Positions 1 to 64,000 of a DNA stretch of 64,000 nt are shown here, one piece after another; the first letter of the stretch is position 1, and each line of letters starts with the position of its first letter. The DNA is taken from positions 25,457-89,456 of the forward strand of contig JAZQUU010000034.1 of the NCBI GenBank assembly GCA_045631485.1. Reading direction: 5' to 3'. The notes under the pieces were generated by a model. That model was given only the letters and a program-made list of their open reading frames with translations, made no database searches and was not told where the DNA came from. Made by a program: the position numbers and the translations under genes. The stretch is from Clostridia bacterium (GTDB lineage: Bacteria > Bacillota > Clostridia > UMGS1840).

Positions 1-3000
1 AAGTTTGCAAATTCGCAGTTTTTAAATACTACGCTATCAGCATAGTTTAAGGTAACCTGTGCCGGGAACATATAGCTTCCGTACCAGATTTCGCCACCCA
101 CACGCATATCGTCTGCCTGATTGAATGCCACACCGTTGGTGGTTGCATCATCATAAGCACCGTAGCGGAAGGAGATACCGTCAAACTCGATGTTGGTAAC
201 TTTGTTGGTTGCACTCACACCGGTAACAGTCATCAGACCATCGGTTACTGCACAATAGGTTTCTGCAGTGGTCATATCTTCGTTTGCGTAGGGATAGTAG
301 TACATCTTACGGGCATCTTTATCAAAGAAGAATTCACCGGGAGCATCCAGCAGGTCCATAGAGTTTTCCAAATAGAAGGAACCGGTGGGCTGAATGGTAG
401 AGGTGGTGGCATCATCATTTACGAAGATGTGATATCTGGGGAACGGAATGTAGATATACGCGTGTTCGTAACCGTAATAATCGCCGTAGGTGATTTTTTC
501 AACGGGGAAACGATGGTTTGCCCAGTTTTTCTGGAATACTACCTGCAATCTGGTATCATCGCCCAGAGTTCTGGGGAAGGTGGTATCCCATCTTTCGATA
601 TCTACCACAAAACCGTCTGCAACATGTACGTCATTCTGGGGATTTTCAGGTACAATAAGGTCTTTTCCGGTGTACCAAACGTCACTTCTTGCTAAAGTTG
701 CCTGGTAACCGTTTACATATAATGCTCTGGTTTCACGAGTGGTGGTAGAAGCTACCCAATAATTTTCGCCGGAAACTTTTTTCCATTTACCGGTTAAGGG
801 TTCCCCACCGGATAAAATAGGACGGTTATCGGGGTCCTCTGCTTTGATGATAACTTTGTAACCGTTCATACCGCCCATTGTCTGGTCGATTTCAATGGTC
901 ACATTACTGCGGTATACACCGGGAGCCACATGCACCACGATATCGCCGGTCATGGAAGCATTGTAGGATTTTACTTTGTTTAATGCCTGAGCAACACTTG
1001 CTAAGGGAGTTTCGGGAGTTAAACCGTCATTGGAAGATTTCCCGTTGGTTGCCACATACAGATTCATATACACGCCGGTGGAAGAATAGGGTTTTGCTTC
1101 TGCGATATCGGAGAATACCATCACTTTTACCTGGCTCTGTGCGGTTAAGCCGCTTAAAGTGCAGGTAACGGTGGTGGAGGTGGTTTTTAAGGTGTTTAAG
1201 TTGCCCACCATTTTGCTGCCCTGATATTCTGCCACAACAACGGTGGAGTTTGCGGGCATATCGGCGGTGTTGATAATCATTCTTGCGGTGCCTGTGGGTA
1301 ATTTGCTCACAGGAACATTGGAAGCATTATACAATTTCACCGTGGGACTGCTTGCTTCGGAAGCAATTACGGAATTGTATGCAGAAAGCATATCATCCAA
1401 AGAATCAAAGTTCTTTCCAACCATGGGCCAGAAGGACATTTCGGGATAGAAGATACCGGAAGTGTCACTTGCCACATCAATTCCGATTAAGGAACCGTGT
1501 TCGGATAAGATATTGTATGCTTCCATAGAGGTGGTAGCATCTTTGAATCCGTAAAGCAGGTGATAGGTTCTGCTGCTGGTGTTTTCCAGACGGAAATCGT
1601 CAAAGTAGAACACATCGCAGAAATAGGTGAAGCTGATGGTATGAGTACCCGCTTCTAAATTCAGAGAATAAATTTTTTCGCTCTGAATGGGATATGCTTC
1701 ATCCTTATGCAGGTTAAAATGCATGGTTTCGTAGGAGAGATAGGTTCCGTCAACGGTGATGTCAACAGAAACATCTTTCCAAGCGGCACCTCTTAGGTAC
1801 AGGTTATATACCCCGGTATCGGGAACGGTAACGGTGTAGGTAGAGGTGGATTCGTTGGCAGCGCTGATCACAGCTGCACCGTCATAAGTGGTTTTGGAAA
1901 CACCGCTTGCAGAGGTATAGCTTTCTGCTTCGGTGGTAATCATATACTCAGAATCGGTAATATTCGGAGTAGGAGTGGGAGTAGGAGTGGGTTTTGCAGT
2001 GGGAACGGGAGTTGCGGTGGGAGCAGTGGTGGGAGCAACAGTAGGTTCGGGAGTTGCCACCGGAAGATCTGCCACCTTCTTCACAAACTGCATATAGTCA
2101 GTGGAATCGTATCCTGCTTTGTCCAAACGACCAAAGTCGGTTTCAGAAAGCATAACGGAATAGGTTCCGATATTTTCAATTTTAATGGTATTAGCACCTT
2201 CCACAAAGTACAAGGGCTGGTCCTGATACATGGGACCGTTGGTCCAACCGGTCTGAGTCAGATAATAATCTGCATAATAGTCGCCGCTGGTCACACGAAT
2301 GGTGGTGTTGCCGCCAATCGCTTTTACCAAAAGCTGCATACCATACACGCCGGTATAGGGAGCGTTGAAGGTGTAGGTTGCATATTCTCCGTTTACCATG
2401 GTGAAATCAGCACCGCTTAAATGGGTTTCATCCATGTGCACATCTCCGGTGATTGCATCCATGCCGAAGCCACCGATGTAACCGTTGAAAGCAGGTTCTG
2501 CTTTTACGTTACCAATCCATTTGGTAATTGCTTCGGGAATGGGAGTAGGAGTGGGTGCCGGAGTGGGAGTGGGAGTCGGTTCGGGAGCGCCGGTTACTTT
2601 TACAAAGGGCAGAAAATCTAAAGATTTTTCTGCGCTGGTAGCGTCCAGACGACCGAAGTCGATAGAAGAAACAGTTGCATTGTTGCTACCGTTTAATGCT
2701 AATTTAAAGGTGTTTTTCCCTGCTTTGAAGTACATGGGCTGGTCCTGTTTGCAACCGGAGCTCCAACTTGTAGCAGTCACGTTGTAGGTTGCTTCGTAAC
2801 CATCCTCGGTGGTAACATACCAGTTTACAGGAGTACCACTGAACCAGTCGGTACGAATCTGCATTGCATACACACCGGTATAAGGCATATCAACAGTGAT
2901 ATAAGCCCAGTCCCCTGCAATCATGGTGAATGCACCGTTTGCAGCAAAGGGAGCACCGGAGGATGCCTGATAGTCCACACCTGCAACAGCATCAGCACCG

Positions 3001-3758
3001 TTGCGGAAGGAAGCTTTGATATCTTCCACAGTGGAGGTGTAGCCATTTTTATAAGCATCACTCAAATCACTATACGCACCGGGCCAGGTTAAAGGAGCTT
3101 CGGTGGGTTCCGGAGTGGGAGAAGGAATGGGAGTGGGAGTGGGAAGCTGCACGGGAGAATCCACGCTTTTTACTAAGGGTAAAAAGTCTAAGGATTTTTC
3201 TGCACCCTGTGCATCCAAACGCCCCATATCTAAAGCATTGATGATTGCATTGTTGTTCCCCATCAATTCGATTTTAATGATGTTTTTACCTTCTTTTAAG
3301 TAGATAGGCTGGTCCTGTAAACAACCGGAGCTCCAGCTGGGGGAGGTCAGATTGAACTGTGCCAGGTAATCTTCGTCGGTGGTAACGTGAACGGTGGTAG
3401 TGCCGTCGCCGCCAATCCATGCTGTGGACATCTGCAACGCATACACACCGGTGTAGGGAGCGGTAATTTCATAGTAACCCCAGTCACCCACTACCATGGT
3501 GAAGGAACCGTCTGCCCCAAAGGGAGCACCGGAGGATGCCTGATAGTCAACCCCGGCAACCGATTCGGTACCGTTAGATTTTGTGAAAGTGGTTAAACCG
3601 TAGTACTCACCCACATAGCCGTTTCTGTAGGAAGCGTCTAATGAGCTGAACTTACCGGTCCAGGTGGGGGTTGCCGCAGAAGCGGGCACTACCATTACGC
3701 TTGCCAGCATAGAAATCAACAAGCAGAATGATAATAATTTTTTCAATGCAATTTTCAA
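1..3758 (-). CDS. Secreted CBM-array / right-handed beta-helix protein, paralogue of 3837..8714 (C-terminus runs off the window start)
   Basis: Absent from the ORF track because it has no stop codon inside the window. Hand translation from TTG 3758 (GGAGGA 7 nt upstream) gives the signal peptide (M)KIALKKLLSFCLLISMLASVMVVPASA. Three tandem ~170-aa modules follow (AGVDYQASSGAPF...PYTGVYA(L/M)Q...QDQP(I/M)Y(L/F)K..GKN...SLDFLP(L/F)VK), each followed by a Pro/Thr linker. Then comes YVATNGKSSNDGLTPETPLASV...[27 protein letters not shown] and [29 protein letters not shown]. The frame stays open to base 3 (...VFKNCEFAN), colinear with [10 protein letters not shown] of the neighbouring paralogue. 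Confidence 0.85.
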   Translation of the reverse strand, partial: MKIALKKLLSFCLLISMLASVMVVPASAATPTWTGKFSSLDASYRNGYVGEYYGLTTFTKSNGTESVAGVDYQASSGAPFGADGSFTMVVGDWGYYEITAPYTGVYALQMSTAWIGGDGTTTVHVTTDEDYLAQFNLTSPSWSSGCLQDQPIYLKEGKNIIKIELMGNNNAIINALDMGRLDAQGAEKSLDFLPLVKSVDSPVQLPTPTPIPSPTPEPTEAPLTWPGAYSDLSDAYKNGYTSTVEDIKASFRNGADAVAGVDYQASSGAPFAANGAFTMIAGDWAYITVDMPYTGVYAMQIRTDWFSGTPVNWYVTTEDGYEATYNVTATSWSSGCKQDQPMYFKAGKNTFKLALNGSNNATVSSIDFGRLDATSAEKSLDFLPFVKVTGAPEPTPTPTPAPTPTPIPEAITKWIGNVKAEPAFNGYIGGFGMDAITGDVHMDETHLSGADFTMVNGEYATYTFNAPYTGVYGMQLLVKAIGGNTTIRVTSGDYYADYYLTQTGWTNGPMYQDQPLYFVEGANTIKIENIGTYSVMLSETDFGRLDKAGYDSTDYMQFVKKVADLPVATPEPTVAPTTAPTATPVPTAKPTPTPTPTPNITDSEYMITTEAESYTSASGVSKTTYDGAAVISAANESTSTYTVTVPDTGVYNLYLRGAAWKDVSVDITVDGTYLSYETMHFNLHKDEAYPIQSEKIYSLNLEAGTHTISFTYFCDVFYFDDFRLENTSSRTYHLLYGFKDATTSMEAYNILSEHGSLIGIDVASDTSGIFYPEMSFWPMVGKNFDSLDDMLSAYNSVIASEASSPTVKLYNASNVPVSKLPTGTARMIINTADMPANSTVVVAEYQGSKMVGNLNTLKTTSTTVTCTLSGLTAQSQVKVMVFSDIAEAKPYSSTGVYMNLYVATNGKSSNDGLTPETPLASVAQALNKVKSYNASMTGDIVVHVAPGVYRSNVTIEIDQTMGGMNGYKVIIKAEDPDNRPILSGGEPLTGKWKKVSGENYWVASTTTRETRALYVNGYQATLARSDVWYTGKDLIVPENPQNDVHVADGFVVDIERWDTTFPRTLGDDTRLQVVFQKNWANHRFPVEKITYGDYYGYEHAYIYIPFPRYHIFVNDDATTSTIQPTGSFYLENSMDLLDAPGEFFFDKDARKMYYYPYANEDMTTAETYCAVTDGLMTVTGVSATNKVTNIEFDGISFRYGAYDDATTNGVAFNQADDMRVGGEIWYGSYMFPAQVTLNYADSVVFKNCEFAN

Positions 3759-3836
3759 AGGAAAATCCTCCTTCAAACGATAAACGTTTGTGTTTTAGTA
3801 TCGGACAAAGATTAGCAGGTCCGACCGGATTTTGTC

Positions 3837-6800
3837 TTAATCAATGATAGCATCATCGGGAATGTGGAACATGGGAATTGTGCGCCAAGCAGGATAGTAA
3901 TCAACTTGTGCGGCACGGTCCTTATCTTCCACACCGGCTTCTGCCATAATTCTTAATGCTGTGGTTTTCCAAGATGTCTGATTGATGTAGTTGGTACCAT
4001 AGCTCACACCGGAAGTATCCATGGGGAAGGTGGCAAATCTTCTCGGGTCACCACCATCGGTGTGGTTATAAGCTGCATAGTTGTCATTTAAATTTACATA
4101 TTTTCTTGCAAAGAGCCAGAAGTCACCGGAATTGTTTGCTTTTTGTACCACGTTATCAGTCATTGCGATGTAACCGGTACCTTCGTCAAAGTAAACACCG
4201 CCGCGACGGTAGTTACCCGGGTCAATTAGGTAGTTATCATTTAAATGCATATTTTTCTGGTCGCCTAAGGTGTAAATCTGAGCACCGTCATCCAACACCT
4301 GGCAAACCTCTTCAATTTTATTGTAGGAAACAATGTGATTACCGGTGTCGCCGGGTTCGTAGTATCCCCAACCCCAACCGATACAGATGCCGCTGTAAGG
4401 TAGGTATTTGATGTCATTATGATGCACATTTACGGAATCCACATAATATGCTGCAACTGCAGGCAGATTCATAAATTCCTGTGCAATTCGGCGGAACACG
4501 TTGTTGCCGATTTCAATGTTCTTACAACGGCCGCCACCGGAGTAGTTACTGTTGTGAGTGAAATTGGAAACGGAAACGCCGCCGCCGGAAATATCGTGGA
4601 AATCGCAGTTTACCACTTTGGAATTGGTAACACCTTCTGTAAGATACATTGCAGAGGAGCCTAAGTTTGCAAATTCGCAACCGTCAAACACAACGGAATC
4701 TGCAAAGGCTACCTGAATCTGAGAATGCATCAAATGCTGAGAATAACCGGTTGCGGTACCGCGGCGAAGTTCATCTGTCTGGTTAAATGCTGCACCGTAG
4801 GTGGTGGCATCATCCCAGGCACCGTGTTTAAAGGAAATGTTTTTAAATTCCACATTTTCCACACGGTTTGTGGAAGAAGATCCCTGAACGGTCAATAAAC
4901 CGTCGGTTACTGCACAATAGGTTTCTGCAGTGGTCATATCCTCATTGGCATAAGGATAATAATACATTTTGCGGTTGGCTTTGTCAAAATAGAACTCGCC
5001 GGGCTCATCTAAAAGCGCCATAGCGTTTTCTAAGTAGAAGTCTCTGCCTTCCAAAGGTTGCACTGTGGAGGTGTGACCGCTTAACAACAAGGCATTGTAA
5101 TACGGATAGGTTGCATTGATGTAGGCATAGCTGGAATCGTAAGTCACGCTGTCAATGGGGAATCGCTGATTTGCCCAGGCTAAGTTGTAAACCATCTGCA
5201 ATCTGGTTTCCCCTGCCAGATCTTTGGGAAAATTAGGATAACTGGAAAGACTTACTTTTAGCCCGTCGGCAACATGGTATTCATTTTTCGGACTGGTGGG
5301 GGTGATGTATTCCCCATCGTAAACATTACTGCTTCTTGCCAGCACCGCCTGATAACCGTTCACATACAGGGCTCTGGTTTCACGGGTGGTGGTGGTTGCT
5401 ACCCAGTAATTCTTGCCGGAAACCCTGGACCATTTTCCGGTTAAGGGTTCCCCACCGGAAAGAATGGGTCTGTTATCCGGATCATCTCCCTGAATGATCA
5501 CCTTGTAACCATTCTGACCGCCCATAGTGGGTTCGATGTTGATGGTTACATTGCTGCGGTACACACCGGGTGCCACGTGAATGATAATATCCCCGGTCAT
5601 AGCGGAGTTTACGGATTTCACTTTGGTTAAGGCTTGTGCCACAGTTGCCAAAGGTGCATCGGGAGAGGTTCCTGCATTGGAGGAGCTGCCGCCGGGTGCC
5701 ACATAGAAATCCATATAAGTGCCGGAGGAGGTATAAGGAGTGATATCCTCCATATCGGTTAAGGCTAAAATTTTCAAAGTGCTTCCTGCTTGCACATCAG
5801 TTAAACTGAAGGAAACAGAAGAAGAATTGCTTTTTGCCGTCTGAGGCAGTTTTGCTAACTTGTTGCCGTCATAGATGGCACAAACTAAAGTGGTGTTGGT
5901 GGGAATATCTGCACAATCCACAGTAACGGTGGATTTGCCTGCGGGCAAGTCTGCCACCGACACGTTGGAAGCGTTTCTCACCTTTACGGTGGGATTTTCC
6001 AGTTCTTCGGCAAGCACTTCTTCATAGAGTGCCTTTAATTCTGCCGGAGTGGAATAATCTTTTCCAACCATTTTCCAGAATGCCATTTCGGGACAAGCTA
6101 AATCAGCAGTGTCGGCTGCCACATCCACATAGATGTAGTCCCCTGCGGAACGCAGTGCTTCATACATTCCCTGGGAGGTGGAAATATCTTTGATTCCGTA
6201 AAGAATCTGATATTCTTTGGAGTAGGTATCTTCTAAAGTGAAGGAATCAAAATAGTAGGTATCACAGTAGAAGGTGAATCCAATGGTATGTGTTCCTTTG
6301 GATAAGGGGAAGGTTGCCACACATTCTTCGTTGTAGGAGAAGGTGGAGTTTCTGTCACTCTGGAAATGAGCGGTTTCGTAGTAATATACGGTTCCGTCCA
6401 AAGCGATGTCAAAGGAAACATCCTTCCAGGCAGCGCCCTTCATATATAAGTTATAGATGGTGTCCTCTTCCACGGTTACTGAATAAGTAACACTGGATTC
6501 GGAAGTTGCGGTTGCCACAGAAGCACCGTTGTAGGTGGTTTTGGACAAGCTTCCGGATTTATAATTTTCTCCCTCATACACCGTTCTCATCGCTCTGTCG
6601 GAAACATCGGGGTTTACCGGATTGGGAGTCGCAGTGGGAGCCACGGTGGGAATGGGTGTATTGGTGGGAGCAGGAGTTGCGGTGGGGGTTGCAGTAGGAG
6701 TCGGCGTTTCGGTGGGAACAGGAGTTGCGGTGGGTTCGTCATCTTCACTTAACACTTTTAAATTCTGCAGATTAATCTGAGAACCCCATGTTTCGTGGTT

Positions 6801-8714
6801 TTTAATCCCATCGGAACCATCTGTCATAGACATTCTTAAGCCGTAAACAGCCGCAGTATTGGAACCGGTGTTCTTCACGGTTACAATGTTGGTGCCTTCT
6901 CTTAAGAACAGAAATTCCATATCCTGCTGTGCGGAATCTGCCCAACAGGTTGTCTGCCAGCTGTTACTTAAGGATTTATTCAATTCGGCATAAAAGCCGG
7001 TATCGGAAGACAATCGGAAGGTGTGAACCTTGTTATCGCAAACATTTAAGTAGGGATAAACAATCCCTGCCCCGTTTTTGGAAACTTCCGCCTGCAAGGT
7101 AACACTTGCACCTGGAGCTAATTCCACATACTGACCTGCAGTATCGGTTTTTGTACTGTAAGAACCGGAACCGCCAATCACATAGCTGTGAATACCGGTT
7201 GCGGTGCGTTCCCCAAAATAGGTATGCTCGGTAGCATAAGGAATGAAGGAAGTCTGCACATTGGAGAGCTTACTCATTCCGTTATTGCTCAACTTGTTGA
7301 TGGTGGGGGTGATATTGGTTTTACTTACGGAAAGTTTATTTTCCCCTTTGATCAGATAAATCACCTTGCCGTTTAAGAAACTGGTAGTCGCGGTAGAGCC
7401 GGTTTCGGCAGTGGTGGTCAAGGTGTTGGTAGTGCTGATGGAATATACCCCTGCATAAGGAGCATCATAGATATACACGCCCGCCGGTGTTGCTGTGGGA
7501 GCCGGTGTAGCGGTAGGTTTCACCGTCGGTGTAGGTGTTGCAGTAGGCTTCACCGTAGGAGTAGGGGTAGGAGTAGGAGTAGGAGTTGCGGTTGGTTTTA
7601 CTGTGGGAGTGGGTGTGGGCTTCACAGTAGGAGTGGGAGTGTTTGCAGGTGCCTTGGTGGGAGTGGGTGTGGGGCAGAATGTGGGAGTTGCGCCTTCTGC
7701 CGGCATATCGGAAACTTTTCTTACCAGAGGCAGAAAATCCAAAGAATCATAACCGGTGGCATCCAAACGGCCAAAATCGTAATCGGTCACCGTGAAGGTG
7801 GTATCACCCACATTGGAGATGACAATGGTGTTTACGCCTTTTTTAAAGTACATAGGCTGATCCTGCAAGTTATCGGGAATATTGGACCAACCTGTATATT
7901 CCATAAAGAATTCTGCGTAATAGTCACCGGACACTGCACGGATAACGCCGGTTCCATCTGATAACTCGGAAAGAAACAACTGCATTGCATACACGCCGGT
8001 ATAGGGAGCGTTAAAGGTGTAGGTGCCGTAATCGCCGGGTTCCATCGTAAAGGAACCGCTACTGATGTTGATAGCACTTCCGGAATAATCTCCGCTAAAG
8101 TCGGTGGCGGTGAAAGCTCCTATGTAGCCATTAAAGCCGGCTTCCCAGTCTGCTTTTCCCCACCAGGTGATGGTTTCTTCTTCCACATAGTCGGATTCTG
8201 AGCCGCTACCAACGGAAGAAGACAAAATCAGTTCACGGTAGTTAAAATAATTACCGTTATTTTTTATGATAATTTCGTTCACGCCTTGATTTAAGGGGAA
8301 GGAAACCAAATTTTCCAAATCAGTAAAATTCAAGGTGCCGGAAGTGGAAGGCAAGGTCACACTATACGCTTTGCCGTTCACCGTCACGGTGATGGAAGTT
8401 CTGGAGGAGGTTGCCGCATCTAAGGTTAAAGAATAGGTGCCTGCGTTTTCCACATTTACGCGGTAGGTCAGCCATTCGGAATTGAGCATTTCCACAAAGG
8501 TGCCGTAGTTTCCGCTGTAAACCTCCACGGGGTAGTATTTTTTTAAGTACCAGGTCTGGTCGAAGCCGTTGGGAGAGGTGTCACCATACTCCCCTTTGGT
8601 CAAACTGAAGTCGGTTGCTAAGATATGAATTTCGGTATAGGCGAACGCTGTGAGTGATGCAAGCATACTACATAGCATTGCAATTACAAGAATTGCAGAC
8701 AATAATTTTTTCAT
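3837..8714 (-). CDS. Secreted 1625-aa multi-module protein: signal peptide, several CBM-like beta-sandwich modules separated by two long Pro/Thr linkers, C-terminal right-handed parallel beta-helix (glycanase/lyase-like) module
   Basis: ORF track. The N-terminus [25 protein letters not shown] is a signal peptide. CBM6/35-style signatures are present ([20 protein letters not shown]..; [22 protein letters not shown]). PT linkers sit at about aa 340-405 and 660-690. The beta-helix N-cap is [53 protein letters not shown], followed by the motifs [23 protein letters not shown] and DGAQIYTLG. Confidence 0.85.
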
Positions 8715-9015
8715 AGTTTTTGCCCTTTCGATGATTTTTTGGATCGTTATAAATCATAGATGTCGCAATTCTACAGAGGAAACGTCCTCCAAAATTCTCA
8801 TCGGATTCAAAAAAATCGGGAGAATTTTTCCTCAATAGAGTTACCATACGGGGGATTTTTTGCTAAGGGTTAACATTCGGGTCGGCAGGAGCAAAGTACT
8901 CCTGCCGAGTCCCTCTTGTTTGTTCTTTTTGGTATTCGCGAAAAATCAAACTAGAATCCGAAAACCGAACCTTAATTCTTTTTTTCATCGGGCGAAGAAA
9001 ATCAAACTATATTTT

Positions 9016-9080
9016 GCAAACCGAACCCGACGGGGTCATCCGAAGGCGTACTTGCGTGTACGCCGAGCGATGAGGTTTGC
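9016..9080 (-). repeat. Copy 1 of a ~65-nt structured intergenic repeat (three-stem element), 25 nt downstream of the stop of 9106..12174
   Basis: The minus-strand reading is GCAAACC-UCAUC-GCUC-GGCGUAC-ACGCAA-GUACGCC-UUCG-GAUGA-CCCCGUCGGG-UUC-GGUUUGC. Related copies lie at 12427, 42939, 44468 and 44571. The ORF-track peptides here (..NRTRRGHPKAYLRVRRA..) are just translations of this repeat. Confidence 0.75.
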
Positions 9081-9105
9081 GGAATAGAGAAAGATTTTCA
9101 AGCCA

Positions 9106-12100
9106 TTAGAATACGGGTTTCAGTTCGCCGTCAGCACTCCAAACAAATACTTTAATAATATCGGTCTGATAGGGTTCGTAGCCTTCTAAGGTTACGTAAA
9201 CGGGCTGATAGGTGAAGGTCTGTTCTTCGTATTCTAAGTAGCCTTCAGCAGTCTGATATAATTTGGTGATGTTGCCTGCTTCGTCACCTTCGTATACTGC
9301 AACGTATACAGCGGTGCCGATTTCGTTCCAGTCACCAACCTGAACGGTGTAGGTTAAGCCCATACCGTCATCACTTGCTGCAACGGAAATCATATTTTTC
9401 GCAAAGTCGTAAGCGTCTAATACGTCCTGATAGGTTTCGTATGCGCCTGCTTCCAGCATTGCACAGTTCAACAGTGCTGCGTAGGAATATTCGGGATATA
9501 CGAAATCGGTATCCACATTTGCACCGATATCTGCTCTTAAAACATCGGAGTAATCATCTAAGATTGTTGCGATGTCAGAGGTGGTTACTGCGGTCTGCAT
9601 AGCTGCTAACAGTAAATCCTGACGGGTTAAAGTGGTGAACTCAAAACCGTGGATATGAGAGAGCATTTCGCTGGTAGAACCAACGTCTTTGTTTTCGGTG
9701 AAGGTGAAGGTCATGGTGTATTCACCTGCGGGGATGAAGATTTTATCTTCGGTTAAGGTAACGGTGTTATCCTGGTTCTGGTTACCGAAGTAGGGAGTCA
9801 GGCCATCAAAGATTACGATAGGTTCGTTTGCACCGTCATCTAAAGTAACGTTTACGGTGGGAGTCAACGGAACCGTACCTGCCATAACCAGACCATAGTA
9901 ATCATCTCTGGGGATGTTTACGGTGTAGGTTAAAACTTCGGTATCAACTACGGTGTTGTTGGTATTACCAACGTGGATACCGTAGTAACCGTTACGAACG
10001 GTGTATGCGGGGATATCCAGCGGATTTTCAGCAGCACCGTCAAAGTTATGTGCCTGAACGAATACTCTGGTAGGAGTATCGGTGGTATCTTCCACGTGAG
10101 TTAAGGTAATGGTGGGCAGGTATAAGAAGCCGGCACCGTCATTACGAACCCAAATGGAGTTAACGCCTTCTTTTAAGGTTAAGCAGCTATCACTGGAGAA
10201 ATTCTGATATACAGGATTTTCTGATGTGGAATTCTGAGAAGCGTTAATGGTTGCGATAGAATCTTCGGTTTCGAAAGATAACTGAACATCAGCATTGTAA
10301 ACAGCGGTGTTTACAGTAACCTGATAAGAACCTGCAGTTTTTGCAGTTACTTCAAATCTCTGCCATTCCCATTTCACTAATTCAGTACCGGAAACGGTGT
10401 TCAGAACGGGCAGGCCGTCTGCAGTGTGAACCATATTGTAGTCCACTCTGGGAGTATCTAAGATAGAATCGGTTGCGGGGTAAATTCTTAAGGGTTTGGT
10501 GGGTGCTAAGGTTACATCATCGATGGTGATGTCTTCCAATTCTGCGGGAGATAATGCTTTGAAGGTTACCTTCCACAGAATAAAGTGAGAATGGCTGGAA
10601 GTTACTAAAACTTCGTTTTCACCTGCATGTAAGAACATGTACTGAACATTGCCTTCAGCATCGGTGGTACGGGTCTGAGGAACGCCGGAAGCATCTTCAC
10701 CCCAGTCACCTGCGAAGCCGGTTGCAAAGGAAGCACGGTAGGTATCTTCCACGTCAACATAAATGTTGGGATAGGGTTCAGACATGGTACCGCCCACAAC
10801 AGTTTCCACTCTGTAGAAGCCGTCTTGTGCAACGGTTACGGTGTAACCTGCGGTGGAGCCGCCGCCAACAGTAGAAGCGTTGTAGGTTACATACTGAGAA
10901 ACGCTACCCTGAGTTTTGGTGGCATCTAACTCATTGTAACCGCCTAAAATAATGTCGGTATAGTTGGGGTTATAAGCAACTAAGCTGTCTAAGTCAAATT
11001 CCTGAGCTAAATTTTCTAAAGCTAAAACAGAAGCTTTGATTTCTAAGTTGTATAAGCAGCATCCGTTGGCGGGAGCAAATTTCACGGTGTTGTCACCTTC
11101 GTATAAGTAGATATACGCTTTGCCGCCCCAAACGCTGTCACTACCGAATGCCCAAGCAGTTAAGCTTAATTCCTGCTGATATTCATCGTTTACGATAACT
11201 TTTGCAGAAGTGGTAGTGTTGGTTTTTAACTGCACATAATACATACCTTCTTCTGCTACGTTAATGTTGAAGTTACCGGTGTAGCCTGCGGATACCCAAA
11301 CGGAGCCGTCAGCCTGAGCTGCAGCGCCGGTACCGTCATCGTTGTTTAACAGAGTTGCGGTTAAAGCAGCACCGCTTAAGTTTAAGGAATTAAAGGTGAT
11401 ATATTCGGGATAACCGCTTACATCGGGAGTTGCGGTCGGTTCGGGAGCTTCATACTGAGGAGCAAATCTGTCAGCATCGAAGCAAATGCCGGTGGAGTAA
11501 CCTGCGGTATCAGAAATTCTGAAATCGTTTACGGTAATCCAATGATCAGCAGTATTGATTGCTTTAACGGTCTGTTCACCTGCTCTTAAGTATACCCATT
11601 CCATATCGCCGTCGTCACCGTTTACACACCAACCCCACTGATAATGCTGGGTTACGCTGGACATACCGGTTTCATATTCGAATACGATTTTTGCATTGGT
11701 GGGAGAAGAAGAAAGCTGCACGTTAATGTAATACATACCGGATTCGGGAATGTTTACATTGTAGGTGTAGGTAGCACCGGGACCGATTTCTGCATCATAA
11801 TGATGCATGGTCTGAGTGGTTAAGAGGTTATCAAAACCATTGTGTGCCACTGTATCAAATTGGTCTAAGCCCTGGTTTTCAAGTTCGGTAAAGGTTAAGG
11901 TTGCAGGAGTGTCAACAGATAAGGTGTTGGCACCTTTTAATAAAAAGATGTTTCCTGCTTCACCTGCGGTCAATTCAGCATAATGACCGGTTTCATTTTG
12001 CAAAATAACATCCTGGTCGGAAACAACCTGGAAAACACCTGCATAAGGAGCTTCCACAGAAAGTTCGGATTCAATATAAACACCGGAATCCGCGGTGGTT

Positions 12101-12174
12101 GCTGCAGTGCCGATAAAAGTCATCATGCTAAGCAGCATGCAAACAGTTAAAAGTACGCTTAATACTTTTTTCAT
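9106..12174 (-). CDS. Secreted 1022-aa non-catalytic CBM-array protein with a conserved ~190-aa C-terminal domain of unknown function
   Basis: ORF track. The signal peptide is MKKVLSVLLTVCMLLSMMTFIGTAA. Repeated beta-sandwich-like modules are present (PESGMYYINVQL.., AEEGMYYVQLKT.., QDGFYRVETVVGG.., TAGSYQVTVNTAV..). No beta-helix module is present. The C-terminus FEFTTLTRQDLLLAAMQ...YTVQVGDWNEIGT...IKVFVWSADGELKPVF is shared with 12510..15965. Confidence 0.8.
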   Translation of the reverse strand: MKKVLSVLLTVCMLLSMMTFIGTAATTADSGVYIESELSVEAPYAGVFQVVSDQDVILQNETGHYAELTAGEAGNIFLLKGANTLSVDTPATLTFTELENQGLDQFDTVAHNGFDNLLTTQTMHHYDAEIGPGATYTYNVNIPESGMYYINVQLSSSPTNAKIVFEYETGMSSVTQHYQWGWCVNGDDGDMEWVYLRAGEQTVKAINTADHWITVNDFRISDTAGYSTGICFDADRFAPQYEAPEPTATPDVSGYPEYITFNSLNLSGAALTATLLNNDDGTGAAAQADGSVWVSAGYTGNFNINVAEEGMYYVQLKTNTTTSAKVIVNDEYQQELSLTAWAFGSDSVWGGKAYIYLYEGDNTVKFAPANGCCLYNLEIKASVLALENLAQEFDLDSLVAYNPNYTDIILGGYNELDATKTQGSVSQYVTYNASTVGGGSTAGYTVTVAQDGFYRVETVVGGTMSEPYPNIYVDVEDTYRASFATGFAGDWGEDASGVPQTRTTDAEGNVQYMFLHAGENEVLVTSSHSHFILWKVTFKALSPAELEDITIDDVTLAPTKPLRIYPATDSILDTPRVDYNMVHTADGLPVLNTVSGTELVKWEWQRFEVTAKTAGSYQVTVNTAVYNADVQLSFETEDSIATINASQNSTSENPVYQNFSSDSCLTLKEGVNSIWVRNDGAGFLYLPTITLTHVEDTTDTPTRVFVQAHNFDGAAENPLDIPAYTVRNGYYGIHVGNTNNTVVDTEVLTYTVNIPRDDYYGLVMAGTVPLTPTVNVTLDDGANEPIVIFDGLTPYFGNQNQDNTVTLTEDKIFIPAGEYTMTFTFTENKDVGSTSEMLSHIHGFEFTTLTRQDLLLAAMQTAVTTSDIATILDDYSDVLRADIGANVDTDFVYPEYSYAALLNCAMLEAGAYETYQDVLDAYDFAKNMISVAASDDGMGLTYTVQVGDWNEIGTAVYVAVYEGDEAGNITKLYQTAEGYLEYEEQTFTYQPVYVTLEGYEPYQTDIIKVFVWSADGELKPVF

Positions 12175-12426
12175 AACAATTTCGTCCTTTCGTTTTTTAA
12201 AGTATGATCAATTTTTTGTCAATAGAAATTGTCTTGCTTTTTCCTTTTCGCGAGTTGTATTGAGAAAATACAAGTTTTTCGGGTGGGGCAAGGGAAATCC
12301 CCTGCCCCATCCAATGAAAATACGGGGTTTTGGAGCTTTGCTTTTAAGCTATGCTCCTGTTTTCTTTTGTTCGCTAAAATCGAACAATTCTTTTGTTCAC
12401 AGGTGAAGAAAATCGAACTAGAATTC

Positions 12427-12490
12427 GAAAACCGAACCCGCAGGGGTCATCCGAAGGCGTACCTTGTGTACGCCGAGCGATGAGGTTTTC
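12427..12490 (-). repeat. Copy 2 of the structured intergenic repeat, 19 nt downstream of the stop of 12510..15965
   Basis: Minus-strand reading: GAAAACC-UCAUC-GCUC-GGCGUAC-ACAAG-GUACGCC-UUCG-GAUGA-CCCCUGCGGG-UUC-GGUUUUC. The outer stem differs from copy 1 by a compensatory pair (C:G becomes A:U). Confidence 0.75.
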
Positions 12491-12509
12491 GGATTATAGG
12501 AAGATTTTT

Positions 12510-15500
12510 TTAGAATACGGGTTTTAAGCCGTCGATGCTATCCCATACAAATACTTTGATTACATCGCCGTCTTCGGGAACATAGTCGTATAAGGTTGCT
12601 TCTACGGGTACATAGGTGCCCATGGATTCTTCGTATTCCAGATAGCCTTCGCCCATCATGTAGAGCTGATCGCCTGCATAAACTGCAACCAGTACGGTGG
12701 TGCCGATTTCGTTCCAGTCACCAACCTGAACGGTGTAAACCAAGGAACCGGTACCGTCGTCTGCAACGGAAATCATATTTTTCGCAAAGTCGTAAGCGGT
12801 TTTTACGTCTTCATAAGTTTCGTAAGCACCGGTTTCCAGCATTGCGCAGTTTAATAATGCATTGTATGCATATTCGGGGTAAATGAAATCGTTTTCTAAA
12901 TCTGCACCGATATCGTCTGCCAGAACATCTGCATATTCTTCTAAAGCAGCTTTGATATCATCGGTATCTTCTGCAGACTGCATAGCAGCTAACAGTAAAT
13001 CCTGACGGGTTAAGGTGGTGAATTCGAAACCATGAACGTGAGTCAACAACAGGGAGTTGCCGCTACCTACTTCATTGTTTTCAGTGAAGGTGAAGGTCAT
13101 GGTGTAATCGCCTGCGGGCAGATATACTTTATCAGCAGTTAAGGTGATGGTGTTATAGGTGTTTTCGTTACCGAAGTAAGGAGCAACATCATCGTATAAA
13201 ACGATATCATCAGTTCCGTTGTTTAAGGTAATGGTAACTTTACCGGTTAAGGGCATGGTGCAGCTCATTAACAGACCATAGTAATCATCTTTTAAGATAG
13301 AAACATTGTACTGTTTGGTTTCGGTGTTTGCTGCAGCATCGTCGGTATCACCAACATGGATACCGAAATGGTTGTTACGAACGGTGTAACGTTCGATATC
13401 ACCGATGTTTTCGGGGGCACCGATAAAGTCATGAGCAGGAACGAAAGTTCTTGCAGAGGTTTCTTCGGTATCTTCCACATAAGTGAAGCTTACTTCTTTT
13501 AAGTAGAAGAAGCCGGAGCCTTCATTCTGAACCCATACATTGTTCACGCCTTCATTCAGATATACACAGTCACCGGAGAAGGTTCTGTAGTTATCGGGGC
13601 TGGTAACGTGATGTACGGTTGCAATAGAACGGTCGGTTTTTACGTTGATATCAACTTCGCCGTTGTAAACTGCTGCGGTGGTAGCTACCTGATAGTAACC
13701 TTCCACTTTTGCATTCAGTTCAAATCTCATCCATTCGCCAGGTACTAATTCAGCGGTCAGATAATTTTCGTTGTTGTTCAGGGAAGGACCGGTTAAGTCG
13801 GTTCTGGTTAAGAAGTAGTCCACGTTTCTCACGTCGGTGATTGCATCTCTTGCAGGTCTGATAGACAACGGTTTGGGAGGTGCAAGTTTTAAGTCTTCCA
13901 TGGTAATGGAAGCTGCTTCTTCTTCAGTTAACTGAACGAAACGAACTTCGTGTAATACCTGATGGGTATGAGCGGTGAACACTTCCACAAAGTTGGTGCC
14001 TTCTGCTAAGTAAACATACTGATAAGCGCCGTCAGCGTCTTTGTTACGCCAGGAACCCCAGTCATCTGCATAAGCAGTAGCCAGCTGTGCACGATAGGTT
14101 TCGTTTACATCAACGGTACAAAGCGGATACGGAGAGCTTATAGTACCACCGATATTTGCTTCCACTCTGTAAATACCGGGGAAGAATACTTCCACTTCGT
14201 ACTGAACGGAAGAACCTGCGTACTGAACGATTGCCTGACCATTGTCATAACCCCAAACAAAGTATCCGGAACCGGTGGTGCCAACGATATCTTTGGAAGG
14301 AATGATGGAAATGTCGTAAGCTTCTTCGGGTAAATCGTTTACATTTTCTCTCTGGCTTAAATAATCGTTGGAATTATTCAGCTGATAGAAGGTTGCGCTG
14401 ATAAAATCAGTACCGTTAGAACCGGTTGCGGTGATGATGTTATCACCTTCGGACAGATAGATGTACTGAGGATCTAATTCGTCTAAATCAAAGGTAACAT
14501 AATCCAAATCCTGGGTAGTTAAGGTTAAGGTGCCGTCACCTTCTGCAACAGCTTCCACTAAGTACATACCGGAAGCGGGAGCGGTGATGGTGTATGCTGC
14601 CCAAATATCGTTGGACAGGTCAAAACCGTTTTCAGTATAAGGAATGTTTAAGAACAGCTCATCAAATTCGGAACCAACATTGTATCCGTCGGTACCGGAG
14701 GTATAAGCGCCGGTCCAGTCACCACAGTCACGAACGTTACCGGTCCAACCATCGGGCCAAATGCTGGTGGTGTCATCGTCGGTGCCAACGTACTGCATGT
14801 AAGAATCGTTGTTGTTTAAGCCACCAAAGTCGTTTTCAAAGTAAACGATGCCGTTGGGACCTGCATTATAAATGGTGATTTCGTTGGAACCTGCCTGTAA
14901 GTACAGGAAATCGTCAATATTTAAGCTTGCATTGTTGGACCAGGTTGCAGCCCAGGAGTTTAAGTTTTTCACATTGTATTCTGCATAGTAGTTAACGCCG
15001 TCAACGTTGTTAATCATCTGCAGGGTAGTTGCACCGCCTGCGGTACCAACTTTTACCTGTGCAGCATAAACGCCGGAGGTTGCAATGTTATTTAAGGTGT
15101 AGGTTGCGGAAGAACCTGCGGGCAGGTACACACCATTGTTCTGACCCTTGGAGGGGAAAGAACCGGTTTCGCCAACCATCCCCCAGTCAGTACCGAATAA
15201 TTCAGTACCTTCATCGGAAGACATATTGAGCATATAACCTTCGATGGTTAATGCATCTTCATCAAAGTTAACGTCGGGATGATTTTCCACAACGCCGTCC
15301 CATCCTTCGGGGAAATATACCTTGGGAGTGGGAGTGGGTTCGGGAGTGGGAGTGGGTCTCAAAGAGGGATCCTCTAAATCAGAAGCTAATTTAACTAAGG
15401 GTAAATAATCTAAAGATTTTTCTGCGCCGGATGCATTTAATGCACCAAAGTCAATGCAGGAAAGAATAGCATTATTGTCGCCAACTAACTGTACTTTAAT

Positions 15501-15965
15501 GGTATTTTTACCTTCTTTTAAGTAAATCAGCTGGTCCTGGTTACAACCGGAGCTCCAGCTACCCTGGGTAATATGGAATTCTGCAGCATAACCTTCTTCG
15601 GTGGTTACCTGATAAGTGATGGGAAAGCTGTTTGCCCAGTCGGTTTTCATCTGCATTACATAAACGCCGGTGTAAGGCATATCAACATCGAAATAAGCCC
15701 AGTCACCATGTACCATTACAAAGTAACCGTTTCCACCCCAAGGAGCGGAAGAGGATGCCTGATAGTCAACACCTGCAACTGCAGCGTCGCCATTGCGGAT
15801 TGCCGCTTTAATGTTACCTACAGTGGAGGTATAACCATTTTTGTAAGCAGCGTCTGCACTGTTGTAGGAACCTGCGAATGCAGGAGTTGCCGCGAATACA
15901 TTTGTGAAGCTTACCATGCTGAGTAACATACAGATGGTTAAGCAAATGCTAATAAGTTTTTTCAT
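12510..15965 (-). CDS. Secreted ~1150-aa non-catalytic CBM-array protein, paralogue of 9106..12174
   Basis: The ORF track gives 12510..16013. I prefer the ATG at 15965 (MKKLISICLTICMLLSMVSFTNVFA signal peptide, AAAGGA upstream). The N-terminal module matches the 1..3758 modules (AGVDYQASSSAPWGG..PYTGVYVMQMK..NQDQLIYLKEGKN..KSLDYLPLVK plus a PT linker). The C-terminal ~190 aa is near-identical to that of 9106..12174, and a 35-nt identical DNA run occurs at 9381..9415 and 12764..12798. Confidence 0.8.
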   Translation of the reverse strand: MKKLISICLTICMLLSMVSFTNVFAATPAFAGSYNSADAAYKNGYTSTVGNIKAAIRNGDAAVAGVDYQASSSAPWGGNGYFVMVHGDWAYFDVDMPYTGVYVMQMKTDWANSFPITYQVTTEEGYAAEFHITQGSWSSGCNQDQLIYLKEGKNTIKVQLVGDNNAILSCIDFGALNASGAEKSLDYLPLVKLASDLEDPSLRPTPTPEPTPTPKVYFPEGWDGVVENHPDVNFDEDALTIEGYMLNMSSDEGTELFGTDWGMVGETGSFPSKGQNNGVYLPAGSSATYTLNNIATSGVYAAQVKVGTAGGATTLQMINNVDGVNYYAEYNVKNLNSWAATWSNNASLNIDDFLYLQAGSNEITIYNAGPNGIVYFENDFGGLNNNDSYMQYVGTDDDTTSIWPDGWTGNVRDCGDWTGAYTSGTDGYNVGSEFDELFLNIPYTENGFDLSNDIWAAYTITAPASGMYLVEAVAEGDGTLTLTTQDLDYVTFDLDELDPQYIYLSEGDNIITATGSNGTDFISATFYQLNNSNDYLSQRENVNDLPEEAYDISIIPSKDIVGTTGSGYFVWGYDNGQAIVQYAGSSVQYEVEVFFPGIYRVEANIGGTISSPYPLCTVDVNETYRAQLATAYADDWGSWRNKDADGAYQYVYLAEGTNFVEVFTAHTHQVLHEVRFVQLTEEEAASITMEDLKLAPPKPLSIRPARDAITDVRNVDYFLTRTDLTGPSLNNNENYLTAELVPGEWMRFELNAKVEGYYQVATTAAVYNGEVDINVKTDRSIATVHHVTSPDNYRTFSGDCVYLNEGVNNVWVQNEGSGFFYLKEVSFTYVEDTEETSARTFVPAHDFIGAPENIGDIERYTVRNNHFGIHVGDTDDAAANTETKQYNVSILKDDYYGLLMSCTMPLTGKVTITLNNGTDDIVLYDDVAPYFGNENTYNTITLTADKVYLPAGDYTMTFTFTENNEVGSGNSLLLTHVHGFEFTTLTRQDLLLAAMQSAEDTDDIKAALEEYADVLADDIGADLENDFIYPEYAYNALLNCAMLETGAYETYEDVKTAYDFAKNMISVADDGTGSLVYTVQVGDWNEIGTTVLVAVYAGDQLYMMGEGYLEYEESMGTYVPVEATLYDYVPEDGDVIKVFVWDSIDGLKPVF

Positions 15966-16062
15966 AAGTCTGATGTCCTTTCTTTTTTTGCTTGTTTTTA
16001 GTGTTATCCACAAAAATAGTAGGAGACATCGTAAAGGATGTAAAACTTTTGTTGTGATGCCT

Positions 16063-16090
16063 CCTTACCCTCGGGAATCCGAAGGTAAGG
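16063..16090 (-). other. Strong 12-bp stem-loop between the SLH enzyme gene and the next CBM-array gene (possible RNA processing/stability or weak termination site)
   Basis: The minus-strand RNA is CCUUACCUUCGG-AUUC-CCGAGGGUAAGG (12 bp including one G:U). No U-tract follows it, so it is not a canonical intrinsic terminator. Confidence 0.35.
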
Positions 16091-16134
16091 AAGCTTTGCA
16101 TTCTTACGATAGTCCTTAAAATTTTGAACTATAA

Positions 16135-19100
16135 TTATTTCGCAGTGAAACGATGTAAAACGGTGGTCGCTTCTGCTCTGGTCAAAGTGTTTGCGGGACG
16201 GAATGCGCCGTCTTCGTAACCTTCGATCAATTCCAGTTCAATTGCGCCGAATACTGCGTTTTTGTACTGGCTGCTGATTGCATCTTCATCGTTGCAGTAG
16301 CCTTTGTCAACCACGATAGAGTAGTTACCGCGTCTTGCTTTATATGCTCTCATCACGATATCAGCAAAACGTTCTCTGGAAACGAGAGCATCGGGTTCGT
16401 CAACAGAAGTTAACATACCCAGTTCTGCTGCCTGAACTTTCCAATCGGTATCATCAGCAGATTTGTTTAAGGTTCTTAAGGTAATCATACAAGCCTGATG
16501 TAAGCTTACGGTATCATTGGGACCGAAGGTTCTTTCATCATAACCTTTTACATAACCAGCATCAGCCATGTCTAAAATGGTGTAGTATGCCCAGTGACCG
16601 TCGATATCCTGGAAGCCATTTTCGTAACGTGCTAACAGAGTTGCCTGGTCAATGATTTTACCTTCATCATAGTTGGGGTCGTCTTTTACAACTTTACCGC
16701 TGTCTAATTTGAAACCACCAACCATGGAGTCGTTACCACGAACTTCCACTTTCAGCACGTGTTCACCTTTGGTTAAGTAAACGGTGCCAATTTCGAATTC
16801 GGATAATGCCCAGCTACCACGGGTAATCAAGAAGTCCTGAACAACAACTTCGCCGTCTAAGTAGATACCCTGAGTACATTCGGGACCGCCGGTCCAACCG
16901 TCAGATGCACGGATGTACAGTTTGTAGTTACCTTCTTCTTTTACGTCAACATTGAAGGATACCCATTCACCGGGATGAGTGTCACCTAAGTGACCGCCGG
17001 GATATACGGTGGGTTTCGCATGGGTGATTTCGTTAAAGTCGTCATATTCTTCAGCTAATACCCAACGGTTGGTGTCTAACACTTCGCCGGTATCATATCC
17101 ATTGTTTGCATAACGATCCCAAGCGATAACTCTCCATTCGGGATATTCAGCTTCTTTTAACAGATATTTGTACTGAGCTTCAACACCTGCTTCAGCCATA
17201 ACTTTCTGAGCAGGTTCAGGCCATTTGCCGTCTAATACTTTTACAGTGTTGATTTCTTCGTTGTAGAAGTTGTTATCATCGATAACACCGTATTCAGCAG
17301 AGAAACCGCTGTTGGGGTTATCAATGTAGTTGTTGATTGCTTTGTTCCATCTTAACAGCGCGCCTGCACGGAAATACAAGGGGCTTTCTGCTCTCTGGAT
17401 AACGTTACCTTCTGCGGTAAGGAAAGCAGAACACTGGTCAAGATAGATACCTCCACGCCAGTCGCCTGCGTCTACTAAGTGGTTGAAGCTGATGGTGGAA
17501 TCAGGCATCCAACCTAAGGTGTAAACGTGCGCACCGTCATGGTTTCTGTGAGTTACGTTTTCAATGTAGTTATGAGTTACATGGATGTTTCTAACTTCTT
17601 CAGGTCTCCATACACCCCAACCCCAACCAACGGAAACACCGGTATAGGGAACGTCTCTTAAGTCGTTGTGAGTGAATACGGTGTCAGCGATGTAGTAAAT
17701 CGCAACACCTGCGGAACCACACTGTTCGTATGCTGCACGGCGGAATACGTTATTTTTGATTAAGATGTTGTCACAACGTTCTTCGCCGTCGGGCAAAGTT
17801 TCTTTATGGCTGTGGTCCCCTGCTACTAAAGCGGTGGAAGCGATATCGATAAATAAGTTACCGATAACGTTGGTGTAGTGAACACCGTTGTCTAAGTTTA
17901 AGCCGTTGGCACCTAAACAAGAGAATTCACAGTTTTTAATGTCGATGTATTCAGCAAAGTTAATGGTAACGTTTGCTTCTTTCATCACTTCGCGATACCA
18001 AACTGCATCATCGGTAGATGCAATGATTAATTCGTCAGTCTGGTTTTCAACAACACCTTCATCGGACATTTTGTTGTATGCACCGTATTTGAAGGTAATG
18101 TTGTTGAATTCAACATTTGCCACTTTAGACTGCATGGTGCTACCTTTCATGGTCAGCAAGCTGTCATTCACAGGTGCCCATACATCAGCAGTGGTCATAT
18201 CTTCCTGGTCGTAGGGATAGTAGTAGATTTTTTTGGTTACTTTGTTGTAGTAGAATTCGCCGGGTTCGTCCAATAATTCGAAAGCATTTTCGATGGTGAA
18301 CACGTCGGAGGGGTCAATCTGTAAGTGAGATGCCACTAAAGTGGTAGCGGTTGCCCATACAGGCTGATGCATTTTGAAGGTAACCACTTTACCATCGTTC
18401 ACGATAGAATCAACGGGAGTTCTCTGAGTGGTCCATAATATAGGCCAAACAATCATAACATCTTCCGGATTGGTGAATTCTTTGGGGAAGTTGGTTACAG
18501 AAATCTGGAAACCGTCGGAGTTATATTTGCTTCCTTCAATTTTGTAAAGACTGTTCATCGCGTACTGATAACGGCTTCTCGCCTGCACTGCAGGGAATTC
18601 GTTAATGTACAGATGTCTTACATATTCGGTACCCAGATGGCTTGCATCAGCAACCCAGATGGGGGATCCTTCCTGTTTTTCCCAACCGGTAATCTGTTTA
18701 CCACCGTTCATAACAGGGGGATTTAATAAATCGTCACCTTTGTAGATAACTTTGTAACCGTTACGGCCGCTGATTTTTTCGTCCATCTGGATTTCGGTCA
18801 TAACAGGATAGTTACCACCTGCAAAATGAACTACGATATCGCCGTCCATTTCCAGAGTGTATTTTGCAACTTCTTCGTTTGCTCTCTGCCAGGTTGCAAA
18901 GGGAGCAGCTTTAGAACCGTCATTATCGTCACTTCCGTTGGGAGCCACATAAATGTCTTTGTAAACATTTGCCAGCAGCTTCACTTCTTCTTCGGTGGAT
19001 TCTTCGATAGGTTCTTTCAAATCTTCTAATTTGTAGCTTTCTGCATCGGTTTCAACAAGCTTGATGTAGTCTAAGGTTGCGCTCTTTTCGGGGCAAACCA

Positions 19101-20079
19101 GTTTCAGTTTGTATTCACCTTTTGCCAACCAAACGGTTGCAGCTTCGTAAGTATCACGATAAGCGGTTGCGGCAAAATCAGCCATTCCCAGCTCAACGTC
19201 ATTTAAGTATGCAGTTACGGTACTGTTTTTGGTTGCGTTATACTGCAGAGAATATGCGCCTGCATTTTCAACGTTCACAGTGTAGGTAACAAATTCATTG
19301 GGTTTTAAGTTTACGGTAGTTCTTTCGAAAGTTTCCCAGTAACCTTCAACGTTCTGTTCATCACAATCTTCGGTGGTGATGTCCATGGTAGCTTTTTTTC
19401 TGATATCGCCGTTGTTACCATTGTTTTCACCATCTAAAGAATAGTAGTTATCAACGTCAAAGTCTTCTGCCTGAATTCTGGTGGGCAGATAGTGGAAACG
19501 GTATGCACCGCTGGTGGGAGCCAGGTCGATGTTGTTTTTCACGCCCATGTATTCGAAGGTTAATTCGTAAATGTTGGCACCTGCACCGGTGTGCTGTGCT
19601 TTAATTACGTGAGTACCTTCGGTTAAATCAACGGTAGCAACTTTGCCGCTCCAGAAGTTGGTCCAGTTTCCGCTGGCGGGAACCTGACCGGAACCGCAAG
19701 ATACACCATCAACAAAAATCTCGAAGTTTACGCCATACATTGCTGCCGCACTTGCATATACATCGTAAGTACCGGTTTTGGTAACATTAACGGTGTACTG
19801 ATACCACATCGGAGGCATAGAACCCATATGGAGTAAGGGGCTTGTGTAGAAGTTCAAAGTAGCGTCGTCACGGTACTTAACCGCCCACGCTTCCGGCTGA
19901 CCTGCCATTCTTGAGTGGCCCACACCGGGACCACCCAAGTCGAAGTCTGCAAAATTGATTTTGCCCGGAAGACTATGCTGTTTGAAGGGTTTTGCTTCTT
20001 CTGCCTGTGCTACGATAGCTAAGCTAAGTAACATCAGCATCGCTAAGAGCAGACAGAGAGATTTTTTCAATAACTTCAT
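16135..20079 (-). CDS. Cell-wall-anchored 1314-aa enzyme: signal peptide, two N-terminal CBM-like modules, right-handed beta-helix module, further CBM-like module, C-terminal SLH repeats
   Basis: ORF track. The signal peptide is MKLLKKSLCLLLAMLMLLSLAIVAQA. CBM signatures are WYQYTVNVTKTGTYDVYASA and FVTYTVNVENAGAYSLQYNA. Beta-helix motifs are YVAPNGSDDNDGSKAAPFATW, PGEFYYNKVTKKIYYYPY, GWGWG and DGAHVYTLG. The C-terminal SLH-type repeats are FQDIDGHWAYYTILDMADAGYVKGYDERTFGPND, and SRERFADIVMRAY...AISSQYKNAVFGAIELELIEGYEDGAFRPANTLTRAEA. Confidence 0.85.
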   Translation of the reverse strand: MKLLKKSLCLLLAMLMLLSLAIVAQAEEAKPFKQHSLPGKINFADFDLGGPGVGHSRMAGQPEAWAVKYRDDATLNFYTSPLLHMGSMPPMWYQYTVNVTKTGTYDVYASAAAMYGVNFEIFVDGVSCGSGQVPASGNWTNFWSGKVATVDLTEGTHVIKAQHTGAGANIYELTFEYMGVKNNIDLAPTSGAYRFHYLPTRIQAEDFDVDNYYSLDGENNGNNGDIRKKATMDITTEDCDEQNVEGYWETFERTTVNLKPNEFVTYTVNVENAGAYSLQYNATKNSTVTAYLNDVELGMADFAATAYRDTYEAATVWLAKGEYKLKLVCPEKSATLDYIKLVETDAESYKLEDLKEPIEESTEEEVKLLANVYKDIYVAPNGSDDNDGSKAAPFATWQRANEEVAKYTLEMDGDIVVHFAGGNYPVMTEIQMDEKISGRNGYKVIYKGDDLLNPPVMNGGKQITGWEKQEGSPIWVADASHLGTEYVRHLYINEFPAVQARSRYQYAMNSLYKIEGSKYNSDGFQISVTNFPKEFTNPEDVMIVWPILWTTQRTPVDSIVNDGKVVTFKMHQPVWATATTLVASHLQIDPSDVFTIENAFELLDEPGEFYYNKVTKKIYYYPYDQEDMTTADVWAPVNDSLLTMKGSTMQSKVANVEFNNITFKYGAYNKMSDEGVVENQTDELIIASTDDAVWYREVMKEANVTINFAEYIDIKNCEFSCLGANGLNLDNGVHYTNVIGNLFIDIASTALVAGDHSHKETLPDGEERCDNILIKNNVFRRAAYEQCGSAGVAIYYIADTVFTHNDLRDVPYTGVSVGWGWGVWRPEEVRNIHVTHNYIENVTHRNHDGAHVYTLGWMPDSTISFNHLVDAGDWRGGIYLDQCSAFLTAEGNVIQRAESPLYFRAGALLRWNKAINNYIDNPNSGFSAEYGVIDDNNFYNEEINTVKVLDGKWPEPAQKVMAEAGVEAQYKYLLKEAEYPEWRVIAWDRYANNGYDTGEVLDTNRWVLAEEYDDFNEITHAKPTVYPGGHLGDTHPGEWVSFNVDVKEEGNYKLYIRASDGWTGGPECTQGIYLDGEVVVQDFLITRGSWALSEFEIGTVYLTKGEHVLKVEVRGNDSMVGGFKLDSGKVVKDDPNYDEGKIIDQATLLARYENGFQDIDGHWAYYTILDMADAGYVKGYDERTFGPNDTVSLHQACMITLRTLNKSADDTDWKVQAAELGMLTSVDEPDALVSRERFADIVMRAYKARRGNYSIVVDKGYCNDEDAISSQYKNAVFGAIELELIEGYEDGAFRPANTLTRAEATTVLHRFTAK

Positions 20080-20129
20080 ATATTCTTCCTCTTAATTTCT
20101 ATTGTGTAATAAATTTGTGTGAATTGTGA

Positions 20130-22076
20130 TTAGATGGCACCCAGAGCTTCCATGTAGGGAACTGCTGCTGCGGTACAAGCATCTTCGAATGCATCGATAT
20201 CAACGATACCTTTCATGGTGTTTTCCAGATCAGCCCATCTAGCTTCGAATTCGCCGGGTTTAGCACCTAAAGCGATACGGGTTTTGGATTCCCACTGTTC
20301 TCTGGTGGACCAGAATTCAACAACTTCGGGAATATCAGCATAGATAGAAGCCCAAATCTGAGTGGGCGGATAAGCTACAACGTTTTTAACGTGTTCACTT
20401 TCAGGCGGGAATCTGAAGCCGCCGTCGCCGGTTTCACCATAGTAGTATGCTCTGTTTAAGATTAAGGGGTTGTAGTTGGTGGTGTTGATGGGATATACGG
20501 GGAATCCGGAACCGGAGGTATCACCGAAGCCTAAAGTTTCACCATCTTTTAATGCGTTGGAATCGCCTTCTAAGAAGTACTGGTTGAATCTTTCGTCATT
20601 GAATTTTCTGATGGTTCTGCCGGTTTCAGGATCGGTTTCTTCGTGCCAGATGTCAGCGGACATATCCTGGGGACCCCAAGAAGCGATTTCTTCCCATTCG
20701 TTGGAGTACTGTTCGTCGATCCAGTTTAAGTACTGGTAAACGTCAGCTTCGCTCATGGTGGTGGTTAAAGCTAAAGAGTTCATCCACATAGATCTTTCGG
20801 TGAATGCAGGATATCTGGGATCGTTGGGGATCTGCATAATGAAGGGACGATATCTGAAGGGTTTGCCCATTTCTTCTAACTGGTCGTTTAAGTTACCAAC
20901 CTGGTTAAAGCTGTTAACAGCAGCAATTGCGTACTGACCGTTCATAACTTTTTCCTGATATAAGTTGGTGGGCTGTGCTAAGGATTCGGATTCGATAACT
21001 TCGTCGTTTAACATCTGGTTCTGCAGTCTTGCAGATTCTTTCACGATGTCAGACAGTAAGAATAATTCGTAACGTTTGGTCTGCCAGTTGATAGTACCGG
21101 AATAGCAATGGTTTTTGTAGCCCATTAATTCGGAACCAAACTGAGTTAATGCTAACCAGTTGTCACCACCGTTGTAACCGAAGGGATATACGGTTTTGCC
21201 GTCAACTTTGTAGTTTTTCGCCTGAATAGCGTACATAAAGTCAACTAACTGTTCGGTAGAGTAAATCGGGACATCCAGCATGATATCGCCTAAGGGAGCG
21301 TTGGTTTCTTCTAAGATTGCTACTAATTCGTCGTAAGATTTTGCATTGGGGAAGAAGTCTCTTAAAATGTCGTCACGAACATATAAGCACTGAGTAGATA
21401 AGAAGGTAACGTCAGTTTCATATTTTAACTGAGTTTCTCTGATGTACTGAACGTCTTCTTCGGGATATGCGGTGAAGTCGGGAGCGGTGTATTCCACGCC
21501 ATTGTAAGTCATTTTACCGGTGTAGGGTTCGTCATAGCTTACATGGATGTTGTAAGGAATACCGGTGATGTAGGTTTCGCCGTCTTTGGTAACGGTGAAA
21601 GCTTCCCAACATTCAGCGGGAGTTCTTGCCCACAGGTTGGGAGCAACTTTCTGAATCACTTCGGGATCTAAGTGATACAGAACGTTCATTTCGTCTAATT
21701 TGTTGAAGTGTGCAGGACCCTGGAAAGCGCCACAGAACACAACGTCGGGCATGTTTTTACCGGTTACAAGTCTGGTCAGCTTAGCATCCCAGGAACCGTT
21801 ATCATTACCGTAGATGTTTTTATAAACAACGTTGGTTTTTGCTTCCAGCCAGTCAGCTGTTAAATCGGTGAAGCCCAGGTCTGCGCCCATAGCAAAGTCA
21901 GTACCCTGAGTGTTCCAACCGATGATTTCGAGTACTCTTTCGGGAACGATGTAGTTACCGTTTTCATCGAATTCAACGGATGCTCCCTGTCTCTGTTTGC
22001 TGCCGCCGCAAGCAGCCAGAGAAAGAGCCATAGTTACTGCCATCAGTAACGCAAGGATTCTTTTCATGGTTTTCAT
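20130..22076 (-). CDS. Extracellular solute-binding lipoprotein of a carbohydrate ABC importer (unusually large, 648 aa)
   Basis: The lipobox is LSLAACGGSK after the signal peptide. Size and position match LplA/LipO-type sugar SBPs. It lies directly upstream of the exoenzyme gene and downstream of two permeases. Confidence 0.8.
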   Translation of the reverse strand: MKTMKRILALLMAVTMALSLAACGGSKQRQGASVEFDENGNYIVPERVLEIIGWNTQGTDFAMGADLGFTDLTADWLEAKTNVVYKNIYGNDNGSWDAKLTRLVTGKNMPDVVFCGAFQGPAHFNKLDEMNVLYHLDPEVIQKVAPNLWARTPAECWEAFTVTKDGETYITGIPYNIHVSYDEPYTGKMTYNGVEYTAPDFTAYPEEDVQYIRETQLKYETDVTFLSTQCLYVRDDILRDFFPNAKSYDELVAILEETNAPLGDIMLDVPIYSTEQLVDFMYAIQAKNYKVDGKTVYPFGYNGGDNWLALTQFGSELMGYKNHCYSGTINWQTKRYELFLLSDIVKESARLQNQMLNDEVIESESLAQPTNLYQEKVMNGQYAIAAVNSFNQVGNLNDQLEEMGKPFRYRPFIMQIPNDPRYPAFTERSMWMNSLALTTTMSEADVYQYLNWIDEQYSNEWEEIASWGPQDMSADIWHEETDPETGRTIRKFNDERFNQYFLEGDSNALKDGETLGFGDTSGSGFPVYPINTTNYNPLILNRAYYYGETGDGGFRFPPESEHVKNVVAYPPTQIWASIYADIPEVVEFWSTREQWESKTRIALGAKPGEFEARWADLENTMKGIVDIDAFEDACTAAAVPYMEALGAI

Positions 22077-22170
22077 AATGTTTTCTCCTTTTTATATGTA
22101 TTTTATTTTTACAAAATAATTGAGAAGATTTTTTCCTATATTATATATAATAGTATAGGAAATTTTCGGA

Positions 22171-23058
22171 TTAACCTTTTACCGCACCAACATTGATACC
22201 TTTGATGAAGTATTTCTGCAAGAAGGGATACACCATCAGAATCGGTAAGGTGGTAACAATCAAGGTTGCTGCTTTTACGGTGTCACCGGTAACACGGGGA
22301 ACATTCTGCCCTTTACTCATAGCAGACTGCATAGACATCTGGTTTGCAGTTTCTGCTTCTTTTACCAGACGCATCATTAAATACTGCAGAGTATGTAATT
22401 CGGGGTCGGTAACGTAAATCAAGGTAGAGGTCCAGTCGTTCCATGCACCAACGGATACCCACAACGCTACGCAGGCAACAACAGGTAAGGTCATGGGGAA
22501 GATAATTCTGAACATGATGATTAAATCGTTCGCACCGTCAATCTTCGCACTTTCTTCCATTTCGGGAGGCAGTTCCTGAAGATAAGAACGGATAATAATC
22601 ATATTATAGAAGCCGAACAAACCGGGAAGGATATATACCCAGAAGTTATCCAATAAGCCCATGTTAGAAATGTTGATGTAGCTGGGGATGGTACCAACGG
22701 GGATATAACCGGGTAACATTAAGAATAAAGTTAAGAATTTTCTGTAAGGTAATCCTCTTCTGGTCAGGCCGTATGCAGCTGCATAGGTTACCAGCAGAGC
22801 CAAGGTGGTGGCGCAGATAACTCTTAATACAGAAATTTTCGCCGCCTGCATAAAGGAGGGGTTAGAAAATAAGGTAACATAGTTTTCCCAGGTGAAATCT
22901 CTGGGGATGATGGTGATACCGCCTGCCATCGCATCTCTACCGTCGTTTAAAGAAATCGCTAACTGATTTAAGTACGGATAAACAGAGATGACGCAGATAA
23001 GTACCATAATGATGGCGTTAACCACACTGAAGATTTTTTCTCCTAAACTTCTTTTCAT
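22171..23058 (-). CDS. Carbohydrate ABC transporter permease (LplC/AraQ-type)
   Basis: A multi-pass membrane protein with the EAA-like loop (EESAKIDGANDLIIMFRIIFP). I prefer the ATG at 23058, preceded by AAGGAGGAG that follows the upstream stop. The ORF track starts at 23079. Confidence 0.85.
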   Translation of the reverse strand: MKRSLGEKIFSVVNAIIMVLICVISVYPYLNQLAISLNDGRDAMAGGITIIPRDFTWENYVTLFSNPSFMQAAKISVLRVICATTLALLVTYAAAYGLTRRGLPYRKFLTLFLMLPGYIPVGTIPSYINISNMGLLDNFWVYILPGLFGFYNMIIIRSYLQELPPEMEESAKIDGANDLIIMFRIIFPMTLPVVACVALWVSVGAWNDWTSTLIYVTDPELHTLQYLMMRLVKEAETANQMSMQSAMSKGQNVPRVTGDTVKAATLIVTTLPILMVYPFLQKYFIKGINVGAVKG

Positions 23059-23072
23059 TTTGATACTCCTCC

Positions 23073-24068
23073 TTACCAAATACTCTGTTCGGTTACTTTC
23101 TTGGAAATCCAGTTTGCCAAAGTTACCAAGAACAAGCTAACCAGACCCTGGAACAGACCGAATGCGGTAGTAGCGGAATAGTCACCGCCCATAATACCAC
23201 GACGATATACGATAGTACCGATTACTTCGTTGTCCAACTGAGTAAATGCGTTCTGCATACCGAATACCTGCTCGAAGTTTACGTTTACCAAGCCGCCCAA
23301 GGACATAATCAGAATGATTACCATGGTGGGTTTGATGGAAGGCAGGGTGATATGCCAGATCTGTTTCCATTTGCCGCAACCGTCAATGCTTGCTGCTTCA
23401 TACAGACCGGGGTCGATACCGGTGATAGCTGCAAGGAATACAACGGAGGAGTAACCAACGCTCTTCCATAAGTGAGAGAAGAACATGATGGTTAAGAAAT
23501 ACTCGGATTTCATTAAGGGGTTTGAGGGAACCCAATCCTTAATAAGAATGCCCATCAACTGGTTGAAGGGACCTTCTTTTGCCAGGAAGGTGTATAACAA
23601 ACCGATAACGGAAATCCAGGATAAGAAATGAGGGAAGTATGCAATGGTCTGAGTCACTTTCTTAAACCATTTACTTCTGATTTCGTTAAACATTAAGGCT
23701 AAGATAATCGGGAAGGGATAACCTCCGAATAAAATAACCAGACCGAACACAACGGTGTTCTTAACTGCTTTGAACATTTCGGGATCTTTGAAGATGTTGA
23801 TGAAATGTTCAAAACCGTAGTTAGCTGCCCAGGGAGAACCCAGGATACCGTCTACGGGATGGAAATTCTTGAATGCCATAACAATACCGTACATCGGGAA
23901 GTACGAGAAGATGATTGTTACCACAATCGCCGGCAGAATCATTAAGTATGCTCCGCTGAATTTCCAGAGGTTGAAGAAAAGACCACGTTTCTTCTTAGGT
24001 GCTGCAACAAGCTCGGTGCCAACAGGAGCCACAGCTTGTTCCATTTGCTGTTCCATTACTTTTTTCAT
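23073..24068 (-). CDS. Carbohydrate ABC transporter permease (LplB-type)
   Basis: A membrane protein with the EAA loop (YEAASIDGCGKWKQIWHITLP). I prefer the start MKKVMEQQ at 24068, preceded by AAGGTGGAATGAG. The ORF track extends to 24137. Confidence 0.8.
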   Translation of the reverse strand: MKKVMEQQMEQAVAPVGTELVAAPKKKRGLFFNLWKFSGAYLMILPAIVVTIIFSYFPMYGIVMAFKNFHPVDGILGSPWAANYGFEHFINIFKDPEMFKAVKNTVVFGLVILFGGYPFPIILALMFNEIRSKWFKKVTQTIAYFPHFLSWISVIGLLYTFLAKEGPFNQLMGILIKDWVPSNPLMKSEYFLTIMFFSHLWKSVGYSSVVFLAAITGIDPGLYEAASIDGCGKWKQIWHITLPSIKPTMVIILIMSLGGLVNVNFEQVFGMQNAFTQLDNEVIGTIVYRRGIMGGDYSATTAFGLFQGLVSLFLVTLANWISKKVTEQSIW

Positions 24069-24322
24069 CTTTGTCTCATTCCACCTTACTTTAATGATTT
24101 TTTGCGTTTGGAACACGCGGATTCTTCCGCACTTCAATTTTCGAACCGCCTACCCCCGAATCGGTTTTCACAGACGACAAAATGGACAAAGTTCACCCTT
24201 TTTTTATAGGAGTGGACATTGCCCTGCCCGCAGGTATCATCGTCACAAAAAACGACGCCCGGGAATCGGTTCGTTCAGAAATTGTAGTTTTTGGTCGAAC
24301 CCAAGTATGTTATTTTGTCTAT

Positions 24323-24351
24323 ATTATACAAAAAAAAAGCGATTTTTGCAA
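24323..24351 (-). promoter_or_regulatory. Sigma-A-type promoter for the ABC/exoenzyme operon
   Basis: The minus strand reads TTGCAA (24351..24346), a 17-nt spacer, then TATAAT (24328..24323). This implies a ~250-nt leader before the permease start. Confidence 0.55.
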
Positions 24352-24686
24352 CCCATAATCTGCTTTTTTTATATCCGAAAATTTGCTTTTTTTCAATCAT
24401 ATCCTATGTTTTTGGCAGATTTTGGGTCTTGACACCGTCAAATAACACTTTTTTGTAAAAAAATGGGAATTTTTGAGGTAAAATTTTGCATTTAGCTTTT
24501 GGTCGGATTGCGAAAAAGATGCAAAAGCACATTTTTGACAAATAAAAGCAGATTTTCGGGGTATCAAAAAAGCGAATTTTAGGTTTACAAACAACTCAAG
24601 ATAATTTATACTGATATCAAGATGGTGCAGTCTGCAAAAAACAGACTCGCGTCCCCTCATATTCAGGATCGAAAGGATTGAAAAAT

Positions 24687-26369
24687 ATGGCAAATTATGA
24701 ACTGAAGTTCAAACAGGTTTCTTCTCTGGAAAAAGTGTTTTTCGATAAAGAACCCACTCTGGACTCCATCAGTGGCGGTTCCGCTTTAAAAGGCGAAGAA
24801 TATTCCTATCAGATTGCTTTCACCAAAGTGTTCCGCAAGGACTGGTGGGCAGGAAGAAGCGATATGAAAATCAGCGTTAATTCCGAGCTGGCACCCTATA
24901 TCACCGTGAGAAAAGTACGAAATGTGCCTGTGGAACTGGCTGCATTCCCCACCAAACACGATGACGGATATTATTCCTTAAACTCCGGAATGTATCCCGA
25001 TCCTTTGATGCCCATCAGCGAGGAGGATCCCGTTTATGCAGTTTGCTACAAATGGCACGCACTCTGGGTAAGCATCCGTGTTCCCGAAGATTGCAAGCCG
25101 GGTGTTTATCCCATCGAAGTTGTGTTTGAAACCACCGAGCCTCACGACGATTACAAGGGCTCCGTTGTGTTCAATCTGGAAGTTATTGATGTGAAGCTTC
25201 CCAAGCAGGAAATGATTTTCACCCAGTGGTTCCATTGTGACTGTATTGCCGATTTGCACGACTGCGAAATTTTTTCCGACAAGCATTGGGAAATGATTGA
25301 AAAATACATCCGTGTGGCTGTGGATAACGGCGTGAATATGCTCTTAACCCCCATCTTCACTCCCCCTCTTGACACTGCATATTTATCCGAAAGAAAAACC
25401 GTTCAGTTGGTGGATTGCTATTGTGATAACGGCAAATATTCTTTTCAATTTGATAAGCTTGACAAATGGATTGACATTTGCTTAAAAAATGGCGTTCAAT
25501 ATTTTGAAATGAGCCATCTGTTCACTCAGTGGGGTGCGGTTCAGACTCCCAAAATCGTTGTAATTGCAGACGGCAAGGAAGAAAAACGCTTCGGATGGCA
25601 CGTGGAAGCAAAAGAACCTATCTATAAAGAATTCATTGATGCAATGATGCCCGAGTTGGTTGCTTTCTTAAAAGCAAAGGGCATTCAGGACAAAGTTTAT
25701 TTCCATGTTTCCGACGAACCCTTCTTAAGCTTAGGTCATTTGGAAACGTATAAATATGCGAAAGAATTGTTGGCTCCATACACCGAAGGATTCAAAATGC
25801 TGGATGCTCTTTCCGACATTGATTTCTATAAAGAAGGTCTGGTGAACACTCCCGTTCCCGCTATCGACCATATTGAAAAATTCCTGGAAGAAGACATTAA
25901 AAACCGTTGGGTTTACTATTGCTCCGCTCAGGCGAAGGATGTGTCCAATCGTTTCTTGTCTCAGCCCTCTCCCCGTAACAGAATTATGGGAACCCAGATG
26001 TTTAAATACGATTGTGTGGGCTTCCTCCATTGGGGCTACAATTATTTCTACTCCATTCTGTCAAAAGGTGTGATTAACCCCTTTGAAACCGTGGATTCCG
26101 GCGGAGCATTCCCCGCAGGGGATGCCTTCAGCGTGTATCCCTACGGTGATGACGTGGTGGAAAGTATCCGTTTGAAAGTATTCAAAGAAGGCATTCAGGA
26201 CTACACCGCTATGCACCTTTTAGCAAGCTACAAAGGCAAAGAATTTGTGGTGAATCTGATTGAAGAAATCGCAGGTCAGGAAATCCGTTTCGACAGCTTC
26301 CCCTACTTTGGCGATTACATTCTCCGTTATCGTGAAAGAATCAATCAGGAACTGAAAAACCTTATCTAA
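24687..26369 (+). CDS. DUF4091-domain protein (GH123-like glycoside hydrolase candidate), cytoplasmic
   Basis: A 560-aa ORF with no signal peptide (MANYELKFKQVSSLEKVFFDKEP...). The overall pattern matches my recollection of DUF4091 proteins, the domain found in GH123 beta-N-acetylgalactosaminidases. ATG 24687 with AAAGGA upstream is preferred over the track's TTG at 24678. Confidence 0.6.
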   Translation: MANYELKFKQVSSLEKVFFDKEPTLDSISGGSALKGEEYSYQIAFTKVFRKDWWAGRSDMKISVNSELAPYITVRKVRNVPVELAAFPTKHDDGYYSLNSGMYPDPLMPISEEDPVYAVCYKWHALWVSIRVPEDCKPGVYPIEVVFETTEPHDDYKGSVVFNLEVIDVKLPKQEMIFTQWFHCDCIADLHDCEIFSDKHWEMIEKYIRVAVDNGVNMLLTPIFTPPLDTAYLSERKTVQLVDCYCDNGKYSFQFDKLDKWIDICLKNGVQYFEMSHLFTQWGAVQTPKIVVIADGKEEKRFGWHVEAKEPIYKEFIDAMMPELVAFLKAKGIQDKVYFHVSDEPFLSLGHLETYKYAKELLAPYTEGFKMLDALSDIDFYKEGLVNTPVPAIDHIEKFLEEDIKNRWVYYCSAQAKDVSNRFLSQPSPRNRIMGTQMFKYDCVGFLHWGYNYFYSILSKGVINPFETVDSGGAFPAGDAFSVYPYGDDVVESIRLKVFKEGIQDYTAMHLLASYKGKEFVVNLIEEIAGQEIRFDSFPYFGDYILRYRERINQELKNLI

Positions 26370-26435
26370 ATCTATCAGGAAAACCGCTGCCGACCCTTCA
26401 AAAGACCATCTCCAAGAGCGGCGCGAGGTATCTTT

Positions 26436-27989
26436 ATGTATAAAATATTACTTGTGGATGACAATTATGTCCATCTGCAGAGTCTGCTCAGCTATATTGA
26501 GCCGGAAGAATTTAATATCAGCGGCATCAAAATTTCCCAAAGCGGAACGGAGGCTCTTGAAATCTGCAAAGAATTCAGACCCGATGTTGTTATCACAGAC
26601 ATTTCCATGCCGGAGCTTGACGGGATTGAACTGACAAGTGAAATCCGCAAAATGGGAATTGATGCTCAGTTTATCTACATCAGTTGCTATGACGATGTGG
26701 AATATTTCAGGCGCGCCATCGACAATCAGGTGTTGGCGTATCTGATGAAGCCCATCATTCCCGAAGAACTGAAAAATGCCATTCAAAAGGCAATCAGCAA
26801 AGCGGCAAAAAACATCGAAACCGCCAACAGTTTGCAGCTTGGACGGGAAAATTATGTGTATCGTCTGCTTTCTTCGGACAACACGGAGGCATCTCATTTA
26901 TATGAGGCTGCCCCCGCTCTTCTGATGCAGGATTACAAGCATTTTATTGTGGTGAAAGCAAAATTCCCGGAAGCGCAGGAAGATGTTCTTTCTGCCTACC
27001 ACGATTTTAAGGACTTTCCCGAATTGTCCAACCGCGGAATTTCTTCCGTGGTGCTTCCCGACGGAGCAGACTCCATCCTCATTCTCTTTATGAGTGAGCA
27101 GGAGGGAGATTTTCAGGATATCATCCGCAGTGTGATGTGCAATCATATCAAGGATTTGTTCGACCGCTACGCCGTAACCGTGAAGGCAGGCGCCTCAGAC
27201 ACGGGCGGTAATCTGTTCGAATTAAAATCTCTGGAAAAACAGGCAGATTCTGCTTTAAAAACCAATCTGGAACTGATTCGTTCCGACTATATTGCCTACT
27301 CTGATATTTCCATGAAAAACCTTTCGTTTAACTTTATTGCATATAACGAAGCCGTTTCCGGTCTTGTGAGAGCAGACACCACTCCGGCAGAAATCAGTCA
27401 GTTTATCAGAACCTTTAATTTCTCCGAGCCCGAATGCGACGAAACCCTTTTAAAAGAGCTTTATTTATCCACCGTTTCGTCCATTCAGTCCGTGCTCTTA
27501 AAAAACGGCATTGATATTGCGCAGATTGTGGGCAGAACCGACCTTTCTTACCATAAAATCAACCGTTTTTCCGACCCGGAGCATTTTCTCATCTGGCTCA
27601 GAAACATTCTCACATTAACCGGAGAATATTTAAAGAATTACAAAGGGAAATCCCAGTTTGCCTTGGTGCAGAAAACCATCAATTATATTCACAAAAATTT
27701 CCCCACCATTTCTTCTATTGAGGAAATTGCATCTCAGCTGTTTGTGAGCTATTCCCATTTGCGAAATGTGTTTAAAAAAGAGCTTGGAATCACCATTTAC
27801 GACTATCTGCTTTCGGTTCGTATGGAAGAGGCGAAAAAGCTTCTCTCCACCAGTAAAATGAACCTGACTCAGATTGCCTACAAGGTGGGTTACAGCGATT
27901 ACGATTATTTTAAAACCGTTTTCACCAAGTACAACGGCATCACTCCCCGAGAATTTCAACAAAACAACAATAAAACCACCGAAAACTGA
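26436..27989 (+). CDS. Two-component response regulator with AraC-type HTH output (YesN-like)
   Basis: The N-terminal receiver is MYKILLVDDN...DVVITDISMPELDGIEL. The C-terminal AraC HTH is ..IEEIASQLFVSYSHLRNVFKKELGITIYDYLLSVRMEEAKKLL..IAYKVGYSDYDYFKTVFTKYNGITPREF. Confidence 0.9.
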   Translation: MYKILLVDDNYVHLQSLLSYIEPEEFNISGIKISQSGTEALEICKEFRPDVVITDISMPELDGIELTSEIRKMGIDAQFIYISCYDDVEYFRRAIDNQVLAYLMKPIIPEELKNAIQKAISKAAKNIETANSLQLGRENYVYRLLSSDNTEASHLYEAAPALLMQDYKHFIVVKAKFPEAQEDVLSAYHDFKDFPELSNRGISSVVLPDGADSILILFMSEQEGDFQDIIRSVMCNHIKDLFDRYAVTVKAGASDTGGNLFELKSLEKQADSALKTNLELIRSDYIAYSDISMKNLSFNFIAYNEAVSGLVRADTTPAEISQFIRTFNFSEPECDETLLKELYLSTVSSIQSVLLKNGIDIAQIVGRTDLSYHKINRFSDPEHFLIWLRNILTLTGEYLKNYKGKSQFALVQKTINYIHKNFPTISSIEEIASQLFVSYSHLRNVFKKELGITIYDYLLSVRMEEAKKLLSTSKMNLTQIAYKVGYSDYDYFKTVFTKYNGITPREFQQNNNKTTEN

Positions 27990-28000
27990 GGTGTCACACG

Positions 28001-29593
28001 ATGAAAAAACCGATACGCAAAAGTTTACTGGAACAGATTTTATACGGTAACATCCGCGTTATCGGTTTTTTTGTGTTGCTTGTGTGGATTTACGGGATGA
28101 TTTCGGTGTCGTATAACACCTATCAGACAGAGCTTATGCAGCTTAGCGAGGATTTAACCACCTGCACAGACACGGTGGAGGAATCCCTCCATCAGGCCAT
28201 TATTCACTCGGAGCACATTGTGCAATCATCCTATATCAACGACGCCCTGAAGCAATCGGAATATTCCATCGATGAAATGTTGGAAATGCTGGACTTTTCC
28301 AACGAAATTATGGTGGCATCCTCCGGCACGCAGAACAGTCCGAAAATTTTCACCCCCAATGAAACTCTTTTTGAATCCCGTTGGTATTCCCATTGCTCCA
28401 ACCTGGCGGAATATCAAACCGTTCTGGAGCGTTTTGAAACCGAAAAATCGGACATTGTTTTCAGCGAAACCATCGAAAAAATGAACATGGATATGACCCG
28501 TGTCACCATGTATCGCAGAATGCCGAGAAACCCCGGAAATATTCTGCGTTATCAGATTATGCTTCAAAACAACAATGTATCGAGCATTCCTGCGGAGATT
28601 GTGTTTTTCTCCGATAAAAAGGCATCGGATACCTCCAATTATCTGTCCGACCCCATCAATGACAGTCTCACCTGCGTGATAAAAATTCCCAAAGCAGCCC
28701 TGAAGCAACGATGCATCTGGGTGTTGGTTGCGGGATTGATTATCCTAATGATTCTCTTTGGAGCAATTATTCATATTTCCCGTAAAACCGCCCGTTCTAC
28801 CCTGCAGGAAATCTACCATTTTATGGAAACGATAGACAGAGAAGACCTGCTTTATGACAGTGAATTTTTCCGAAAGGAATACGACATCTACGAACTGAAC
28901 ACCATCAAAGAAACCTTGCATAAGCTTGCAATGGATTTAAAAGAATATCACGACACAATCAAAAATGCGGAGTTGGAAAACAAGCAACTGGAAATGGAAC
29001 GTCTTTCCATGCAGTTGGACCCCCACATGCTCTATAATTCCCTATCCTCCATTCGTTTGGATGCCTACCGCATCAAAAACGAAAAAATTATGAATCTGGT
29101 GGATAATATGGCGCTTTATTATCGGGAAATTTTAAAGAAAGACCGTAAGTTTATCCCCGTTCGGGATGAAATTGAAACCATCAAAAAATATCTGTTTATC
29201 AACGAATTGTCTCACGAGAAAAAATATCCTCTGACCGTGGAAATTGAGCCTTCGCTTCTTACGCTCTCCATTCCGCCTCAGTTCTTCCACACCTTCGTGG
29301 AAAATTCGGTGGTGCACGGGCTTTCCGGTGCCAAAAACGATTGTGAAATCAAAATCACTATGGCGGAAAAAGACGGTGAAATCATCACCGAAATTTACGA
29401 TAACGGCTACGGAATCACTCCCGAAAAATTAGCAGAATTAAACAGCGGAACCCAGGCAAAAAAACATATTGGTATTTCCAATTCCCAAAAACGAATGAAG
29501 CTCTTTTTCGGAGAAGAAAGCTCCATCCGTTTTGAAAGCGAAAAGGGAAAATACACCAGGGTAATCATCCGCTTTAAAAAGCCGTCGGCATAA
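28001..29593 (+). CDS. Membrane sensor histidine kinase (YesM-like, His_kinase/HATPase_c)
   Basis: Two TM segments flank a ~200-aa extracytoplasmic domain. The kinase motifs are LQLDPHMLYNSLSSI (H-box region), VENSVVHG and DNGYGI. It is adjacent to the AraC-type regulator. Confidence 0.85.
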   Translation: MKKPIRKSLLEQILYGNIRVIGFFVLLVWIYGMISVSYNTYQTELMQLSEDLTTCTDTVEESLHQAIIHSEHIVQSSYINDALKQSEYSIDEMLEMLDFSNEIMVASSGTQNSPKIFTPNETLFESRWYSHCSNLAEYQTVLERFETEKSDIVFSETIEKMNMDMTRVTMYRRMPRNPGNILRYQIMLQNNNVSSIPAEIVFFSDKKASDTSNYLSDPINDSLTCVIKIPKAALKQRCIWVLVAGLIILMILFGAIIHISRKTARSTLQEIYHFMETIDREDLLYDSEFFRKEYDIYELNTIKETLHKLAMDLKEYHDTIKNAELENKQLEMERLSMQLDPHMLYNSLSSIRLDAYRIKNEKIMNLVDNMALYYREILKKDRKFIPVRDEIETIKKYLFINELSHEKKYPLTVEIEPSLLTLSIPPQFFHTFVENSVVHGLSGAKNDCEIKITMAEKDGEIITEIYDNGYGITPEKLAELNSGTQAKKHIGISNSQKRMKLFFGEESSIRFESEKGKYTRVIIRFKKPSA

Positions 29594-29600
29594 AACGCAA

Positions 29601-29661
29601 TCACCTCTCATATATTGTATCAATCAAGCAACCGATACAATTTGGAGAGGTGATTTTTTTT
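29601..29661 (+). terminator. Long hairpin plus T-run after the kinase gene; its 3' arm contains the spoIIID ribosome-binding site
   Basis: TCACCTCTC (29601..29609) pairs with GAGAGGTGA (29645..29653). An inner ATTGTATC/GATACAAT pairing is also present. TTTTTTTT follows at 29654..29661. Confidence 0.6.
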
Positions 29662-29923
29662 GGACGTTTTTTATGATATTGATAAGCGGGTGCTTCTCTT
29701 TGCGGATTACATTATCCGGCACGGCACCACGGTGCGAAAAACCGCCCGTTTTTTCGGAATATCCAAGTCCACGGTACATAAGGACGTGGCAGTCCGGCTG
29801 GAAAAGCTGGACCCCGACCGCTACGATAAAGTACGGCAGATTTTAAACCGCAACAAGGCAGAACGGCACATCCGCGGCGGTCTTGCCACCAAAGAAAAAT
29901 ATGCCAGACGGGGAGAAGAATAA
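29660..29923 (+). CDS. spoIIID: Sporulation transcriptional regulator SpoIIID
   Basis: 87 aa. ..TVRKTARFFGISKSTVHKDVAVRLEKLDPDRYDKVRQILNRNKAERHIRGGLATKEKY matches the SpoIIID HTH and C-terminal basic region. The start is TTG, 6 nt after GGAGAGGTGA. Confidence 0.85.
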   Translation: MDVFYDIDKRVLLFADYIIRHGTTVRKTARFFGISKSTVHKDVAVRLEKLDPDRYDKVRQILNRNKAERHIRGGLATKEKYARRGEE

Positions 29924-29962
29924 CATTCTCCCCTTTCTTTTTGGAAATTCGGGGAAAATGAA

Positions 29963-29991
29963 TTGACAAAAAATCACCTGTGTGATATACT
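29963..29991 (+). promoter_or_regulatory. Sigma-A-type promoter for the queT leader
   Basis: TTGACA (29963..29968), a 17-nt spacer, then TATACT (29986..29991), with a TG-rich extended -10 region. Confidence 0.65.
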
Positions 29992-30002
29992 TTCCCTTAG
30001 AA

Positions 30003-30060
30003 AGATGTTGCTCTTGCTAACCATCTTGGGAGGAATTTCCTCCAATAAAAAACAAGGGAG
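30003..30060 (+). promoter_or_regulatory. Candidate preQ1-I-like riboswitch with an inserted hairpin, controlling queT
   Basis: The RNA is AGAUG-UUGCUCUUGCUAAC-CAUCU, then the hairpin UGGGAGGAAUUUCCUCCA, then AUAAAAAACAAGGGAG. The P1, loop and A-rich tail resemble the Bacillus preQ1-I aptamer AGAGGUUCUAGCUACACCCUCUAUAAAAAACUAAGG. Loop CUUG (30013..30016) is complementary to CAAG (30053..30056), which overlaps the SD. The downstream gene is QueT. Confidence 0.5.
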
Positions 30061-30065
30061 AATTT

Positions 30066-30542
30066 ATGATGAAAAAAACGAACCTCAACGCGCTTTCGCG
30101 CGTTGCAATCACCGCCGCACTCTATGTGGCATTAACCTTAGCCATCGCACCCCTTTCCTACGGAGCCCTGCAATTTCGCATCTCCGAAGTGTTGACTTTG
30201 CTCTGCTTTTATCGGAAAGACTATTGCTTTGCTCTGATTTTGGGTTGCTTTATCAGCAATCTGTTCAGTCCCTTAGGTGCATTGGATCTGGTATTCGGCG
30301 TGGCATCCACCGTGTTTACCGTGATAGGCATCCGCTATTGCAAAAACCTCTGGATTGCCTCCTTATTCCCTGCTCTTTCCATGGTGTTTATCGCCTGGGA
30401 GCTTTTGTATCTGGGAATGCCGTTTTGGTACAGCTTTGCCACGGCAGCACTGGGGGAAATCGGTGTGGTTACCGTGATTGGCGTGCCTCTGTTTAAAGCG
30501 TTGGAGAAAAACCGCTTTTTCAGAGAAACGGTGCTTTCATAA
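30066..30542 (+). CDS. queT: QueT family queuosine-precursor transporter
   Basis: A 158-aa, 5-TM protein (..ALSRVAITAALYVALTLAIAPLSYGALQFRISEVLTLL..) typical of QueT/COG4708. Confidence 0.75.
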   Translation: MMKKTNLNALSRVAITAALYVALTLAIAPLSYGALQFRISEVLTLLCFYRKDYCFALILGCFISNLFSPLGALDLVFGVASTVFTVIGIRYCKNLWIASLFPALSMVFIAWELLYLGMPFWYSFATAALGEIGVVTVIGVPLFKALEKNRFFRETVLS

Positions 30543-30565
30543 TTACAATCATACGGAGAATTATT

Positions 30566-31105
30566 ATGTATCAAACCATCAAAGAACAAGGAAAAGCCCT
30601 GATCAAAGAATTTCTGAAAAAAACCGATGCCAGGGAAGGCTCTCTTCTGGTTATCGGTTGTTCCACATCGGAAATTTTAGGAGAACAAATCGGCACAAAT
30701 TCCGCTTACGAAGCGGCAGAAGCCTTGTTTGCGGGGATGCACGGCGTGCTAAAGAAAAAAGGAATTTTCCTTGCGGCGCAATGCTGCGAGCATTTAAACC
30801 GTGCCTTAGTGATGGAGAAAAAAGCAGCAAATAAATTGGGATACGAACCCGTTTGCGTGGTGCCGAAGCCAAAGGCAGGCGGTTCCTTTGCCACCGCTTG
30901 TTACGAGCATTTTTCCGAACCCGTGGTGGTGGAAAAAATCCGTGCGGATTTCGGTATTGATATCGGCGGAACCTTAATCGGGATGCATCTTAAGGAGGTT
31001 GCCGTTCCCCTTCGTTTAGAAAACAACATGATTGGGGAGGCTCCCGTTCTTTGTGCATATACCCGCCCCAAGCTCATCGGCGGAGCCCGTGCAGTTTACG
31101 AATAA
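30566..31105 (+). CDS. UPF0340 / TIGR01440 family protein (YwlG-like)
   Basis: 179 aa. The motifs LLVIGCSTSEI.G, AAQCCEHLNRALV and IDIGGTLIGMHLK are typical of the YwlG family. Confidence 0.7.
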   Translation: MYQTIKEQGKALIKEFLKKTDAREGSLLVIGCSTSEILGEQIGTNSAYEAAEALFAGMHGVLKKKGIFLAAQCCEHLNRALVMEKKAANKLGYEPVCVVPKPKAGGSFATACYEHFSEPVVVEKIRADFGIDIGGTLIGMHLKEVAVPLRLENNMIGEAPVLCAYTRPKLIGGARAVYE

Positions 31106-31121
31106 ATAAGGAAGTTTTGCT

Positions 31122-31586
31122 ATGAAATCTCAGAAAAAAGCCCTTCTGTTTGGGGTGCTTACCCTCCTTTGGACCGGAGTGATTTTTTCGTTTTCTCTCC
31201 AACCTGCCAAGGAATCGGCAAGTCTGTCGGGCGGTCTTTTAAAGTGCCTTCTGGATTGGTTGGATTGGCTCACGGGACTGCAAATTCCCGTCTCATTTGC
31301 TCATTTTCTGATTCGAAAAATTGCGCATTTCGGGGAATTTTTCCTCCTTGGCATCTTCTCGTTTCAGGCAAGTAAGTATCTGTGGCAAAAACGGTTTCCT
31401 GCCCTGATATACGGCATTGTGATTGCCGTGTGCGACGAGGGAATTCAGTATTTTACCGGGGGCGGAAGAGCCATGCGCGTAACCGATATGCTCTTAGACA
31501 CTTTTGGAGTTGCCGCAGCCGTTCTGCTTCTTGTATGGTTTCATCGCCTCAGCATCCGAAGAAAGTATAAACATACAGAATCTTAA
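31122..31586 (+). CDS. VanZ family membrane protein
   Basis: 154 aa and 4 TM segments, with the VanZ-like motifs IRKIAHFGEFFLLG and CDEGIQYFTGGR. Confidence 0.7.
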   Translation: MKSQKKALLFGVLTLLWTGVIFSFSLQPAKESASLSGGLLKCLLDWLDWLTGLQIPVSFAHFLIRKIAHFGEFFLLGIFSFQASKYLWQKRFPALIYGIVIAVCDEGIQYFTGGGRAMRVTDMLLDTFGVAAAVLLLVWFHRLSIRRKYKHTES

Positions 31587-31623
31587 AAAATCTGCATTAT
31601 TATGAATTATTTTAAAAACATAT

Positions 31624-31652
31624 TTGACTTTTCGCTCAATTTATGATATGAT
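31624..31652 (+). promoter_or_regulatory. Sigma-A-type promoter upstream of the MinD-like gene
   Basis: TTGACT (31624..31629), a 17-nt spacer, then TATGAT (31647..31652), preceded by a TGA extended -10. Confidence 0.55.
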
Positions 31653-31693
31653 ACCATCTGATAAGTTATAAACAAAAAGGAGGGACCGAATCC

Positions 31694-32437
31694 ATGGGCA
31701 AAATTGTTGCGGTTGCATCAGGAAAAGGCGGCGTGGGAAAAACCACCGTGTCGGCAAATCTGTCTGCAGCTCTTGCAAAGCTTGGCAAAAAAGTGCTCAT
31801 TATTGACACGGATATCGGCCTTAGAAATTTAGATATTGTGTTCGGTGTGCAGAGTGTGATTGTGTATGATGTCACCGATGTGTATGAGGGGAAAATCCCC
31901 TTAAAAGACGCTTGTTATCGCTTTGATTCATACGGAGAGCTCTATTTTCTGCCTGCTTCCCAGACCATTGAAAAGGAAGATCTGAACGAAGAAAAGTTCT
32001 ACGGGATGATAAAGGATGCCGCAAAGGAATTTGATTATATCATTTTAGATGCACCGGCAGGAATCGAAACAGGCTTCAAAAACGCTGTTTCGGCGGCAGA
32101 TATCACCATCACCGTGGTGACACCGGATTTTGCCTCCATGCGTGATGCAGACCGTGTTCTTTCGGTGGCAAACAAAGAAAACATCAGCGAAAACTATGTG
32201 ATTATCAATAAATTCAATCCCAAATTGGTGCGCAAAAAACTGATGCCCAATGTGGATGAAATTTTAAACCGCCTCGGCACTCCTTTGCTTGGTATCTGGC
32301 GGTATGAAGAAACCATGATTTCCTTTCAGAATCAAGGAAAACTCATTCTGGATGATAAGCGCAAAAAATGCGTAAAAGAAATCATCAATTCCGCAAAACG
32401 CTTAAGCGGAGAACAAATCCCCATCAAATTACGTTAA
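31694..32437 (+). CDS. MinD/ParA-family P-loop ATPase (MinD-like; no minC/minE adjacent)
   Basis: Has the deviant Walker [13 protein letters not shown], plus [13 protein letters not shown] and ILDAPAGIE motifs. Confidence 0.8.
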
Positions 32438-32478
32438 ATCATTCAATCCAATCAACAATAGAAACGGAGGGTTCGACT

Positions 32479-32883
32479 ATGAATATCGCATTAATTGCAC
32501 ACGACCAAAAAAAGGAACTGATGGTTCAGTTTTCAATTGCATACAAATTTATTCTGCAAAAGCACAATTTGTTTGCTACCGGCACCACCGGCGGTTTGGT
32601 TGCAGATGCAACGGGACTTCAGGTTCATCGGTTTTTATCAGGTCCTCAGGGCGGTGACCAACAGATCGGTGCAAGAATTGCTTACAACGAAATTGACCTT
32701 GTGCTCTTTTTCCGTGACCCTCTGACCGCACAACCTCACGAACCCGATGTAAATGCTCTGTTCCGTCTGTGTGACGTGCACAACATCCCCCTTGCTACCA
32801 ACGTGGCAACTGCGGAAGTATTGATTCAGGGTCTGGAACGCGGAGACTTCGGCTGGCGTGACATTGTAAATCCCAAGAGATAA
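32479..32883 (+). CDS. mgsA: Methylglyoxal synthase
   Basis: [18 protein letters not shown]...[11 protein letters not shown]...[12 protein letters not shown]...[22 protein letters not shown] 32479 lies 8 nt after GGAGG. The ORF track's 32368 start is an upstream extension. Confidence 0.9.
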
Positions 32884-32885
32884 CA

Positions 32886-35051
32886 ATGTTTCCCGCCGCG
32901 TGCCTGATTGGTTGGCTATTCGGAATATTTTTATCAGGATATTTGTGCTCAAATATCCTGGTTTTTATATTATCCCCTTTTTTAGCAGTATGCTGGTTGA
33001 TTGGAGAGTTCCTCACAACCCGCATATCCCAAACAAAAATCAATTTCCGAAAAATCGGATTAAAAGCCTTGATTTTACTGCTGATTCCTATATGCTCCGC
33101 AATCAGATATCAGGGATTTGAGCAATCCCGATTTGAGAAAGCGGTTTCTCTTTGTCGGGAACATCCTGCCGTTTTAACGGGTGTGGTGTCCGGCGATGTG
33201 ACCCGTTATGAAAACACCGACTATTGCACGCTCACATTGGAGAATGGAGAAAAAGTGTCGGTAAAAATCAAAACGGAGGTTCCTATATTTCCCGGTGAAA
33301 AGGTCACTTTGCAGGAGCCCGCTCTTTCGGTGATTCATCCCGAAAACAAAAGCATCTCAAAAATTCGCCACCTGATGGGGAATAACACCTTTTTATCCGC
33401 CAAGCTTCCCTATGAACCAACCGTTACCCGTCACGGTGTGCAAAATTACTGGTTATATGGCTCCAAACTATTAAGGAATTCTGCAAAAGAGCATTTTGCC
33501 AAACAATATCCCACCGAAACCGCATCCTTTCTGACCGCATTGTTAAGCTCTGATAAATCTATGATGGAAGAAAGTATGTATCAGGAATTTTTAGACACGG
33601 GAACCGTTCACATTGTGGTGGTTTCGGGATTGCATTTCGGGTTTCTGGCAAGTGCTTTCCTGTTTGTGTTGGAGATGATTTGCCAAAGCAGAAGAAAACG
33701 ACTTGGTATCATTCTGCCTATCCTTTTTGTGTTTGCCTGGTTTACGGGCGGAACTATCCCCGTGATGCGTTCTCTTCTGATGGTGGGCATTCTGTTTTGT
33801 TATGATATTTTTTATCTAAAACCCGTAAAATCATACTTAGTGGTGTTGGCAATTGCCTGCTTGTTTACGGCGGTATCTCCCACCCTGATTTTCAATCCCT
33901 CTTTTCTGTTAACCTTTGGGGCAACCTTCGGAATCACCGCATTTTACGAACCCTTACGGGAAGCTTTTCATAAATTGCCCTTTTCGTATCTTAGAAACCA
34001 TCTAGCCATGTATCTTGCGGTGCAACCCTTTACGCTGCCCGTTGTTTTGCTGTATTTCTCACGGCTTCCCATGGGTGCCGTGATTGCCAATTTTTTAGTG
34101 GCACCTTTGGTGTCTCCCATTCTGATTTTTGCCGTTTTGGAAATGGCGATGGCAGGAATTCCTCTTTTGGGAACTCTTCTTTGCCAAATCACCAATTTTC
34201 TCACCAAATGCTTTTTGTTTCTGATTCATTTTTCTGCAAAAATCTGTCACCCGCTCAGGATATCCATGGAAGAACTCCCCTTTCTTTTGTGGATGGGATT
34301 CGGCAGTTTCCTCTTTTTTTGCAAAACAAAAAGCAAACCAAAAAGAATACTGTCGGCACTGTTTGCGGCAATGTTTCTGATCCCGGCGCTCACACATACC
34401 GTTTTCCCGTTTCCGAAAAACGAGTTAACCATTACCTTTATGGGTGCCAAAAATACCAATTCCGCAGTCATCAAAACTCCTGCCGACCGTCTGATTTTAT
34501 ATGGAACCATGCAGGATATTGCCTACGGATGCGGCTCCGCTTACGAGAAATACGACCCCGTGGCACTGATTATTTTAACAGACCTGCCAAACGAAGCGAA
34601 CACAGACACTCTGTTGCAAAAATTACCTCAGGCTCCCGTCATTTGCCCGAAAGAGTCTCCTAAATTGGCAAACATTTGCCCGAATACCGTTTGGCTGCAC
34701 GAAAATTGTTCTGCTGATGTGGACGGAATCCGCATCCGCTTGATTGCCGATTCCAAAGGATTATACGAGGCAGAATTTTCGTACAAAACCCATGTGATTT
34801 CCTTCTCTCAGAACGCAGACTATATTCTCCGCAATTCGCATAAAAATCCCGATAAAATCTGGATTGTAAACTTTCAAAGGAGCAGCCGTTCCGCCGAACA
34901 AATCGGTAAAATACCCGATGATTTTCGCATATTGTCCAAAAAAGAATGGCATCCCGATACCAAAGAATACGATAACTATTCCCTGATAAAATTCCGTGAA
35001 AACCAAATTATGTTTTACGGCACCAAGGAGCAGAATCTGTTATGGAACTAA
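32886..35051 (+). CDS. comEC: DNA internalisation competence protein ComEC/Rec2 family
   Basis: A 721-aa polytopic membrane protein with the competence-domain motif GTVHIVVVSGLHFGFL and a C-terminal metallo-beta-lactamase-like region. Confidence 0.85.
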   Translation: MFPAACLIGWLFGIFLSGYLCSNILVFILSPFLAVCWLIGEFLTTRISQTKINFRKIGLKALILLLIPICSAIRYQGFEQSRFEKAVSLCREHPAVLTGVVSGDVTRYENTDYCTLTLENGEKVSVKIKTEVPIFPGEKVTLQEPALSVIHPENKSISKIRHLMGNNTFLSAKLPYEPTVTRHGVQNYWLYGSKLLRNSAKEHFAKQYPTETASFLTALLSSDKSMMEESMYQEFLDTGTVHIVVVSGLHFGFLASAFLFVLEMICQSRRKRLGIILPILFVFAWFTGGTIPVMRSLLMVGILFCYDIFYLKPVKSYLVVLAIACLFTAVSPTLIFNPSFLLTFGATFGITAFYEPLREAFHKLPFSYLRNHLAMYLAVQPFTLPVVLLYFSRLPMGAVIANFLVAPLVSPILIFAVLEMAMAGIPLLGTLLCQITNFLTKCFLFLIHFSAKICHPLRISMEELPFLLWMGFGSFLFFCKTKSKPKRILSALFAAMFLIPALTHTVFPFPKNELTITFMGAKNTNSAVIKTPADRLILYGTMQDIAYGCGSAYEKYDPVALIILTDLPNEANTDTLLQKLPQAPVICPKESPKLANICPNTVWLHENCSADVDGIRIRLIADSKGLYEAEFSYKTHVISFSQNADYILRNSHKNPDKIWIVNFQRSSRSAEQIGKIPDDFRILSKKEWHPDTKEYDNYSLIKFRENQIMFYGTKEQNLLWN

Positions 35052-36049
35052 AAGATTTAAACCGTGCTATCACCGAAAAAAACTTCTCCAATCTCTATTT
35101 CTTTTATGGGGAAGAAGACTATTTAAAAGAATTTTACGCAAACCGAATCATCCAAAGTGTGGTGGATGACAGTTTCGCCTGCTTTAATTTGTTTCACTAT
35201 CAGGAGTTGCCCGACAAAACAGAGCTTCGAAACGCTTTGGAGCAACCGCCCGTGATGGCAGAATACAAAGTGGTTTACCTAAATCAGGTGGATTTAATGA
35301 AAGCACCTGCCGATTTTCGTGAGGCACTTACCGAACAGATGAAAAATCTTGCTCCTTTCACCATTTTAATCATCCGTGAAACTTCCGCAGACAAGCGTTC
35401 CGCCATCTTTAAAACCGCTGGCACAAGCGGTGTTTGCGTGGAATGCAATTACCCCAATCAGGCGGATATGCGTGCCTTTATCACCCGCGAATTTACCAAA
35501 CGCCAAAAGAAAATTCCTGCTTCCCTGGTGGATAAAATCATCTCCGAAGCAGAACCCAATATGTATGCCACGGTGAATTTAATCGACACCGTTTGCGCCT
35601 ATCTTCAGGACATAGACACCGTTACCGAGGCGGTGTTGAACCAATTTATGCAAAAGTCTGTGCAGGCGGTGATTTTTGATTTGTCGGAATTTTTGGTAAC
35701 AGGTCAGAAAGAAAAGGCGTACCAATTGCTCAATCAATTGAAATTAACTCCCTCCAAAACCCCCGCTCAGATGATTTTTACCTTGCTCTCCCGCCATATT
35801 TCGGGAATGTATCTGGCGAAGGTGGCTCAGGACGAACGGATTCCCAACGGGGAAATCAAGCCTCTTTTGGGCAAGAATGTGCCTGATTTTGTGATTACCA
35901 AATATCTGAGGCAGGGAAAAAATATCCCCCTCTCCAAATTAGAGCAGTTAATCCGTTTCTGTGCCGAAACCGACTACAAATTAAAAAGCGGTCAGGTGAC
36001 CGACCCCTATTTGGGAATTTACACCTTGTTTTTAAAATTCTGGTCTTAA
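35042..36049 (+). CDS. holA: DNA polymerase III delta subunit
   Basis: 335 aa. It has the typical N-terminus (..NLYFFYGEEDYLKEFY..), follows comEC with a 10-nt overlap, and this is the conserved comEC-holA synteny. Confidence 0.8.
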   Translation: MELKDLNRAITEKNFSNLYFFYGEEDYLKEFYANRIIQSVVDDSFACFNLFHYQELPDKTELRNALEQPPVMAEYKVVYLNQVDLMKAPADFREALTEQMKNLAPFTILIIRETSADKRSAIFKTAGTSGVCVECNYPNQADMRAFITREFTKRQKKIPASLVDKIISEAEPNMYATVNLIDTVCAYLQDIDTVTEAVLNQFMQKSVQAVIFDLSEFLVTGQKEKAYQLLNQLKLTPSKTPAQMIFTLLSRHISGMYLAKVAQDERIPNGEIKPLLGKNVPDFVITKYLRQGKNIPLSKLEQLIRFCAETDYKLKSGQVTDPYLGIYTLFLKFWS

Positions 36050-36087
36050 CCGATGAATGTTTCATCAAAATATCATTGATTTGCCTT

Positions 36088-36774
36088 ATGAAAAATCTGT
36101 TTCACATCTGTCCCTTTTGCGACAGTCCTGCTTTGGAAAATGACTTTTTATGTGCCAAATGCAGAAGTCTGATAACCGAATACCGAAAGACGCCGAAGTG
36201 CGTAATCTGCGGTCAGGAGAAAGGAAAACTGCCCCTCTGCGAAGAATGCGACAAACATCTTCCGCCCTTTCGGCTTGCCGTCTCCTGCTATTACTACGAC
36301 GGCATTATGAAAGACGGGCTTCTTTCGTATAAGTTGGGGCACCAATTCTATAAAGCCAAAGGATTTGCCAAGCTGATGGCAGAAACTCTGGCAAGCTATC
36401 GCATTGCGGCAGATATCATCATCCCCGTTCCCTCGGGAATTCGAAATATTCATAAAATGGGGTATAGTCCTGCATTGGAAATTGCTTTTCCTCTGAGAAA
36501 GCTGCTGAACATCCCCCTTTCCGCACGAGTGCTTTATAAAAAGCCATTTTCCCCGCGCCAATCTTCCCTCGACGGAAAGGAACGGGTGGAAAACGCCAAG
36601 CGCAGTTTTGCATCCATCAGGTGGAACAGACGAAAAGTAGAAGGCAAAGGCGTGCTTTTGGTTGACGATGTTTACACCACCGGTTCCACCGCAAAAGAAT
36701 GCAGTAAGCTTCTATTGAAAATGGGTGCCAAGGACTTGTATGTGCTGACCCTTTTGGGAAATGCCAAACGATAA
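36088..36774 (+). CDS. comFC: ComF family protein (phosphoribosyltransferase domain)
   Basis: N-terminal Cys pairs (CPFC..CAKC, CVIC..CEEC) are followed by the PRTase motif VLLVDDVYTTGSTAKE. ATG 36088 is preferred over the track's TTG at 36076. Confidence 0.8.
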   Translation: MKNLFHICPFCDSPALENDFLCAKCRSLITEYRKTPKCVICGQEKGKLPLCEECDKHLPPFRLAVSCYYYDGIMKDGLLSYKLGHQFYKAKGFAKLMAETLASYRIAADIIIPVPSGIRNIHKMGYSPALEIAFPLRKLLNIPLSARVLYKKPFSPRQSSLDGKERVENAKRSFASIRWNRRKVEGKGVLLVDDVYTTGSTAKECSKLLLKMGAKDLYVLTLLGNAKR

Positions 36775-36863
36775 TTCTTTTTGGTTTTTCAATCACTTTT
36801 TTCCAAAAAAACAAATCAAATGACCAACCAAATCAAAAAAATTACAAAAAAATGAAATTTTTC

Positions 36864-36892
36864 TTGCTTTTTTAAAAATTGTATGCTATAAT
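36864..36892 (+). promoter_or_regulatory. Sigma-A-type promoter for tRNA-Pro
   Basis: TTGCTT (36864..36869), a 17-nt spacer, then TATAAT (36887..36892). A 7-bp leader hairpin CTGTCCG-TAAA-CGGACAG (36897..36914) precedes the tRNA. Confidence 0.6.
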
Positions 36893-36919
36893 GTTTTCTG
36901 TCCGTAAACGGACAGCTTT

Positions 36920-36996
<77 letters not shown>

Positions 36997-37005
36997 AAAG
37001 AAAAT

Positions 37006-37040
37006 GGGTAACACCGCAAGGTGTTACCCGTTTTTTGTTT
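37006..37040. terminator. Bidirectional intrinsic terminator shared by tRNA-Pro (+) and the CDF transporter gene (-)
   Basis: GGGTAACACC-GCAA-GGTGTTACCC is a perfect 10-bp stem. It is followed by GTTTTTTGTTTT on the plus strand and preceded by AAAAGAAAATG, which is U-rich on the minus strand. Confidence 0.8.
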
Positions 37041-37065
37041 TCGAAAAAAAAACAAAATTTGAACC

Positions 37066-37953
37066 TTAATGATGGTGGCAACAATGCTTGTGAGCAGGCA
37101 ACATTATGCACTTTTTATTGCCGCATTCTTCTCCCGGTAATTCCAATTCCACGGTGATGTGATGAATTCCATACTCATTAAATATTTCTCGTATCTGCCT
37201 TTTTACGGCCTGAAAATCTGTATTCTCGGTCACGGCGTGCAGGGTTGCAGCAGCATGGTTTTCGTCTATGCTCCAGAGATGCAGATGATGAATTTCCAAG
37301 ATGCCGGTAAGCTTGAAAAGCTCTGTTTTTACCTCCTGCAAAGAAATTGCGGGAGGTGTTTTTTCCAGGAAAATATCAAGTGCCAGGCAAAGTTGCACGA
37401 TGGCGTGGTGCAACACAAAAATTGCCACCAATATCGACAACACGGGGTCAATCCAAAGCCAACCTGTCCACTTGATCAGAAGCGAACCCGCCAACACGGC
37501 AACCCATCCTAAAACATCCTCCATCAGATGAAGATGTACCGCTTTTTGATGCAACGAATTTTCAGGTTTTGTGAGAATTGCTCCCACTAAATTCACCACA
37601 ATACCGACAACCGCCAAAATAAACATCCCGTGATATGAAACGGGAAGCGGATTCCAAAGACGACATATCGCCTGATAAATCATCCATAATGACCCCACCG
37701 TTAACATTCCGGAAATAAAAAACGCTCCCAATACCGAATAGCGAAGATATCCGTAAGTATTCTTTTCATCGGGATTACGCTGAGATTTTTTCTCTAAATT
37801 CCGGGAAACGCCAAGACTTAATGCATCGGCAAAGTCGTGGAGGGCATCCGAAAGAATACTGATACTTCCCGTTAGAAGTCCTCCCGCCAATTCCAGTGCC
37901 GAAAAAGATAAATTTAAAAGAAATGCCAAAAAAATGCGTTTGTCTGATTTCAT
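37066..37953 (-). CDS. Cation diffusion facilitator family metal efflux transporter (CzcD/ZitB-like)
   Basis: The motif is LAGGLLTGSISILSDALHDFADALSL, with 6 TM segments and a C-terminal His/Cys-rich tail HKHCCHHH. I prefer the start MKSDKR at 37953, preceded by AGAGGAGGA. The track extends to 38001. Confidence 0.85.
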   Translation of the reverse strand: MKSDKRIFLAFLLNLSFSALELAGGLLTGSISILSDALHDFADALSLGVSRNLEKKSQRNPDEKNTYGYLRYSVLGAFFISGMLTVGSLWMIYQAICRLWNPLPVSYHGMFILAVVGIVVNLVGAILTKPENSLHQKAVHLHLMEDVLGWVAVLAGSLLIKWTGWLWIDPVLSILVAIFVLHHAIVQLCLALDIFLEKTPPAISLQEVKTELFKLTGILEIHHLHLWSIDENHAAATLHAVTENTDFQAVKRQIREIFNEYGIHHITVELELPGEECGNKKCIMLPAHKHCCHHH

Positions 37954-38005
37954 AAATCCTCCTCTTGATTTTCCATCGTTACTGTGATACAATAAATTCA
38001 ATACT

Positions 38006-38018
38006 GAACAACTTGTTC
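38006..38018. promoter_or_regulatory. Perfect 13-bp palindrome in the CDF/TetR divergent intergenic region (candidate TetR operator)
   Basis: GAACAA-C-TTGTTC lies between the divergent starts 37953 (-) and 38103 (+). Confidence 0.35.
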
Positions 38019-38102
38019 GATAATATCATATGTGATTACAATCGGAAAGACAAGAAACAATCCGAGAAAAATATCCGATACCGAACAAAACGACCAAATT
38101 GT

Positions 38103-38666
38103 ATGGAGGAAACTATGGACAGACGGCAACGAAAAACCCGTGAGGCAATTTTTTGTGCATTTCTTTCTCTGCTTCAGAAAAAGGATTTCCAAAAAATCAC
38201 CGTGGAGGAAATTATCCAAAAAGCGGATGTGGGCAGAGCCACCTTTTATGCACATTTTGAAACCAAGGATTATCTGCTCAAAGAATTTTCGGAGGATTTA
38301 TTCTGCCATTTGTTTGATATGGAAGAAAACAATCCTCACAATCACCGTCACCTCTTTGATTGCGAGCAAACAGAGGATGTTTTTTATCATCTGTTTTGGC
38401 ATATCGCTCAGGATGACCACCATTTGAAACGGCTTCTCACAGGAAAAAACAATCAACTGTTTCTCTCTTATTTTCAGGATAATCTGAAAAAACTGGTTGT
38501 CAAAAAGCTTCCTGTTTTTCTGGAAAAAAAGCCCGAGGAACTCCCCGTGGATTTCTTTATCTCCCATATCACGGCAACTTTTTTGCAAACGCTGACCTGG
38601 TGGGCGGAAACCAAATTTTTATCATCCCCCAAAACCATTACCCAATATTTTTATCTTACCGTGTAA
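38103..38666 (+). CDS. TetR/AcrR family transcriptional regulator
   Basis: The N-terminal HTH is RKTREAIFCAFLSLLQKKDFQKITVEEIIQKADVGRATFYAHFETKDYLL. The start is ATG 38103 or 38115. The track's 37965 start crosses the divergent promoter region. Confidence 0.8.
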   Translation: MEETMDRRQRKTREAIFCAFLSLLQKKDFQKITVEEIIQKADVGRATFYAHFETKDYLLKEFSEDLFCHLFDMEENNPHNHRHLFDCEQTEDVFYHLFWHIAQDDHHLKRLLTGKNNQLFLSYFQDNLKKLVVKKLPVFLEKKPEELPVDFFISHITATFLQTLTWWAETKFLSSPKTITQYFYLTV

Positions 38667-38682
38667 TTTTTTCCAAAAAAGC

Positions 38683-38711
38683 TTGATTCTTCCCATATTC
38701 TCTGCTATAAT
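38683..38711 (+). promoter_or_regulatory. Sigma-A-type promoter of the kinase/DUF4432/isomerase operon
   Basis: TTGATT (38683..38688), a 17-nt spacer, then TATAAT (38706..38711). Confidence 0.6.
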
Positions 38712-38742
38712 GAAACCAAACGAAAAAAGGAGGATGTTTCCC

Positions 38743-40221
38743 ATGATTTTAGGCGGCTTAGACGTTGGTACCACCGGTTGTAAAATCGCGTTGTACAATG
38801 ATGGGGCAAAATATTTGACCACTTACTATAAAGAATATGACATCATCCGCAAAAACGGTCAACACGAAATTGATTTTAACGACGTGAAAAACGGGGTATT
38901 ATCCCTGTTAAAACAAGCAACAAGCGAATATCAGATTGATGCTTTGGGCATCACCAGCTTTGGGGAAACTTTCACCATGCTGGATGAAGACGACAATATT
39001 TTGGTGCCCTCTATGTTATACACCGACCCCAGAGGGGAAGAAGAATGTAAATACATTATGGAGCTGTTCGGGGAAGAAAAACTGTCTCTTTTAACAGGCA
39101 CCAAACCCCATTCCATGTACAGTATTTCCAAAATTCTCTGGTGGAAAAACAACAAACCCGAGATTTACGCAAAATGCAAACGAATTCTTTTAGGAGAAGA
39201 CTTTATCGTTTACACTTTAACCGGCAACCCTCAGATTGACTATTCCCTGGCGGCTCGTACCGGTATGTTTGACATTGAAAACAAATGCTACTACGAAGAA
39301 GGATTTAAAAAATTAGGCGTAGATATTAACCTGCTCTCCAAAGCAGTTCCCACCGGCGCAATCGCAGGCACCATCACCGAAGAAATCAAGAAATTCTTGG
39401 GGATTTCTTATGATATCACCATTGTAAACGGCGGTCACGACCAGATTGGCGGTATGATTGGAGCAAGAATTTTCTCCACCGATTCCGCTATGGACGGCAC
39501 CGGTACCGTGGAATGTATTCCCGTGGTGCTGGATAAAAAGCCGGAAGACGCCAAAATCTACGGATACGGCTATTCCGTGGTTCCCTATATCGGTGACTAC
39601 TATGCTTGCTATGCCCTGTCTTACACCGGCGGTGCAACCTTAAAATGGTTCCGTGATAATTTTGCGGAATTGGAAGCAAAAACAGCCGATGAAAACGGCA
39701 AAAACGTGTATGCCGAATTGGATAAAGCCTCTCCCGAAGGACCCACCGGTATTCTGGTGCTTCCTCATTTTTCCGGAGCGGCAACTCCTTATATGGACAA
39801 CGATTCCAAAGCGGCATTTGTGGGGATCACCTTAGAAACCTCCAAATACGATTTATACAAAGCCTTAATGGAAGGCACTTCCTACGAAATGCTCTTAAAC
39901 TTCAACGTAATGAAGTCTATGACCGGGCAGATTCAGGAAATCCGTGCAACAGGCGGCGGTGCAACCTCTGACCTTTGGCTGCAGATTAAAGCAGATATCT
40001 TAAATACCGATATCACCGCATTAGACTGCAAAGAAGTTGGTTCTGCAGGCACCGTGGCGTTAACGGGTGTTGCGATGGGCGTTTGGAATACATTGGAAGA
40101 AGCGGTTGACAAACTGGTAAAAGTTCGTAAGATTTTCCATCCCGACCCCGAAACCGCAAAAGCCTACGAAACCTACTACAAAAAATACGAAAACTTATAC
40201 AACGCAGTAAAAAGCTTATAA
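38743..40221 (+). CDS. FGGY-family carbohydrate kinase (xylulokinase/other pentulose-hexulose kinase-like)
   Basis: MILGGLDVGTTGCKIALY... is the FGGY N-terminal motif, and C-terminal ..IRATGGGATSDLWLQIKADIL.. is also present. ATG 38743 lies 9 nt after GGAGG. Confidence 0.8.
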   Translation: MILGGLDVGTTGCKIALYNDGAKYLTTYYKEYDIIRKNGQHEIDFNDVKNGVLSLLKQATSEYQIDALGITSFGETFTMLDEDDNILVPSMLYTDPRGEEECKYIMELFGEEKLSLLTGTKPHSMYSISKILWWKNNKPEIYAKCKRILLGEDFIVYTLTGNPQIDYSLAARTGMFDIENKCYYEEGFKKLGVDINLLSKAVPTGAIAGTITEEIKKFLGISYDITIVNGGHDQIGGMIGARIFSTDSAMDGTGTVECIPVVLDKKPEDAKIYGYGYSVVPYIGDYYACYALSYTGGATLKWFRDNFAELEAKTADENGKNVYAELDKASPEGPTGILVLPHFSGAATPYMDNDSKAAFVGITLETSKYDLYKALMEGTSYEMLLNFNVMKSMTGQIQEIRATGGGATSDLWLQIKADILNTDITALDCKEVGSAGTVALTGVAMGVWNTLEEAVDKLVKVRKIFHPDPETAKAYETYYKKYENLYNAVKSL

Positions 40222-40373
40222 AACCGACCTACTTAAGATGCCGTCACCACAGGGAAAGACGGCATCTTTTTTTCTTGGCAAACTATTGCAAAAACAATTT
40301 GTCTGTGCTATAATAAAAAGGACATTATTTTTGATTGTGTGACACTTTTTCATAAAAATGAGGTAAGAATGTG

Positions 40374-41402
40374 ATGAGTGCGAATTTTTCTCAGAAAAAA
40401 GCATATTTGGGAAACCCTTACCAGCTTGGCGGAACCCGTCATTACCGTTTAACAGACGGCATTACCGACGGTTGCCGTTGTGTTGACGTGAACACGGGAA
40501 GCGGTTTTTCCTACACCGTGGTGTGTGACCGTGGTTTAGACATTTCCTTAGCATCCTACAAAGGCACCAATCTTGCGTTTTTAACCGAAAATATGGAGGC
40601 ACATCCTGCTCATTTTGATTCTTTTGGTATCCAGTGGCTTCGCACTTTTTCGGGAGGTTTACTCACCACCTGCGGACCCACTCACCTGGGACCTCCCTGC
40701 GAGGATAACGGTGAAATTTTGGGGCAACACGGCAGATGGACCTCTCTTCCTGCCAAAAAAGTGTGCGACTTAACCGATAACGAAAGAGGTATCATCAACA
40801 TCACGGGTGAGCTTAGTGACTGCACTCCCTTTGGCCATAAAATTGCCATCAAACGAAGCATTTCGTCCGAGTTTGGCAAAAACTTTGTGGTGATTGAAGA
40901 TGAAATCACCAATGTGGGTGGAAAAGAATGTCCCTTTAATCTGTTGTATCATATTAACTTTGGATATCCCTTGTTATCCGAAGATGCAATCGTCCACGTG
41001 CCGAGTAAGGCCTGCATTGGTTATGATGACTATACCAACGAGCGGATGGACGAAAAAAATACCGTCAAAGCACCAAACGGTGAAAATCTGGAAAAAAATT
41101 ATATGCACACCTTTTCGGGCGAAACCGAAACCGTGTGGATTCATAATCCCAAATTAGAAAACGGTTTGGCAGTTGCCATCACCTTCCCTTCCGAAGATTT
41201 GCCTTACTTAACCCAATGGGTATTGGAAGATGTGAAAGACTATGTGTTGGCGTTGGAACCTGCCAATGTGCCCTGCGAATCCCGTGATTATCTTCGCAAA
41301 AACAATCTGCTCCCCTTCTTAAAGCCGGGAGAAACCAAAAAATTCCGTGTGAAAATTCAAGTGGTTTCAGGCAACGATGAAATTGCAAAAAAATTAGGTT
41401 AA
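40374..41402 (+). CDS. DUF4432 / aldose-1-epimerase-like family protein
   Basis: About 342 aa (..GGTRHYRLTDGITDGCRCVDVNTGSGFSYTVVCDRGLDIS..GQHGR..), the pattern typical of DUF4432 proteins found beside FucI-like isomerases. The start is GTG 40371 or ATG 40374. Confidence 0.6.
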   Translation: MSANFSQKKAYLGNPYQLGGTRHYRLTDGITDGCRCVDVNTGSGFSYTVVCDRGLDISLASYKGTNLAFLTENMEAHPAHFDSFGIQWLRTFSGGLLTTCGPTHLGPPCEDNGEILGQHGRWTSLPAKKVCDLTDNERGIINITGELSDCTPFGHKIAIKRSISSEFGKNFVVIEDEITNVGGKECPFNLLYHINFGYPLLSEDAIVHVPSKACIGYDDYTNERMDEKNTVKAPNGENLEKNYMHTFSGETETVWIHNPKLENGLAVAITFPSEDLPYLTQWVLEDVKDYVLALEPANVPCESRDYLRKNNLLPFLKPGETKKFRVKIQVVSGNDEIAKKLG

Positions 41403-41442
41403 ATATTATTAATTTATTAAAATACAAAAGGAGAAAATCATT

Positions 41443-42822
41443 ATGTTAAAATCCAAAACCGCTTTCGTGGTGTACGGCGTTCATAAAGACGGGTTATTAG
41501 ACCCCGACGGCAACCTGTTCATTGACGAAAGCATAATCGAAAATTCCAAAAAAGCGCTGAAAGCAGAAGGCGTTGAGTTGGTAGAAGAAAAATTGATTAT
41601 CGCTACCAAGGAAGAAGCAAAAAATGTGCTGTTACCCTTAGCAAAAGACGATTCTATTGACACCTTAGTATTATTCTCCGGTACCTGGGTTTGGGCAGCG
41701 CATATGATTGGTGCAATTCGTGAATTTGCAAAAACCGGCAAAGGTATTGTCATTTGGACTCACGACGGCTCTCAGGGCTGGCGTCCCGTTGGCGGCTTGG
41801 TATTAAGTGCAGCATTAAACGAAGTTGGTATCAAACACAAATTTGTTTACGGCGGTGTTTCCGACCCCTCCAATGTGAAAAGAGTGGCAAACTTCTGCAA
41901 AGCATCCGCTTTAAGAAAGAGCATGGAATTAACCACCTTAAGAGCATTTGGCGGACGTGGTATGGGTCAGACCTGCGGCGTGGCAGATCCTTCTCAGTGG
42001 ATGAAAACCTTCGGTATCGATATCGACACCCGTGACACCATGGAACTGGTGGAAACTGCAAAAGCAATTCCCCAGGCAGAAGTGGACAAAGTTTGTGACT
42101 GGATTGATAATAACTTCACCTGCAAGGTAGAACGTAACGACGGTAACATCCGTTCCATCCGTTTATATCTGGCATTAAAAACCTTAAAAGAAAAAGAAGG
42201 TTTTGATTATTACACCATTCAGTCCTTCCCCGGTATGGGTGACTACTATGCTGCAACCTGTTTTGCACAGAGTATGATGTTAAATGACGGTGTTCCCACC
42301 GCAACCTTATCCGACTTTAACACCTGCTTAACCTCCATTATGATTATGGGATTATCCAAAGACCCCATCTATTATGGTGACTTACAGCACGTAAATAAAG
42401 CAACCAACGAAATCAAAATCATCGGTGACGGTGCGGTTCCCCCTTGTCTGGCAAATGAAGACGGCGTAAGCCTGGCAGGTCACGGTATTCCCACCGAAGG
42501 GGAAGCAGGCGGCTTATCCATCGACTTGGTATGTAAGAGCGGTAAAGGCGTTTTAGCTCGTATCAGCAGAGTGGACGGAAAATTCAGAATCTGCGTGGCT
42601 CGTTGCGAAGTGTTCCAGCCTAAAAAAGAAGAACTGGAAGCTCGTCGTCACGAATGCGGTATTCCTTTCTGGCCTCACGCTTTTGTGAAAGTGGACGGTG
42701 ATATCGGTGCACTGGTGGAAAGCTGGAACAACGAATACGGCTGCTTGGGCTACGGCGAAGATTTGTATGACCAGATTGTGGAATTTGGGAACATTATGGG
42801 CATCGAAGTCCTTGCATTCTAA
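41443..42822 (+). CDS. L-fucose/L-arabinose isomerase-family sugar isomerase (substrate unknown)
   Basis: 459 aa. The size, the N-terminal Rossmann-like region and its context with an FGGY kinase match my recollection of the family. No residue-level confirmation is possible here. Confidence 0.6.
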   Translation: MLKSKTAFVVYGVHKDGLLDPDGNLFIDESIIENSKKALKAEGVELVEEKLIIATKEEAKNVLLPLAKDDSIDTLVLFSGTWVWAAHMIGAIREFAKTGKGIVIWTHDGSQGWRPVGGLVLSAALNEVGIKHKFVYGGVSDPSNVKRVANFCKASALRKSMELTTLRAFGGRGMGQTCGVADPSQWMKTFGIDIDTRDTMELVETAKAIPQAEVDKVCDWIDNNFTCKVERNDGNIRSIRLYLALKTLKEKEGFDYYTIQSFPGMGDYYAATCFAQSMMLNDGVPTATLSDFNTCLTSIMIMGLSKDPIYYGDLQHVNKATNEIKIIGDGAVPPCLANEDGVSLAGHGIPTEGEAGGLSIDLVCKSGKGVLARISRVDGKFRICVARCEVFQPKKEELEARRHECGIPFWPHAFVKVDGDIGALVESWNNEYGCLGYGEDLYDQIVEFGNIMGIEVLAF

Positions 42823-42848
42823 AAATGGAATAAAAGAACATAGAACGC

Positions 42849-42886
42849 AAAAGGCATGGGATTTTTTCTCATGTCTTTTGTTTTTA
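42849..42886 (+). terminator. Intrinsic terminator of the sugar operon
   Basis: AAAAGGCATGGGA-TTTTT-TCTCATGTCTTTT is a 13-bp stem with two G:U pairs, followed by GTTTTT. Confidence 0.7.
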
Positions 42887-42938
42887 AGGTGAAATTGTTT
42901 TGGCAAACAATTTGATTAAAATGCCTTTTGCTATGAAC

Positions 42939-42997
42939 CAATCAAGCCTCTCGGCGTACCGATGTACGCCTTCGGGTAACCCCTGCGGGCTTGATTG
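42939..42997 (+). repeat. Copy 3 of the structured intergenic repeat (opposite genomic orientation; again 3' of the upstream ORF)
   Basis: The plus-strand reading is CAAUCAAGCC-UCUC-GGCGUAC-CGAU-GUACGCC-UUCG-GGUAACCCCUGCG-GGCUUGAUUG, with a 10-bp perfect outer stem. It is embedded in a ~100-bp segment (42902..43001) that is the inverted counterpart of 44565..44669. Confidence 0.7.
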
Positions 42998-43287
42998 ATT
43001 CATTCTATGTCCTTTTCTTTCCATTTTTCCAAAAATATCAACATACGGAGTATAGAACTTCTTCGCTTCTGCATCATTTTTCCTCTCATTTTGGTTCTAT
43101 ATAACTGAATATCAAAAGATAAAAAAAGGTATGGAATTTATTTTCATACCTTTTGTTTTGCCTTTTGCGGTCTATGTCCTTTTCTTTTCATTTTACAATG
43201 AGGTAAAAATGCACATAGGCAAATAACTTCACATCTAATGCAGGCTCTGCCTGCCACTGCAATTCTTCATTATTCATTTTTCATTAT

Positions 43288-43460
43288 CTACCTCTCCCTT
43301 TGGGAGAGCGGTCAGCAAAGCTGACTGAGAGGGCTTGTAGGGGACGGCGTCCTCGACGTCCCGTTTTTGTTTCTCTGCTTGACACCATTTCAAAAGAACG
43401 GGAGGGGATGGAACCCCTCCCCTACATCCGGTATCTCGGATATATAGGTAGCTACGCAGG
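43288..43460. repeat. GC-rich string of perfect hairpins (MITE-like insert) in an otherwise AT-rich spacer
   Basis: The hairpins are CTCTCCC-TTT-GGGAGAG, GTCAGC-AAA-GCTGAC, GGGACG..CGTCCC and GGGAGGGG-ATGGAA-CCCCTCCC. The insert is flanked by TCATTTTTCATTAT (43274..43287) and TCAATTTTTCATTTTA (43461..43476). The first two hairpins plus TGAGAGGG match the module at the ends of the DUF559 cassette. Confidence 0.55.
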
Positions 43461-43530
43461 TCAATTTTTCATTTTATGCGGGTTATTTCCGACTTTTTTC
43501 CGATGATGAATAACTTTGCTAAAAAACAAG

Positions 43531-43565
43531 AAAAAGCTCTCTGAATGGCTTCAGAGAGCTTTTTT
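43531..43565. terminator. Bidirectional intrinsic terminator downstream of the ZIP transporter gene
   Basis: AGCTCTCTGAA-TGGC-TTCAGAGAGCT is a perfect 11-bp stem, flanked by AAAAA on the left and TTTTT on the right. Confidence 0.8.
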
Positions 43566-43577
43566 GCATTCCGTGCT

Positions 43578-44330
43578 TTATCCGAGGAGAGTGTCGGTAA
43601 TTAACATTACGCAAAAACCGATTAAAAACGAATAGGTTGCGCCCCGTTCGTGTCCGTGGGCGTGGGTTTCGGGAATCATTTCGTCACTGATGACATAGAG
43701 CATGACCCCACCTGCAAAGGCAAGCATAAAAGGTAACACCGCCGTGGAAATTGCCACGGAAAAATATCCGAGCAATGTCCCCACAACTTCCACTAACCCT
43801 GTGGCAAGTGCAATGAGTAAGGTTCTTCCCTTGGAAACGCCCGCCGCCAGCATGGGAGCGATAATTATCATCCCCTCGGGGATGTTTTGCAGCGCTATCC
43901 CGCCTGCAATCACCAATGCTTGCTCGGTGTTGTCGGTACCAAAGCCAACTCCTGCCGCAAGGCCTTCGGGCAGATTATGAATGGCAATTGCCATCACAAA
44001 CAACAAAACTTTGTTTAAATCGGTTCCGTGATGGGATTCCATCTCCGCACCTGCAAGTTTATGTAGATGAGGCACCAGCTTATCCAAAATATTTAAAAAC
44101 ACGGCACCGGCAAATACGCCTGCCACGGTGATGAAAATCCCGTACTGACCGCCATATTCCAATGAGGGCATAATGAGACCGATTACCGCCGCACAAAACA
44201 TCACCCCTGCCGCAAAGGACAGCACGATATCCGAAAATTTATGAGTTTGTTTTTTGAATAAAAAGCCGAGCAAAGCCCCAATCATGGTGGCACCGCCAAC
44301 GCCTAATGCCGTTAATAATACCATAGTCAT
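43578..44330 (-). CDS. ZIP family divalent-metal (zinc) transporter, ZupT-like
   Basis: 250 aa and 8 TM segments, with the ZIP signature motifs AIAIHNLPEGLAAG and ALQNIPEGMIIIAPM. Confidence 0.85.
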   Translation of the reverse strand: MTMVLLTALGVGGATMIGALLGFLFKKQTHKFSDIVLSFAAGVMFCAAVIGLIMPSLEYGGQYGIFITVAGVFAGAVFLNILDKLVPHLHKLAGAEMESHHGTDLNKVLLFVMAIAIHNLPEGLAAGVGFGTDNTEQALVIAGGIALQNIPEGMIIIAPMLAAGVSKGRTLLIALATGLVEVVGTLLGYFSVAISTAVLPFMLAFAGGVMLYVISDEMIPETHAHGHERGATYSFLIGFCVMLITDTLLG

Positions 44331-44467
44331 AACATATCACCTGCCTGTAAGAATCAAATAAGGGAGGAGCAAGCCCCTCCCCGATAATGAATAGTGAAGA
44401 AATTAGTGAAAACAAATTTTCCTTCTTTTTCTTCGTCTAAAGCGATGAGAAATGGATGCAAAACAGA

Positions 44468-44540
44468 GAAACTGAACCCGCAGGGGTTACCCGAAGCCGT
44501 ACGAATCACATCGAGTTTTTTGTACGCCATCTTGCAATCC
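44468..44540 (-). repeat. Copy 4 of the structured repeat, degenerate (expanded central loop)
   Basis: The plus strand is GAACCCGCAGGGGTTACCCGAAGCCGTAC-(19 nt)-GTACGCCATCTTGC. It shares the GAACCCGCAGGGGTTACCCGAAG arm with the other copies, but the central stem is weakened. Confidence 0.5.
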
Positions 44541-44570
44541 GTAAAACGCAGAGAAAATTGCCGAGAATTC

Positions 44571-44634
44571 GTCAACCGAGCCCAACGGGGTTACCCGACG
44601 GCGTACCGAGTGTACGCCGAGTGGCAAGGTTGGC
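44571..44634 (-). repeat. Copy 5 of the structured intergenic repeat, 3' of the rubrerythrin gene
   Basis: Minus-strand reading: (GC)CAACC-UUGCC-ACUC-GGCGUAC-ACUCG-GUACGCC-GUCG-GGUAA-CCCCGUUGGG-CUC-GGUUG(AC). The inner stem UUGCC/GGUAA replaces UCAUC/GAUGA of copies 1 and 2, which are compensatory changes. Confidence 0.7.
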
Positions 44635-44779
44635 GGATAGCAAAAGGCATTTTGATTTAAACTTGTTTCTTTTGAACCAATTTTACACCTCATCCACCGC
44701 TTACGCGGTCCCCCTTCCCCTCAAGGGGAAGGCAGTGTATCACTATGCCTTTTGCGGTGTCGGTAATTTTATCAAGTTT

Positions 44780-45316
44780 TTAATAATTGGTTGCGTGGAT
44801 TTCGAAGTATGCCTGCGGATGCGCACAAGTCGGACAAATTTCGGGAGCCTTTTCGCCGGTTACCAAGTGACCGCAGTTACGGCATTCCCAAACTTTGGTT
44901 TCTGCTTTTTGGAATACTTCTTTGGTTTCCACATTCTTTAATAATGCACGATATCTTTCTTCGTGGCTCTTTTCGATAGCCGCTACCATACGGAATTTTG
45001 CAGCCAGTTCGGGGAAGCCTTCTTTGTCTGCGGTTTCTGCAAAGGATGCATACATTTCGGTCCATTCGTAGTTTTCGCCGTTTGCCGCTGCAACTAAGTT
45101 ATCAGCGGTATCGCCGATACCTTCTAATTCTTTGAACCACAGTTTTGCATGTTCTTTTTCGTTGTCAGCGGTTTTTAAGAAGAGGGCTGCAATCTGTTCG
45201 TAGCCTTCTTTTTTTGCTTTGGAAGAAAAGTAGGTGTATTTATTTCTTGCTTCGCTTTCGCCGGAAAAAGCCGCCATTAAGTTTTTTTCAGTTTGAGTTC
45301 CCTGATATTTGGACAT
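44780..45316 (-). CDS. rbr: Rubrerythrin
   Basis: [30 protein letters not shown].. is the ferritin-like diiron domain, with EKEHAKLW and EKSHEERY. The C-terminal rubredoxin-like CRNCG...CPTC is also present. I prefer the ATG at 45316, preceded by GGAGGAAC. Confidence 0.9.
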
Positions 45317-45381
45317 TTTTTGTTCCTCCAATTTTAATATTTAATATAGAATTTTTAAGATACTAAAAGATACCAAAAGAA

Positions 45382-45540
45382 TTATTCTTCGGAAAAGCTA
45401 TCTTTGCCAACGCCGCATAAGGGGCAAACGAAATCTTCGGGCACATTTTCCCAAGCGGTGCCTGCATCGATTCCTGCATCGGGAGCACCTTCTGCTTCGT
45501 CATATACCCAACCGCATACGTCACATACATATTTTTTCAT
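45382..45540 (-). CDS. Rubredoxin (52 aa; below the ORF-track length cutoff)
   Basis: Hand translation gives [52 protein letters not shown]. It has the canonical CxxCG...CPxCG rubredoxin pattern, with GGAGGT upstream of the ATG. Confidence 0.9.
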
Positions 45541-45564
45541 AAGTTTATACCTCCAAAATTTATA

Positions 45565-47361
45565 TTAGTTTATTTTTTCAAAGTCAGAAGCCCCGTGTTT
45601 ACATAAGGGACAGATAAAATCATCGGGCAAGGACTCACCCTCATACACATAGCCGCAGATTTTGCAGACATAGCCTTTTTTATCTGCCTCGGGCTTTGGT
45701 TTCACATTCTGATGATAGTAAGCATAGGTCATAGACTCTGCCTGATTGATAACTCTTGCCTCGGTGACGGAGCAGATAAACATTCCGTGGGTATCCAAAT
45801 CCACATAATTTTCCACTTTTAAGGAGAGGAAAGAGTTGATATTCCGGGATAAGAACACCAGTCCGTTATCGGAGCGAAGCACTTCCGCACCCTCAAATTT
45901 ATCCACATTTCTGCCGCTTTGGAAACCAAATTGCTCAAATACGGAGAACGGTGTGTCCACACTTAAGCAGTTCATATTCATTTTGCCCGTCTGCTTAATG
46001 ATATGGTGAGAATAGTTTTCTTTGTTGATAGTCACGGCAATACGATTGGGATTATTGGTCACCTGAGAAACGGTATTTACAATCAAGCCGTTGTCTTTTT
46101 TACCGTCGTTTGAGGTAATCACATATAAGCCGTAGCCGATGTTAAAGAGGGCAGACAGATTGTTTTTATCCACATCTTCCCCCTGTTGTGCCTGATATTC
46201 TGTGCAAAGTTCTTCGGATAATTTGGTCAGTTGCTCCAAAGAAGCATCATTTAATGCAGACAAAATGGTAACCTCATTTTCGCAGAAGGTTAAGTTTTTG
46301 GATTTGGCAAAACATTCTTTCATCACTTTGGTAGCTAAGGGTGCCCAGCTTCCGTTCTGAATAAATGCAACGGTACGATTCTGATAATTACGCTCGGTTA
46401 AATGATTTAAAAATTCTCGCATAAAGGGAAAAATTTCCGCATTGTAGGTGGTGGTTGCCAACACCAGCTTACTGTAACGGAAGGCATCCTCCACCGCTTC
46501 TGCCATATCGCAGCGTGCCAAATCGTTTACCACCACTTTGGGGCAACCTTTGGCTTTTAGTTGGTCTGCCAGTTTTAACACCGCTTTTTTGGTGTTGCCG
46601 TAAACGGAAGTGTAGGCAATCATAATGCCTTCTTCCTCAGGCTGATAGCTTGACCAGGTGTTGTATAAACCAAGATAATATCCTAAATTTTCGCTTAACA
46701 CGGGGCCGTGGAGCGGGCAGATGGTTTCAATTTCCAAGCCTGCCGCTTTTTTTAATAAATTCTGCACCTGAGCTCCGTATTTACCCACAATGCCGATGTA
46801 GTAACGACGAGCTTCGCACGCCCAGTCTTCCTCGATATCCAATGCACCGAATTTGCCGAATCCGTCGGCAGAAAAGAGCACTTTATCGGCGGAATCATAG
46901 GTCACGATAACCTCGGGCCAATGCACCATAGGTGCGGTGACAAAGGTAAGGTTGTGCGTTCCCAAAGATAAGGTATCCCCTTCGCCAACCACCATCTGTT
47001 TGTCGGAAAAGTCCATGCCGAAAAACTGATTCATCATGGTGAATGCTTTAGCTGATGCCACGATTTTCGCATCGGGATAAGCTTTCAAAAAGTTCACGAT
47101 GTTGGCGGAATGGTCAGGCTCCATGTGCTGAATAATGAGATAATCGGGCTTTCTTCCTGACAAAGTATTTTGCAGATTGTCCAACCATTCGTGAGTGAAG
47201 TTGATATCCACGGTATCCAAAACCGCAATTTTATCATCCAAAATCACATAGGAATTGTAAGACATTCCGTTGGGCACATCGTATTGCCCTTCAAATAAAT
47301 CAATTTTATGGTCATTGACGCCAATGTATTTGATATCTTTGGTAATTTGCATAGGGTTCAC
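45565..47361 (-). CDS. Four-domain flavodiiron protein: metallo-beta-lactamase-like diiron + flavodoxin + flavin-reductase-like + C-terminal rubredoxin
   Basis: 598 aa. The diiron motif is IIQHMEPDHSANI. The flavodoxin-like region is IMIAYTSVYGNTKK. A flavin-reductase-like segment follows (YGLYVITSNDGKKDNGLIVNTVSQV..). The C-terminal rubredoxin is YVCKICGYVYEGESLPDDFICPLCKHG. Confidence 0.8.
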   Translation of the reverse strand: MNPMQITKDIKYIGVNDHKIDLFEGQYDVPNGMSYNSYVILDDKIAVLDTVDINFTHEWLDNLQNTLSGRKPDYLIIQHMEPDHSANIVNFLKAYPDAKIVASAKAFTMMNQFFGMDFSDKQMVVGEGDTLSLGTHNLTFVTAPMVHWPEVIVTYDSADKVLFSADGFGKFGALDIEEDWACEARRYYIGIVGKYGAQVQNLLKKAAGLEIETICPLHGPVLSENLGYYLGLYNTWSSYQPEEEGIMIAYTSVYGNTKKAVLKLADQLKAKGCPKVVVNDLARCDMAEAVEDAFRYSKLVLATTTYNAEIFPFMREFLNHLTERNYQNRTVAFIQNGSWAPLATKVMKECFAKSKNLTFCENEVTILSALNDASLEQLTKLSEELCTEYQAQQGEDVDKNNLSALFNIGYGLYVITSNDGKKDNGLIVNTVSQVTNNPNRIAVTINKENYSHHIIKQTGKMNMNCLSVDTPFSVFEQFGFQSGRNVDKFEGAEVLRSDNGLVFLSRNINSFLSLKVENYVDLDTHGMFICSVTEARVINQAESMTYAYYHQNVKPKPEADKKGYVCKICGYVYEGESLPDDFICPLCKHGASDFEKIN

Positions 47362-47496
47362 CTCTTATATACAAGTTTAGTGTCTCCAAACACGGGAGTT
47401 TTTAAAACAGAACATGCTAAAATACTTTTGCATTTTTATTATATCATACCAAAAAAAATTTTACAATATTTTTTTAGAAAAATTTCAATCAAAAAA

Positions 47497-47944
47497 GGCT
47501 CCCTTGTGTAAAGGGAGCTGTCAGCAACGCTGACTGAGGGATTGTTGCACCACCTCATCAATATGAGTGCAAACCCCCAAGAAATTGCTTTGTATATCAA
47601 GATTTGAAAACCTCAATACTTTGATGCCATATTGTTCCAAGTAAATCGTTCTTTCAGCATCATTTTTTAATCCTATGTCTTCATAATGAGAAGAACCATC
47701 AAGTTCAACCACAAGATTTGCTTTGGCACAGTAAAAATCCGCAATATATTTCCCCAATATTTTTTGGCGAATAAAACGTACGGGATAGTGTTTTAGAAAA
47801 TCATACCACAAATGTCGTTCTTCTTTGGTCATATTGTTACGAAGAGCTTTTGCAAAAGGAACCATATTTTTATTATGTTTTCTATCCATTTACAATCCCT
47901 CAGTCTTGGCTTCGCCAATCCAGCTCCCTTTACACAAGGGAGCC
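47497..47944 (-). mobile_element. DUF559 gene cassette bounded by inverted hairpin repeats (candidate small selfish/mobile element)
   Basis: Left end 47497..47520 is GGCTCCCTTGTGTAAAGGGAGCTG. Right end 47921..47944 is CAGCTCCCTTTACACAAGGGAGCC, its exact reverse complement (24/24). The inner arms TCAGCAACGCTGACTGAGGGATTG (47521..47544) and CAATCCCTCAGTC (47893..47905) are also inverted. Confidence 0.45.
47521..47889 (-). CDS. DUF559 (Vsr/restriction-endonuclease-like fold) domain protein
   Basis: 122 aa. ..MTKEERHLWYDFLKHYPVRFIRQKILGKYIADFYCAKANLVVELDGSSHYED..DAERTIYLEQYGIKVLRFSN.. is the typical DUF559 pattern. The last six codons (SLSQRC) and the stop lie inside the left terminal repeat. 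Confidence 0.8.
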   Translation of the reverse strand: MDRKHNKNMVPFAKALRNNMTKEERHLWYDFLKHYPVRFIRQKILGKYIADFYCAKANLVVELDGSSHYEDIGLKNDAERTIYLEQYGIKVLRFSNLDIQSNFLGVCTHIDEVVQQSLSQRC

Positions 47945-48020
47945 GCTTTTTACTTACCAAAATTATAACACAAAGATTTTTATTTTACAATATTTTTTCT
48001 AAAAAATCCTGTCAAAAAAC

Positions 48021-48050
48021 ACAAAAAAAGACGATGCATAACGCATCGCC
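48021..48050 (-). terminator. Intrinsic terminator of the efp / Cys-Asp-repeat gene operon
   Basis: The minus-strand RNA is GGCGAUGC-GUUAU-GCAUCGUC followed by UUUUUUUGU. The G:U pair forms only in the minus-strand transcript. Confidence 0.75.
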
Positions 48051-48070
48051 TTTTTCTTGCTAAAAATGAA

Positions 48071-48505
48071 TTAGTCTTCGCAATCGCAGTCACAATCGCA
48101 ACCGCAGCCGCAACCTTCGGGCAGATCCAATTCAATCTGCTGACGGCAGGAAGGGCAGTAAATATCTTCGGTTTCCAAGGTTTCACCGTCAACATAAACT
48201 TCTTCGCCACAGTTGGGGCAAGTGATTTCATAAACATCTTCATCGTCACAATCGCAATCGCAGTCACAATCGTCTTCATCATCTTCAAAAACGATGTCTT
48301 CCACGTCTGCCAAATCGTCGGATAAATTGTCCATTTCTTCCTGAACCATTGCCAAATCGTCATCGATTTCCACAATGTATTCATTCATTTCTGCCAGAAC
48401 ATCTAAGATACCTGCGATGATTCTGCCTTCGTTTGTGGATTCATCCACTTTTAAGCCTTCTGCCAGGCCTTTTAAGTAAGCGATTTTTTCGCCGATATTT
48501 TCCAT
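48071..48505 (-). CDS. Acidic zinc-ribbon protein with Cys-Asp dipeptide repeats (CD1247 N-terminal-domain-like family)
   Basis: 144 aa. It has an N-terminal helical region, then DDCDCDCDCDDED, then the zinc ribbon CPNCG..(22 aa)..CPSC, and the C-terminal tail GCGCGCDCDCDCED. It lies immediately downstream of efp. Confidence 0.6.
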   Translation of the reverse strand: MENIGEKIAYLKGLAEGLKVDESTNEGRIIAGILDVLAEMNEYIVEIDDDLAMVQEEMDNLSDDLADVEDIVFEDDEDDCDCDCDCDDEDVYEITCPNCGEEVYVDGETLETEDIYCPSCRQQIELDLPEGCGCGCDCDCDCED

Positions 48506-48540
48506 AGGAATTCTCCTTTCAAATAAGGAAGCAAAAGAGA

Positions 48541-49098
48541 CTACGCTCTTTCCATGTAGCTTCCGTCTCTGGTGTCGATTCTTAAAACGTCACCAATGTT
48601 GATAAACAGGGGCACGTTGATGGTTGCACCGGTTTCTAAGGTTGCGGGTTTGGTTGCACCCTGAGCGGTGTTACCTGCCAAGCCGGGTTCGGTTTCGGTA
48701 ACTTCCAGTTCCACAAAGTTGGGGGGTTCGATACCGAATACGTTGCCGTTGTGAGATAAGATTTTCACGCAATCATTTTCTTTTACGAATTTTAATGCGT
48801 CACCCACCTGGCTTGCATTGATGGGAATCATGTCGAAGGTTTCCTGGTCCATAAAGTAATACAGGTCACCATCGTTGTAAGAATACTGCATATCTTTTCT
48901 TTCGATATGAGCTTTCGGGAATTTATCGGTGGGTCTGTAAGTTTTTTCAACTACAGAACCGGTGATAATATTTTTGATTTTGGTTCTAACGAACGCCGCA
49001 CCTTTCCCGGGTTTTACATGCTGAAATTCAACAACCTGAAAAATATTTCCGTCTTCTTCAAAGGTAACGCCGTTTCTGAAATCGCCAGCTCCTACCAT
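48541..49098 (-). CDS. efp: Translation elongation factor P
   Basis: [47 protein letters not shown]... is canonical EF-P. ATG 49098 is preceded by AGAGGAGAA. The track's 49164 start is an extension. Confidence 0.95.
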
Positions 49099-49168
49099 AG
49101 TAAATTCTCCTCTCAATCGGAAAAAATTCCGTTTATAGTTCTTAATTATATTACAATATAACAAGTAT

Positions 49169-49197
49169 ATTATAGCAAAGGTCTTTCAAAATTGCAA
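49169..49197 (-). promoter_or_regulatory. Sigma-A-type promoter for efp
   Basis: The minus strand reads TTGCAA (49197..49192), a 17-nt spacer, then TATAAT (49174..49169). Confidence 0.6.
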
Positions 49198-49259
49198 GAT
49201 ATTTTTTCAATATTTTTGCGCTTTTGGATTTTTTTAGTATTTTTAGAAGTTTTTCTTGC

Positions 49260-49730
49260 TTAATAACCCGAAAATCTTCGTTCTTTGCGGAGTTCTTTTC
49301 GTTTTTGGGCAGCTTCCCACTCCATTTTTTCGGTGGGAGTTTCCGCAATCAGCTTGGGCACCTTTTGGGGATTCTGATTGGCATCAATGGCAACCATCAC
49401 AAGGTAAGCGGTGTTAATCAGACGGAGTCTGCCGTTTTCCCGTTCACGGAAGGTGTCCACACGAATCTCCATAGAGGTGTTGCCCGCATAGGTGATGCGT
49501 CCCCGAAGAACCAAGGTGTCTCCCGGGAAAGCCCCTTCCTTAAACTGCAAACGGTCTATGGAAGCGGTGGTTACATTACAACCTGCATGGCGGCGTGCGG
49601 TGATTGCTGCCACAATGTCTATCCAGGCAAGCAATCGTCCCCCGAACAATCTGCCCGACGGGTTCAAATCTTCAGGCAGAACCAGCTGGACCTGCTCGGT
49701 TTCGGAATCTTTTACAGTTTTTGTAAGCAA
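49260..49730 (-). CDS. Acyl-CoA thioesterase (hotdog fold, YciA-like)
   Basis: ..LPEDLNPSGRLFGGRLLAWIDIVAAITARRHAG..VTTASIDRLQFKEGAFPGDTLVLRGRITYAGNTSMEIRV.. is typical of this family. Confidence 0.8.
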   Translation of the reverse strand: MLTKTVKDSETEQVQLVLPEDLNPSGRLFGGRLLAWIDIVAAITARRHAGCNVTTASIDRLQFKEGAFPGDTLVLRGRITYAGNTSMEIRVDTFRERENGRLRLINTAYLVMVAIDANQNPQKVPKLIAETPTEKMEWEAAQKRKELRKERRFSGY

Positions 49731-49809
49731 ATGAAAATGCCTCCTTACCCTTTTTGAAAATGGTTGCAGTTATCCATAGAATTCCCGTTTTTTCGGGAAA
49801 GTATTCTCT

Positions 49810-50226
49810 TTAGTATTTCACGGAAATAGACTGCACGCGTTTTACGCCGTTTGCATCCACGGTGTAGGTTAAATCCACCATAGAGCCGTCAGTAATGCCC
49901 ATTGCTTCCAAATCAATTTCGGGAGAAATCTGATAGGATTTTTCGGGTTTGCCGTCTTCGGGATTTGCTTCGATGATTACTAAAAGGTTATTGTCTGCCA
50001 TACCGATATACATACCGGTTGCCTGATAGGTTTCCCCGTCTTTGGTGGGTTCTTTTTCGGTGATTGCGGGAGGGATACCGGATTCGGGATCGGGAGATGC
50101 AATCACTTCCGCAGCATCGGGAGTTTTGGGTGTTTCGGGAGTTCCGGTTGCAGGCTGTTTGGTGCCGCAAGCGGTGAGGCACAAAAGAACTGCCAATAAA
50201 AGTGCTGTTAATTTTAAAGTTTTCAT
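49810..50226 (-). CDS. Small lipoprotein of unknown function
   Basis: The signal peptide plus lipobox is LLCLTACGTK. A Pro/Thr/Glu-rich linker and a small beta-rich C-terminal domain follow. Confidence 0.6.
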   Translation of the reverse strand: MKTLKLTALLLAVLLCLTACGTKQPATGTPETPKTPDAAEVIASPDPESGIPPAITEKEPTKDGETYQATGMYIGMADNNLLVIIEANPEDGKPEKSYQISPEIDLEAMGITDGSMVDLTYTVDANGVKRVQSISVKY

Positions 50227-50311
50227 AACTAAAATCCTTTCTTTGTTCGGAATTTTGATACTGTTGGGCTTTTCTTTATTATAGTTTCCTTTTTCGGTTT
50301 TGTCAACCTTT

Positions 50312-53300
50312 TTAGTCGGAAACCAGTTTCACATTGTCTGCCCCCAGCAAATCGGAAAGCTTTTCAATCAAAATGGCATTTTCACTGACCCAAAGGGTTT
50401 TGGGTGCAACGGTAAGCCGTTTTTCTTTCTCAAAATACACATACACGGGGGTTTCTCCCGAAAAGAAGGTGAGTAGTTTTTTCACATCGTTCATCAGAGG
50501 CGATGCTTCTTCGGGAAGTTTTAAATAAAGCTTCAGATAGGTTAAATCGGTGGAAAATCTGCGAAGACCCGTTAAGATGAATTTAAAGGTGTCTTCCCCC
50601 TCCAGCACCAATCTGCCGTCTGCCACCACGATATTATCTTCGATAATGGCATCGGTGTTTCGCACATATAAATCGGGGAAGGCAATGGCACTCACCACAC
50701 CGGACATATCCTCCAGGCTAAAGAATGCCATACGGGTTCCCTGCTTGGTACGGCGGACATCCAGATTACAAATCACACCGATGATGGTGATATTCTTTTC
50801 CGAAATCCCCTCTTCCAGCATAGATTCTTTGGTGGCAACAATGGGGTCTCCCCCCATAGAACGGATTTTCTTCTGGAATTGCTCCAGAGGATGCCCCGAA
50901 ACATACAACCCAAGCACCTGCTTTTCCATTTTTAAATCATCGGGCGTGGGTTTGTAACGCTCTTTCTTTTTCGTGCTTTTTTGAGTGGGTTCCGGTGATG
51001 GCTCCCGCATAGCTGCGCCAAACAAATCAAGCTGACCGCTGACGTGAGTCTGCAACACGTGAGCCTGCTCGTCCATTAAGGGTTCGAACGCCAAAAGCAG
51101 CTCGCCCCGCGTGTCAAACTCGTCAAAACAACCCGACAAAATGAGAGCTTCCATTGCTTTTTTGTTGAGTTGTTTGCCCTGCATACGCTTGATAAAATCT
51201 TCTAAGGATTGGAATTCGCCCACATTTTCCCGCTCTCTTACAATGGCTTCTGCCAATTGTTTGCCGATGCCTTTGATGGCAGTTAAGCCAAACACAATGT
51301 CATCGTTTTTCACGGTAAAGGTCACATTTCCCGTGTTGATACCGGGAGAATGGACACGGATTCCCCGTTCCCTTGCGGACTGAATATAATAGGCAACCTT
51401 TTCGGTAAATGCCATATAGGATGTGAGAAGTGCCGCATAAAAATGGGCAGGATAATAGGTTTTTAAATACGCCGTCTGATAAGCTAACACCGAATAGCAG
51501 GCGGCGTGCGACTTGTTAAATGCATAGGATGCAAAATCTTCGATTTCACGGAAAATGCTTTCCGCTATGGCAGGGTCAATGCCGTTTTTTTGGCAACCCT
51601 CCACAAACTTTTCTTTTTCCCGAAGCAGAACATCTGCTTTCTTTTTGGAAATGGCACGGCGGATAATATCTGCCTGCCCGAGGGCATAGCCTGCCAACTG
51701 ACGAAAAATTTCCATCACCTGCTCCTGATACACAATGCAACCGTAGGTCACCGATAAAATGGGTTCCAGCTCTTTGCATGAATATTTGACGAGCGTGGGA
51801 TTTTCTTTGTTTCTGATAAATTCGGGAATCTTTTTGGCAGGACCCGGTCGGTACAGAGAAATTGCCGCAATCACATCTTCAAAGGTGCGGGGGCGAAAGT
51901 CTCTTAAAAAGTTTTTCATTCCCGAGGATTCCAACTGAAATACCCCGTCGGTATCTCCCGAGGAAAGCAAATCATACACCTTGGGGTCGTCATAGCTAAG
52001 TTGGGTGAGCAAAATCTGTTTGCCCGTCTGACGGTAAATGGCAGAAACCGTGTCTTCAATGACGGTTAAATTCCGAAGTCCCAAAAAGTCCATTTTTAAA
52101 AGTCCCAAAGACTCTAAGTGCGCCATTTCATACTGGGTGGCAGCCGCATCGGTCACGTTGCACAAGGGCACCAGGTTCACCGCAGGCTCTCCCGTAATGA
52201 GCACCCCTGCCGCATGGACGGTGGTGTGACGGATATGCCCCTCCAGTTTGCGGGAGGTGTCCACCAGTTTTTTGATGTCGGGGTTTTCGTCGTACAGCTC
52301 TTTTAAGCGGTTATCCTTACGATTCATCGCCTCATCCAAAGTGATGTTTAACACCTTGCATTTGGACAATTCCTTGGTCACTTCATCCGCCAGATAGTAC
52401 GGAATCCCCGTGGCACGAGCCACATCCTTCACGGCGGCTCTTGCCTTCATGGTACCGAATGCCACAATCTGTGCCACTTTCTCGGAGCCGTATTTGGAAA
52501 TGACATAATCAATCACTTCCCCACGGCGTTCGTTACAAAAATCAATATCAATATCGGGCATACTCACCCGTTCTTTGTTTAAAAAGCGTTCAAACACCAA
52601 CCCGTAACGGATAGGGTCCACGGTGGTGATATTTAAGCAATAGGCAACTAAGCTTCCTGCGGCAGAGCCTCTTCCGGGCCCCACGGGAATCCCCTTGCCC
52701 TTGGCATAGGCAACAAAATCCCACACAATGAGAAAATAGTCGCAAAAGCCCATGGAAATAATGGTTTGAAGCTCATATTCCAACCGTTCTTTCAATGCAT
52801 CGGTAACGGTTTCGTATTTGGCGGTCAAGCCGTAATAACAAAGCTCCCGAAGATAAGTTTCCGCTTTTTTGGGAGCAGGATATTTGGGAAACCGAAATTC
52901 TCCGAACGGGATTTCCAGATTGCATTTTTCGGCAATTTCCAGGGTGTTTTTCAATAATTCTTCGGGAAACAGCTCTGCCATTTGTTCGTAAGATTTTAAA
53001 TAAAACTCACGGGTTTCAAAACGAATTCTGTTTTCCTCGTCCACCTGACGTTGCATCTGAATGCACATTAAAATGTCTTGAATATCGTGGTCAGACTGCA
53101 AAATATAATGCACGTCGTTGGCACAAACCGCCGGAATCCCAAGCTCACGGGATAACGCCAGAAGCTTTGGCATTACCGTTTTTTCTTCGGGCAGATGATG
53201 GTTATGCACCTCGATATAATAATCGCCTTTTGCAAAAATGCTTTGGTAGAATTGTGCCGTTTTTTTGGCACCCTCCAAATCGTCTGCCAGAATTTTCTGA

Positions 53301-53719
53301 GAAAGCTCCCCTGCAATACATCCCGACAGGCAAATCAGTCCCTCGGTGTGCTCTGAGAGAAGCGTTTTATCAATTCTCGGTTTATAATAAAAGCCTTTTT
53401 TGTAGCTTTCGGTGGAAAGCTTATATAAATTGCGAAGACCGATTTCGTTTTTTGCCAAAAGCACCAGATGATGATACCCCGGCATACTTTTATCTGCCAT
53501 ATCGCCGTATGCCACATAAAATTCACAGCCGATAATAGGCTTTATTCCTTGCGCCTTACATTCCTTGTAAAACTCCATGGCACCGTAAAGGGCACCGTGG
53601 TCGGTAATGGCAAGGGCGGTTTGCCCTAAGCTTTTGGCATAAGAAACAAGCTCCCGAATGCGACACAAGCCGTCCAGAAGACTATATTCGGTATGGACAT
53701 GCAGATGACAAAAATCCAT
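50312..53719 (-). CDS. dnaE: DNA polymerase III alpha subunit (DnaE-type)
   Basis: 1135 aa, with the PHP N-terminus MDFCHLHVHTEYSLLDG, the polymerase core and an OB-fold C-terminus. Confidence 0.95.
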   Translation of the reverse strand: MDFCHLHVHTEYSLLDGLCRIRELVSYAKSLGQTALAITDHGALYGAMEFYKECKAQGIKPIIGCEFYVAYGDMADKSMPGYHHLVLLAKNEIGLRNLYKLSTESYKKGFYYKPRIDKTLLSEHTEGLICLSGCIAGELSQKILADDLEGAKKTAQFYQSIFAKGDYYIEVHNHHLPEEKTVMPKLLALSRELGIPAVCANDVHYILQSDHDIQDILMCIQMQRQVDEENRIRFETREFYLKSYEQMAELFPEELLKNTLEIAEKCNLEIPFGEFRFPKYPAPKKAETYLRELCYYGLTAKYETVTDALKERLEYELQTIISMGFCDYFLIVWDFVAYAKGKGIPVGPGRGSAAGSLVAYCLNITTVDPIRYGLVFERFLNKERVSMPDIDIDFCNERRGEVIDYVISKYGSEKVAQIVAFGTMKARAAVKDVARATGIPYYLADEVTKELSKCKVLNITLDEAMNRKDNRLKELYDENPDIKKLVDTSRKLEGHIRHTTVHAAGVLITGEPAVNLVPLCNVTDAAATQYEMAHLESLGLLKMDFLGLRNLTVIEDTVSAIYRQTGKQILLTQLSYDDPKVYDLLSSGDTDGVFQLESSGMKNFLRDFRPRTFEDVIAAISLYRPGPAKKIPEFIRNKENPTLVKYSCKELEPILSVTYGCIVYQEQVMEIFRQLAGYALGQADIIRRAISKKKADVLLREKEKFVEGCQKNGIDPAIAESIFREIEDFASYAFNKSHAACYSVLAYQTAYLKTYYPAHFYAALLTSYMAFTEKVAYYIQSARERGIRVHSPGINTGNVTFTVKNDDIVFGLTAIKGIGKQLAEAIVRERENVGEFQSLEDFIKRMQGKQLNKKAMEALILSGCFDEFDTRGELLLAFEPLMDEQAHVLQTHVSGQLDLFGAAMREPSPEPTQKSTKKKERYKPTPDDLKMEKQVLGLYVSGHPLEQFQKKIRSMGGDPIVATKESMLEEGISEKNITIIGVICNLDVRRTKQGTRMAFFSLEDMSGVVSAIAFPDLYVRNTDAIIEDNIVVADGRLVLEGEDTFKFILTGLRRFSTDLTYLKLYLKLPEEASPLMNDVKKLLTFFSGETPVYVYFEKEKRLTVAPKTLWVSENAILIEKLSDLLGADNVKLVSD

Positions 53720-53733
53720 AAAAGTTCCTCACA

Positions 53734-54648
53734 CTATAAGCTTTCGGCAATCTTTATCAGTTTGTTTAAACGGTGATTGAGACCTGATTTGGTGATTTTG
53801 GTTTCGGACACTTCGCAAAGCTCCGACAGAGACATGGTGGGGTAGGCAAGTCTTAGCTGCATCGTTTCTTTCAAAGGCTCCGACAAGGTATCCGCCACCG
53901 AGCTTTTCATAATTTTCTGAATGGCTTTGGTCTGCAGAAGTGCGGTGTTGATGGTTTTGTTTTCGTTGGCACTTTCGCAATTCATCTGACGGTTGATTTC
54001 GTTTTTTAATTCCTTTTCCATTTTGATTTCGTGATAGAGGAACAAACCTCGTTTCACGCCGATCATTCCCATAAAATCGCAGATAAGCTCATTGTTTTTT
54101 AAGTAAATCACATATTTGTTCTGACGGGTGATGCTTTTGGCATCAATGCCCACCTCTTCCAGAATGTTTAAAATATCACTAAATACCCGTTTTTTATGGG
54201 TGACGATTTCCAGATGATAGGATTTTTTCGGACTGTTTACAAAGCCTGCCGCCAAAAATGCGGTTTGCAGAACGGTTCGTTTGCAACAATCCGACACCGA
54301 AAAGGAGGGGTCAATTCTGGAAGAAAAGATATTCGCCTTTTCGGAGACCATGTGAAGCTCGTTTTTTAAAATTTCTATATTTTCTTTTCCCGATACCACC
54401 AAATGAATCTGCTTTCTGCTTTTGGAGCCTGCCGAACGGATGTCCGGCTCCAATTCGATTCCCAAAAGCTTTCTGGATAAAATAATAATTCGTCTGGCAA
54501 TGGTGATATTTTCGGTTTTTAAATGAATTTCGCTCCGCTTTTCTTCGCTGAGCATTGCATATAAGGTGGCAAGAGCAGCAAGCTCGCAACAAGGGCGTTT
54601 GGGCATCGCTCCGCTTAATTCTCGTTTGATTTCTCCTGTAAAGGACAT
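53734..54648 (-). CDS. whiA: DNA-binding protein WhiA
   Basis: 304 aa. MSFTGEIKRELSG..RPCCELAAL.. is the LAGLIDADG-like domain, and a C-terminal HTH (..LSELCEVSETKITKSGLNHRLNKL..) is present. Confidence 0.9.
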   Translation of the reverse strand: MSFTGEIKRELSGAMPKRPCCELAALATLYAMLSEEKRSEIHLKTENITIARRIIILSRKLLGIELEPDIRSAGSKSRKQIHLVVSGKENIEILKNELHMVSEKANIFSSRIDPSFSVSDCCKRTVLQTAFLAAGFVNSPKKSYHLEIVTHKKRVFSDILNILEEVGIDAKSITRQNKYVIYLKNNELICDFMGMIGVKRGLFLYHEIKMEKELKNEINRQMNCESANENKTINTALLQTKAIQKIMKSSVADTLSEPLKETMQLRLAYPTMSLSELCEVSETKITKSGLNHRLNKLIKIAESL

Positions 54649-54675
54649 AAGGTTCCTCCTTTTTGGGGGAATTTT

Positions 54676-55596
54676 TTATAAGGTTGCATCAGGGCAGTTT
54701 CGCTTTACATAACGAACCTCTGCCTCCAGAGTGACGCCGAATTTTTCAAGCACCGTTTCTCTGACATAATCAATCAATTTACACACATCTTCTGCGGTGG
54801 CATTTTTTCGGTTAATCACAAAGCCGCAATGCTTTTCGGAAACTTGGGCATCTCCCACCGAAAAGCCTCTTAAATCGGCATCTTCTATCAGTTTTCCCGC
54901 AAAATATCCTTCGGGACGCTTAAAGGTACTTCCCGCATTGGGATATTCCAGGGGTTGTTTTTCATTTCGTTTTTTTAATAATTCCACGGTTTTTTCGTGA
55001 AGCTCGTCACGGTTGCCGGGAGCTAATCGGAAGGTGGTTTCCAAAATCACCCATTGGGGATTGGCAAAAAACACGCTGTGCCGATAAGATAACTCGTGTT
55101 CTTCGGCGGTGAGGGTTTTTAATTCCAGATTTTCGTCCAGATACAAGGAGCTTACCAGAGTGTCTTTGATTTCGCCGCCGTAGGCACCTGCATTCATATA
55201 CACGCCGCCGCCCACGGTGCCGGGAATTCCCGATAGCTCCGCTAAGCCTGCCAGACTGTGTTCCTTGGCAACTTCGCAAAGGGCAGACAATCTTGCACCT
55301 GCTCCGGCGGTAATTTCGTTGCCGTGGCATATTACAGACTTCATTTCGGTGGTTTTTATCACAATCCCGTCTATCCCATCATCTGCCACCAACACATTGG
55401 AGCCGTTTCCGAGCACGGTGACACGAAGATTCTCCTCTTTGGCGAATGCCAGAATCTGTTTCACTTCCTCCGCACTTTTTGGGAAGACCATATAATCGCA
55501 GGGACCGCCGATTTTAAAGCTGGTATGACGGGACATTGGCTCCCCGATAAGCACACGGGAACAAAGCCCTTCTAATTTTTCTACGATTGTTTTCAT
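54676..55596 (-). CDS. murB: UDP-N-acetylmuramate dehydrogenase
   Basis: ..EPMSRHTSFKIGGPCDYMVFP.., VLGNGSNVLV and ..AGSTFKRP.. are present. I prefer ATG 55596 after AAAGGAG. The track starts at 55626. Confidence 0.9.
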   Translation of the reverse strand: MKTIVEKLEGLCSRVLIGEPMSRHTSFKIGGPCDYMVFPKSAEEVKQILAFAKEENLRVTVLGNGSNVLVADDGIDGIVIKTTEMKSVICHGNEITAGAGARLSALCEVAKEHSLAGLAELSGIPGTVGGGVYMNAGAYGGEIKDTLVSSLYLDENLELKTLTAEEHELSYRHSVFFANPQWVILETTFRLAPGNRDELHEKTVELLKKRNEKQPLEYPNAGSTFKRPEGYFAGKLIEDADLRGFSVGDAQVSEKHCGFVINRKNATAEDVCKLIDYVRETVLEKFGVTLEAEVRYVKRNCPDATL

Positions 55597-55632
55597 AAAA
55601 AACTCCTTTCGGGGTTCTTCCGACAAAGATAA

Positions 55633-56583
55633 TTATGCCTTATAAAGCATTGCCGCACCGATTAACCCTGCATCATTTCCTAAGGATGCAATAGAAATAT
55701 CTGCGTGATGAATCAAGTCGCCGCCGTAACATTTTGCCACAACCTGCTCTTTTAAGGGCACCAGCAAGGTGTCCCCTTCGTTACACACACCGCCGCCTAA
55801 AATAATGGCTTCGGGTGCAAAAATATTGATTAAATTGGCAATTCCTTCAGAAAGATAGAACAGATAATTTTCTACCACATCTTTTGCCACGGTGTCGCCT
55901 CTTCTCATAGCATCAAAAGCGGTTTTTGCGCTGACTTTTCCGCTTTTATCTGCAACGGCGTTGAGCAGACTGAGGGGATGTTTTCTCATCGCCGCTTTGG
56001 TCTGGGCAACTAATGCGGAAGCAGAAGAATATGCTTCAAAACAACCACGTCTGCCGCAAGTGCAAGGTTCACCGCCCACGTGCAACACCATATGGCCGAT
56101 TTCTGCGCCTGCGCCTTCTAACCCTTCCCAGAGTTTTCCGTTTAAGATGATACCACCGCCAACACCGGTGCCTAAAGTAACTAAAATGATGGAATTATGC
56201 TGTTTTCCGCTGCCGCAGAAAAATTCACCTAATGCTGCACAGCTGGCATCGTTGGCAAGATATACGGGTTTTTGCAGTTTTTCCTGCATCATTGCACCGA
56301 TGGGTGCACCGTCCATATTCAGGTTGTTGGCATACACCACGATTCCTTTTTCTTTATCCACGGTGCCGGGAATACCCACTCCAACAGAAACCACATCGTC
56401 CATGGAAATTTCTGATTTTTCCACCAATGCAACACACAAATCAATCATCTGCTCTGCAATCCCTTTTGCATCGGATTTTGCATCGGTGCGAACTGAAGAT
56501 TTCAAAAGGATATTGCCGTGTTCGTCTGTGATACCTGCTTTAATGTTGGTGCCGCCTAAATCAACGCCTAAATAATATTTCAT
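55633..56583 (-). CDS. glcK: ROK family glucokinase
   Basis: Contains MKYYLGVDLGGTNIKAG.. and the ROK zinc motif GHMVLHVGGEPCTCGRRGCFE. Confidence 0.85.
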   Translation of the reverse strand: MKYYLGVDLGGTNIKAGITDEHGNILLKSSVRTDAKSDAKGIAEQMIDLCVALVEKSEISMDDVVSVGVGIPGTVDKEKGIVVYANNLNMDGAPIGAMMQEKLQKPVYLANDASCAALGEFFCGSGKQHNSIILVTLGTGVGGGIILNGKLWEGLEGAGAEIGHMVLHVGGEPCTCGRRGCFEAYSSASALVAQTKAAMRKHPLSLLNAVADKSGKVSAKTAFDAMRRGDTVAKDVVENYLFYLSEGIANLINIFAPEAIILGGGVCNEGDTLLVPLKEQVVAKCYGGDLIHHADISIASLGNDAGLIGAAMLYKA

Positions 56584-56606
56584 AGTCTGTTCCTCCGTTG
56601 TTGCAA

Positions 56607-57329
56607 TTAAATCTGTGATTTGATGTCTTTTAAATATGTTTCAAATGTTTCTAAGTTTGCATTGATGATAAGCTCCTTGGGGAAATCCACTTCTCTTAAC
56701 ATTTCAAACACCTGTTTGTAGTTGCCGATACAACCCGAATAATGGGCATCGGACGATACTGCCACACGGGTGCCGTATTGTTTGCAAAGCTTTGCCACAT
56801 GGGTGCAAAGTTCACGGGAACCGGGACGGATTCCCTCTAAGGAATGATTATTTAGTTCGATAATTTTGTTTTGTTCTTTTGCTTTTTTCACCACCGCTTC
56901 AAAATCGCAACGGTAGTTTTGCTGCCCCATATGGCCAATACAATGCACATAGGGATTTTCCAGCACACGAAGATAGGTTTCGGTGATATCCTCCAAAGAG
57001 CCTTGGGGTAAGCAGGGAGCGTGAATGGAAGCGATTACCCAATCAAGCATTGCCAAAACGGTGTTTGGCAAATCAAGACCGCCCTTGTAATCAATAATAT
57101 TCGCTTCGGCTCCTTTAAAGAATCGGATACCATCAATTTCGCCGGGCAGAAACTTTAAACAGCTAAAATGCACTTCTCCCGGCGCATCGGGAATGGCAGG
57201 AGCATGATTGGTCATACAAAGGCCGTGCATCCCTGCATCCCTGGTGGCTTTGATATTTTCCTGCAAGGTGGAGTAAGCGTGCTCACTCACAATGGTATGG
57301 CTATGGGTTTCCACATCAATATGATACAT
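56607..57329 (-). CDS. PHP-domain phosphatase (YcdX-like)
   Basis: 240 aa. It has HSHT at the N-terminus plus His/Asp ligand motifs (NHAP, ASIHAP, IGHMG, SSDAH) characteristic of PHP metallophosphoesterases. Confidence 0.7.
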   Translation of the reverse strand: MYHIDVETHSHTIVSEHAYSTLQENIKATRDAGMHGLCMTNHAPAIPDAPGEVHFSCLKFLPGEIDGIRFFKGAEANIIDYKGGLDLPNTVLAMLDWVIASIHAPCLPQGSLEDITETYLRVLENPYVHCIGHMGQQNYRCDFEAVVKKAKEQNKIIELNNHSLEGIRPGSRELCTHVAKLCKQYGTRVAVSSDAHYSGCIGNYKQVFEMLREVDFPKELIINANLETFETYLKDIKSQI

Positions 57330-57334
57330 AAAAA

Positions 57335-58651
57335 TTATCCTTTCAAGGCGGTGCCCGATAAATCATAATGGTCACAGCCAGTCACTTTCACTTTGATATA
57401 TTCCCCAATATCCACAGGGAAATCCGCTTCAAAATACACGGTGCCGTCAATCTCGGGGGAATCCATATAGGTTCTGCCGAAATAAATGTTGTTAACGGTG
57501 TCAATCCCTTCCACCAGAACCTCATAGGTTTTGCCGATTTTCTGCTTGTTTTTCTGCAGGGAAATCTGAGAAGAAAGCTTCATAATTTCATTGGCACGGC
57601 GCACCTTTTCGTGGGTTTTTAATTTGCCTGTGATACGGGCGGCACGGGTGCCCTCTTCGGTGGAATAAGCGAACACGCCCAAACGGTCAAAAAAGCCTTG
57701 CTTCACAAATGCCACAAGCTCCTCGTGTTCCTCCACGGTTTCTGTGGGGAAGCCACTGATTAAGGAGGTGCGGATGGTGGCATCGGGCATTTTTTCCTTG
57801 ATTTTATGAAGCAGGGTTACAATTTCTTCCTTGTTGGTACGGCGGTTCATCAATTTTAAAATTCTGTCGTTACAATGCTGAATGGGAATATCAAAATAAG
57901 GAAGAATTTTTTTGGATGCTTTCATTTTATCGAGCAACTCATCGGTTACCGATTCGGGATACAGATAGTGAAGACGAATCCAACGAAGTTCTTCAATCTT
58001 CTCTAATTCCGAAAGGAGAGCAACCAAACGGTTTTCTCCGTATAAATCCATGCCGTAGCGGGTGGTATCCTGAGCAATCACAATCACTTCGGTAACCCCC
58101 TGGGTTGCCATCCATTTTGCTTCCGCCACAACAGATTCTATGGGTCTTGACACATATTTTCCACGAATTTTCGGGATAGCGCAATAGGAACAACCGTTGC
58201 TGCAACCGTCGGCAATTTTTAAAAAGGCATAATAAAAGGGAGTGGTCAGAACACGGTCGCAAAAATTCGGCTCCGGCTCACTTTTGGAAAAATAGGAAAC
58301 CCGTTCCCCCCTTAACACTCTGCCAACCGCTTCGGCAATATTGGCGGTATCGTGAATCCCCAAAACACCGTCCACTTCGGGGAAGTTTTCTAAAATTTCG
58401 TCCTGATAACGACCCGATAAGCAACCTGCCACAATCACCTTTTTGCCGTAGGATGCCGCATTTAAAATTTCCGAAATGGCTTCCTCTTTGGCAGACTTAA
58501 TAAATCCGCAGGTGTTTATGATGATCACATCGCTTTCTTCTTCGTTATCCACCATAATATACCCTGCGTTCTGCAGATTGGTAATCATAATTTCGCCGTC
58601 CACCTTATTTTTGGAACAGCCAAGTTGAATCCATAAAATGTTAGCCATCAT
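57335..58651 (-). CDS. rimO: Ribosomal protein S12 methylthiotransferase RimO
   Basis: It has the MTTase N-domain (LGCSKNKVDGE), the radical-SAM motif CSNGCSYCAIP and a C-terminal TRAM domain. Confidence 0.85.
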   Translation of the reverse strand: MMANILWIQLGCSKNKVDGEIMITNLQNAGYIMVDNEEESDVIIINTCGFIKSAKEEAISEILNAASYGKKVIVAGCLSGRYQDEILENFPEVDGVLGIHDTANIAEAVGRVLRGERVSYFSKSEPEPNFCDRVLTTPFYYAFLKIADGCSNGCSYCAIPKIRGKYVSRPIESVVAEAKWMATQGVTEVIVIAQDTTRYGMDLYGENRLVALLSELEKIEELRWIRLHYLYPESVTDELLDKMKASKKILPYFDIPIQHCNDRILKLMNRRTNKEEIVTLLHKIKEKMPDATIRTSLISGFPTETVEEHEELVAFVKQGFFDRLGVFAYSTEEGTRAARITGKLKTHEKVRRANEIMKLSSQISLQKNKQKIGKTYEVLVEGIDTVNNIYFGRTYMDSPEIDGTVYFEADFPVDIGEYIKVKVTGCDHYDLSGTALKG

Positions 58652-59264
58652 AATCTTCCTCGTAATTTTCTTCCAACACTTCGGCGGAAAGGGTTCTTAA
58701 ACAGTCGGTAATATCCGAAAAACGATAGCCTCTTCGGATCAGGCGACTGTATATCTTTTGGGTGTCTGTTTTCTTATTAAGAAGCAGGGCAACCTGCTCT
58801 TTTAAGTTTTCCTGCTCGGCACTAAAATCATAATCGGATGCATCCAGAGAAATGCCTTTGCCGAAAAGGTCTTGCTTAATTTTATAAAAGCCTTGCTTTT
58901 TATAGGTTTGCTTGGAATAAATAAACTGCTCCCGATACTGCTCGTCCGACAAATAGCCGTTTTCTTTTAATTTTGCCAAAATATCTTCCCCAATATCCGG
59001 CGGACATTCGTGCAGTCTAAGCTTCTCCCGAAGCTCTTTTTCGGAATACATTCTGCGGGATAATAGCCCCAGGCAATAATCATATTGCTCGGGAAACACA
59101 CATTCCTTTCGGAATGCTTCCACACTCTCAACAAAAAGCTCTTCTTTGCCCGCCAGTTTGCGAAATGTGTATCCCGAAACGGAGAACAAATAGGTGTCTC
59201 CCGAAAAGACGGAAAAACGGTTTTTCCGCTTCACTTGAGGGCGAAAAGTCAGTTTTATCATCAT
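58641..59264 (-). CDS. recX: RecX family regulatory protein
   Basis: 207 aa with three-helix repeats (..CLGLLSRRMYSEKELREKL.., ..YLSDEQYREQFIYSK.., ..IYSRLIRRGYRFSDI..). It overlaps the rimO start by 11 nt. Confidence 0.7.
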   Translation of the reverse strand: MMIKLTFRPQVKRKNRFSVFSGDTYLFSVSGYTFRKLAGKEELFVESVEAFRKECVFPEQYDYCLGLLSRRMYSEKELREKLRLHECPPDIGEDILAKLKENGYLSDEQYREQFIYSKQTYKKQGFYKIKQDLFGKGISLDASDYDFSAEQENLKEQVALLLNKKTDTQKIYSRLIRRGYRFSDITDCLRTLSAEVLEENYEEDYDG

Positions 59265-59268
59265 CTTT

Positions 59269-59313
59269 TAAAAAAACGAAAACCGAAAGCAGGGTTTTTT
59301 AAACCCTACTTCC
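59269..59313 (-). terminator. Intrinsic terminator after the LCP gene
   Basis: The minus-strand RNA is GGAAGUAGGG-UUUAAAAAA-CCCUGCUUUC (10 bp with two G:U), followed by GGUUUUCGUUUUUUU. Confidence 0.7.
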
Positions 59314-59337
59314 GTTTTTCTTTGCTCCTATTAAAAA

Positions 59338-60246
59338 CTAACGGTAAAATTCGTCTAAAATAACTTCCGCTTCGCTGCGGTTGATGATTACATAGGGGTC
59401 TGCAATGCTTACGGGCAGCTCAAAGGTCTGCACCGTGCATTCTTCCATCTTGGTAACCGCATTAAAATAACTTAAAATTTCATTTAAGTTCATACTGGAA
59501 CGAACATTCTGATTGATTAAACCGTAAATCGCAGGAATTTTCCCGATATAATTGGGTTTGAATTTCTGCTCAAAGGTGGCTTTGAAAAAGTCCTGCTGAA
59601 CCTGATTTCTCTGCAAATCTCCCATGGGATACCGACGGAATCTCAGCACTTTTACCGCTTCTTCCCCGTCTAAGAGTTGTTCCCCTTGCTTGATATTGAT
59701 ATAAAGGTCCTGGTCGGGGTCACTGTAATACATATTGCAGGGCACATCAAAGCGGATGCCGCCCAGCTCATCAATAATGGTTTCCACGGCGGCAAAGTTC
59801 ACCACCATATAATCGTGAATATCTATGGCAAGCAAATCTTTCACGGTTTGCACCGCAAGTTCATCACCGCCAATTTGCAGAGCCGCATTGATTTTCTGGT
59901 TGTTTCTGCCAATCTTCACCTTGGTATCTCGGGGAACCGACATCAGAGAGACTGCATTTTTATCGGGATAAATGGAAAACACCATAATTACATCCGAACG
60001 CAAACCGCCCTTATCCGTTCCGAACACAGCAACATTTCGCACTTCCCCGTCGGTGGCAACCGACAAGGCGTTCAGATTGACTCCGCCGCCAAGGTTGGAA
60101 TTCATCAGGAAAAAGCCACCCACAATCAGCACCAAAATCATTTCCACAAGAAAACAAGTCCTGAAGGTTTTCCAGAATGTTTTCTTCTTCGTATTCTGTT
60201 TTTTTCGGGATGTTCTTCTTGCACCCTGATACTGTGACTGATTCAT
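59338..60246 (-). CDS. LytR-CpsA-Psr (LCP) family cell-envelope polymer transferase
   Basis: An N-terminal TM anchor is followed by the motifs ..NVAVFGTDKGGLRSDVIMVFS..SVPRDT... typical of LCP proteins. Confidence 0.8.
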   Translation of the reverse strand: MNQSQYQGARRTSRKKQNTKKKTFWKTFRTCFLVEMILVLIVGGFFLMNSNLGGGVNLNALSVATDGEVRNVAVFGTDKGGLRSDVIMVFSIYPDKNAVSLMSVPRDTKVKIGRNNQKINAALQIGGDELAVQTVKDLLAIDIHDYMVVNFAAVETIIDELGGIRFDVPCNMYYSDPDQDLYINIKQGEQLLDGEEAVKVLRFRRYPMGDLQRNQVQQDFFKATFEQKFKPNYIGKIPAIYGLINQNVRSSMNLNEILSYFNAVTKMEECTVQTFELPVSIADPYVIINRSEAEVILDEFYR

Positions 60247-60262
60247 ACTAAAACCTCGGTTC

Positions 60263-60835
60263 TTACTGTTCGTAACCTGCTAAAAATGCTTTTTCGTTTG
60301 CCTCTTTGAATTTTTCGGGAACGGTGGATAACACCGCATCCACCCAATCCTTTTTATCAAATTCCAGATATTTTGCCAACACGCCCAGTAACACCACATT
60401 GGTTACTTTGGAGTTTAAGATGGATTCTGCAATTTCTAACGCATTCACGGAAACCAAATCCACTTCTTCTTTTTTGAGTGTGTCTAAAATATCTTGGGGA
60501 TATTCTGCCGCACCGATGATTACGGGCATAGGCATAATCTGCTGCACGTTGGTAATGAGTTTACCGCCTTTTTTAAGATAAGGCAACCAACGCAGAGCTT
60601 CCAATTCTTCAAAGGAAATAATAATATCTGCTTCTCCCTGACAGATTACGGGAGAATGAACGGCTTCACCGTATTTCACATAAGTTACCACGCTGCCGCC
60701 ACGCTGGCTCATACCGTGTACTTCGGATACTTTTACATCATAACCTTTTTCGATGGCTAAGTTCCCTAAAATTCTGCTGGCAAGTAAGGTACCCTGACCG
60801 CCAACTCCTACAATCATAATGGATTTTGTGCTCAT
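60263..60835 (-). CDS. iorB: Indolepyruvate:ferredoxin oxidoreductase beta subunit
   Basis: 190 aa. IMIVGVGGQGTLLASRILG...SEVHGMSQRGGSV is present, and the gene is adjacent to iorA. Confidence 0.85.
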   Translation of the reverse strand: MSTKSIMIVGVGGQGTLLASRILGNLAIEKGYDVKVSEVHGMSQRGGSVVTYVKYGEAVHSPVICQGEADIIISFEELEALRWLPYLKKGGKLITNVQQIMPMPVIIGAAEYPQDILDTLKKEEVDLVSVNALEIAESILNSKVTNVVLLGVLAKYLEFDKKDWVDAVLSTVPEKFKEANEKAFLAGYEQ

Positions 60836-60852
60836 CTTAGTCTCCCCCTTTC

Positions 60853-62577
60853 TTACAGAGTAATGGCATCAAACTTACAGATGTTTTTACACAATCCGCA
60901 GTTGGTACACAAGGTTTTATTGATTTCGGGTTTGCCGTCTACAACGGAAATTGCAGGGCATCCGATTTTCATACACATCTTACAGTTTTTACATTTATCT
61001 TTTTGGATATTAACGTCAAAATCGTATTTCACGCCTTTTAACAATACGCAGGGACGGCGTGCAATAATTAAGGAAGGCTCTTCCACGCTGATTTCTTCTT
61101 TAATCACCCGTTCGCATTCTTCCACATTGAAGGGGTCAACCACTTTGATTCGGCTGTAACCAACCGCTTCTGCAAATTTTTCTAAGTTCACCGCCACGGT
61201 GGGTTCTCCTTTTAAGGTTTTGCCGGTGGTGGGGTTCTGCTGATGGCCTGTCATACCGGTGATGGAGTTATCTAAGATAATCACGGTGGAGGTACCTTTG
61301 TTGTATGCGGTGGAGGCAAGACCTGTCATACCGGAATGGATGAAGGTGGAATCCCCGATTACCGCTACGGTTTTTTTGGAAAGCTCTTTGTTGGCTTTGG
61401 AAATACCGTGTGCCGCACTGACGGATGCACCCATACAAATGGTGGTATCCATAGCAGATAAGGGAGCTGCCGCACCTAAGGTGTAACATCCGATATCCCC
61501 GGAAACAACCAGTTTCAGCTTAGATAACACATAGAACATCCCTCTGTGAGGACAACCGGGACACATCACGGGAGGACGCATGGGGGGATTATAGTCGGGA
61601 TAAGTTGCTTCATCTTTTTTGCCGGAGATTGCTTCTCTTACGGACACATTGGAGAATTCCCCAAACATGGAGAAGGTGTCTTTTCCGTGCACTTCGATGC
61701 CCATTGCTTTGATATGATTTTCGATATAGGGGTCTAATTCTTCCAACACATAAAGCTTATCCACTTTACTTGCAAATTCCTGAATCAATTTTACGGGCAA
61801 AGGCCAGAGCATCCCCAGTTTCAGATAAGATGCTTCGGGGAAAGATTCTTTGGCGTACTGGTAGGGTGCGCCTGCGGTGATGATACCGATTTTGGTATCG
61901 TTAATTTCCATACGGTTGATACCGGAGGTTTCTGCATATTCTACCAGTTTATTTTTTCTGTCTTCGATAACCAGACGGCGTTTTTTTGCCATGCCGGGCA
62001 TCATCACATATTTCATCACATCTTTTTGATATTCTTTTAAGGGAACATCCACACGGTCACATTCTTCCACGATGGACTGAGAATGTGCAATACGGGTGGT
62101 TAATCTTAACAGAACGGGAGTGTCAAACTGCTCGGAAATTTCGTAAGCCAATTTGGCATATTCCTTACATTCGGCACTGTCGGCAGGTTCCAGCATGGTC
62201 ACCTTTGCCGCATTGGCATAGTTACGGGAATCCTGCTCATTCTGAGAGGAATGCATCCCCGGGTCGTCTGCCACGCCGATTACCAAACCGCCGTTTACGC
62301 CGGTGTAGGACACGGTGAACAAGGGGTCTGCTGCCACGTTTAACCCAACGTGCTTCATAGCACAGAAGGAACGGGCACCTGCGATTGCCGCACCGATGGC
62401 AACTTCCATTGCCACCTTTTCGTTGGCTGCCCATTCGGCATCCACTTCGTTATATTTGGCAACAAATTCGGTGATTTCGGTGGAGGGAGTACCGGGGTAG
62501 CTGGATACCACGGTTACGCCTGCTTCATATAAACCTCTGGCAACGGCTTCGTTACCAATCATCAATCTTTTAGACAT
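60853..62577 (-). CDS. iorA: Indolepyruvate:ferredoxin oxidoreductase alpha subunit
   Basis: It has MSKRLMIGNEAVARGLYEAGV.., a TPP-binding region (GDSTFIHSG) and C-terminal 2x[4Fe-4S] Cys motifs (CKNCKMCMKIGCP, CTNCGLCKNIC). ATG 62577 after AGGAGG is preferred over the track's 62631. Confidence 0.85.
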   Translation of the reverse strand: MSKRLMIGNEAVARGLYEAGVTVVSSYPGTPSTEITEFVAKYNEVDAEWAANEKVAMEVAIGAAIAGARSFCAMKHVGLNVAADPLFTVSYTGVNGGLVIGVADDPGMHSSQNEQDSRNYANAAKVTMLEPADSAECKEYAKLAYEISEQFDTPVLLRLTTRIAHSQSIVEECDRVDVPLKEYQKDVMKYVMMPGMAKKRRLVIEDRKNKLVEYAETSGINRMEINDTKIGIITAGAPYQYAKESFPEASYLKLGMLWPLPVKLIQEFASKVDKLYVLEELDPYIENHIKAMGIEVHGKDTFSMFGEFSNVSVREAISGKKDEATYPDYNPPMRPPVMCPGCPHRGMFYVLSKLKLVVSGDIGCYTLGAAAPLSAMDTTICMGASVSAAHGISKANKELSKKTVAVIGDSTFIHSGMTGLASTAYNKGTSTVIILDNSITGMTGHQQNPTTGKTLKGEPTVAVNLEKFAEAVGYSRIKVVDPFNVEECERVIKEEISVEEPSLIIARRPCVLLKGVKYDFDVNIQKDKCKNCKMCMKIGCPAISVVDGKPEINKTLCTNCGLCKNICKFDAITL

Positions 62578-62593
62578 AATTCTAAAAAACCTC

Positions 62594-64000
62594 CTATATT
62601 TCATTCTGGGCTGCAACCAAGCTTTCGCCACAGTAGATTTCTCTTAATTTCGGTTTTTCAATTTTGCCGGTGGGATTTCTGGGAACATCGGCAAAAATAA
62701 TCTTACGGGGACGCTTATATTTGGGAAGCGCTTTGCAGAAGTTGTCCATTTCCTCTTCGGTGCAGGTCACATCTTCTTTTAATTCAATGATGGCTGCCGC
62801 CATTTCGCCCAAACGGGGGTCGGGTAACCCGATTACCGCCACGTCTTTTACTTTATTGTTGGTACGGATGAAATCTTCAATCTGAACGGGATACAAGTTT
62901 TCACCGCCGGAAATGATAACGTCTTTTTTACGGTCAACTAAGAAGATAAAGCCGTCTTCGTCTTCCTGCGCCATATCGCCGGTAAAGAGCCATCCGTCTT
63001 TTAACACATCGTTGGTTGCTTTTTCGTCATTGTAGTAACAGGTCATCACGCCGGGACCTTTTACGGCAAGTTCACCCACTTCGCCTTTTTCCACGGTGTT
63101 GCCACGCTCATCCACGATTTTTACTTCCCAACCGTAGCCTGCTTTACCGATGGCACCCACTTTGTGAATATTTTCCACGCCTAAGTGCACACAACCGGGG
63201 CCGATGGATTCGGATAAGCCGTAGTTGGTGTCGTACTGATGGTTGGGGAAGATAGCTTTCCAACGCTTGATTAAGCTGGGGGGAACAGGCTGTGCACCGA
63301 TGTGCATCAGTCTCCATCTGGATAAATCCATCTGGTCAATTTTAATGGTACCATTGTCAATAGCATCTAAAATATCCTGCGCCCACGGCACCAACAGCCA
63401 CACGATAGAGCATTTTTCGTCTGCCGCAGTTTCCACAATCCATTCGGGTTTTACCCCTTTTAAGAGAACCGCTTTGGCTCCCGCCACCAAGCAACCGAAC
63501 CAATGCATTTTGGCGCCGGTATGATAAAGAGGCGGAATGCAGAGGAACACGTCATCCTTAGTTTGAGAGTGATGGTTCTGCTCGGTTAAGCAAGCGTGCA
63601 CCAAACTTTCGTGATTATGTAAAATTGCTTTGGGAAATCCTGTGGTACCGGAAGAGAAATAAATTGCTGCATTATCTTCGGGAGTTAAGGGAATTTCGGG
63701 AGTTTTTGAGGTGCAATAGGTCACCAGCTTATCATAGCTTTCCGCAAAGGAGGGGCAGTCTTTTCCCACATAGAATAACTGCTTCACATTGGGAATCATA
63801 TCGCAAATTTCTTCCACACGACCGATAAACTCAGGGCCGAACACCAAAACATCCGCTTCGGCTAATTCCAGACAATACTTAATTTCATCGGAAGTGTAAC
63901 GATAGTTTAAGGGCACCGCCAGGGCACCTGTTTTTAATGCACCGAAATACACGGGCAACCATTCTAAGCAGTTCATCAGAAGGATGGCAACCTTGTCCCC
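62594..64000 (-). CDS. AMP-dependent acyl-CoA synthetase/ligase (N-terminus beyond the window end)
   Basis: The frame stays open to base 64000 (..GDKVAILLMNCLEW..). The AMP-binding motif is YFSSGTTGFPKAILHNH, with TGD..EDGF and the C-terminal ..PRNPTGKI. Confidence 0.85.
   Translation of the reverse strand, partial: GDKVAILLMNCLEWLPVYFGALKTGALAVPLNYRYTSDEIKYCLELAEADVLVFGPEFIGRVEEICDMIPNVKQLFYVGKDCPSFAESYDKLVTYCTSKTPEIPLTPEDNAAIYFSSGTTGFPKAILHNHESLVHACLTEQNHHSQTKDDVFLCIPPLYHTGAKMHWFGCLVAGAKAVLLKGVKPEWIVETAADEKCSIVWLLVPWAQDILDAIDNGTIKIDQMDLSRWRLMHIGAQPVPPSLIKRWKAIFPNHQYDTNYGLSESIGPGCVHLGVENIHKVGAIGKAGYGWEVKIVDERGNTVEKGEVGELAVKGPGVMTCYYNDEKATNDVLKDGWLFTGDMAQEDEDGFIFLVDRKKDVIISGGENLYPVQIEDFIRTNNKVKDVAVIGLPDPRLGEMAAAIIELKEDVTCTEEEMDNFCKALPKYKRPRKIIFADVPRNPTGKIEKPKLREIYCGESLVAAQNEI

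Follow-up and report, generated by a model that had tools for sequence, protein, structure and literature searches.

A putative Gram-positive polysaccharide-utilisation locus combining tandem GH141 proteins with a predicted exo-beta-N-acetylgalactosaminidase

The Gram-positive polysaccharide-utilisation loci (PULs) of gut Firmicutes, such as the xylan and mannan loci of Roseburia and Eubacterium, combine a cell-attached endo-enzyme bearing several carbohydrate-binding modules (CBMs), a lipoprotein solute-binding protein (SBP) and its two permeases, exo-glycosidases in the cytoplasm and a regulator encoded locally. Normally, one surface enzyme of a classical family (GH10, GH26) is accompanied by several cytoplasmic enzymes. 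Family GH141 has had characterised members since 2017, and three unrelated activities are known in it. The founding member, BT_1002 of Bacteroides thetaiotaomicron (PDB 5MQP), is a single-domain, periplasmic, exo-acting alpha-L-fucosidase from a Gram-negative SusC/D system, where it is encoded in an RG-II locus. Xyn141E of Acetivibrio thermocellus (Cthe_2195) is a secreted GH141-CBM6-dockerin endoxylanase of the cellulosome, whose operon partners are GH43, GH2 and CE1 hemicellulases. The endo-fucanases Wf141_1, Wf141_2 and Wf141_4 of Wenyingzhuangia fucanilytica represent a case of several GH141 paralogues per locus directed at a complex polymer; they have a Trp at the position of BT_1002 Q336, an RxD motif at the second Asp and an electropositive cleft that accommodates sulfated fucan (PMC12786026). 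Finally, the DUF4091 enzymes of 'Group 4', including NgaP2 and NgaLy, were characterised biochemically and structurally as strict exo-beta-N-acetylgalactosaminidases, with a substrate-assisted mechanism in which the 2-acetamido group is needed (PMC11087588).

The window considered here, a stretch of 64,000 nucleotides, comes from an uncultured gut Clostridia lineage of the ruminant hindgut. ORF and Pfam analyses show five co-directional giant secreted proteins on the minus strand (A to E), an SBP, two permeases, a DUF4091 enzyme and a regulator pair. With a probability of about 0.72, this region is a Gram-positive PUL in which secreted GH141 enzymes would cut a polysaccharide, an ABC system would import the products, beta-GalNAc would be removed in the cytoplasm and a two-component system would mediate induction. 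A similar scheme of capture, depolymerisation, import, cytoplasmic trimming and induction had been put forward in a sequence-only reading of the window, and it is supported by domain content and by synteny in eight genomes. At least eight species-level MAGs from ruminant hindguts (buffalo, deer and others) share the locus. Since the same gene order is found across the eight related loci, its genes are likely to form one functional unit. In a literature search, neither a publication describing a locus of this kind nor a matching PUL was found. What appears new is the GH141 array plus GalNAc-ase variant of a Gram-positive PUL, the GH141 family itself being already known.

ORF layout and signal peptides, with n-region, h-region and AxA-type site in all of A to E, agree with the five tandem minus-strand genes described earlier. 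Gene A (1..3758) is partial and open at the window edge, with 1252 aa in the window as compared to about 1525-1533 aa in orthologues. It encodes a signal peptide, three M1-type CBM35-like modules, an M2 CBM6/35-like module, a helical and Ig region and the first ~360 aa of a GH141 module (nt 3..1082; Pfam GH141_M 2.2e-08, above cut-off). Gene B (3837..8714, 1625 aa) has a signal peptide, a CBM35-like module, M1, a long Pro/Thr linker, a short half-module and M3, followed by a second Pro/Thr linker, M2, a helical and Ig region and a complete GH141 module (nt 3840..5729); no anchor domain was recognised in B. In the product of gene C (9106..12174, 1022 aa), a signal peptide and a short half-module are followed by five CBM6/35-like beta-sandwiches, after which come a helical bundle and, at the terminus, an Ig-like domain. 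In gene D (12510..15965, 1151 aa counted from MKK, the ORF being open to 16013), the signal peptide precedes one M1, five more CBM6/35-like modules, a helical bundle (aa 985-1063) and a terminal beta-sandwich (aa 1065-1151). Gene E (16135..20079, 1314 aa) comprises a signal peptide, two CBM6, GH141 (nt 17110..18984), CBM35 and SLH repeats (about nt 16138..16620). Its Pfam matches are CBM_6 (1.9e-17), SLH (5.7e-17), GH141_M (1.5e-11), CBM_35 (9.9e-08) and Beta_helix (3e-07). SLH was found in E only, which makes it, as noted before, the sole wall-anchored enzyme of the window.

The ~600-aa right-handed beta-helix module carried by three of the five proteins (A, B and E) had been left unassigned and taken as novel. 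Comparison of sequences and profiles assigns it to GH141, a known but little-studied hydrolase family. Pfam GH141_M scored above the gathering cut-off in all three, and phmmer against the PDB aligned about 520-530 residues with 5MQP (B, E 3.9e-41 over module residues 2-528; gene E, E 5.2e-43). In B, the aspartates predicted to be catalytic are D1476 (4287..4289, minus strand, within an 11-residue motif) and D1510 (4185..4187, minus strand, motif VYFDEG). They align with the essential D523 and D564 of BT_1002, and Q1312 aligns with Q336; the BT_1002 numbering takes into account a 5MQP chain-index offset of 5, verified on Q336, D523 and D564 (PMC12786026). The corresponding aspartates predicted in E are D848 (17536..17538) and D881 (17437..17439), also on the minus strand, and the codon positions of B and E were confirmed on the DNA. 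Both aspartates are invariant in 104 of 104 homologous GH141 domains, and the Gln is kept in all but one of them (103/104, E included). The sequence motifs quoted earlier for the module are all present. YVAxxG...P(L/F)A(T/S), PGEF(Y/F) and K(M/I)YYYPY occur in A, B and E; the two others, GWGWG and DGAx(I/V)YTLG, are confined to B and E, A ending at the window edge before it reaches them. The GH141 paralogues of the locus are 36-62% identical to each other (A and B, 62% over 360 aa), a divergence that probably entails differences in specificity or in how the substrate is attacked.

With BT_1002, the window enzymes share the catalytic domain, the GH141_M insertion domain, both aspartates and Q336. 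They differ from it in carrying 3-4 divergent CBM6/CBM35-like modules per GH141 domain and in occurring as 3-5 tandem copies, secreted or SLH-anchored in a Gram-positive organism, next to an ABC importer and a GalNAc-ase. Compared by description, Xyn141E resembles them as a secreted Clostridia GH141 with a CBM6-type module, a conserved catalytic Asp pair and endo-action on a polymer. However, it has one CBM where the window has an array, its partners are hemicellulases rather than a GalNAc-ase, and Pfam detected neither dockerin nor cohesin in the window. Relative to the Wf141 enzymes, the window GH141s have Gln (B Q1312) and Y-F/L-D-E/Q instead of Trp and RxD; no sulfatase domain was found by Pfam among the locus proteins scanned. 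Sequence similarity to BT_1002 is too low for its specificity to be transferred and, given three unrelated activities in the family, the bond cut by the window GH141s cannot be named. Their specificity is possibly new. Thus, the novelty claimed for the module gives way to a characterised family, whereas the known activities are not transferable and no described PUL matches the locus.

About 22 divergent beta-sandwiches of CBM6/CBM35-like type make up the recurring modules of 130-180 aa. Pfam CBM_6 and CBM_35 were significant in E among the five proteins scanned. With hhalign, M1, M1c, Bn and M2 matched the CBM35 or CBM6 of E at 94-97% probability, and a profile built on the 22 modules matched crystal structures of both CBM6 and CBM35, with E-values as low as 2.5e-12. 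The beta-sandwich fold expected earlier was also obtained by modelling: the top Foldseek matches of an M1 AF2 model (pTM 0.74) include CtGH5-CBM6, the CBM35 2W47 and an agarase CBM6. Module signatures recur as reported: AGVDYQASS (twice in A, once in D), PYTGVY (three times in A, also in B and D) and SLD(F/Y)LP(L/F)V(K/R) (twice in A, also in B and D). The modules sum to about 3,380 aa or 10 kb, half of the ~20 kb previously ascribed to binding modules, which corresponds to all five genes, catalytic modules counted in.

No catalytic module was found in C and D. By sequence, they are GH141-less paralogues of A and B, ending where GH141 begins in the latter. Their tail is homologous to the stretch just N-terminal of GH141 in A and B (hhalign 89%), and they are 42% identical to each other over ~890 aa. 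A moderate-confidence AF2 model of D (mean pLDDT 64) folds into six beta-sandwiches followed by a helical bundle and one more, terminal beta-sandwich, and no part of it looks catalytic; C has no match in the PDB. Both proteins are kept full-length across species (50-82% identity). Only 20 homologues of D were found, all within the same clade.

Lipobox and Pfam analyses agree with the earlier description of the remaining genes. The SBP (20130..22076, minus strand, 648 aa, lipobox LAAC) has no Pfam match, but a profile of nine orthologues matches PDB 9PMY, an 'Extracellular solute-binding protein family 1' (1.2e-09). Gene position, lipobox and this one remote match suggest that it belongs, as a very divergent member, to the large group of CUT1/'family 1' sugar-binding proteins. 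Together with the two permeases (22171..23079 and 23073..24137, minus strand; BPD_transp_1 6.4e-14 and 2.3e-15), it would form a CUT1-type ABC importer; no ABC ATPase gene is found in the locus. On the plus strand, a response regulator with AraC-type output (26436..27989; Response_reg 3e-22, HTH_18 1.1e-21) and a YesM-type histidine kinase (28001..29593; His_kinase PF06580 2.9e-15, HATPase_c 4.1e-08) occupy the same position in 8/8 related loci.

The DUF4091 enzyme (24678..26369, plus strand, 563 aa, likely start ATG at 24687) has no signal peptide and is the only cytoplasmic glycosidase of the locus. Pfam returned GH123_cat/DUF4091 (4.9e-105). Assignment to GH123 proper was rejected, bona fide GH123 structures giving only 6e-11 (BvGH123) to 1e-06. 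Matches to 8K2L/8K2M (NgaP2; E 2.3e-155, near-gapless over 550 residues) and 8K2N (NgaLy; 2.4e-97) place it by homology among the monosaccharide-releasing Group 4 enzymes, as a predicted strict exo-beta-N-acetylgalactosaminidase. The DE motif (D346/E347, 25713..25718, plus strand) is kept, as are the residues matching the GalNAc-contacting W196, D244, W298 and F489 of NgaP2. Here, the enzyme lies within a conserved GH141 locus.

It can be proposed that the CBM arrays and the non-catalytic C and D keep a glycan, in polymeric or particulate form, at the cell surface, where the GH141 paralogues would cut it. The oligosaccharides would be imported by the ABC system and should carry beta-GalNAc ends, which the DUF4091 enzyme would remove from the non-reducing end by substrate-assisted catalysis; products or intermediates may induce the operon via the two-component system. 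The general logic is that of the Roseburia and Eubacterium PULs; what differs is the presence of 3-5 GH141 enzymes and of two CBM-array proteins that are non-catalytic, together with a cytoplasmic part limited to one HexNAc-specific enzyme. The substrate had been held not to be deducible. This stands for the bond cut by GH141 but was too pessimistic for the imported products, which the GalNAc-ase limits. If this enzyme acts on them, the substrate is a beta-GalNAc-containing glycan and would be either host-derived (mucin- or glycolipid-type, glycosaminoglycan) or microbial (capsule, cell-wall polymer), and not xylan, pectin or cellulose.

The GalNAc argument is drawn from one enzyme. Its gene is divergently transcribed and may therefore not be co-regulated with the enzyme genes, and GalNAc catabolic genes were not seen in the 64-kb window. 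Among 80 metagenomic loci with 40-50% identical GalNAc-ase homologues, one has a GH141 neighbour, and a weak one; with at most 1/80, the pairing has no independent support outside the clade. Moreover, CBM6 and CBM35 are classically joined to plant-hemicellulose and pectin enzymes, which, like the herbivore-hindgut habitat, favours a plant substrate. Under this alternative, xylan or a fucosylated/methylated pectic or hemicellulosic side chain (RG-II, xyloglucan) would be cut by GH141s resembling Xyn141E or BT_1002, and the DUF4091 enzyme would stand outside the pathway or have a non-GalNAc substrate. The two GH141s characterised first act on plant polymers, a CBM6 is also part of Xyn141E, and Q1312 of B corresponds to BT_1002 Q336 and Xyn141E Q356 rather than to the fucanase Trp. 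In addition, a 40%-identical GH141 elsewhere adjoins GH29, GH95 and GH88 genes, and 9PMY, the nearest solved relative of the SBP, binds xyloglucan oligosaccharides (PMC12710961). It should, however, be noted that accessory enzymes, among them xylosidase, arabinofuranosidase, esterase, GH29 and GH95, are missing from the locus, and that xylan may be atypical for GH141, the activity of Xyn141E being only 92 mU/mg. The sole cytoplasmic glycosidase keeps every named GalNAc-recognition residue and has a mechanism requiring the N-acetyl group; its gene is syntenic in 8/8 loci and encodes their best-conserved protein (86-90% identity). Polymers of beta-GalNAc are essentially absent from plants. The pairing of GH141 with a GalNAc-specific enzyme thus makes ordinary plant fibre an improbable target, and a plant cell-wall locus is considered unlikely.

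Far less probable is a surface adhesion or antagonism apparatus, in which the CBM arrays and GH141s would bind and attack envelope glycans of other microbes, with uptake being secondary. Candidate targets would be GalNAc-containing teichuronic or teichoic acids, capsules, and methanogen pseudomurein or methanochondroitin; a beta-GalNAc signature would suit many microbial envelope polymers. It is also unusual to invest in some 22 binding modules and in two proteins that only bind, GH141 is present in a large tandem array and the C/D family is restricted to one clade. Nevertheless, the layout is the standard one of a catabolic locus, with a dedicated ABC importer, an exo-glycosidase in the cytoplasm and a YesM/YesN regulator. 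Domains of peptidase, pseudomurein-binding (PMBR), LysM or toxin-like type were absent from the Pfam scans, and nothing links the locus to a particular prey.

The utilisation locus preferred here appears to extend beyond the window. Orthologous loci continue past A with one or two more GH141 genes, reaching up to five in tandem, which indicates that the window truncates the array. At the other end of the minus-strand genes, orthologue alignments of the second permease begin at residues 24-32, and its true start probably lies about 25-30 codons inside the ORF.

Genes A (1..3758, cut by the window edge), B (3837..8714), C (9106..12174), D (12510..15965) and E (16135..20079) are co-directional on the minus strand according to the ORF list and the translations. 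All five proteins begin with a basic n-region, which leads into a hydrophobic core and an AxA-type cleavage site. The five tandem secreted giant proteins described in the sequence-only reading are therefore present, and every module motif quoted there occurs in the translations. Upstream, on the same strand, are the expected binding protein (SBP, 20130..22076, 648 aa, lipobox LAAC) and two permeases, both with a BPD_transp_1 domain (Pfam). The signal-less GH123_cat/DUF4091 protein (24678..26369, plus strand), a Response_reg/AraC regulator and a PF06580-type histidine kinase were likewise found by Pfam in the divergent orientation. The locus extends past the left edge of the window, and one of the GH141 paralogues in the window is wall-anchored. 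Base composition around the locus is even (GC 0.42-0.48 throughout), with no sign of a mobile element. Promoter and terminator scans gave counts no better than in shuffled sequence, and the single Rfam match is a tRNA (36920..36993) outside the locus. NCBIfam matches of the giant proteins to internalin and ClfB were rejected, as they involve low-complexity linker only.

The GH141 insertion domain PF21231 is recognized in A (34.6 bits), B (38.0 bits) and E (44.9 bits), above the Pfam gathering cut-off of 27. In phmmer searches, the GH141 module of B (its last 620 aa) matches BT_1002 (PDB 5MQP) over about 530 residues (query 2-528, E 3.9e-41), and protein E matches the same structure with an E-value of 5.2e-43. 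This homology implies a right-handed parallel beta-helix fold for the modules; the Pfam Beta_helix score is above the cut-off of 25.9 in E (30.7) and below it in B (21.1). The essential aspartates of BT_1002 are D523 and D564 (PMC12786026; PMC5593877), and the aspartate pair of Xyn141E is D540/D577 (PMC5593877). In an alignment whose chain-index offset was checked with Q336, the BT_1002 pair corresponds to D1476 and D1510 of B, the latter within a VYFDEG motif, and to D848 and D881 of E. Both aspartates are invariant in 104/104 near-full-length homologous domains, and the glutamine equivalent to Q336 is found in 103 of them. In A, the window edge falls upstream of both positions; the 360 aa present are 62% identical to B, while B and E share 36% identity in their GH141 modules. 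By sequence homology, the family of the catalytic module of A, B and E can thus be regarded as settled. The module that had been left unassigned, as a beta-helix "glycanase or lyase", is GH141 by its insertion domain, its similarity to 5MQP and its aspartate pair. The lyase half of that proposal is unlikely because the GH141-specific insertion domain and the aspartate pair are present; pectate-lyase-like matches were all sub-threshold.

Membership of GH141 does not settle the specificity. Activities described so far in this family are alpha-L-fucosidase (on RG-II), weak endo-xylanase and endo-fucanase (PMC12786026; PMC5593877), and none of the three can be transferred to A, B or E because the similarity is too low. 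Compared with the endo-fucanases, the GH141s of the window have Gln in place of Trp and lack the "RxD" context. A search with the GH141 module returned 455 relatives, none of which carries a functional name; the nearest outside the clade, an uncultured ruminant-hindgut Clostridia MAG lineage holding orthologous loci, are 54-57% identical.

The recurring modules of A-E were compared with known carbohydrate-binding modules. A contains four of them, B four and a half-module, C five and a half-module, D six and E three. This makes about 3,380 aa, or roughly 10 kb, instead of the approximately 20 kb of binding modules proposed earlier. The modules of E pass the Pfam thresholds for CBM_6 (64.2 bits, 1.9e-17) and CBM_35 (32.8 bits, 9.9e-08); M1 (the "AGVDYQASS" module), M2, M3 and the modules of C and D are below the Pfam cut-offs. 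When non-iterated profiles were aligned by hhalign to the CBM domains of E, M1 and M1c matched the CBM35 domain with 95% probability, Bn and M2 reached 94-97%, and D2, D5 and D6 reached 93%, 84% and 72%, respectively. D3, D4, M3, C2 and C3 were joined to the module pool by iterated searches only. A pooled profile of 22 modules, which takes in E's own CBM6 and CBM35 domains, matches PDB chains of agarase CBM6, CmCBM6, CtCBM6, CsxA CBM35 and CITase CBM35. The AF2 model of M1 (pLDDT 72, pTM 0.74) is a beta-sandwich with a low-confidence N-terminal extension of about 55 residues and a C-terminal helix, which is the SLDFLPLVK part. Its top Foldseek matches in the PDB are CBM6 and CBM35 structures (probability 1.00, TM about 0.4-0.5 on target). 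In the AF2 model of D (pLDDT 64), six beta-sandwiches are followed by a helical bundle (985-1063) and, at the end of the chain, by a further beta-sandwich. The modules therefore model as beta-sandwiches, as had been anticipated. When the whole chain of D was used, the Foldseek matches were confined to proteins with several beta-sandwiches (Cry protoxin tails, Vip3, GH101; TM about 0.1), which fits a CBM array without giving family information; a single module was therefore modelled. Taken together, these profiles and models suggest that the modules are CBM6/CBM35-like and are predicted to bind carbohydrates.

Neither C nor D has a PDB relative or reaches the cut-off of any Pfam family, and no catalytic-like domain was seen in the D model. 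Their helical and Ig-like tail is homologous to the segment lying directly N-terminal of GH141 in A and B (hhalign 89%), so that C and D end exactly where GH141 would be expected to start. The same segment is also found in a standalone GH141 of a related MAG. The 20 relatives of D that were found are all within the clade, and full-length D-type proteins, about 60% identical, occur in every related locus. This conservation argues for functional genes rather than decay products. C and D would represent a clean case, in a Gram-positive system, of dedicated glycan binders arising by loss of a catalytic module.

The divergent DUF4091 protein (hereafter GalNAc-ase) matches PF13320 with an E-value of 4.9e-105, and its catalytic DE motif (D346/E347 in FHVSDEP) is invariant among 47 homologues. 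Its closest PDB matches, 8K2L/8K2M (2.3e-155) and 8K2N (2.4e-97), were deposited as "monosaccharide-releasing beta-N-acetylgalactosaminidase" and, from the pattern of entries in PMC11087588, probably correspond to NgaP2 and NgaLy, respectively; Group 3 is matched at 5e-33. W184, D232, W285 and F479 are present at the positions equivalent to the GalNAc contacts W196, D244, W298 and F489 of NgaP2. An assignment to GH123 sensu stricto (NgaP, CpNga123, BvGH123) was rejected in favour of the sister Group 4, since the bona fide GH123 structures are matched at only 6e-11 (5L7R) to 1.2e-06 (5FQG), with partial coverage of the protein. Group 4 enzymes are strict exo-beta-GalNAc-ases that use substrate-assisted catalysis via the DE motif (Sumida et al.; PMC11087588). 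By homology, the window protein is likely to be such an enzyme and to release the monosaccharide. This mechanism depends on a 2-acetamido group, so that a beta-HexNAc, most likely GalNAc, would be expected at the non-reducing end of the imported oligosaccharides; this speaks against a substrate of ordinary plant fibre. The view that the substrate is not deducible from the sequence therefore holds for the GH141 family, which leaves specificity unsettled, and gives way where the GalNAc-ase homology points to beta-HexNAc ends.

Orthologues of E (64-85% identity) were found in MAGs from water-buffalo colon, water-deer caecum and rectum, roe-deer rectum and other MAG sets. The synteny comparison proposed earlier showed that eight loci of different MAG species share the order HK-RR-GalNAc-ase <> permease-permease-SBP-E-(C)-D-B-A, HK and RR being the regulator pair. 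The GalNAc-ase is the locus protein with the highest cross-species conservation (86-90% identity). Orthologous arrays (L100, L016, L017) are longer than that of the window, with up to five tandem GH141 genes (1307-1933 aa). L100 (JGI Ga0307249_10004700) has E and D followed by four further GH141 genes, and in L016, E is followed in order by two non-catalytic genes, three GH141 genes and a 1057-aa SLH/Big_5 protein. A cellulosome reading was rejected because neither dockerin nor cohesin was matched by Pfam in A-E or in the additional genes of the orthologous arrays.

The GalNAc-ase family itself is large (611 clusters at E < 1e-30). A metagenome scan with a single-protein query gave no match; a second scan, with a 47-sequence alignment as query, retrieved 80 loci whose homologues are 40-50% identical. 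A GH141 neighbour was found in 1/80, as a weak match, and the CBM-like modules of A-E in none. The GalNAc-ase homologues typically sit beside ABC sugar permeases and binding proteins, which supports a general role of the GalNAc-ase in trimming imported oligosaccharides. The GH141/GalNAc-ase pairing is thus clade-specific and cannot be used as independent support. No account of a locus combining GH141 with GH123/DUF4091 was found in the library of papers searched.

The best reading of the locus is a Gram-positive PUL in which a regulator, an ABC importer with its SBP, secreted glycanases and a cytoplasmic glycosidase are kept as a unit. Domain identities, conservation and synteny are directly observed; the substrate and the order of events are inferred. 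In this order, the CBM arrays and the GH141-less binders C and D would capture a polymer, several GH141 paralogues, one of them wall-anchored, would depolymerise it, the ABC system would bring the fragments into the cell and the exo-GalNAc-ase would trim them there, the YesM/YesN pair switching on the genes. This raises the question of the polymer. The main rival proposal is that the locus targets plant hemicellulose or pectin, the GalNAc-ase being incidental to it. The SBP has no Pfam match, and a profile of nine orthologues matches the large "family 1" binding protein 9PMY (1.2e-09), a binder of xyloglucan oligosaccharides (PMC12710961); the beta-HexNAc ends predicted from the GalNAc-ase speak against plant fibre. 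As a minor rival, the arrays may serve in adhesion to, or antagonism against, the envelopes of other microbes, a role to be set beside the conserved importer and cytoplasmic glycosidase of the PUL reading. We tentatively propose, with a probability of about 0.3, that the GH141s of the clade have a fourth, undescribed specificity, namely endo-hydrolysis of a non-plant heteropolymer into fragments beginning with beta-GalNAc, the C/D-type CBM-array proteins being devoted to capture. Candidate polymers may be host glycans of the glycosaminoglycan or mucin type, or polymers from microbial envelopes (teichuronic acid, capsule, GalNAc-containing methanogen-wall glycans).

More than 1000 GH141 sequences are listed, but only a few of the enzymes have been characterised, and their three activities are unrelated. 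A whole conserved locus in which 3-5 GH141 paralogues are combined with a strict beta-GalNAc-ase yields a concrete, testable prediction of a new GH141 substrate. The novelty is thus not an unassigned catalytic module, but a PUL variant that leads to the hypothesis of a new GH141 specificity. If correct, no earlier pathway for an amino-sugar polymer would have been based on GH141, and the locus would point to an unrecognised carbon source, or a route of inter-microbial attack, in the ruminant hindgut. It would also assign a biological role to Group 4 GalNAc-ases. On this view, an abundant uncultured Clostridia lineage of the hindgut would spend >25 kb on a non-fibre glycan. If the substrate were ordinary xylan or pectin, the locus would simply be one more gut PUL.

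GH141 is strongly expanded in these hindgut MAG genomes. L014 (same MAG as L006) and L019 contain extra GH141 genes (958-1242 aa) that belong to no sugar locus, some of them adjoining ribosomal-protein or PNPase genes; in L014, a 463-aa Fucose_iso_C protein adjoins a standalone GH141 gene. The distant GH141s P0022 and P0122 are standalone and surrounded by housekeeping genes. P0108, in L018 (GCA_965347695.1), is 40% identical to the module of B and has as neighbours GH29 and GH95 fucosidase-type genes, a GH88-like gene, a CBM9/CBM6 protein, an ABC importer and an AraC-type response regulator; this looks like a different, fucose-oriented GH141 locus. No consistent partner gene was found across the contexts of P0022, P0122 and P0108.

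Several non-coding features were observed in the window. A structured element of about 65 nt occurs in three copies (9016..9080 and 12426..12490, minus strand; 42935..43001, plus strand), each just 3' of a stop codon, those of C, D and an isomerase-like gene. Its core, CTCGGCGTAC-N4-6-GTACGCCTTCGG(A/G)T(G/A)ACCCC..CGGG, has 3 matches for 0 expected, and its fold is an outer stem around two hairpins (z -3.4 to -6.2 across copies). The outer stems vary with pairing kept (GCAAACC/GGUUUGC, GAAAACC/GGUUUUC and CAAUCAAGCC/GGCUUGAUUG). The element has no Rfam match and its exact pattern is absent from 19 related loci; it could be a 3' stabiliser, a terminator or a small repeated element. The non-coding segments that directly follow C (8980..9098) and D (12391..12508) on the 3' side are 82-91% identical (repeat families D15 and D18), mostly above the 72-87% of the adjacent coding DNA. 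G+C-rich hairpins at 8886..8918 and 12276..12310 (minus strand), about 120-170 nt upstream of the start codons of B and C, are both followed by ACCCGAA and differ in their stems (CGGCAGGAG...CTCCTGCCG versus GGGGCAGGG...CCTTGCCCC); they may be intra-operon processing or attenuation sites.

At 9 kb from the locus, a small sugar-catabolism cluster (38683..42822, plus strand) encodes an FGGY kinase (best match xylulokinase, below cut-off), a DUF4432 protein and a protein of 459 aa with distant similarity to sulfoquinovose and L-arabinose isomerases. The region 29963..64000 is otherwise of housekeeping type, with DUF436, VanZ, MinD, ComEC, DNA polymerase III delta and alpha, ComF, CDF and ZIP metal transporters, a flavodiiron-type protein, a MiaB-like radical SAM protein, an AMP-binding enzyme and an indolepyruvate or 2-oxoacid ferredoxin oxidoreductase-like protein.

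Follow-up and report, generated by a model that had tools for sequence, protein, structure and literature searches.

A family of branched hairpin repeats, apparently undescribed, found 3' of stop codons in uncultured gut and rumen Clostridia

The REP elements and BIMEs of Enterobacteria are high-copy imperfect palindromes located in 3'-untranslated or intercistronic DNA near stop codons, with an apical GGCG/CGCC-type stem and internal mismatches. They occur singly, in tandem clusters or as mosaics with other short motifs, and are hot spots for indels. Each REP is a simple hairpin of 20-40 nt, one end of which bears a GTAG or CGTC tag that stays unpaired; protection of mRNA 3' ends and termination are the functions proposed, and a survey of tagged REPs reported no families in Clostridia (PMC3733652). 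MITE-type repeats (Correia/NEMIS of Neisseria, ERIC, BOX/RUP of pneumococci, bcr1 of Bacillus cereus) are intergenic, 100-250 bp long and of long inverted-repeat character, are multicopy, divide into subfamilies, vary by internal indels, and are co-transcribed with neighbouring genes (PMC2229807). Intrinsic terminators, including the weak NusA/NusG-dependent ones of Bacillus subtilis and tandem or bidirectional forms, lie in sense orientation just past stop codons. Integron attC sites are structured imperfect palindromes of 60-140 nt that start at the stop codon of a gene and are oriented with it; they carry a variable central hairpin and conserved unpaired bases, form gene-site-gene-site arrays and have the R''/R' consensus RYYYAAC/GTTRRRY. 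The IS608 transposase TnpA and the integrase IntI are established to read hairpins via conserved unpaired bases.

In the window (the whole 64,000-nt stretch of DNA that was analysed) there are five copies, four intact and one degenerate, of a ~90-nt element with the core CTC-GGCGTAC-loop-GTACGCC-KTCG. They are genuine members of a large and apparently undescribed family of branched hairpin repeats, located directly 3' of stop codons in a broad set of Clostridia, uncultured and from gut or rumen.

Like REP/BIME, the element is an extragenic, high-copy imperfect palindrome (five copies in 64 kb) and forms clusters and mosaics with other motifs, here U boxes, the terminator hairpin T1 and GGGAGG-type hairpins. 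It differs in being a ~90-nt three-way structure within a ~200-nt domain, in its single predominant orientation (~80%) and mostly head-to-tail clusters, in an apex that is conserved while the stems vary among copies of one genome, in a T-run at fixed distance and in its occurrence in Clostridia. The GTAG/CGTC tag is absent (CGTC is present only inside the KTCG loop when K = G), and no RAYT gene was found among the scanned window genes and the neighbours within ≤8 kb. Membership of the simple REP hairpins was rejected because of the branched 75-120-nt structure and the missing tag. The element shares the size, inverted-repeat character, intergenic position, subfamilies and internal indels of MITE-type repeats, and would share their co-transcription; MITEs have conserved ends and flanking target duplications, whereas the element has a conserved centre, a variable, compensated outer stem and no duplication seen, and we know of no parent insertion sequence. 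It resembles intrinsic terminators in position, in an A-tract/hairpin/U-tract layout with predicted pairing of the A-tract to the U-tract, in an interrupted U-tract of the TTNTTT kind and in often standing beside a second, canonical terminator (T1). It departs from them in a very long, branched hairpin that is conserved in sequence across loci and species, and in a U-tract that starts 8-10 nt past the main stem; the canonical terminators of the window (e.g. 43564-43531, 47518-47498 and 48057-48023) are short and unrelated in sequence. The attC features listed above, apart from the R''/R' boxes, are shared, but the basal sequences CAGAAC/GTTCTG and GAACAAAC/GTTTGTCC do not fit the R''/R' consensus, conservation is apical and not basal, and the neighbours include ordinary housekeeping genes and convergent pairs. 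Since R''/R' boxes are absent and no integrase was seen among the neighbours examined, attC membership was rejected.

The pattern GGCGTAC-N3-8-GTACGCC occurs exactly four times in the window (9045, 12456, 42953 and 44600), versus 0.00 expected from 100 shuffles. A covariance model was built from 38 family members, as a first-pass annotation of this DNA had proposed, and the whole window was scanned with filters off: all five copies lie where that annotation had put them, and nothing else scored above 14 bits. The wider search, also proposed there, found the element at at least 100 loci (L numbers below), mostly in gut and rumen Clostridia metagenome-assembled genomes. The first 99 loci together with the window gave 118 model matches, and a second set of 27 loci gave 30, including further copies within 8 kb of the seed copy (up to five inside 8 kb at L076). 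Tandem arrays were seen at L062, L054, L048, L088 and L116 and in window copies 4/5, and 97 of 104 copies were intergenic. The Rfam scan yielded no family for the element: with Rfam 15, only a tRNA matched in the whole window at gathering thresholds, no match fell on the element in 8800-9200 at E ≤ 10, and fourteen family loci gave Gut-1 and tRNAs only, none on the element. The copies and associated features of the window are as follows (3WJ, three-way junction; scores from the covariance model):

8932..8970, minus strand: truncated remnant of a further copy, only the P1 3' strand and tail (repeat pair I8)
8994..9003, minus strand: T-rich tail of copy 1, GATTTTCTTC on this strand, its position matching the family T-run
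9002..9093, minus strand: copy 1, 3WJ module (74.4 bits, E 4e-20), 25 nt past the stop of gene 9106-12174 (minus)
12405..12414, minus strand: T-rich tail of copy 2, GATTTTCTTC (sequence and fold)
12413..12503, minus strand: copy 2, 3WJ module (81.7 bits), 19 nt past the stop of gene 12510-16013 (minus)
42827..42857, plus strand: upstream box U+ of copy 3, 4 nt past the stop (42820-42822) of gene 41443-42822 (plus) (repeat pairs I5 and I9)
42848..42885, plus strand: canonical terminator hairpin T1, CAAAAGGCATGGGA/TCTCATGTCTTTTG plus T-run, with two G:U pairs on the sense strand
42894..42911, plus strand: small hairpin ATTGTTT-TGGC-AAACAAT between T1 and the junction (fold)
42924..43013, plus strand: copy 3, 3WJ module (88 bits, E 2e-24)
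43010..43030, plus strand: T-rich tail of copy 3; homology to related genomes stops at 43028-43029
43059..43098, plus strand: tail of a decayed further copy, CTTCGCTTCTGCATCATTTTTCCTCTCATTTTGG (95-97% identity in L120 and L133)
43159..43190, plus strand: uninterrupted flank unit U-, TGCCTTTTGC-GGTC-TATGTCCTTTTCTTTTC, equal to the 3WJ flanks without the 3WJ (repeat pair I5)
44453..44555, minus strand: copy 4, degenerate (25.4 bits), its apical loop enlarged by a 16-nt insertion and its stem mismatched
44550..44559, minus strand: T-rich tail of copy 5, AATTTTCTCT
44557..44647, minus strand: copy 5, 3WJ module (79 bits), downstream of the rubrerythrin gene 44780-45331 (minus)
44745..44779, minus strand: upstream box U+ of copy 5, directly past the rubrerythrin stop, pairing with ATGCCTTTTGC at 44640-44650 (repeat pair I9)

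The spacing of 19-25 nt after a stop, previously reported for two copies, thus holds for copies 2 and 1, respectively. Read along the upstream gene, every window copy adopts the fold already drawn for it: P1, P2a, an NCUC/KUCG internal loop, a 7-bp stem and a small CCC/GGG hairpin. The size of 60-65 nt was an underestimate: P1 extends further, and copies 3 and 5 add an upstream box. The modelled structure is branched and spans 75-120 nt, with 26 pairs in four helices. Covariation, the test that had been suggested, was strong (0 of 500 shuffles reached the observed score, and slid controls collapsed), with double changes in all 11 pairs of P1, in P3 and in three apical pairs. The 7-bp stem, initially called invariant, is kept exactly in four window copies but covaries across the family, where GGCGTAC/GTACGCC becomes GCTGTAC/GTACAGC, GCTGTAT/ATACAGC or GCCGTAC/GTACGGC. 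Unpaired loop bases stay constant while paired bases covary in all stems; the CTC and KTCG loops are unchanged even in copies recovered independently of the search pattern. The CCC-NNNN-GGG hairpin is present but proved to be a 5-bp helix (P3, AACCC/GGGTT), which ranges in length from 4 to ~40 nt and is absent from some copies. The 5' ACC has two possible GGT pairing partners: covariation links column 23 to the distal partner (AU 26, GC 9) and column 24 to the proximal one (CG 31, UA 6), each forming a G:U wobble on the sense strand in the other pairing. The element is flanked by GCTAYGAAC and GTCCRTTCTG. Around the apical half-sites, covarying pairing continues for 30-55 nt to each side. The same apex caps long hairpins in other phyla. 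K-turns consist of a 3-nt bulge followed by tandem sheared G.A pairs; inspection of both strands revealed no motif of this type, the antisense strand having GA/GA and CGAA/GAG loops without a 3-nt bulge beside the GA step. The element probably acts in a folded, single-stranded form. The earlier interpretation as a selected, non-coding structure at the RNA or DNA level, with a 3'-UTR stability or processing element, a site for a protein or a REP-like repeat as options, was broad and is supported by the covariation, the orientation bias and the lack of an Rfam match; the present analysis adds a larger post-stop domain with a T-run, purifying selection and dynamic mosaic behaviour.

Relative to the upstream gene, 69 of 84 copies (82%) were sense and 15 antisense, so the orientation bias is real; the first-pass claim that copies always lie sense to the upstream ORF holds for all five in the window but not for the family, where ~18% are antisense, some inside the same intergenic cluster. 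Flanking gene pairs were convergent in 26 cases versus divergent in 4, and co-directional in 29 versus 9. The same annotation had reported no clear U-tract, which is incorrect: GATTTTCTTC, CCTTTTCTTTCC or AATTTTCTCT starts 8-12 nt past P1 in the window copies, a T-run of ≥4 T starts 8-10 nt past P1 in 72 of 97 family copies, and the downstream windows are T-rich in 71/97 on this strand versus 32/97 on the opposite strand. The full domain runs from an A-rich box right after the stop, in many cases through a canonical terminator hairpin, to the three-way junction and the T-run. At L076 the upstream box begins 1-5 nt past the stop in the three copies whose stop is readable, as it does in window copies 3 and 5; window copies 1 and 2 have no U+. 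U+ and U- form inverted repeats of ~25-40 nt (I5: 42 nt, 81%), and the U+ boxes of copies 3 and 5 are inverted repeats of sequences next to their junctions. In the predicted fold, pairing between the A-rich segment past the stop and the T-rich tail closes the domain as a whole (-82.4 kcal/mol, z -8.1); likewise, the post-stop A-run of copy 2 pairs with its T-run (-35.4 kcal/mol, z -3.95).

At the orthologous site, the 207 nt past the stop were 98.5% (L134) and 92.7% (L136) identical to the window, versus 53-59% for the next 200 nt, while 27-28% of the 4-fold sites of the adjacent CDS differed in these related species; strong purifying selection acts on the element at this site. Orthologues showed compensatory changes in T1, and full compensation in the small hairpin (AATTTGT/ACAAATT and AAATTTGC/GCAAATTT). 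Copies 1 and 2 are 91-94% identical, and the duplicated genes that precede them 76-78%. In other relatives, modules vary by indels, stem variants are swapped, and tandem arrays and nested hairpin insertions occur: the L133 orthologue of copy 4 has no 14-nt P3 module, and at L120 a weak 3WJ persists at the site of the decayed copy (window 43059..43098).

We favour, with about even confidence, the reading that the element is a conserved module of a REP/BIME-like mosaic repeat at gene 3' ends, folded in the sense RNA as a 3'-end hairpin (terminator or stabiliser). The fixed-distance T-run and the sense-strand G:U pairs of T1 point to transcription, and predicted A/U-rich stem extensions reach the T-run. 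Interruption of the T-run by C, its 8-10-nt distance from P1 and the A/U-rich, internally looped helix leading up to it make a poor canonical terminator, and a simple terminator scan did not call the element; where T1 is present most transcripts should stop ahead of the junction. These points count against this reading, as do the ~18% of antisense copies and, described next, the better fold of the opposite strand and the G.U balance in long-armed relatives.

The strand evidence bears on an alternative that we regard as unlikely, though it is the strongest of those weighed: a single-stranded-DNA hairpin recognised via its unpaired bases by an HUH/Y1 (RAYT or IS200-like) transposase or an integrase-like recombinase, as for REP, IS608 ends and attC. 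The gene-end location would then reflect target choice, i.e. insertion into terminator-like flank units, and not RNA function. The G:U evidence for strand choice, contradictory in the first-pass annotation, is still so with about 100 copies, and G:U counts do not discriminate between RNA and single-stranded DNA. In 71 of 82 copies the opposite strand has the better fold (mean 3.7 kcal/mol), owing to conserved mismatches that read pyrimidine-pyrimidine and A.C on the sense strand and G.A and G.U on its complement, and in P1 A.C exceeds G.U (91 vs 23). In the long-armed relatives from other phyla that share the apex, G.U is equally common on both strands (71 vs 82), the expectation for a DNA-level palindrome. 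Constant unpaired bases in covarying stems are how such enzymes read hairpins. Mobility is further suggested by "empty" flank units (TTTTG^CGTTCT at L076; 43159-43190 in the window) beside the filled form TTTTG[CTAYGAAC..GTTTGTC]CGTTCTG, by junction variants with swapped P1 at one site in related genomes, by a 60-nt hairpin module nested in the apical loop at L120, by gene-element-gene-element arrays at L076 and in the window, and by gene order that differs among related genomes beyond the element. Against this, no transposase or recombinase was seen next to the copies examined (scanned window genes and pre-annotated neighbours, stretches of ≤8 kb). Neither target-site duplications at the junctions examined, including the filled form, nor clean presence/absence alleles were found: allele differences were replacements, tandem duplications or internal indels, and at L120 the extra copy appears to have arisen when a repeat unit was replaced or duplicated. 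Conservation of the entire 207-nt domain, spacers included, far above the neutral rate is unexpected for a resident selfish insertion; between-box regions differ completely among copies of one genome while boxes and junction are kept. The T-run and the sense G:U pairs of T1 also argue against the DNA reading, as do the rarity of the element in viral contigs (six loci) and its absence, by BLAST, from plasmid and phage collections.

Less probable still is a dedicated regulatory RNA module, in which a single RNA-binding protein or RNase would bind the junction as a specific mRNA 3'-end site, making it part of a post-transcriptional regulon or a processing signal and more than a structural terminator or stabiliser, and the two ACC pairings may act as a switch. 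Loop nucleotides (CUC, KUCG, UC/UC) more conserved than the covarying stems, the maintenance of both pairings at columns 23 and 24, the purifying selection and the L076 copies lying 40-75 nt before the next start codon in apparent operons are consistent with such a module. The flanking genes, however, are functionally unrelated (glycoside-hydrolase-like giants, a sugar-isomerase-like protein, rubrerythrin, a ZIP transporter), P3 is dispensable and the alternative pairing is lost with it, and the abundance of copies, some of them decayed and some in tandem arrays, together with the module indels fits a repeat family better than a regulon; we know of no candidate protein. A double-stranded DNA operator or roadblock, with GGCGTAC-N4-GTACGCC bound as a 7-4-7 palindrome by a dimeric DNA-binding protein, would account for the perfect inverted repeat of the half-sites, which has a short spacer and reads alike on both strands, but is very improbable and already disfavoured, since half-sites that change by compensated substitutions, a spacer of 4-6 nt with a 16-nt insertion in one copy, covarying pairing extending 30-55 nt to either side and a biased orientation are not expected of a duplex operator.

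Under the favoured reading of a 3'-end hairpin within a mosaic repeat, the folded strand is most likely the sense transcript, forming the 3'-end structure of the upstream mRNA in the order A-rich box, optional canonical terminator hairpin, branched hairpin and interrupted U-tract. Such a structure, if transcribed as we infer, could serve both as an intrinsic terminator, weak and assisted by a factor, and as a block to 3'-to-5' exonucleases, and its constant apex (the 7-bp stem with the CUC/KUCG and UC/UC loops) would be a putative docking site for a trans-acting factor. Indels and module swaps accompany the spread of the element across many loci and species.

The whole window was scanned with the core pattern and, without filters, with R1, a covariance model of the element built from 38 family members. 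The five copies of the first-pass annotation were all recovered where they had been placed: GGCGTAC-N3-8-GTACGCC occurs four times (9045, 12456, 42953 and 44600) and was absent from 100 shuffles, and R1 gave no further copy above 14 bits in the window. The proposed fold is also the one predicted by RNAfold: an outer stem (P1), a second stem (P2a), an apical 7-bp stem with its CTC/KTCG loop and a small CCC/GGG hairpin (P3), arranged as a three-way junction. Copies and associated features were as follows:

Element copies and associated features in the window (coordinates; strand; description)
9002-9093; minus; copy 1, strong R1 match (the four strong copies score 74-88 bits)
12413-12503; minus; copy 2, strong R1 match
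42924-43013; plus; copy 3, strong R1 match
44453-44555; minus; copy 4, degenerate, 25 bits with R1
44557-44647; minus; copy 5, strong R1 match
42827-42857; plus; box upstream of copy 3, 4 nt past the stop codon
42848-42885; plus; T1, the canonical terminator hairpin of copy 3 with its T-run, after the box
42894-42911; plus; small hairpin of copy 3, after T1 and followed by the junction and a T-rich tail
43159-43190; uninterrupted flank unit (repeat analysis)
8932-8970 and 43059-43098; element remnants (repeat analysis)

The genes at 12510-16013, 9106-12174 and 3837-8714 are all on the minus strand, and therefore copies 2 and 1 begin 19 and 25 nt past the stop codons of the first two, in the sense direction (that of the upstream gene). 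Copies 1 and 2 share 91-94% identity, and the duplicated genes ahead of them 76-78%. Copy 3 lies 3' of the gene at 41443-42822 (plus), and copies 5 and 4 lie 3' of a rubrerythrin gene (44780-45331, minus). The gene at 16135-20079 (minus) is followed at 16050-16104 by a different hairpin, GATGCCTCCTTACC..GGTAAGGAAGC, which scores weakly with R1 as a bare stem (12.9 bits), and has no element.

Alignment of several copies with long flanks extended the element beyond the ~60-65 nt first described, by a box, flanks and a tail. The conserved box lies directly 3' of the stop codon (e.g. GGGATGTTAAAAAAGTCCAGAACGCAAAAAAG in the locus L076) and is an inverted repeat of the junction flanks (CTTTTTTGC / junction / GTTCTGAAGCTTTTTTCCCTATCCC), from which it is separated by an A/T-rich spacer of very variable length. 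The 216-nt domain of copy 3 folds at -82.4 kcal/mol (z -8.1), and its A-rich post-stop segment is paired to the tail. Copy 5 is laid out in the same way, and copies 1 and 2 consist of junction and tail only. A clear U-tract had been thought missing, but 72 of 97 family copies have four or more consecutive T beginning 8-10 nt past the final base of P1, and the opposite strand carries no such tract.

Covariation, suspected from the window copies, was supported across the family. In the model-fitted alignment 90.6% of cells are paired, with two-sided changes at all 11 P1 pairs, all five P3 pairs and three apical pairs; the observed covariation was reached by 0 of 500 shuffles, pairing dropped to 37-38% when the partner was slid by one column, and a MAFFT-only seed alignment behaved in the same way. 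The central 7-bp stem proved not to be invariant: copies not selected by the pattern carry compensated versions (GCTGTAC/GTACAGC, GCTGTAT/ATACAGC, GCCGTAC/GTACGGC) and keep the unpaired CTC and KTCG. Since loops are conserved while stems covary, these alignments indicate that the functional form is a folded single strand; a duplex operator was rejected on the compensatory stem changes.

The P3 hairpin arises from a conserved TC/TC internal loop and ranges from 4 to about 40 nt; copies without it are plain long hairpins. The 5' ACC has two possible GGT partners, one proximal and one distal. Covariation links column 23 to the distal GGT (AU 26, GC 9), its proximal pairing showing wobbles only, and links column 24 to the proximal GGT (CG 31, UA 6), with wobbles only in the distal pairing. 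In related genomes P3 is removed by a 13-14-nt indel that falls between the two GGT repeats, and this accounts for the duplication of the pairing partner. An origin of the variable P1 by insertion into pre-existing host hairpins was discarded, P1 and its flanks being conserved across species (GCTAYGAACAAAC...GTTTGTCCRTTCTG). The element bears only partial or chance resemblance to K-turn, loop E/sarcin-ricin, PyrR, RAT and ANTAR sites, to hammerhead and hairpin ribozyme cores and to 16S helix 45.

ORFs were called crudely around 104 copies. The upstream gene is in sense at 69 and antisense at 15; gene pairs are convergent at 26 copies, divergent at 4, and co-directional with the element in sense at 29 or antisense at 9. 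The orientation reported as constant is thus a strong bias, not an absolute rule: the antisense exceptions are real, and some share a cluster with sense copies.

The evidence on strand, and on RNA versus DNA, is mixed. A role of the sense transcript, in which the element would form a hairpin at the 3' end, is probable from this bias, the nearness to stop codons, the T-run, and the sense-strand G:U pairs in T1 and in both ACC/GGT pairings. Three observations speak against the sense transcript: in 71 of 82 copies the antisense strand gives the better fold, because the conserved mismatches of the sense strand are pyrimidine-pyrimidine and A.C; A.C exceeds G.U in P1 (91 vs 23); and G.U is about equally frequent on the two strands of long-armed relatives in other phyla (71 vs 82). 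The main rival, less likely, is a function in single-stranded DNA as a transposase or recombinase site. The contradictory G:U signal of the first-pass annotation persists across the family. As a sense 3'-end hairpin, the element would act as a weak terminator, possibly assisted by NusA/NusG, and as an exonuclease barrier, and its apex would be read by a putative factor.

Two further proposals were rejected. For a small antisense RNA transcribed from a promoter of its own, the sole promoter-like match is weak (TGGAAA-18-TAGAAT, minus strand, 43031-43002), and in L076 the next start codon is only 40-75 nt away. Coding on the opposite strand was suggested by an RBS-like GGAGG/AGGA with ATG, which many copies carry in their conserved 3' flank, and was rejected, in agreement with the initial non-coding call, since the core frame differs between two hand-translated copies and the P3 insert (4-40 nt) and apical loop (4-6 nt) vary regardless of frame.

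Homologues of the protein encoded at 41443-42822 led to the same locus in related genomes. The protein is 98% identical in related genomes, with a coding DNA identity of 89.6-91.7% and a divergence of 27-33% at four-fold sites; the carriers are therefore related species, and their reading as conspecific strains was dismissed on a nucleotide identity of 83-92%. The 207 nt after the stop codon are 98.5% (L134) and 92.7% (L136) identical to the window, and the next 200 nt 59.0% and 53.4%; BLAST homology extends to 43028-43029, where the T-rich tail ends. Differences between orthologues in T1 and the small hairpin are compensated. By these comparisons the whole domain is under strong purifying selection, or is homogenised. 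Turnover is seen in further relatives: at this site L133 and L122 carry another P1 variant without P3, the copy 4 orthologue of L133 has lost P3, and L120 has an extra copy directly past the stop codon and a 60-nt double-hairpin insertion in the apical loop. No element follows this gene in species whose protein is 80-87% identical.

Among the related genomes with 98% identity in this 459-aa protein (the window at 42823-43600, L120, L133, L134 and L136), gene order past the element cluster differs, and therefore between species: ZIP and rubrerythrin genes, a 358-aa gene with fucose isomerase, or a 122-aa gene with a two-component system. Gene order also differs upstream of the pair of DUF4432 and isomerase-like genes. 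Exact-protein look-ups of the window rubrerythrin (two start choices) and ZIP protein gave no match.

In a scan of one genome per species, at least 119 loci matched CTCGGCGTAC-N3-8-GTACGCCKTCG. Among the matches listed, MAGs from gut, rumen or faeces predominate (Clostridia, Congzhengia, Acutalibacteraceae, Oscillospiraceae, Ruminococcus, Eubacteriales). With R1, the first 99 loci and the window together yielded 118 matches, and a second set of 27 loci yielded 30, including copies outside the exact pattern and several per 8 kb (five in L076); many copies lie at contig ends. No Rfam 15 family fits the element, as the first-pass annotation had left to be checked. A plasmid or phage origin was rejected, as BLAST found no match in either collection and the pattern occurs in only 6 viral contigs. 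Catalogued REP-like repeats are mainly Proteobacterial. A survey of tagged REPs reported none in Firmicutes (PMC3733652), and no description of the core sequence or of Clostridial intergenic repeats was found in the literature (full text, and the first 200 of 408 files of the PMC8040213 supplement). The element lacks the size, tag and simple hairpin of tagged REP families, and is neither an attC site nor, in the strict sense, a MITE. The best description is of a REP/BIME-like mosaic repeat family in Clostridia, with the element as its conserved module.

About 20 pattern matches, among those listed, are from other phyla (Bifidobacterium ramosum, B. leontopitheci, Fibrobacter/Fibrobacterota, Selenomonadales, Saccharibacteria, Acidobacteria, Proteobacteria and others). 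Here the core tops an imperfect hairpin of 100-140 nt (-45 to -81 kcal/mol), usually just past an ORF, whose arms are unrelated in sequence and keep their complementarity. Some of these matches may be due to chance, because a hairpin halves the information of the pattern and the collection comprises 596 Gb; a few, within long ORFs of high-GC genomes, clearly are. Even so, Bifidobacterium and a Helicobacteraceae MAG also have a flanking TTCACC...GGTTCA in common, and two Fibrobacterota matches share their arms. It is conceivable, if rather unlikely, that the constant apex (CUC-GGCGUAC-loop-GUACGCC-KUCG, often with a UC/UC loop and ACC/GGU below) is a cross-phyla recognition hairpin for a putative conserved trans-acting factor, and marks a new widespread 3'-end class, possibly spreading hairpin-into-hairpin. 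An RNA-binding protein of mRNA 3' ends and a hairpin-specific DNA enzyme are both candidates for such a factor.

Other features were recorded beside the copies. In L062, a tandem array of four element copies starts ~3 nt after a stop codon and is directly followed by a Gut-1 RNA (2555-2631, minus; RF01706, 79 bits) and a weaker inverted Gut-1-like copy (2455-2537, plus; 46 bits); since Gut-1 is itself built of three hairpins separated by GUGAAAU, it may belong to the same kind of mosaic as a further module. A second repeat family consists of small G+C-rich hairpins, GCCTTCCCC-TTGA-GGGGAAGG then CCGCG-TAA-GCGG (variants GGGAGGGG/CCCCTCCC), located as follows:

Second hairpin family (coordinates; strand where assigned)
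44690-44740; minus; window
43400-43421, 44361-44382 and 43284-43330; window
about 5040-5100; L120

In copy 5 one such hairpin is found between box and junction, and the one in L120 is inserted in the apical loop of the copy 3 orthologue. Supplementary file 75 of PMC8040213 lists a nearly identical double hairpin among its candidate motifs. A 122-aa ORF (47521-47889) is flanked on both sides by the arms of a 30-nt inverted repeat (47491-47520 and 47921-47950, 93% complementary), each with a terminator-like hairpin, GCTCCCTTTACACAAGGGAGC. Degenerate periodic repeats of 6-12 nt (GGAGTGGGAGTAGGAGT, plus strand; 1953-3164, 6618-7688 and 15319-15371) would encode Pro/Thr-rich linkers of giant minus-strand proteins (GH141, beta-helix, CBM6/35 and SLH domains), whose genes are partly paralogous (repeat families D3-D12). 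The rubrerythrin gene adjoins a 52-aa rubredoxin-like ORF (45382-45540, minus) and lies near a flavo-diiron-type gene (45565-47361, minus; ODP/lactamase_B, flavodoxin, flavin reductase and rubredoxin domains); the three form an oxidative-stress cluster typical of strict anaerobes. The sole Rfam match in the window is a single tRNA gene (36920-36993, plus; 69 bits).

The family is abundant in uncultured Clostridia of gut and rumen (Congzhengia, Acutalibacteraceae, Oscillospiraceae and relatives) and not in Rfam. It is expected to confuse ORF callers and repeat-sensitive assemblers, and can serve as a marker of gene 3' ends in these MAGs. Genetics is nonexistent in such organisms; the cultured carriers Bifidobacterium ramosum DSM 100688, B. 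leontopitheci LMG 31471 and Christensenella intestinihominis AF73-05CM02 make the element open to testing. Should the apex turn out to be a factor-binding site used in several phyla, it would be a direct way into a putative 3'-end pathway. Kept at orthologous sites far beyond the neutral expectation, the element likely shapes operon polarity, genome rearrangement and the 3' ends of mRNAs.

Follow-up and report, generated by a model that had tools for sequence, protein, structure and literature searches.

A DUF559 nuclease gene nested in a composite palindromic repeat family of gut Clostridia

In a 64,000-nt stretch of DNA from a Clostridia bacterium (hereafter the window, in whose positions all coordinates are given), a 448-bp cassette at 47497-47944 holds a DUF559 open reading frame inside a composite palindromic repeat. 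Gut Clostridia contain a large family of such composite repeats, and the cassette is one of the members that bear the gene. By analogy with the relation between REP sequences and RAYT proteins, the DUF559 protein could be the cognate nuclease of the repeat modules, a reading whose probability we would put just short of an even chance.

Repeats of the BoxC/PIT/TMECO type have been known since the 1990s, and DUF559 is among the commonest uncharacterised small nuclease families. The nesting of DUF559 genes in repeats across phyla suggests one direct hypothesis for both, testable in E. coli, which has ycjD and 23 TMECOs.

Architecture of the cassette

The first-pass annotation of the window had described the DUF559 gene as enclosed by an exact 24-nt inverted repeat, and this was borne out: GGCTCCCTTGTGTAAAGGGAGCTG lies at 47497-47520 on the plus strand and its exact reverse complement at 47921-47944. 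No further copy of the 24-mer was found in the window at up to 3 mismatches, nor did any arise in 100 shuffles. Both copies fold into hairpins of 8-9 bp each. The second, inner inverted layer of that description was also present, as GACTGAGGGATTGT (47532-47545) pairs with ACAATCCCTCAGTC (47892-47905) over 14 nt with 100% complementarity. The second hairpins at the two ends, GTCAGCAACGCTGAC (47520-47534) and TTGGCTTCGCCAA (47906-47918), had been said to differ; the two small hairpins are indeed unrelated.

The gene is on the minus strand. Upstream of it lies the 5'-end module, whose hairpin A (47921..47944, minus strand) is here of the T-type; this is atypical, as the family normally has a G-type 5' end, and the window was classed T/T. 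On the plus strand this hairpin is followed by GCTTTTT and thus resembles an outward-facing terminator. Next come hairpin B (47906..47918, minus strand; TTGGCGAAGCCAA on the gene strand, from folding) and the third block (47892..47905, minus strand; GACTGAGGGATTGT on the gene strand), which stands in the same register in homologues. Within this block, GAGGGA precedes the ATG by 6 nt and probably serves as the ribosome-binding site of DUF559. The ORF itself (47521..47889, minus strand) encodes 122 aa, assigned to a Vsr-fold PD-(D/E)XK-type nuclease from Pfam, PDB, fold and conservation data.

The 3'-end module overlaps the end of the ORF. Its third block, TGAGGGATTGT (47535..47545, plus strand), was recognised by inner-repeat pairing and mirror comparison: it mirrors the purine arm AAAGGGAGC, pairs with 47892-47905 as part of the inner inverted repeat and, read on the gene strand, encodes ..QQSLS... 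Hairpin B' (47520..47534, minus strand; GTCAGCGTTGCTGAC on the gene strand), detected by folding, occupies the family's hypervariable position and holds the TGA stop of DUF559. Hairpin A (47497..47520, minus strand), T-type with the stem GCTCCCTT/AAGGGAGC, was recovered by the repeat search, the terminator scan (47518-47498) and folding; since TTTTTT follows it on the gene strand, it is terminator-like. Both cassette ends scored in the terminator scan as intrinsic terminators facing outwards.

The last codons of the ORF had been placed inside the left repeat. About seven codons (QSLSQRC, rather than the six originally counted) and the stop do lie in the inner repeat and the GTCAGC hairpin, but the 24-mer is excluded, as it begins one base past the stop. 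That the 24-nt repeat is perfect is peculiar to the window's lineage and is explained by both ends being T-type; usual elements carry two slightly different end types.

A solo module, previously placed at 43291..43333, is present at 43291..43336 (plus strand) as a sequence variant, CTCTCCC-TTT-GGGAGAG / GTCAGCAAAGCTGAC / TGAGAGGG, that belongs to a variant subfamily and keeps the mirror relation. A separate GTAG hairpin occurs at 43340, outside the solo module.

Promoters and locus context

An AT-rich direct repeat flanks the cassette, as first described: 47458-47496 and 47982-48019 align locally over 40 columns with a score of 44 (maximum of 500 shuffles, 33). The -35/-10-like hexamers noted in both copies were also recovered; on the minus strand each copy reads TTGTAA-N17-TATAAT and has a TG extension. 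The promoter repeats of the sister lineage L001 are similar over ~70 nt, a stretch that touches both cassette ends.

By alignment and promoter scan, the upstream promoter copy extends over 47945..48019 (minus strand; -35 TTGTAA at 47990-47985, -10 TATAAT at 47967-47962, TG extension) and would drive DUF559. The downstream copy (47422..47496, minus strand; -35 at 47466-47461, -10 at 47443-47438) abuts the 3' module and presumably drives the flavodiiron, rubredoxin and rubrerythrin genes. The DUF559 ORF is placed between two copies of one promoter, and with a promoter on each side, both DUF559 and the downstream flavodiiron operon would be transcribed. The upstream limit of the locus is the terminator of the efp-DUF7560 operon (48023..48057, minus strand; terminator scan).

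An empty site, suggested as a check in the first-pass annotation, was found in a relative (L214) that keeps the efp-DUF7560-flavodiiron (FDP) synteny with neither the gene nor a module between DUF7560 and FDP; more distant relatives likewise have neither. When the window was compared with L001, a tract of ~1.6 kb (efp-DUF7560-cassette) was 94-100% identical, against 82-88% on both sides, and the downstream edge of the tract coincided, in this single comparison, with the 3' end of the cassette. Exact-protein look-ups with the window's DUF559 and with the identical DUF7560 returned nothing on record.

The module family in gut Clostridia

The module is ~48 nt long and consists of a polypyrimidine/polypurine hairpin A, a hypervariable hairpin B and a purine block that mirrors the purine arm. 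Its hosts are gut Clostridia, namely Oscillospiraceae, Acutalibacteraceae and relatives. In 771 kb around 130 exact hairpin matches we counted 79 solo modules, 40 inverted doublets (imperfect palindromes of ~125-135 bp, centred on a ~25-nt A-rich spacer) and 6 gene-bearing elements. A set of 68 viral contigs yielded 76 solos, 14 doublets and no genes, and matches in phage records were limited to modules (~50 nt), with no cassette among them. Rfam 15 covariance models, run at permissive thresholds on the window region and six loci, gave no family covering the modules.

Although ~95% of hairpin modules are without DUF559, the gene is strongly associated with them. Among 80 metagenome loci whose DUF559 is 60-79% identical to that of the window, 69 had a hairpin on both sides within 200 nt, compared with 13 of 430 background windows (3%), and 56 of the 80 matched a strict pattern in exact register. 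The first-pass annotation had reasoned that hairpins abundant genome-wide with no enrichment next to DUF559 would speak against a link; the abundance was found, but so was the enrichment.

The proposal that gene and structured ends form one unit is supported by the constancy of architecture and register around DUF559 homologues that are 60-98% identical and lie in unrelated contexts; elsewhere, for example, the same ends have 2-phosphosulfolactate phosphatase and Cu-Zn SOD genes as neighbours. In this fixed register the 5' third block contains the ribosome-binding site, and the 3' module the last codons and the stop. The ends read AAAG[C/G]CTCCC, and no GTAG/CGTC tetranucleotide is found at the repeat end.

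The inner side of solo T-type modules faced a gene stop in 26 cases and a start in 10, which ruled out a role of solo modules as 5' leaders of downstream genes. A candidate case of doublet/filled allelism at one site was rejected as well, the 3' flank shared by several loci being another ~130-nt repeat and not a sign of orthology.

Covariation within the module

Hairpin B was distinct in 63 of 67 and in 98 of 104 modules, yet every one folds. Hairpin A and the third block, on the other hand, covary at the two positions left free by the search pattern, which fixed 5/8 stem positions: an outer C..G pair goes with G in 66/66 modules and an outer G..C pair with T in 104/104, while T-A goes with A in 138 and C-G with G in 28, with 5 exceptions. 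The covariation preserves G.G-C, A.A-T and T.A-T (and T.C-G) triplets, and the variant is present in both module types. Overall, 1361/1368 positions were triplet-compatible in register, compared with 25-55% when the third block was slid. The order of the parts, CCTCCCTT / AAGGGAGG / GGAGGGAT (pyrimidine arm, purine arm and mirror third block), is that of the purine motif. Judged from its sequence, the module has the layout predicted for an intrastrand triplex of the class II purine motif, except that its second loop is structured.

In non-redundant paired elements of the G/T type, the pairing between the 5' and 3' inner repeats comprised 39 Watson-Crick, 18 G-U and 0 A-C pairs, a weak result because the 3' end is fixed by locus selection. 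Matching 5' and 3' inner motifs were also seen, by eye, at three divergent loci (L187, L195 and L210). A strand test at the RNA level gave G-U counts of 17 vs 4 and 4 vs 22 between strands; it was left unused, since the excess tracks module orientation rather than gene sense and is due mostly to flanking bases that are conserved.

The DUF559 protein

Pfam DUF559 (PF04480) matched the cassette protein with E = 1.8e-28 and 99 bits over profile positions 4-108 of 109. This was its sole Pfam match, none being obtained with HUH/Y1 transposases; the NCBIfam YcjD model scored 65 bits, under its equivalog cut-off. A PDB sequence search returned 3HRL (E = 6e-12). With an AF2 model (pLDDT 71.6), the top PDB matches in Foldseek were 3HRL, the DUF559 protein NGO0050 (E = 1e-4), and 3R3P, the catalytic domain of the homing endonuclease I-Bth0305I (E = 1e-3; TM 0.73), while the structural match to Vsr itself was weak (E = 1.5). 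The residues D51, E62, D64, G65 and H68 were invariant in 35 and in 53 sequences. The protein is a bare Vsr-fold nuclease, with a catalytic core of ~120 aa and no strand-transfer domain.

The gene is functional and under purifying selection, as 97 of 103 copies were intact and the median dN/dS was 0.09. The subfamily has more than 8000 close homologues. In metagenome contigs one locus per species dominates: 35 of 40 copies share their flanks and the others differ on one side only. No additional DUF559 paralogues were found besides the index copies in the ~1.1 Mb of loci analysed.

DUF559 genes and repeats in other phyla

Significant inverted repeats of the polyPy/polyPu hairpin type also flank DUF559 genes, 31-43% identical to that of the window, in four other organisms: Deinococcus (56 nt, score 47; shuffle maximum 11), S. 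meliloti (114 nt, score 102; shuffle maximum 14), Azospirillum (24 nt) and Pseudanabaena (40 nt). At four further DUF559 genes such a hairpin was present on one side. The repeat arm of S. meliloti is dispersed over 24 places in that replicon.

In E. coli, the DUF559 gene ycjD abuts a TMECO-type repeat that occurs at a median of 16 places per genome. Across a spread sample of E. coli, genomes with the ycjD-adjacent copy had the repeat at 12-26 places and those without it at 1-13 (median 3), a comparison confounded by phylogroup. The sequence types ST69 and ST182 have regained ycjD. A 2015 survey of BoxC/PIT/TMECO-type repeats (PMC4666352) did not find a mobility or maintenance factor near them, and "DUF559 domain-containing protein" was reported to be 14-fold enriched among genes overlapped by long inverted repeats (PMC9881135). 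We found no open-access paper linking DUF559, COG2852 or ycjD to BoxC, triplex or RIME repeats.

Possible role of DUF559

If DUF559 is the cognate enzyme of the modules, one would expect a Vsr-fold nickase, encoded by a selected gene present in one copy, that recognises modules in their folded state, whether in single-stranded or in extruded DNA. As the host's replication and repair machinery dealt with the nicks, modules would be copied to, or maintained at, other places; the gene itself, flanked by two substrates of its product, would persist there and only rarely change locus, by recombination. Vsr-fold nucleases nick but cannot join strands, so that nicking alone does not account for the proposed copying step. 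Against the reading also stands the persistence of repeats without the gene, both in viral contigs and in E. coli, where TMECO-type repeats are present in all 5426 genomes and ycjD in 3378.

The nesting of DUF559 genes in similar repeats across the four other phyla sampled suggests that DUF559 may be the partner enzyme of orphan repeats. In its widest form, which we lean against while taking it seriously, DUF559/YcjD proteins across bacteria would be the cognate nucleases of polypyrimidine/polypurine triplex-capable hairpin repeats, namely BoxC/PIT/TMECO in E. coli, RIME-like repeats in rhizobia and the Clostridia modules.

It is somewhat unlikely that the modules are instead general repeats with terminator, insulator or mRNA-stabilising functions, dispersed by some unrelated agent, with DUF559 an ordinary Vsr-like repair nuclease that does not act on them, the bracketing perhaps serving to insulate a toxic nuclease. 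Caulobacter VsrA, a DUF559 protein, does behave in a Vsr-like manner and is linked to a cytosine methyltransferase (PMC12907096), and solo T-type modules favour positions after gene stops, as described above. Part of the conservation could be regulatory, a point against the cognate-nuclease reading, because the ends look like ordinary terminators, both hairpins facing outwards, and because the third block doubles as a ribosome-binding site by supplying the Shine-Dalgarno sequence. However, a regulatory role leaves unexplained why, in five phyla, one protein family nests in polyPy/polyPu repeats that are alike in architecture but unrelated in sequence, and accounts neither for the mirror covariation of hairpin A and third block nor for the fusion of the ORF to its end module in a fixed register among proteins down to 60% identity. 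Moreover, earlier studies, summarised in PMC4666352, detected neither promoter nor terminator activity in TMECO/PIT elements.

Unlikely, too, is a free-standing homing endonuclease that cuts the doublet centre or a specific intergenic site and whose gene is copied in by double-strand-break repair via the module arms, the repeats being landing pads spread by something else. The ORF does occupy the position of the doublets' A-rich spacer, the nearest folds are NGO0050 and I-Bth0305I, and the gene is present or absent at a conserved site (as L214 illustrates). As co-conversion would have it, the downstream edge of the high-identity tract coincides with the 3' end of the cassette, albeit in a single comparison, and in E. 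coli ycjD took the place of eefRABCD at one site at least twice (PMC12817139). However, a homing enzyme that was active would be expected to have filled many of its targets, of which a genome contains dozens, whereas in the metagenome contigs each species shows a single filled locus; the ratio of doublets to filled copies is ~7:1 in genomes, and in viral contigs it is 14:0. Because hairpin B is hypervariable, the homology available in each arm is only ~24 + 11 nt, and no site was found at which one genome has a doublet where another has a filled copy.

An IS-like transposon, with the modules as terminal inverted repeats, DUF559 as transposase and the doublets as MITEs, is very improbable, even though long (gene-bearing) and short forms have terminal inverted repeats in common and many homologues lie on very short contigs. 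Target-site duplications were absent in 67 of 71 elements, and in the other four the flanking direct repeats measure 49-74 nt, which has no parallel among IS; in metagenome contigs a single locus dominates in each species, the ends are asymmetric (G-type vs T-type) and solo ends are the commonest form. We know of no PD-(D/E)XK protein that transposes DNA alone (Tn7 TnsA needs TnsB). The first-pass annotation had offered a small selfish cassette or a gene captured inside a palindromic repeat family; the latter is accurate, while a self-transposing cassette is not supported, given the single locus seen per species, the lack of target-site duplications in most elements and the absence of a strand-transfer domain.

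An invertible switch, in which the 24-nt inverted repeats would flip the DUF559 segment between two promoters, is hardly tenable despite the perfect repeats, the promoter on each side and the enrichment of DUF559 among predicted inversion targets (PMC9881135), given that the segment has the same orientation in all six related contigs, that no recombinase gene is found among its neighbours in the window and those contigs, that both promoters face the same way and that typical family members have no perfect repeats.

Comparison with known systems

The proposed partnership of DUF559 and modules resembles the REP/REPIN-RAYT system (Nunvar 2010; Bertels & Rainey 2011, PMC3116915), in which a single-copy nuclease-type gene, as DUF559 may also be, lies between inverted dispersed palindromes. 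In both, repeats are found singly or paired as inverted doublets around a short spacer and far outnumber the gene, and differing gene lineages go with differing repeat sequences. The enzyme, however, is a Vsr-fold DUF559 here and a HUH/Y1 (IS200-like) transposase there; the GTAG/CGTC tag is absent, the unit is a polyPy/polyPu hairpin plus variable hairpin plus mirror block and not a simple REP, and the DUF559 ORF overlaps its repeat. If correct, the proposal would set a second partnership beside REP-RAYT, this one relying on a Vsr-fold nickase and on non-B DNA, and with it a second case, with other chemistry, of a resident gene farming non-coding repeats; it would also account for the origin and homogeneity of orphan repeats.

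With BoxC/PIT/TMECO elements (Hoyne & Maher 2000; Holder 2015, PMC4666352) the modules share the succession of pyrimidine arm, purine arm and mirror purine block, as well as an intergenic, dispersed and highly conserved distribution with no mobility gene assigned, and E. coli's own DUF559 gene abuts one such element. They differ in the second loop, which is a hypervariable hairpin of 13-25 nt instead of 3 nt (published limits are 1-6 nt; PMC4666352), in having stems of 8 nt that contain A/T, and in pairing into inverted doublets; the triplex is here a prediction from sequence.

Pairs of MITEs and IS (Correia/NEMIS, ERIC-type 127-bp palindromes) also comprise intergenic imperfect palindromes of ~125-135 bp with terminator- or promoter-like signals and a longer form that has the same ends and contains an ORF, but here there is neither target-site duplication nor transposase fold, the long form keeps mostly to a single locus per species in metagenome contigs and solo ends are commonest. 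I-Bth0305I, the EDxHD homing endonucleases and Vsr (3R3P, 1CW0; PMC3239194) have in common with DUF559 the catalytic fold, an acidic/His motif and nicking-type chemistries; unlike I-Bth0305I, the DUF559 protein has no NUMOD/HTH DNA-binding domain and its gene lies outside any intron or intein. The ends of IS200/IS605 elements, finally, are similar: subterminal hairpins take the place of simple inverted repeats, the 5' one standing close to the ribosome-binding site and the one at the end being a terminator, and target sites are not duplicated. Yet TnpA/TnpB are absent from the cassette and its hairpins lie on opposite strands at the two ends.

For annotation, the nesting of the gene in the repeat explains the odd C-terminal tails of DUF559 proteins, the spurious small ORFs called in the repeats and the flagging of DUF559 as a target of 'programmed inversions'.

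Cassette structure in the window

As read directly from the region, the 24-mer GGCTCCCTTGTGTAAAGGGAGCTG lies at 47497-47520 and its exact reverse complement at 47921-47944; no further copy occurred in the 64 kb at up to 3 mismatches, nor did any in shuffled sequences. Inside these lies a perfect inner inverted repeat of 14 nt (47532-47545 and 47892-47905), and folding placed two small hairpins, unrelated to each other, between the two layers (47520-47534 and 47906-47918). The enclosed 122-codon ORF (47521-47889, minus strand) is a clear DUF559 member (Pfam E = 1.8e-28; PDB 3HRL, E = 6e-12). This family is described as having a Vsr-like fold (PMC3424549, PMC1189080), and one member, Caulobacter VsrA, has been tied to cytosine methylation (PMC12907096).

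Along the gene strand, the cassette reads hairpin A, hairpin B, CTGAGGGATTGTAA, the ORF from its ATG, CAACAATCCCTCAG, hairpin B' (containing the TGA), hairpin A', TTTTTT. Both A hairpins received outward-facing terminator scores in a terminator scan. The AT-rich direct repeat around the cassette was significant (score 44 vs a shuffle maximum of 33), and on the gene strand each copy carries a TG-extended TTGTAA-N17-TATAAT. The neighboring gene, encoded after efp (48071-48505, minus strand), specifies a DUF7560/CD1247 N-terminal-like protein of 144 aa whose low-complexity Cys-Asp tail, CDCDCDCD (encoded by repeated TGC GAT), lies beside zinc-ribbon motifs.

The gene-bearing unit and its modules elsewhere

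Close homologues of the window protein number over 8000, and many of them come from contigs of 0.5-1 kb. Six contigs carry a 98% identical DUF559 at the same efp/DUF7560-flavodiiron locus. A 74% identical one lies between unrelated genes, yet its ends and their register are unchanged, with compensatory changes in hairpin A. A metagenome scan yielded 80 loci with DUF559 proteins 60-79% identical to that of the window. Both end units (modules) were in register at 56 of the 80 by a strict pattern, and a lenient test found the hairpin within 200 nt on each side at 69/80 (35/46 non-redundant), against 13/430 background windows from the same loci. Matching inner repeats were kept in divergent members (GGGGTTG/CAACCCC, GGGACTGT/ACAGTCCC).

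The modules greatly outnumber the gene. An exact search with the 21-nt hairpin, one genome per species, matched at least 120 stretches; among the matches listed, almost all were gut Clostridia MAGs, and DUF559 adjoined only 10 of 130 hairpin matches. A generic pattern divided the ends into a G-type (GCCTCCCTTGTGTAAAGGGAGGTG - hairpin B - cGGAGGGATTGT), usually the 5' end, and a T-type (in reverse complement, ACAATCCCTCAG - hairpin B' - CAGCTCCCTTTACACAAGGGAGCC), usually the 3' end. The window cassette and its relatives L001-L006 have T/T ends, which is why the perfect 24-mer occurs in the window and not in typical members. In 771 kb around the genome matches we counted 79 solo modules, 40 inverted doublets (~125-135 bp) and 6 gene-bearing elements; the corresponding numbers in 68 viral contigs were 76, 14 and 0.

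Hairpin B differs in sequence in 63/67 G-type and 98/104 T-type modules, and folds in all. Near-invariant are hairpin A and the adjacent block, which mirrors the purine arm of hairpin A (AAGGGAGG vs GGAGGGAT). Across 171 non-redundant modules, the two free stem positions of hairpin A covary with the block. An outer C..G pair went with block G in 66/66 cases and G..C with block T in 104/104; at the other position T-A went with A (138) and C-G with G (28), with 5 exceptions. The A-to-G variant is present in both end types, and a solo variant module in the window (43291-43336; stem CTCTCCC/GGGAGAG, block GAGAGGG) keeps the mirror.

One of the triplets G.G-C, A.A-T, T.A-T or T.C-G fits at 1361/1368 positions in mirror register, compared with 25-55% in slid registers. 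The domain order of the modules matches the definition of a class II purine-motif intrastrand triplex given for the E. coli BoxC/TMECO repeats (PMC4666352), except that the module has a structured hairpin where BoxC/TMECO has a short second loop. We infer that the modules may form such triplexes. No Rfam family matched them.

Gene integrity and insertion status

DUF559 copies were intact in 97 of 103 cases (53 distinct nucleotide sequences), with D51, E62, D64, G65 and H68 conserved and a median dN/dS of 0.09. In the most fully sampled species, both flanks are common to 35 of 40 copies; the other copies differ on one side only, a pattern that recombination or an assembly artefact across repeats would produce, and transposition would not. 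Judged from these sequences, the gene appears to be functional and single-locus. The AF2 model of the window protein (pLDDT 71.6) was nearest to the DUF559 protein NGO0050 (3HRL), with the homing endonuclease I-Bth0305I (catalytic domain) second; the match to Vsr itself was weak.

The first-pass annotation took the cassette to be inserted between the efp and flavodiiron operons. This is borne out by a relative (DUF7560 protein 81% identical) that retains efp-DUF7560-flavodiiron with a 354-nt spacer containing neither DUF559 nor module; more distant relatives have plain terminators downstream of DUF7560. Comparison of the window with its sister lineage L001 gives 94-100% identity across the efp-DUF7560-cassette tract (cassette, 98-99%) and 82-88% on both sides of it. 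This putative recent recombination tract (window 47600-49200, L001 3700-5400) has its downstream edge at the cassette 3' end.

Long direct repeats (49-74 nt) abut both ends of 4 of 71 elements, three of them gene-bearing: the window lineage (window/L001, ~74 nt), L137 2946-3392 (59 nt), L118 1978-2423 (64 nt) and the doublet L084 6577-6735 (49 nt). They resemble target duplications of exceptional length, or else tandem duplications of local origin. A fifth element, in L135, has a significant flank repeat that does not abut its ends, and the other 66 of the 71 have none.

DUF559 and repeats outside Clostridia

In E. coli, the DUF559 gene ycjD terminates with a CCCTCTCCC hairpin; beyond it come a second, partial copy of the ycjD 3' end and then CCCTCGCCCCTCTGGGGAGAGGGTTAGGGTGAGGGG, which fits the TMECO consensus. 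In K-12 (1351100-1351830, L216), that partial duplicate spans ~60 nt between ycjD and the TMECO repeat, and a 16-bp-stem hairpin upstream includes the Shine-Dalgarno sequence (CACCTCATTCTGACAA...TTGTCAGAATGAGGTG). Among 5426 E. coli genomes, ycjD was found in 3378, and the ycjD-adjacent repeat had a median of 16 places per genome. In a spread sample, genomes with the ycjD-adjacent repeat had 12-26 places and genomes lacking it 1-13 (median 3), a difference that is only suggestive because ycjD tracks phylogroups A/B1/C (PMC12817139).

Eight DUF559 genes from other taxa, 31-43% identical to the window protein, were also inspected. Flanking inverted repeats occurred in Deinococcus (56 nt; score 47 vs shuffle maximum 11), S. 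meliloti (114 nt; 102 vs 14), Azospirillum (24 nt; 24 vs 10) and Pseudanabaena (40 nt; 40 vs 10), and a one-sided hairpin of this type in Sphingomonas, Neisseria, Photobacterium and Synechocystis. Copies of the S. meliloti arm are scattered over 24 places in the same replicon; that of Deinococcus turns up again next to DUF559 in two further species.

We found no open-access paper on a DUF559-repeat link. A survey of inverted-repeat-flanked genes recorded a 14-fold enrichment of DUF559 without comment (PMC9881135), and the TMECO survey reported no mobility genes near the repeats and left ycjD unmentioned (PMC4666352).

Relation of the gene to the modules

The data best fit a relation like that of REP repeats to their RAYT partner gene: a selected, single-locus nuclease gene is enclosed by a dispersed repeat in inverted orientation, this repeat is found mainly as singlets and doublets, and the same protein family pairs with different repeat sequences in different phyla. 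The action of DUF559 on the repeats and the way in which new copies arise belong to the putative part of this reading.

Homing of the DUF559 gene into doublets is attractive, given the protein fold, the central ORF and the high-identity tract shared with L001, but empty doublets are in excess and a single locus is filled. If the flanks were purely regulatory, the terminator and ribosome-binding features would be accounted for, and the cross-phylum recurrence and the mirror covariation would be left unexplained. An IS-like transposon is unlikely, as is an inversion switch.

Other repeats near the modules

Directly after the solo module of the window comes a GTAG-tagged REP-like hairpin, GTAGGGGACGGCGTCCTCGACGTCCC (43340-43365), and then a second hairpin, GGGGAGGGGATGGAACCCCTCCCC (~43400-43425). 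The spacer between the convergent genes (42822-43578) is thus pieced together from three or more types of repeat.

Among the comparison loci, a conserved unit of ~130 nt (..TTGTCAATTTTCCTGACAAGCACTGCATTTGTGGACACAAATGCAAAATACGGCATACCTCTTTCGAGATATGCCGTATTTTTGAAAACTGTCCTTTAGAG..; two hairpins and a T run) lies just 3' of the T-type module in L051, L080, L086, L096, L108 and L185, and partly in L055, L106 and L081. It trails gene-bearing elements as well as doublets, in contexts that otherwise differ, and could represent either a small RNA or a further repeat. A promoter-like unit (TTGCATCTAAACCTTATGCCTCGCAATATT..GTCGAA..GTCGAAA) is found repeatedly, ahead of 5' modules and also behind 3' modules (L007, L010, L042, L097, L110, L118, L134-L136). 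Elements alternate with it in arrays resembling BIME mosaics; L010 reads doublet, unit, full cassette.

Short tandem half-hairpin arrays (..GGCACAAGGGAGGCTGGCACAAGGGAGG.. and CTCAAGGGAGCCTCAAGGGAGCC..) follow some modules (L188, L191, L192, where they lie in the cassette 3' flank, and L105), which suggests slippage or repeated nick-repair at hairpin A. Finally, a terminator-like hairpin, ATTACCTTCCGGGAGGTAAAAAAG, lies immediately 5' of modules at the unrelated loci L043, L081, L108 and L024.
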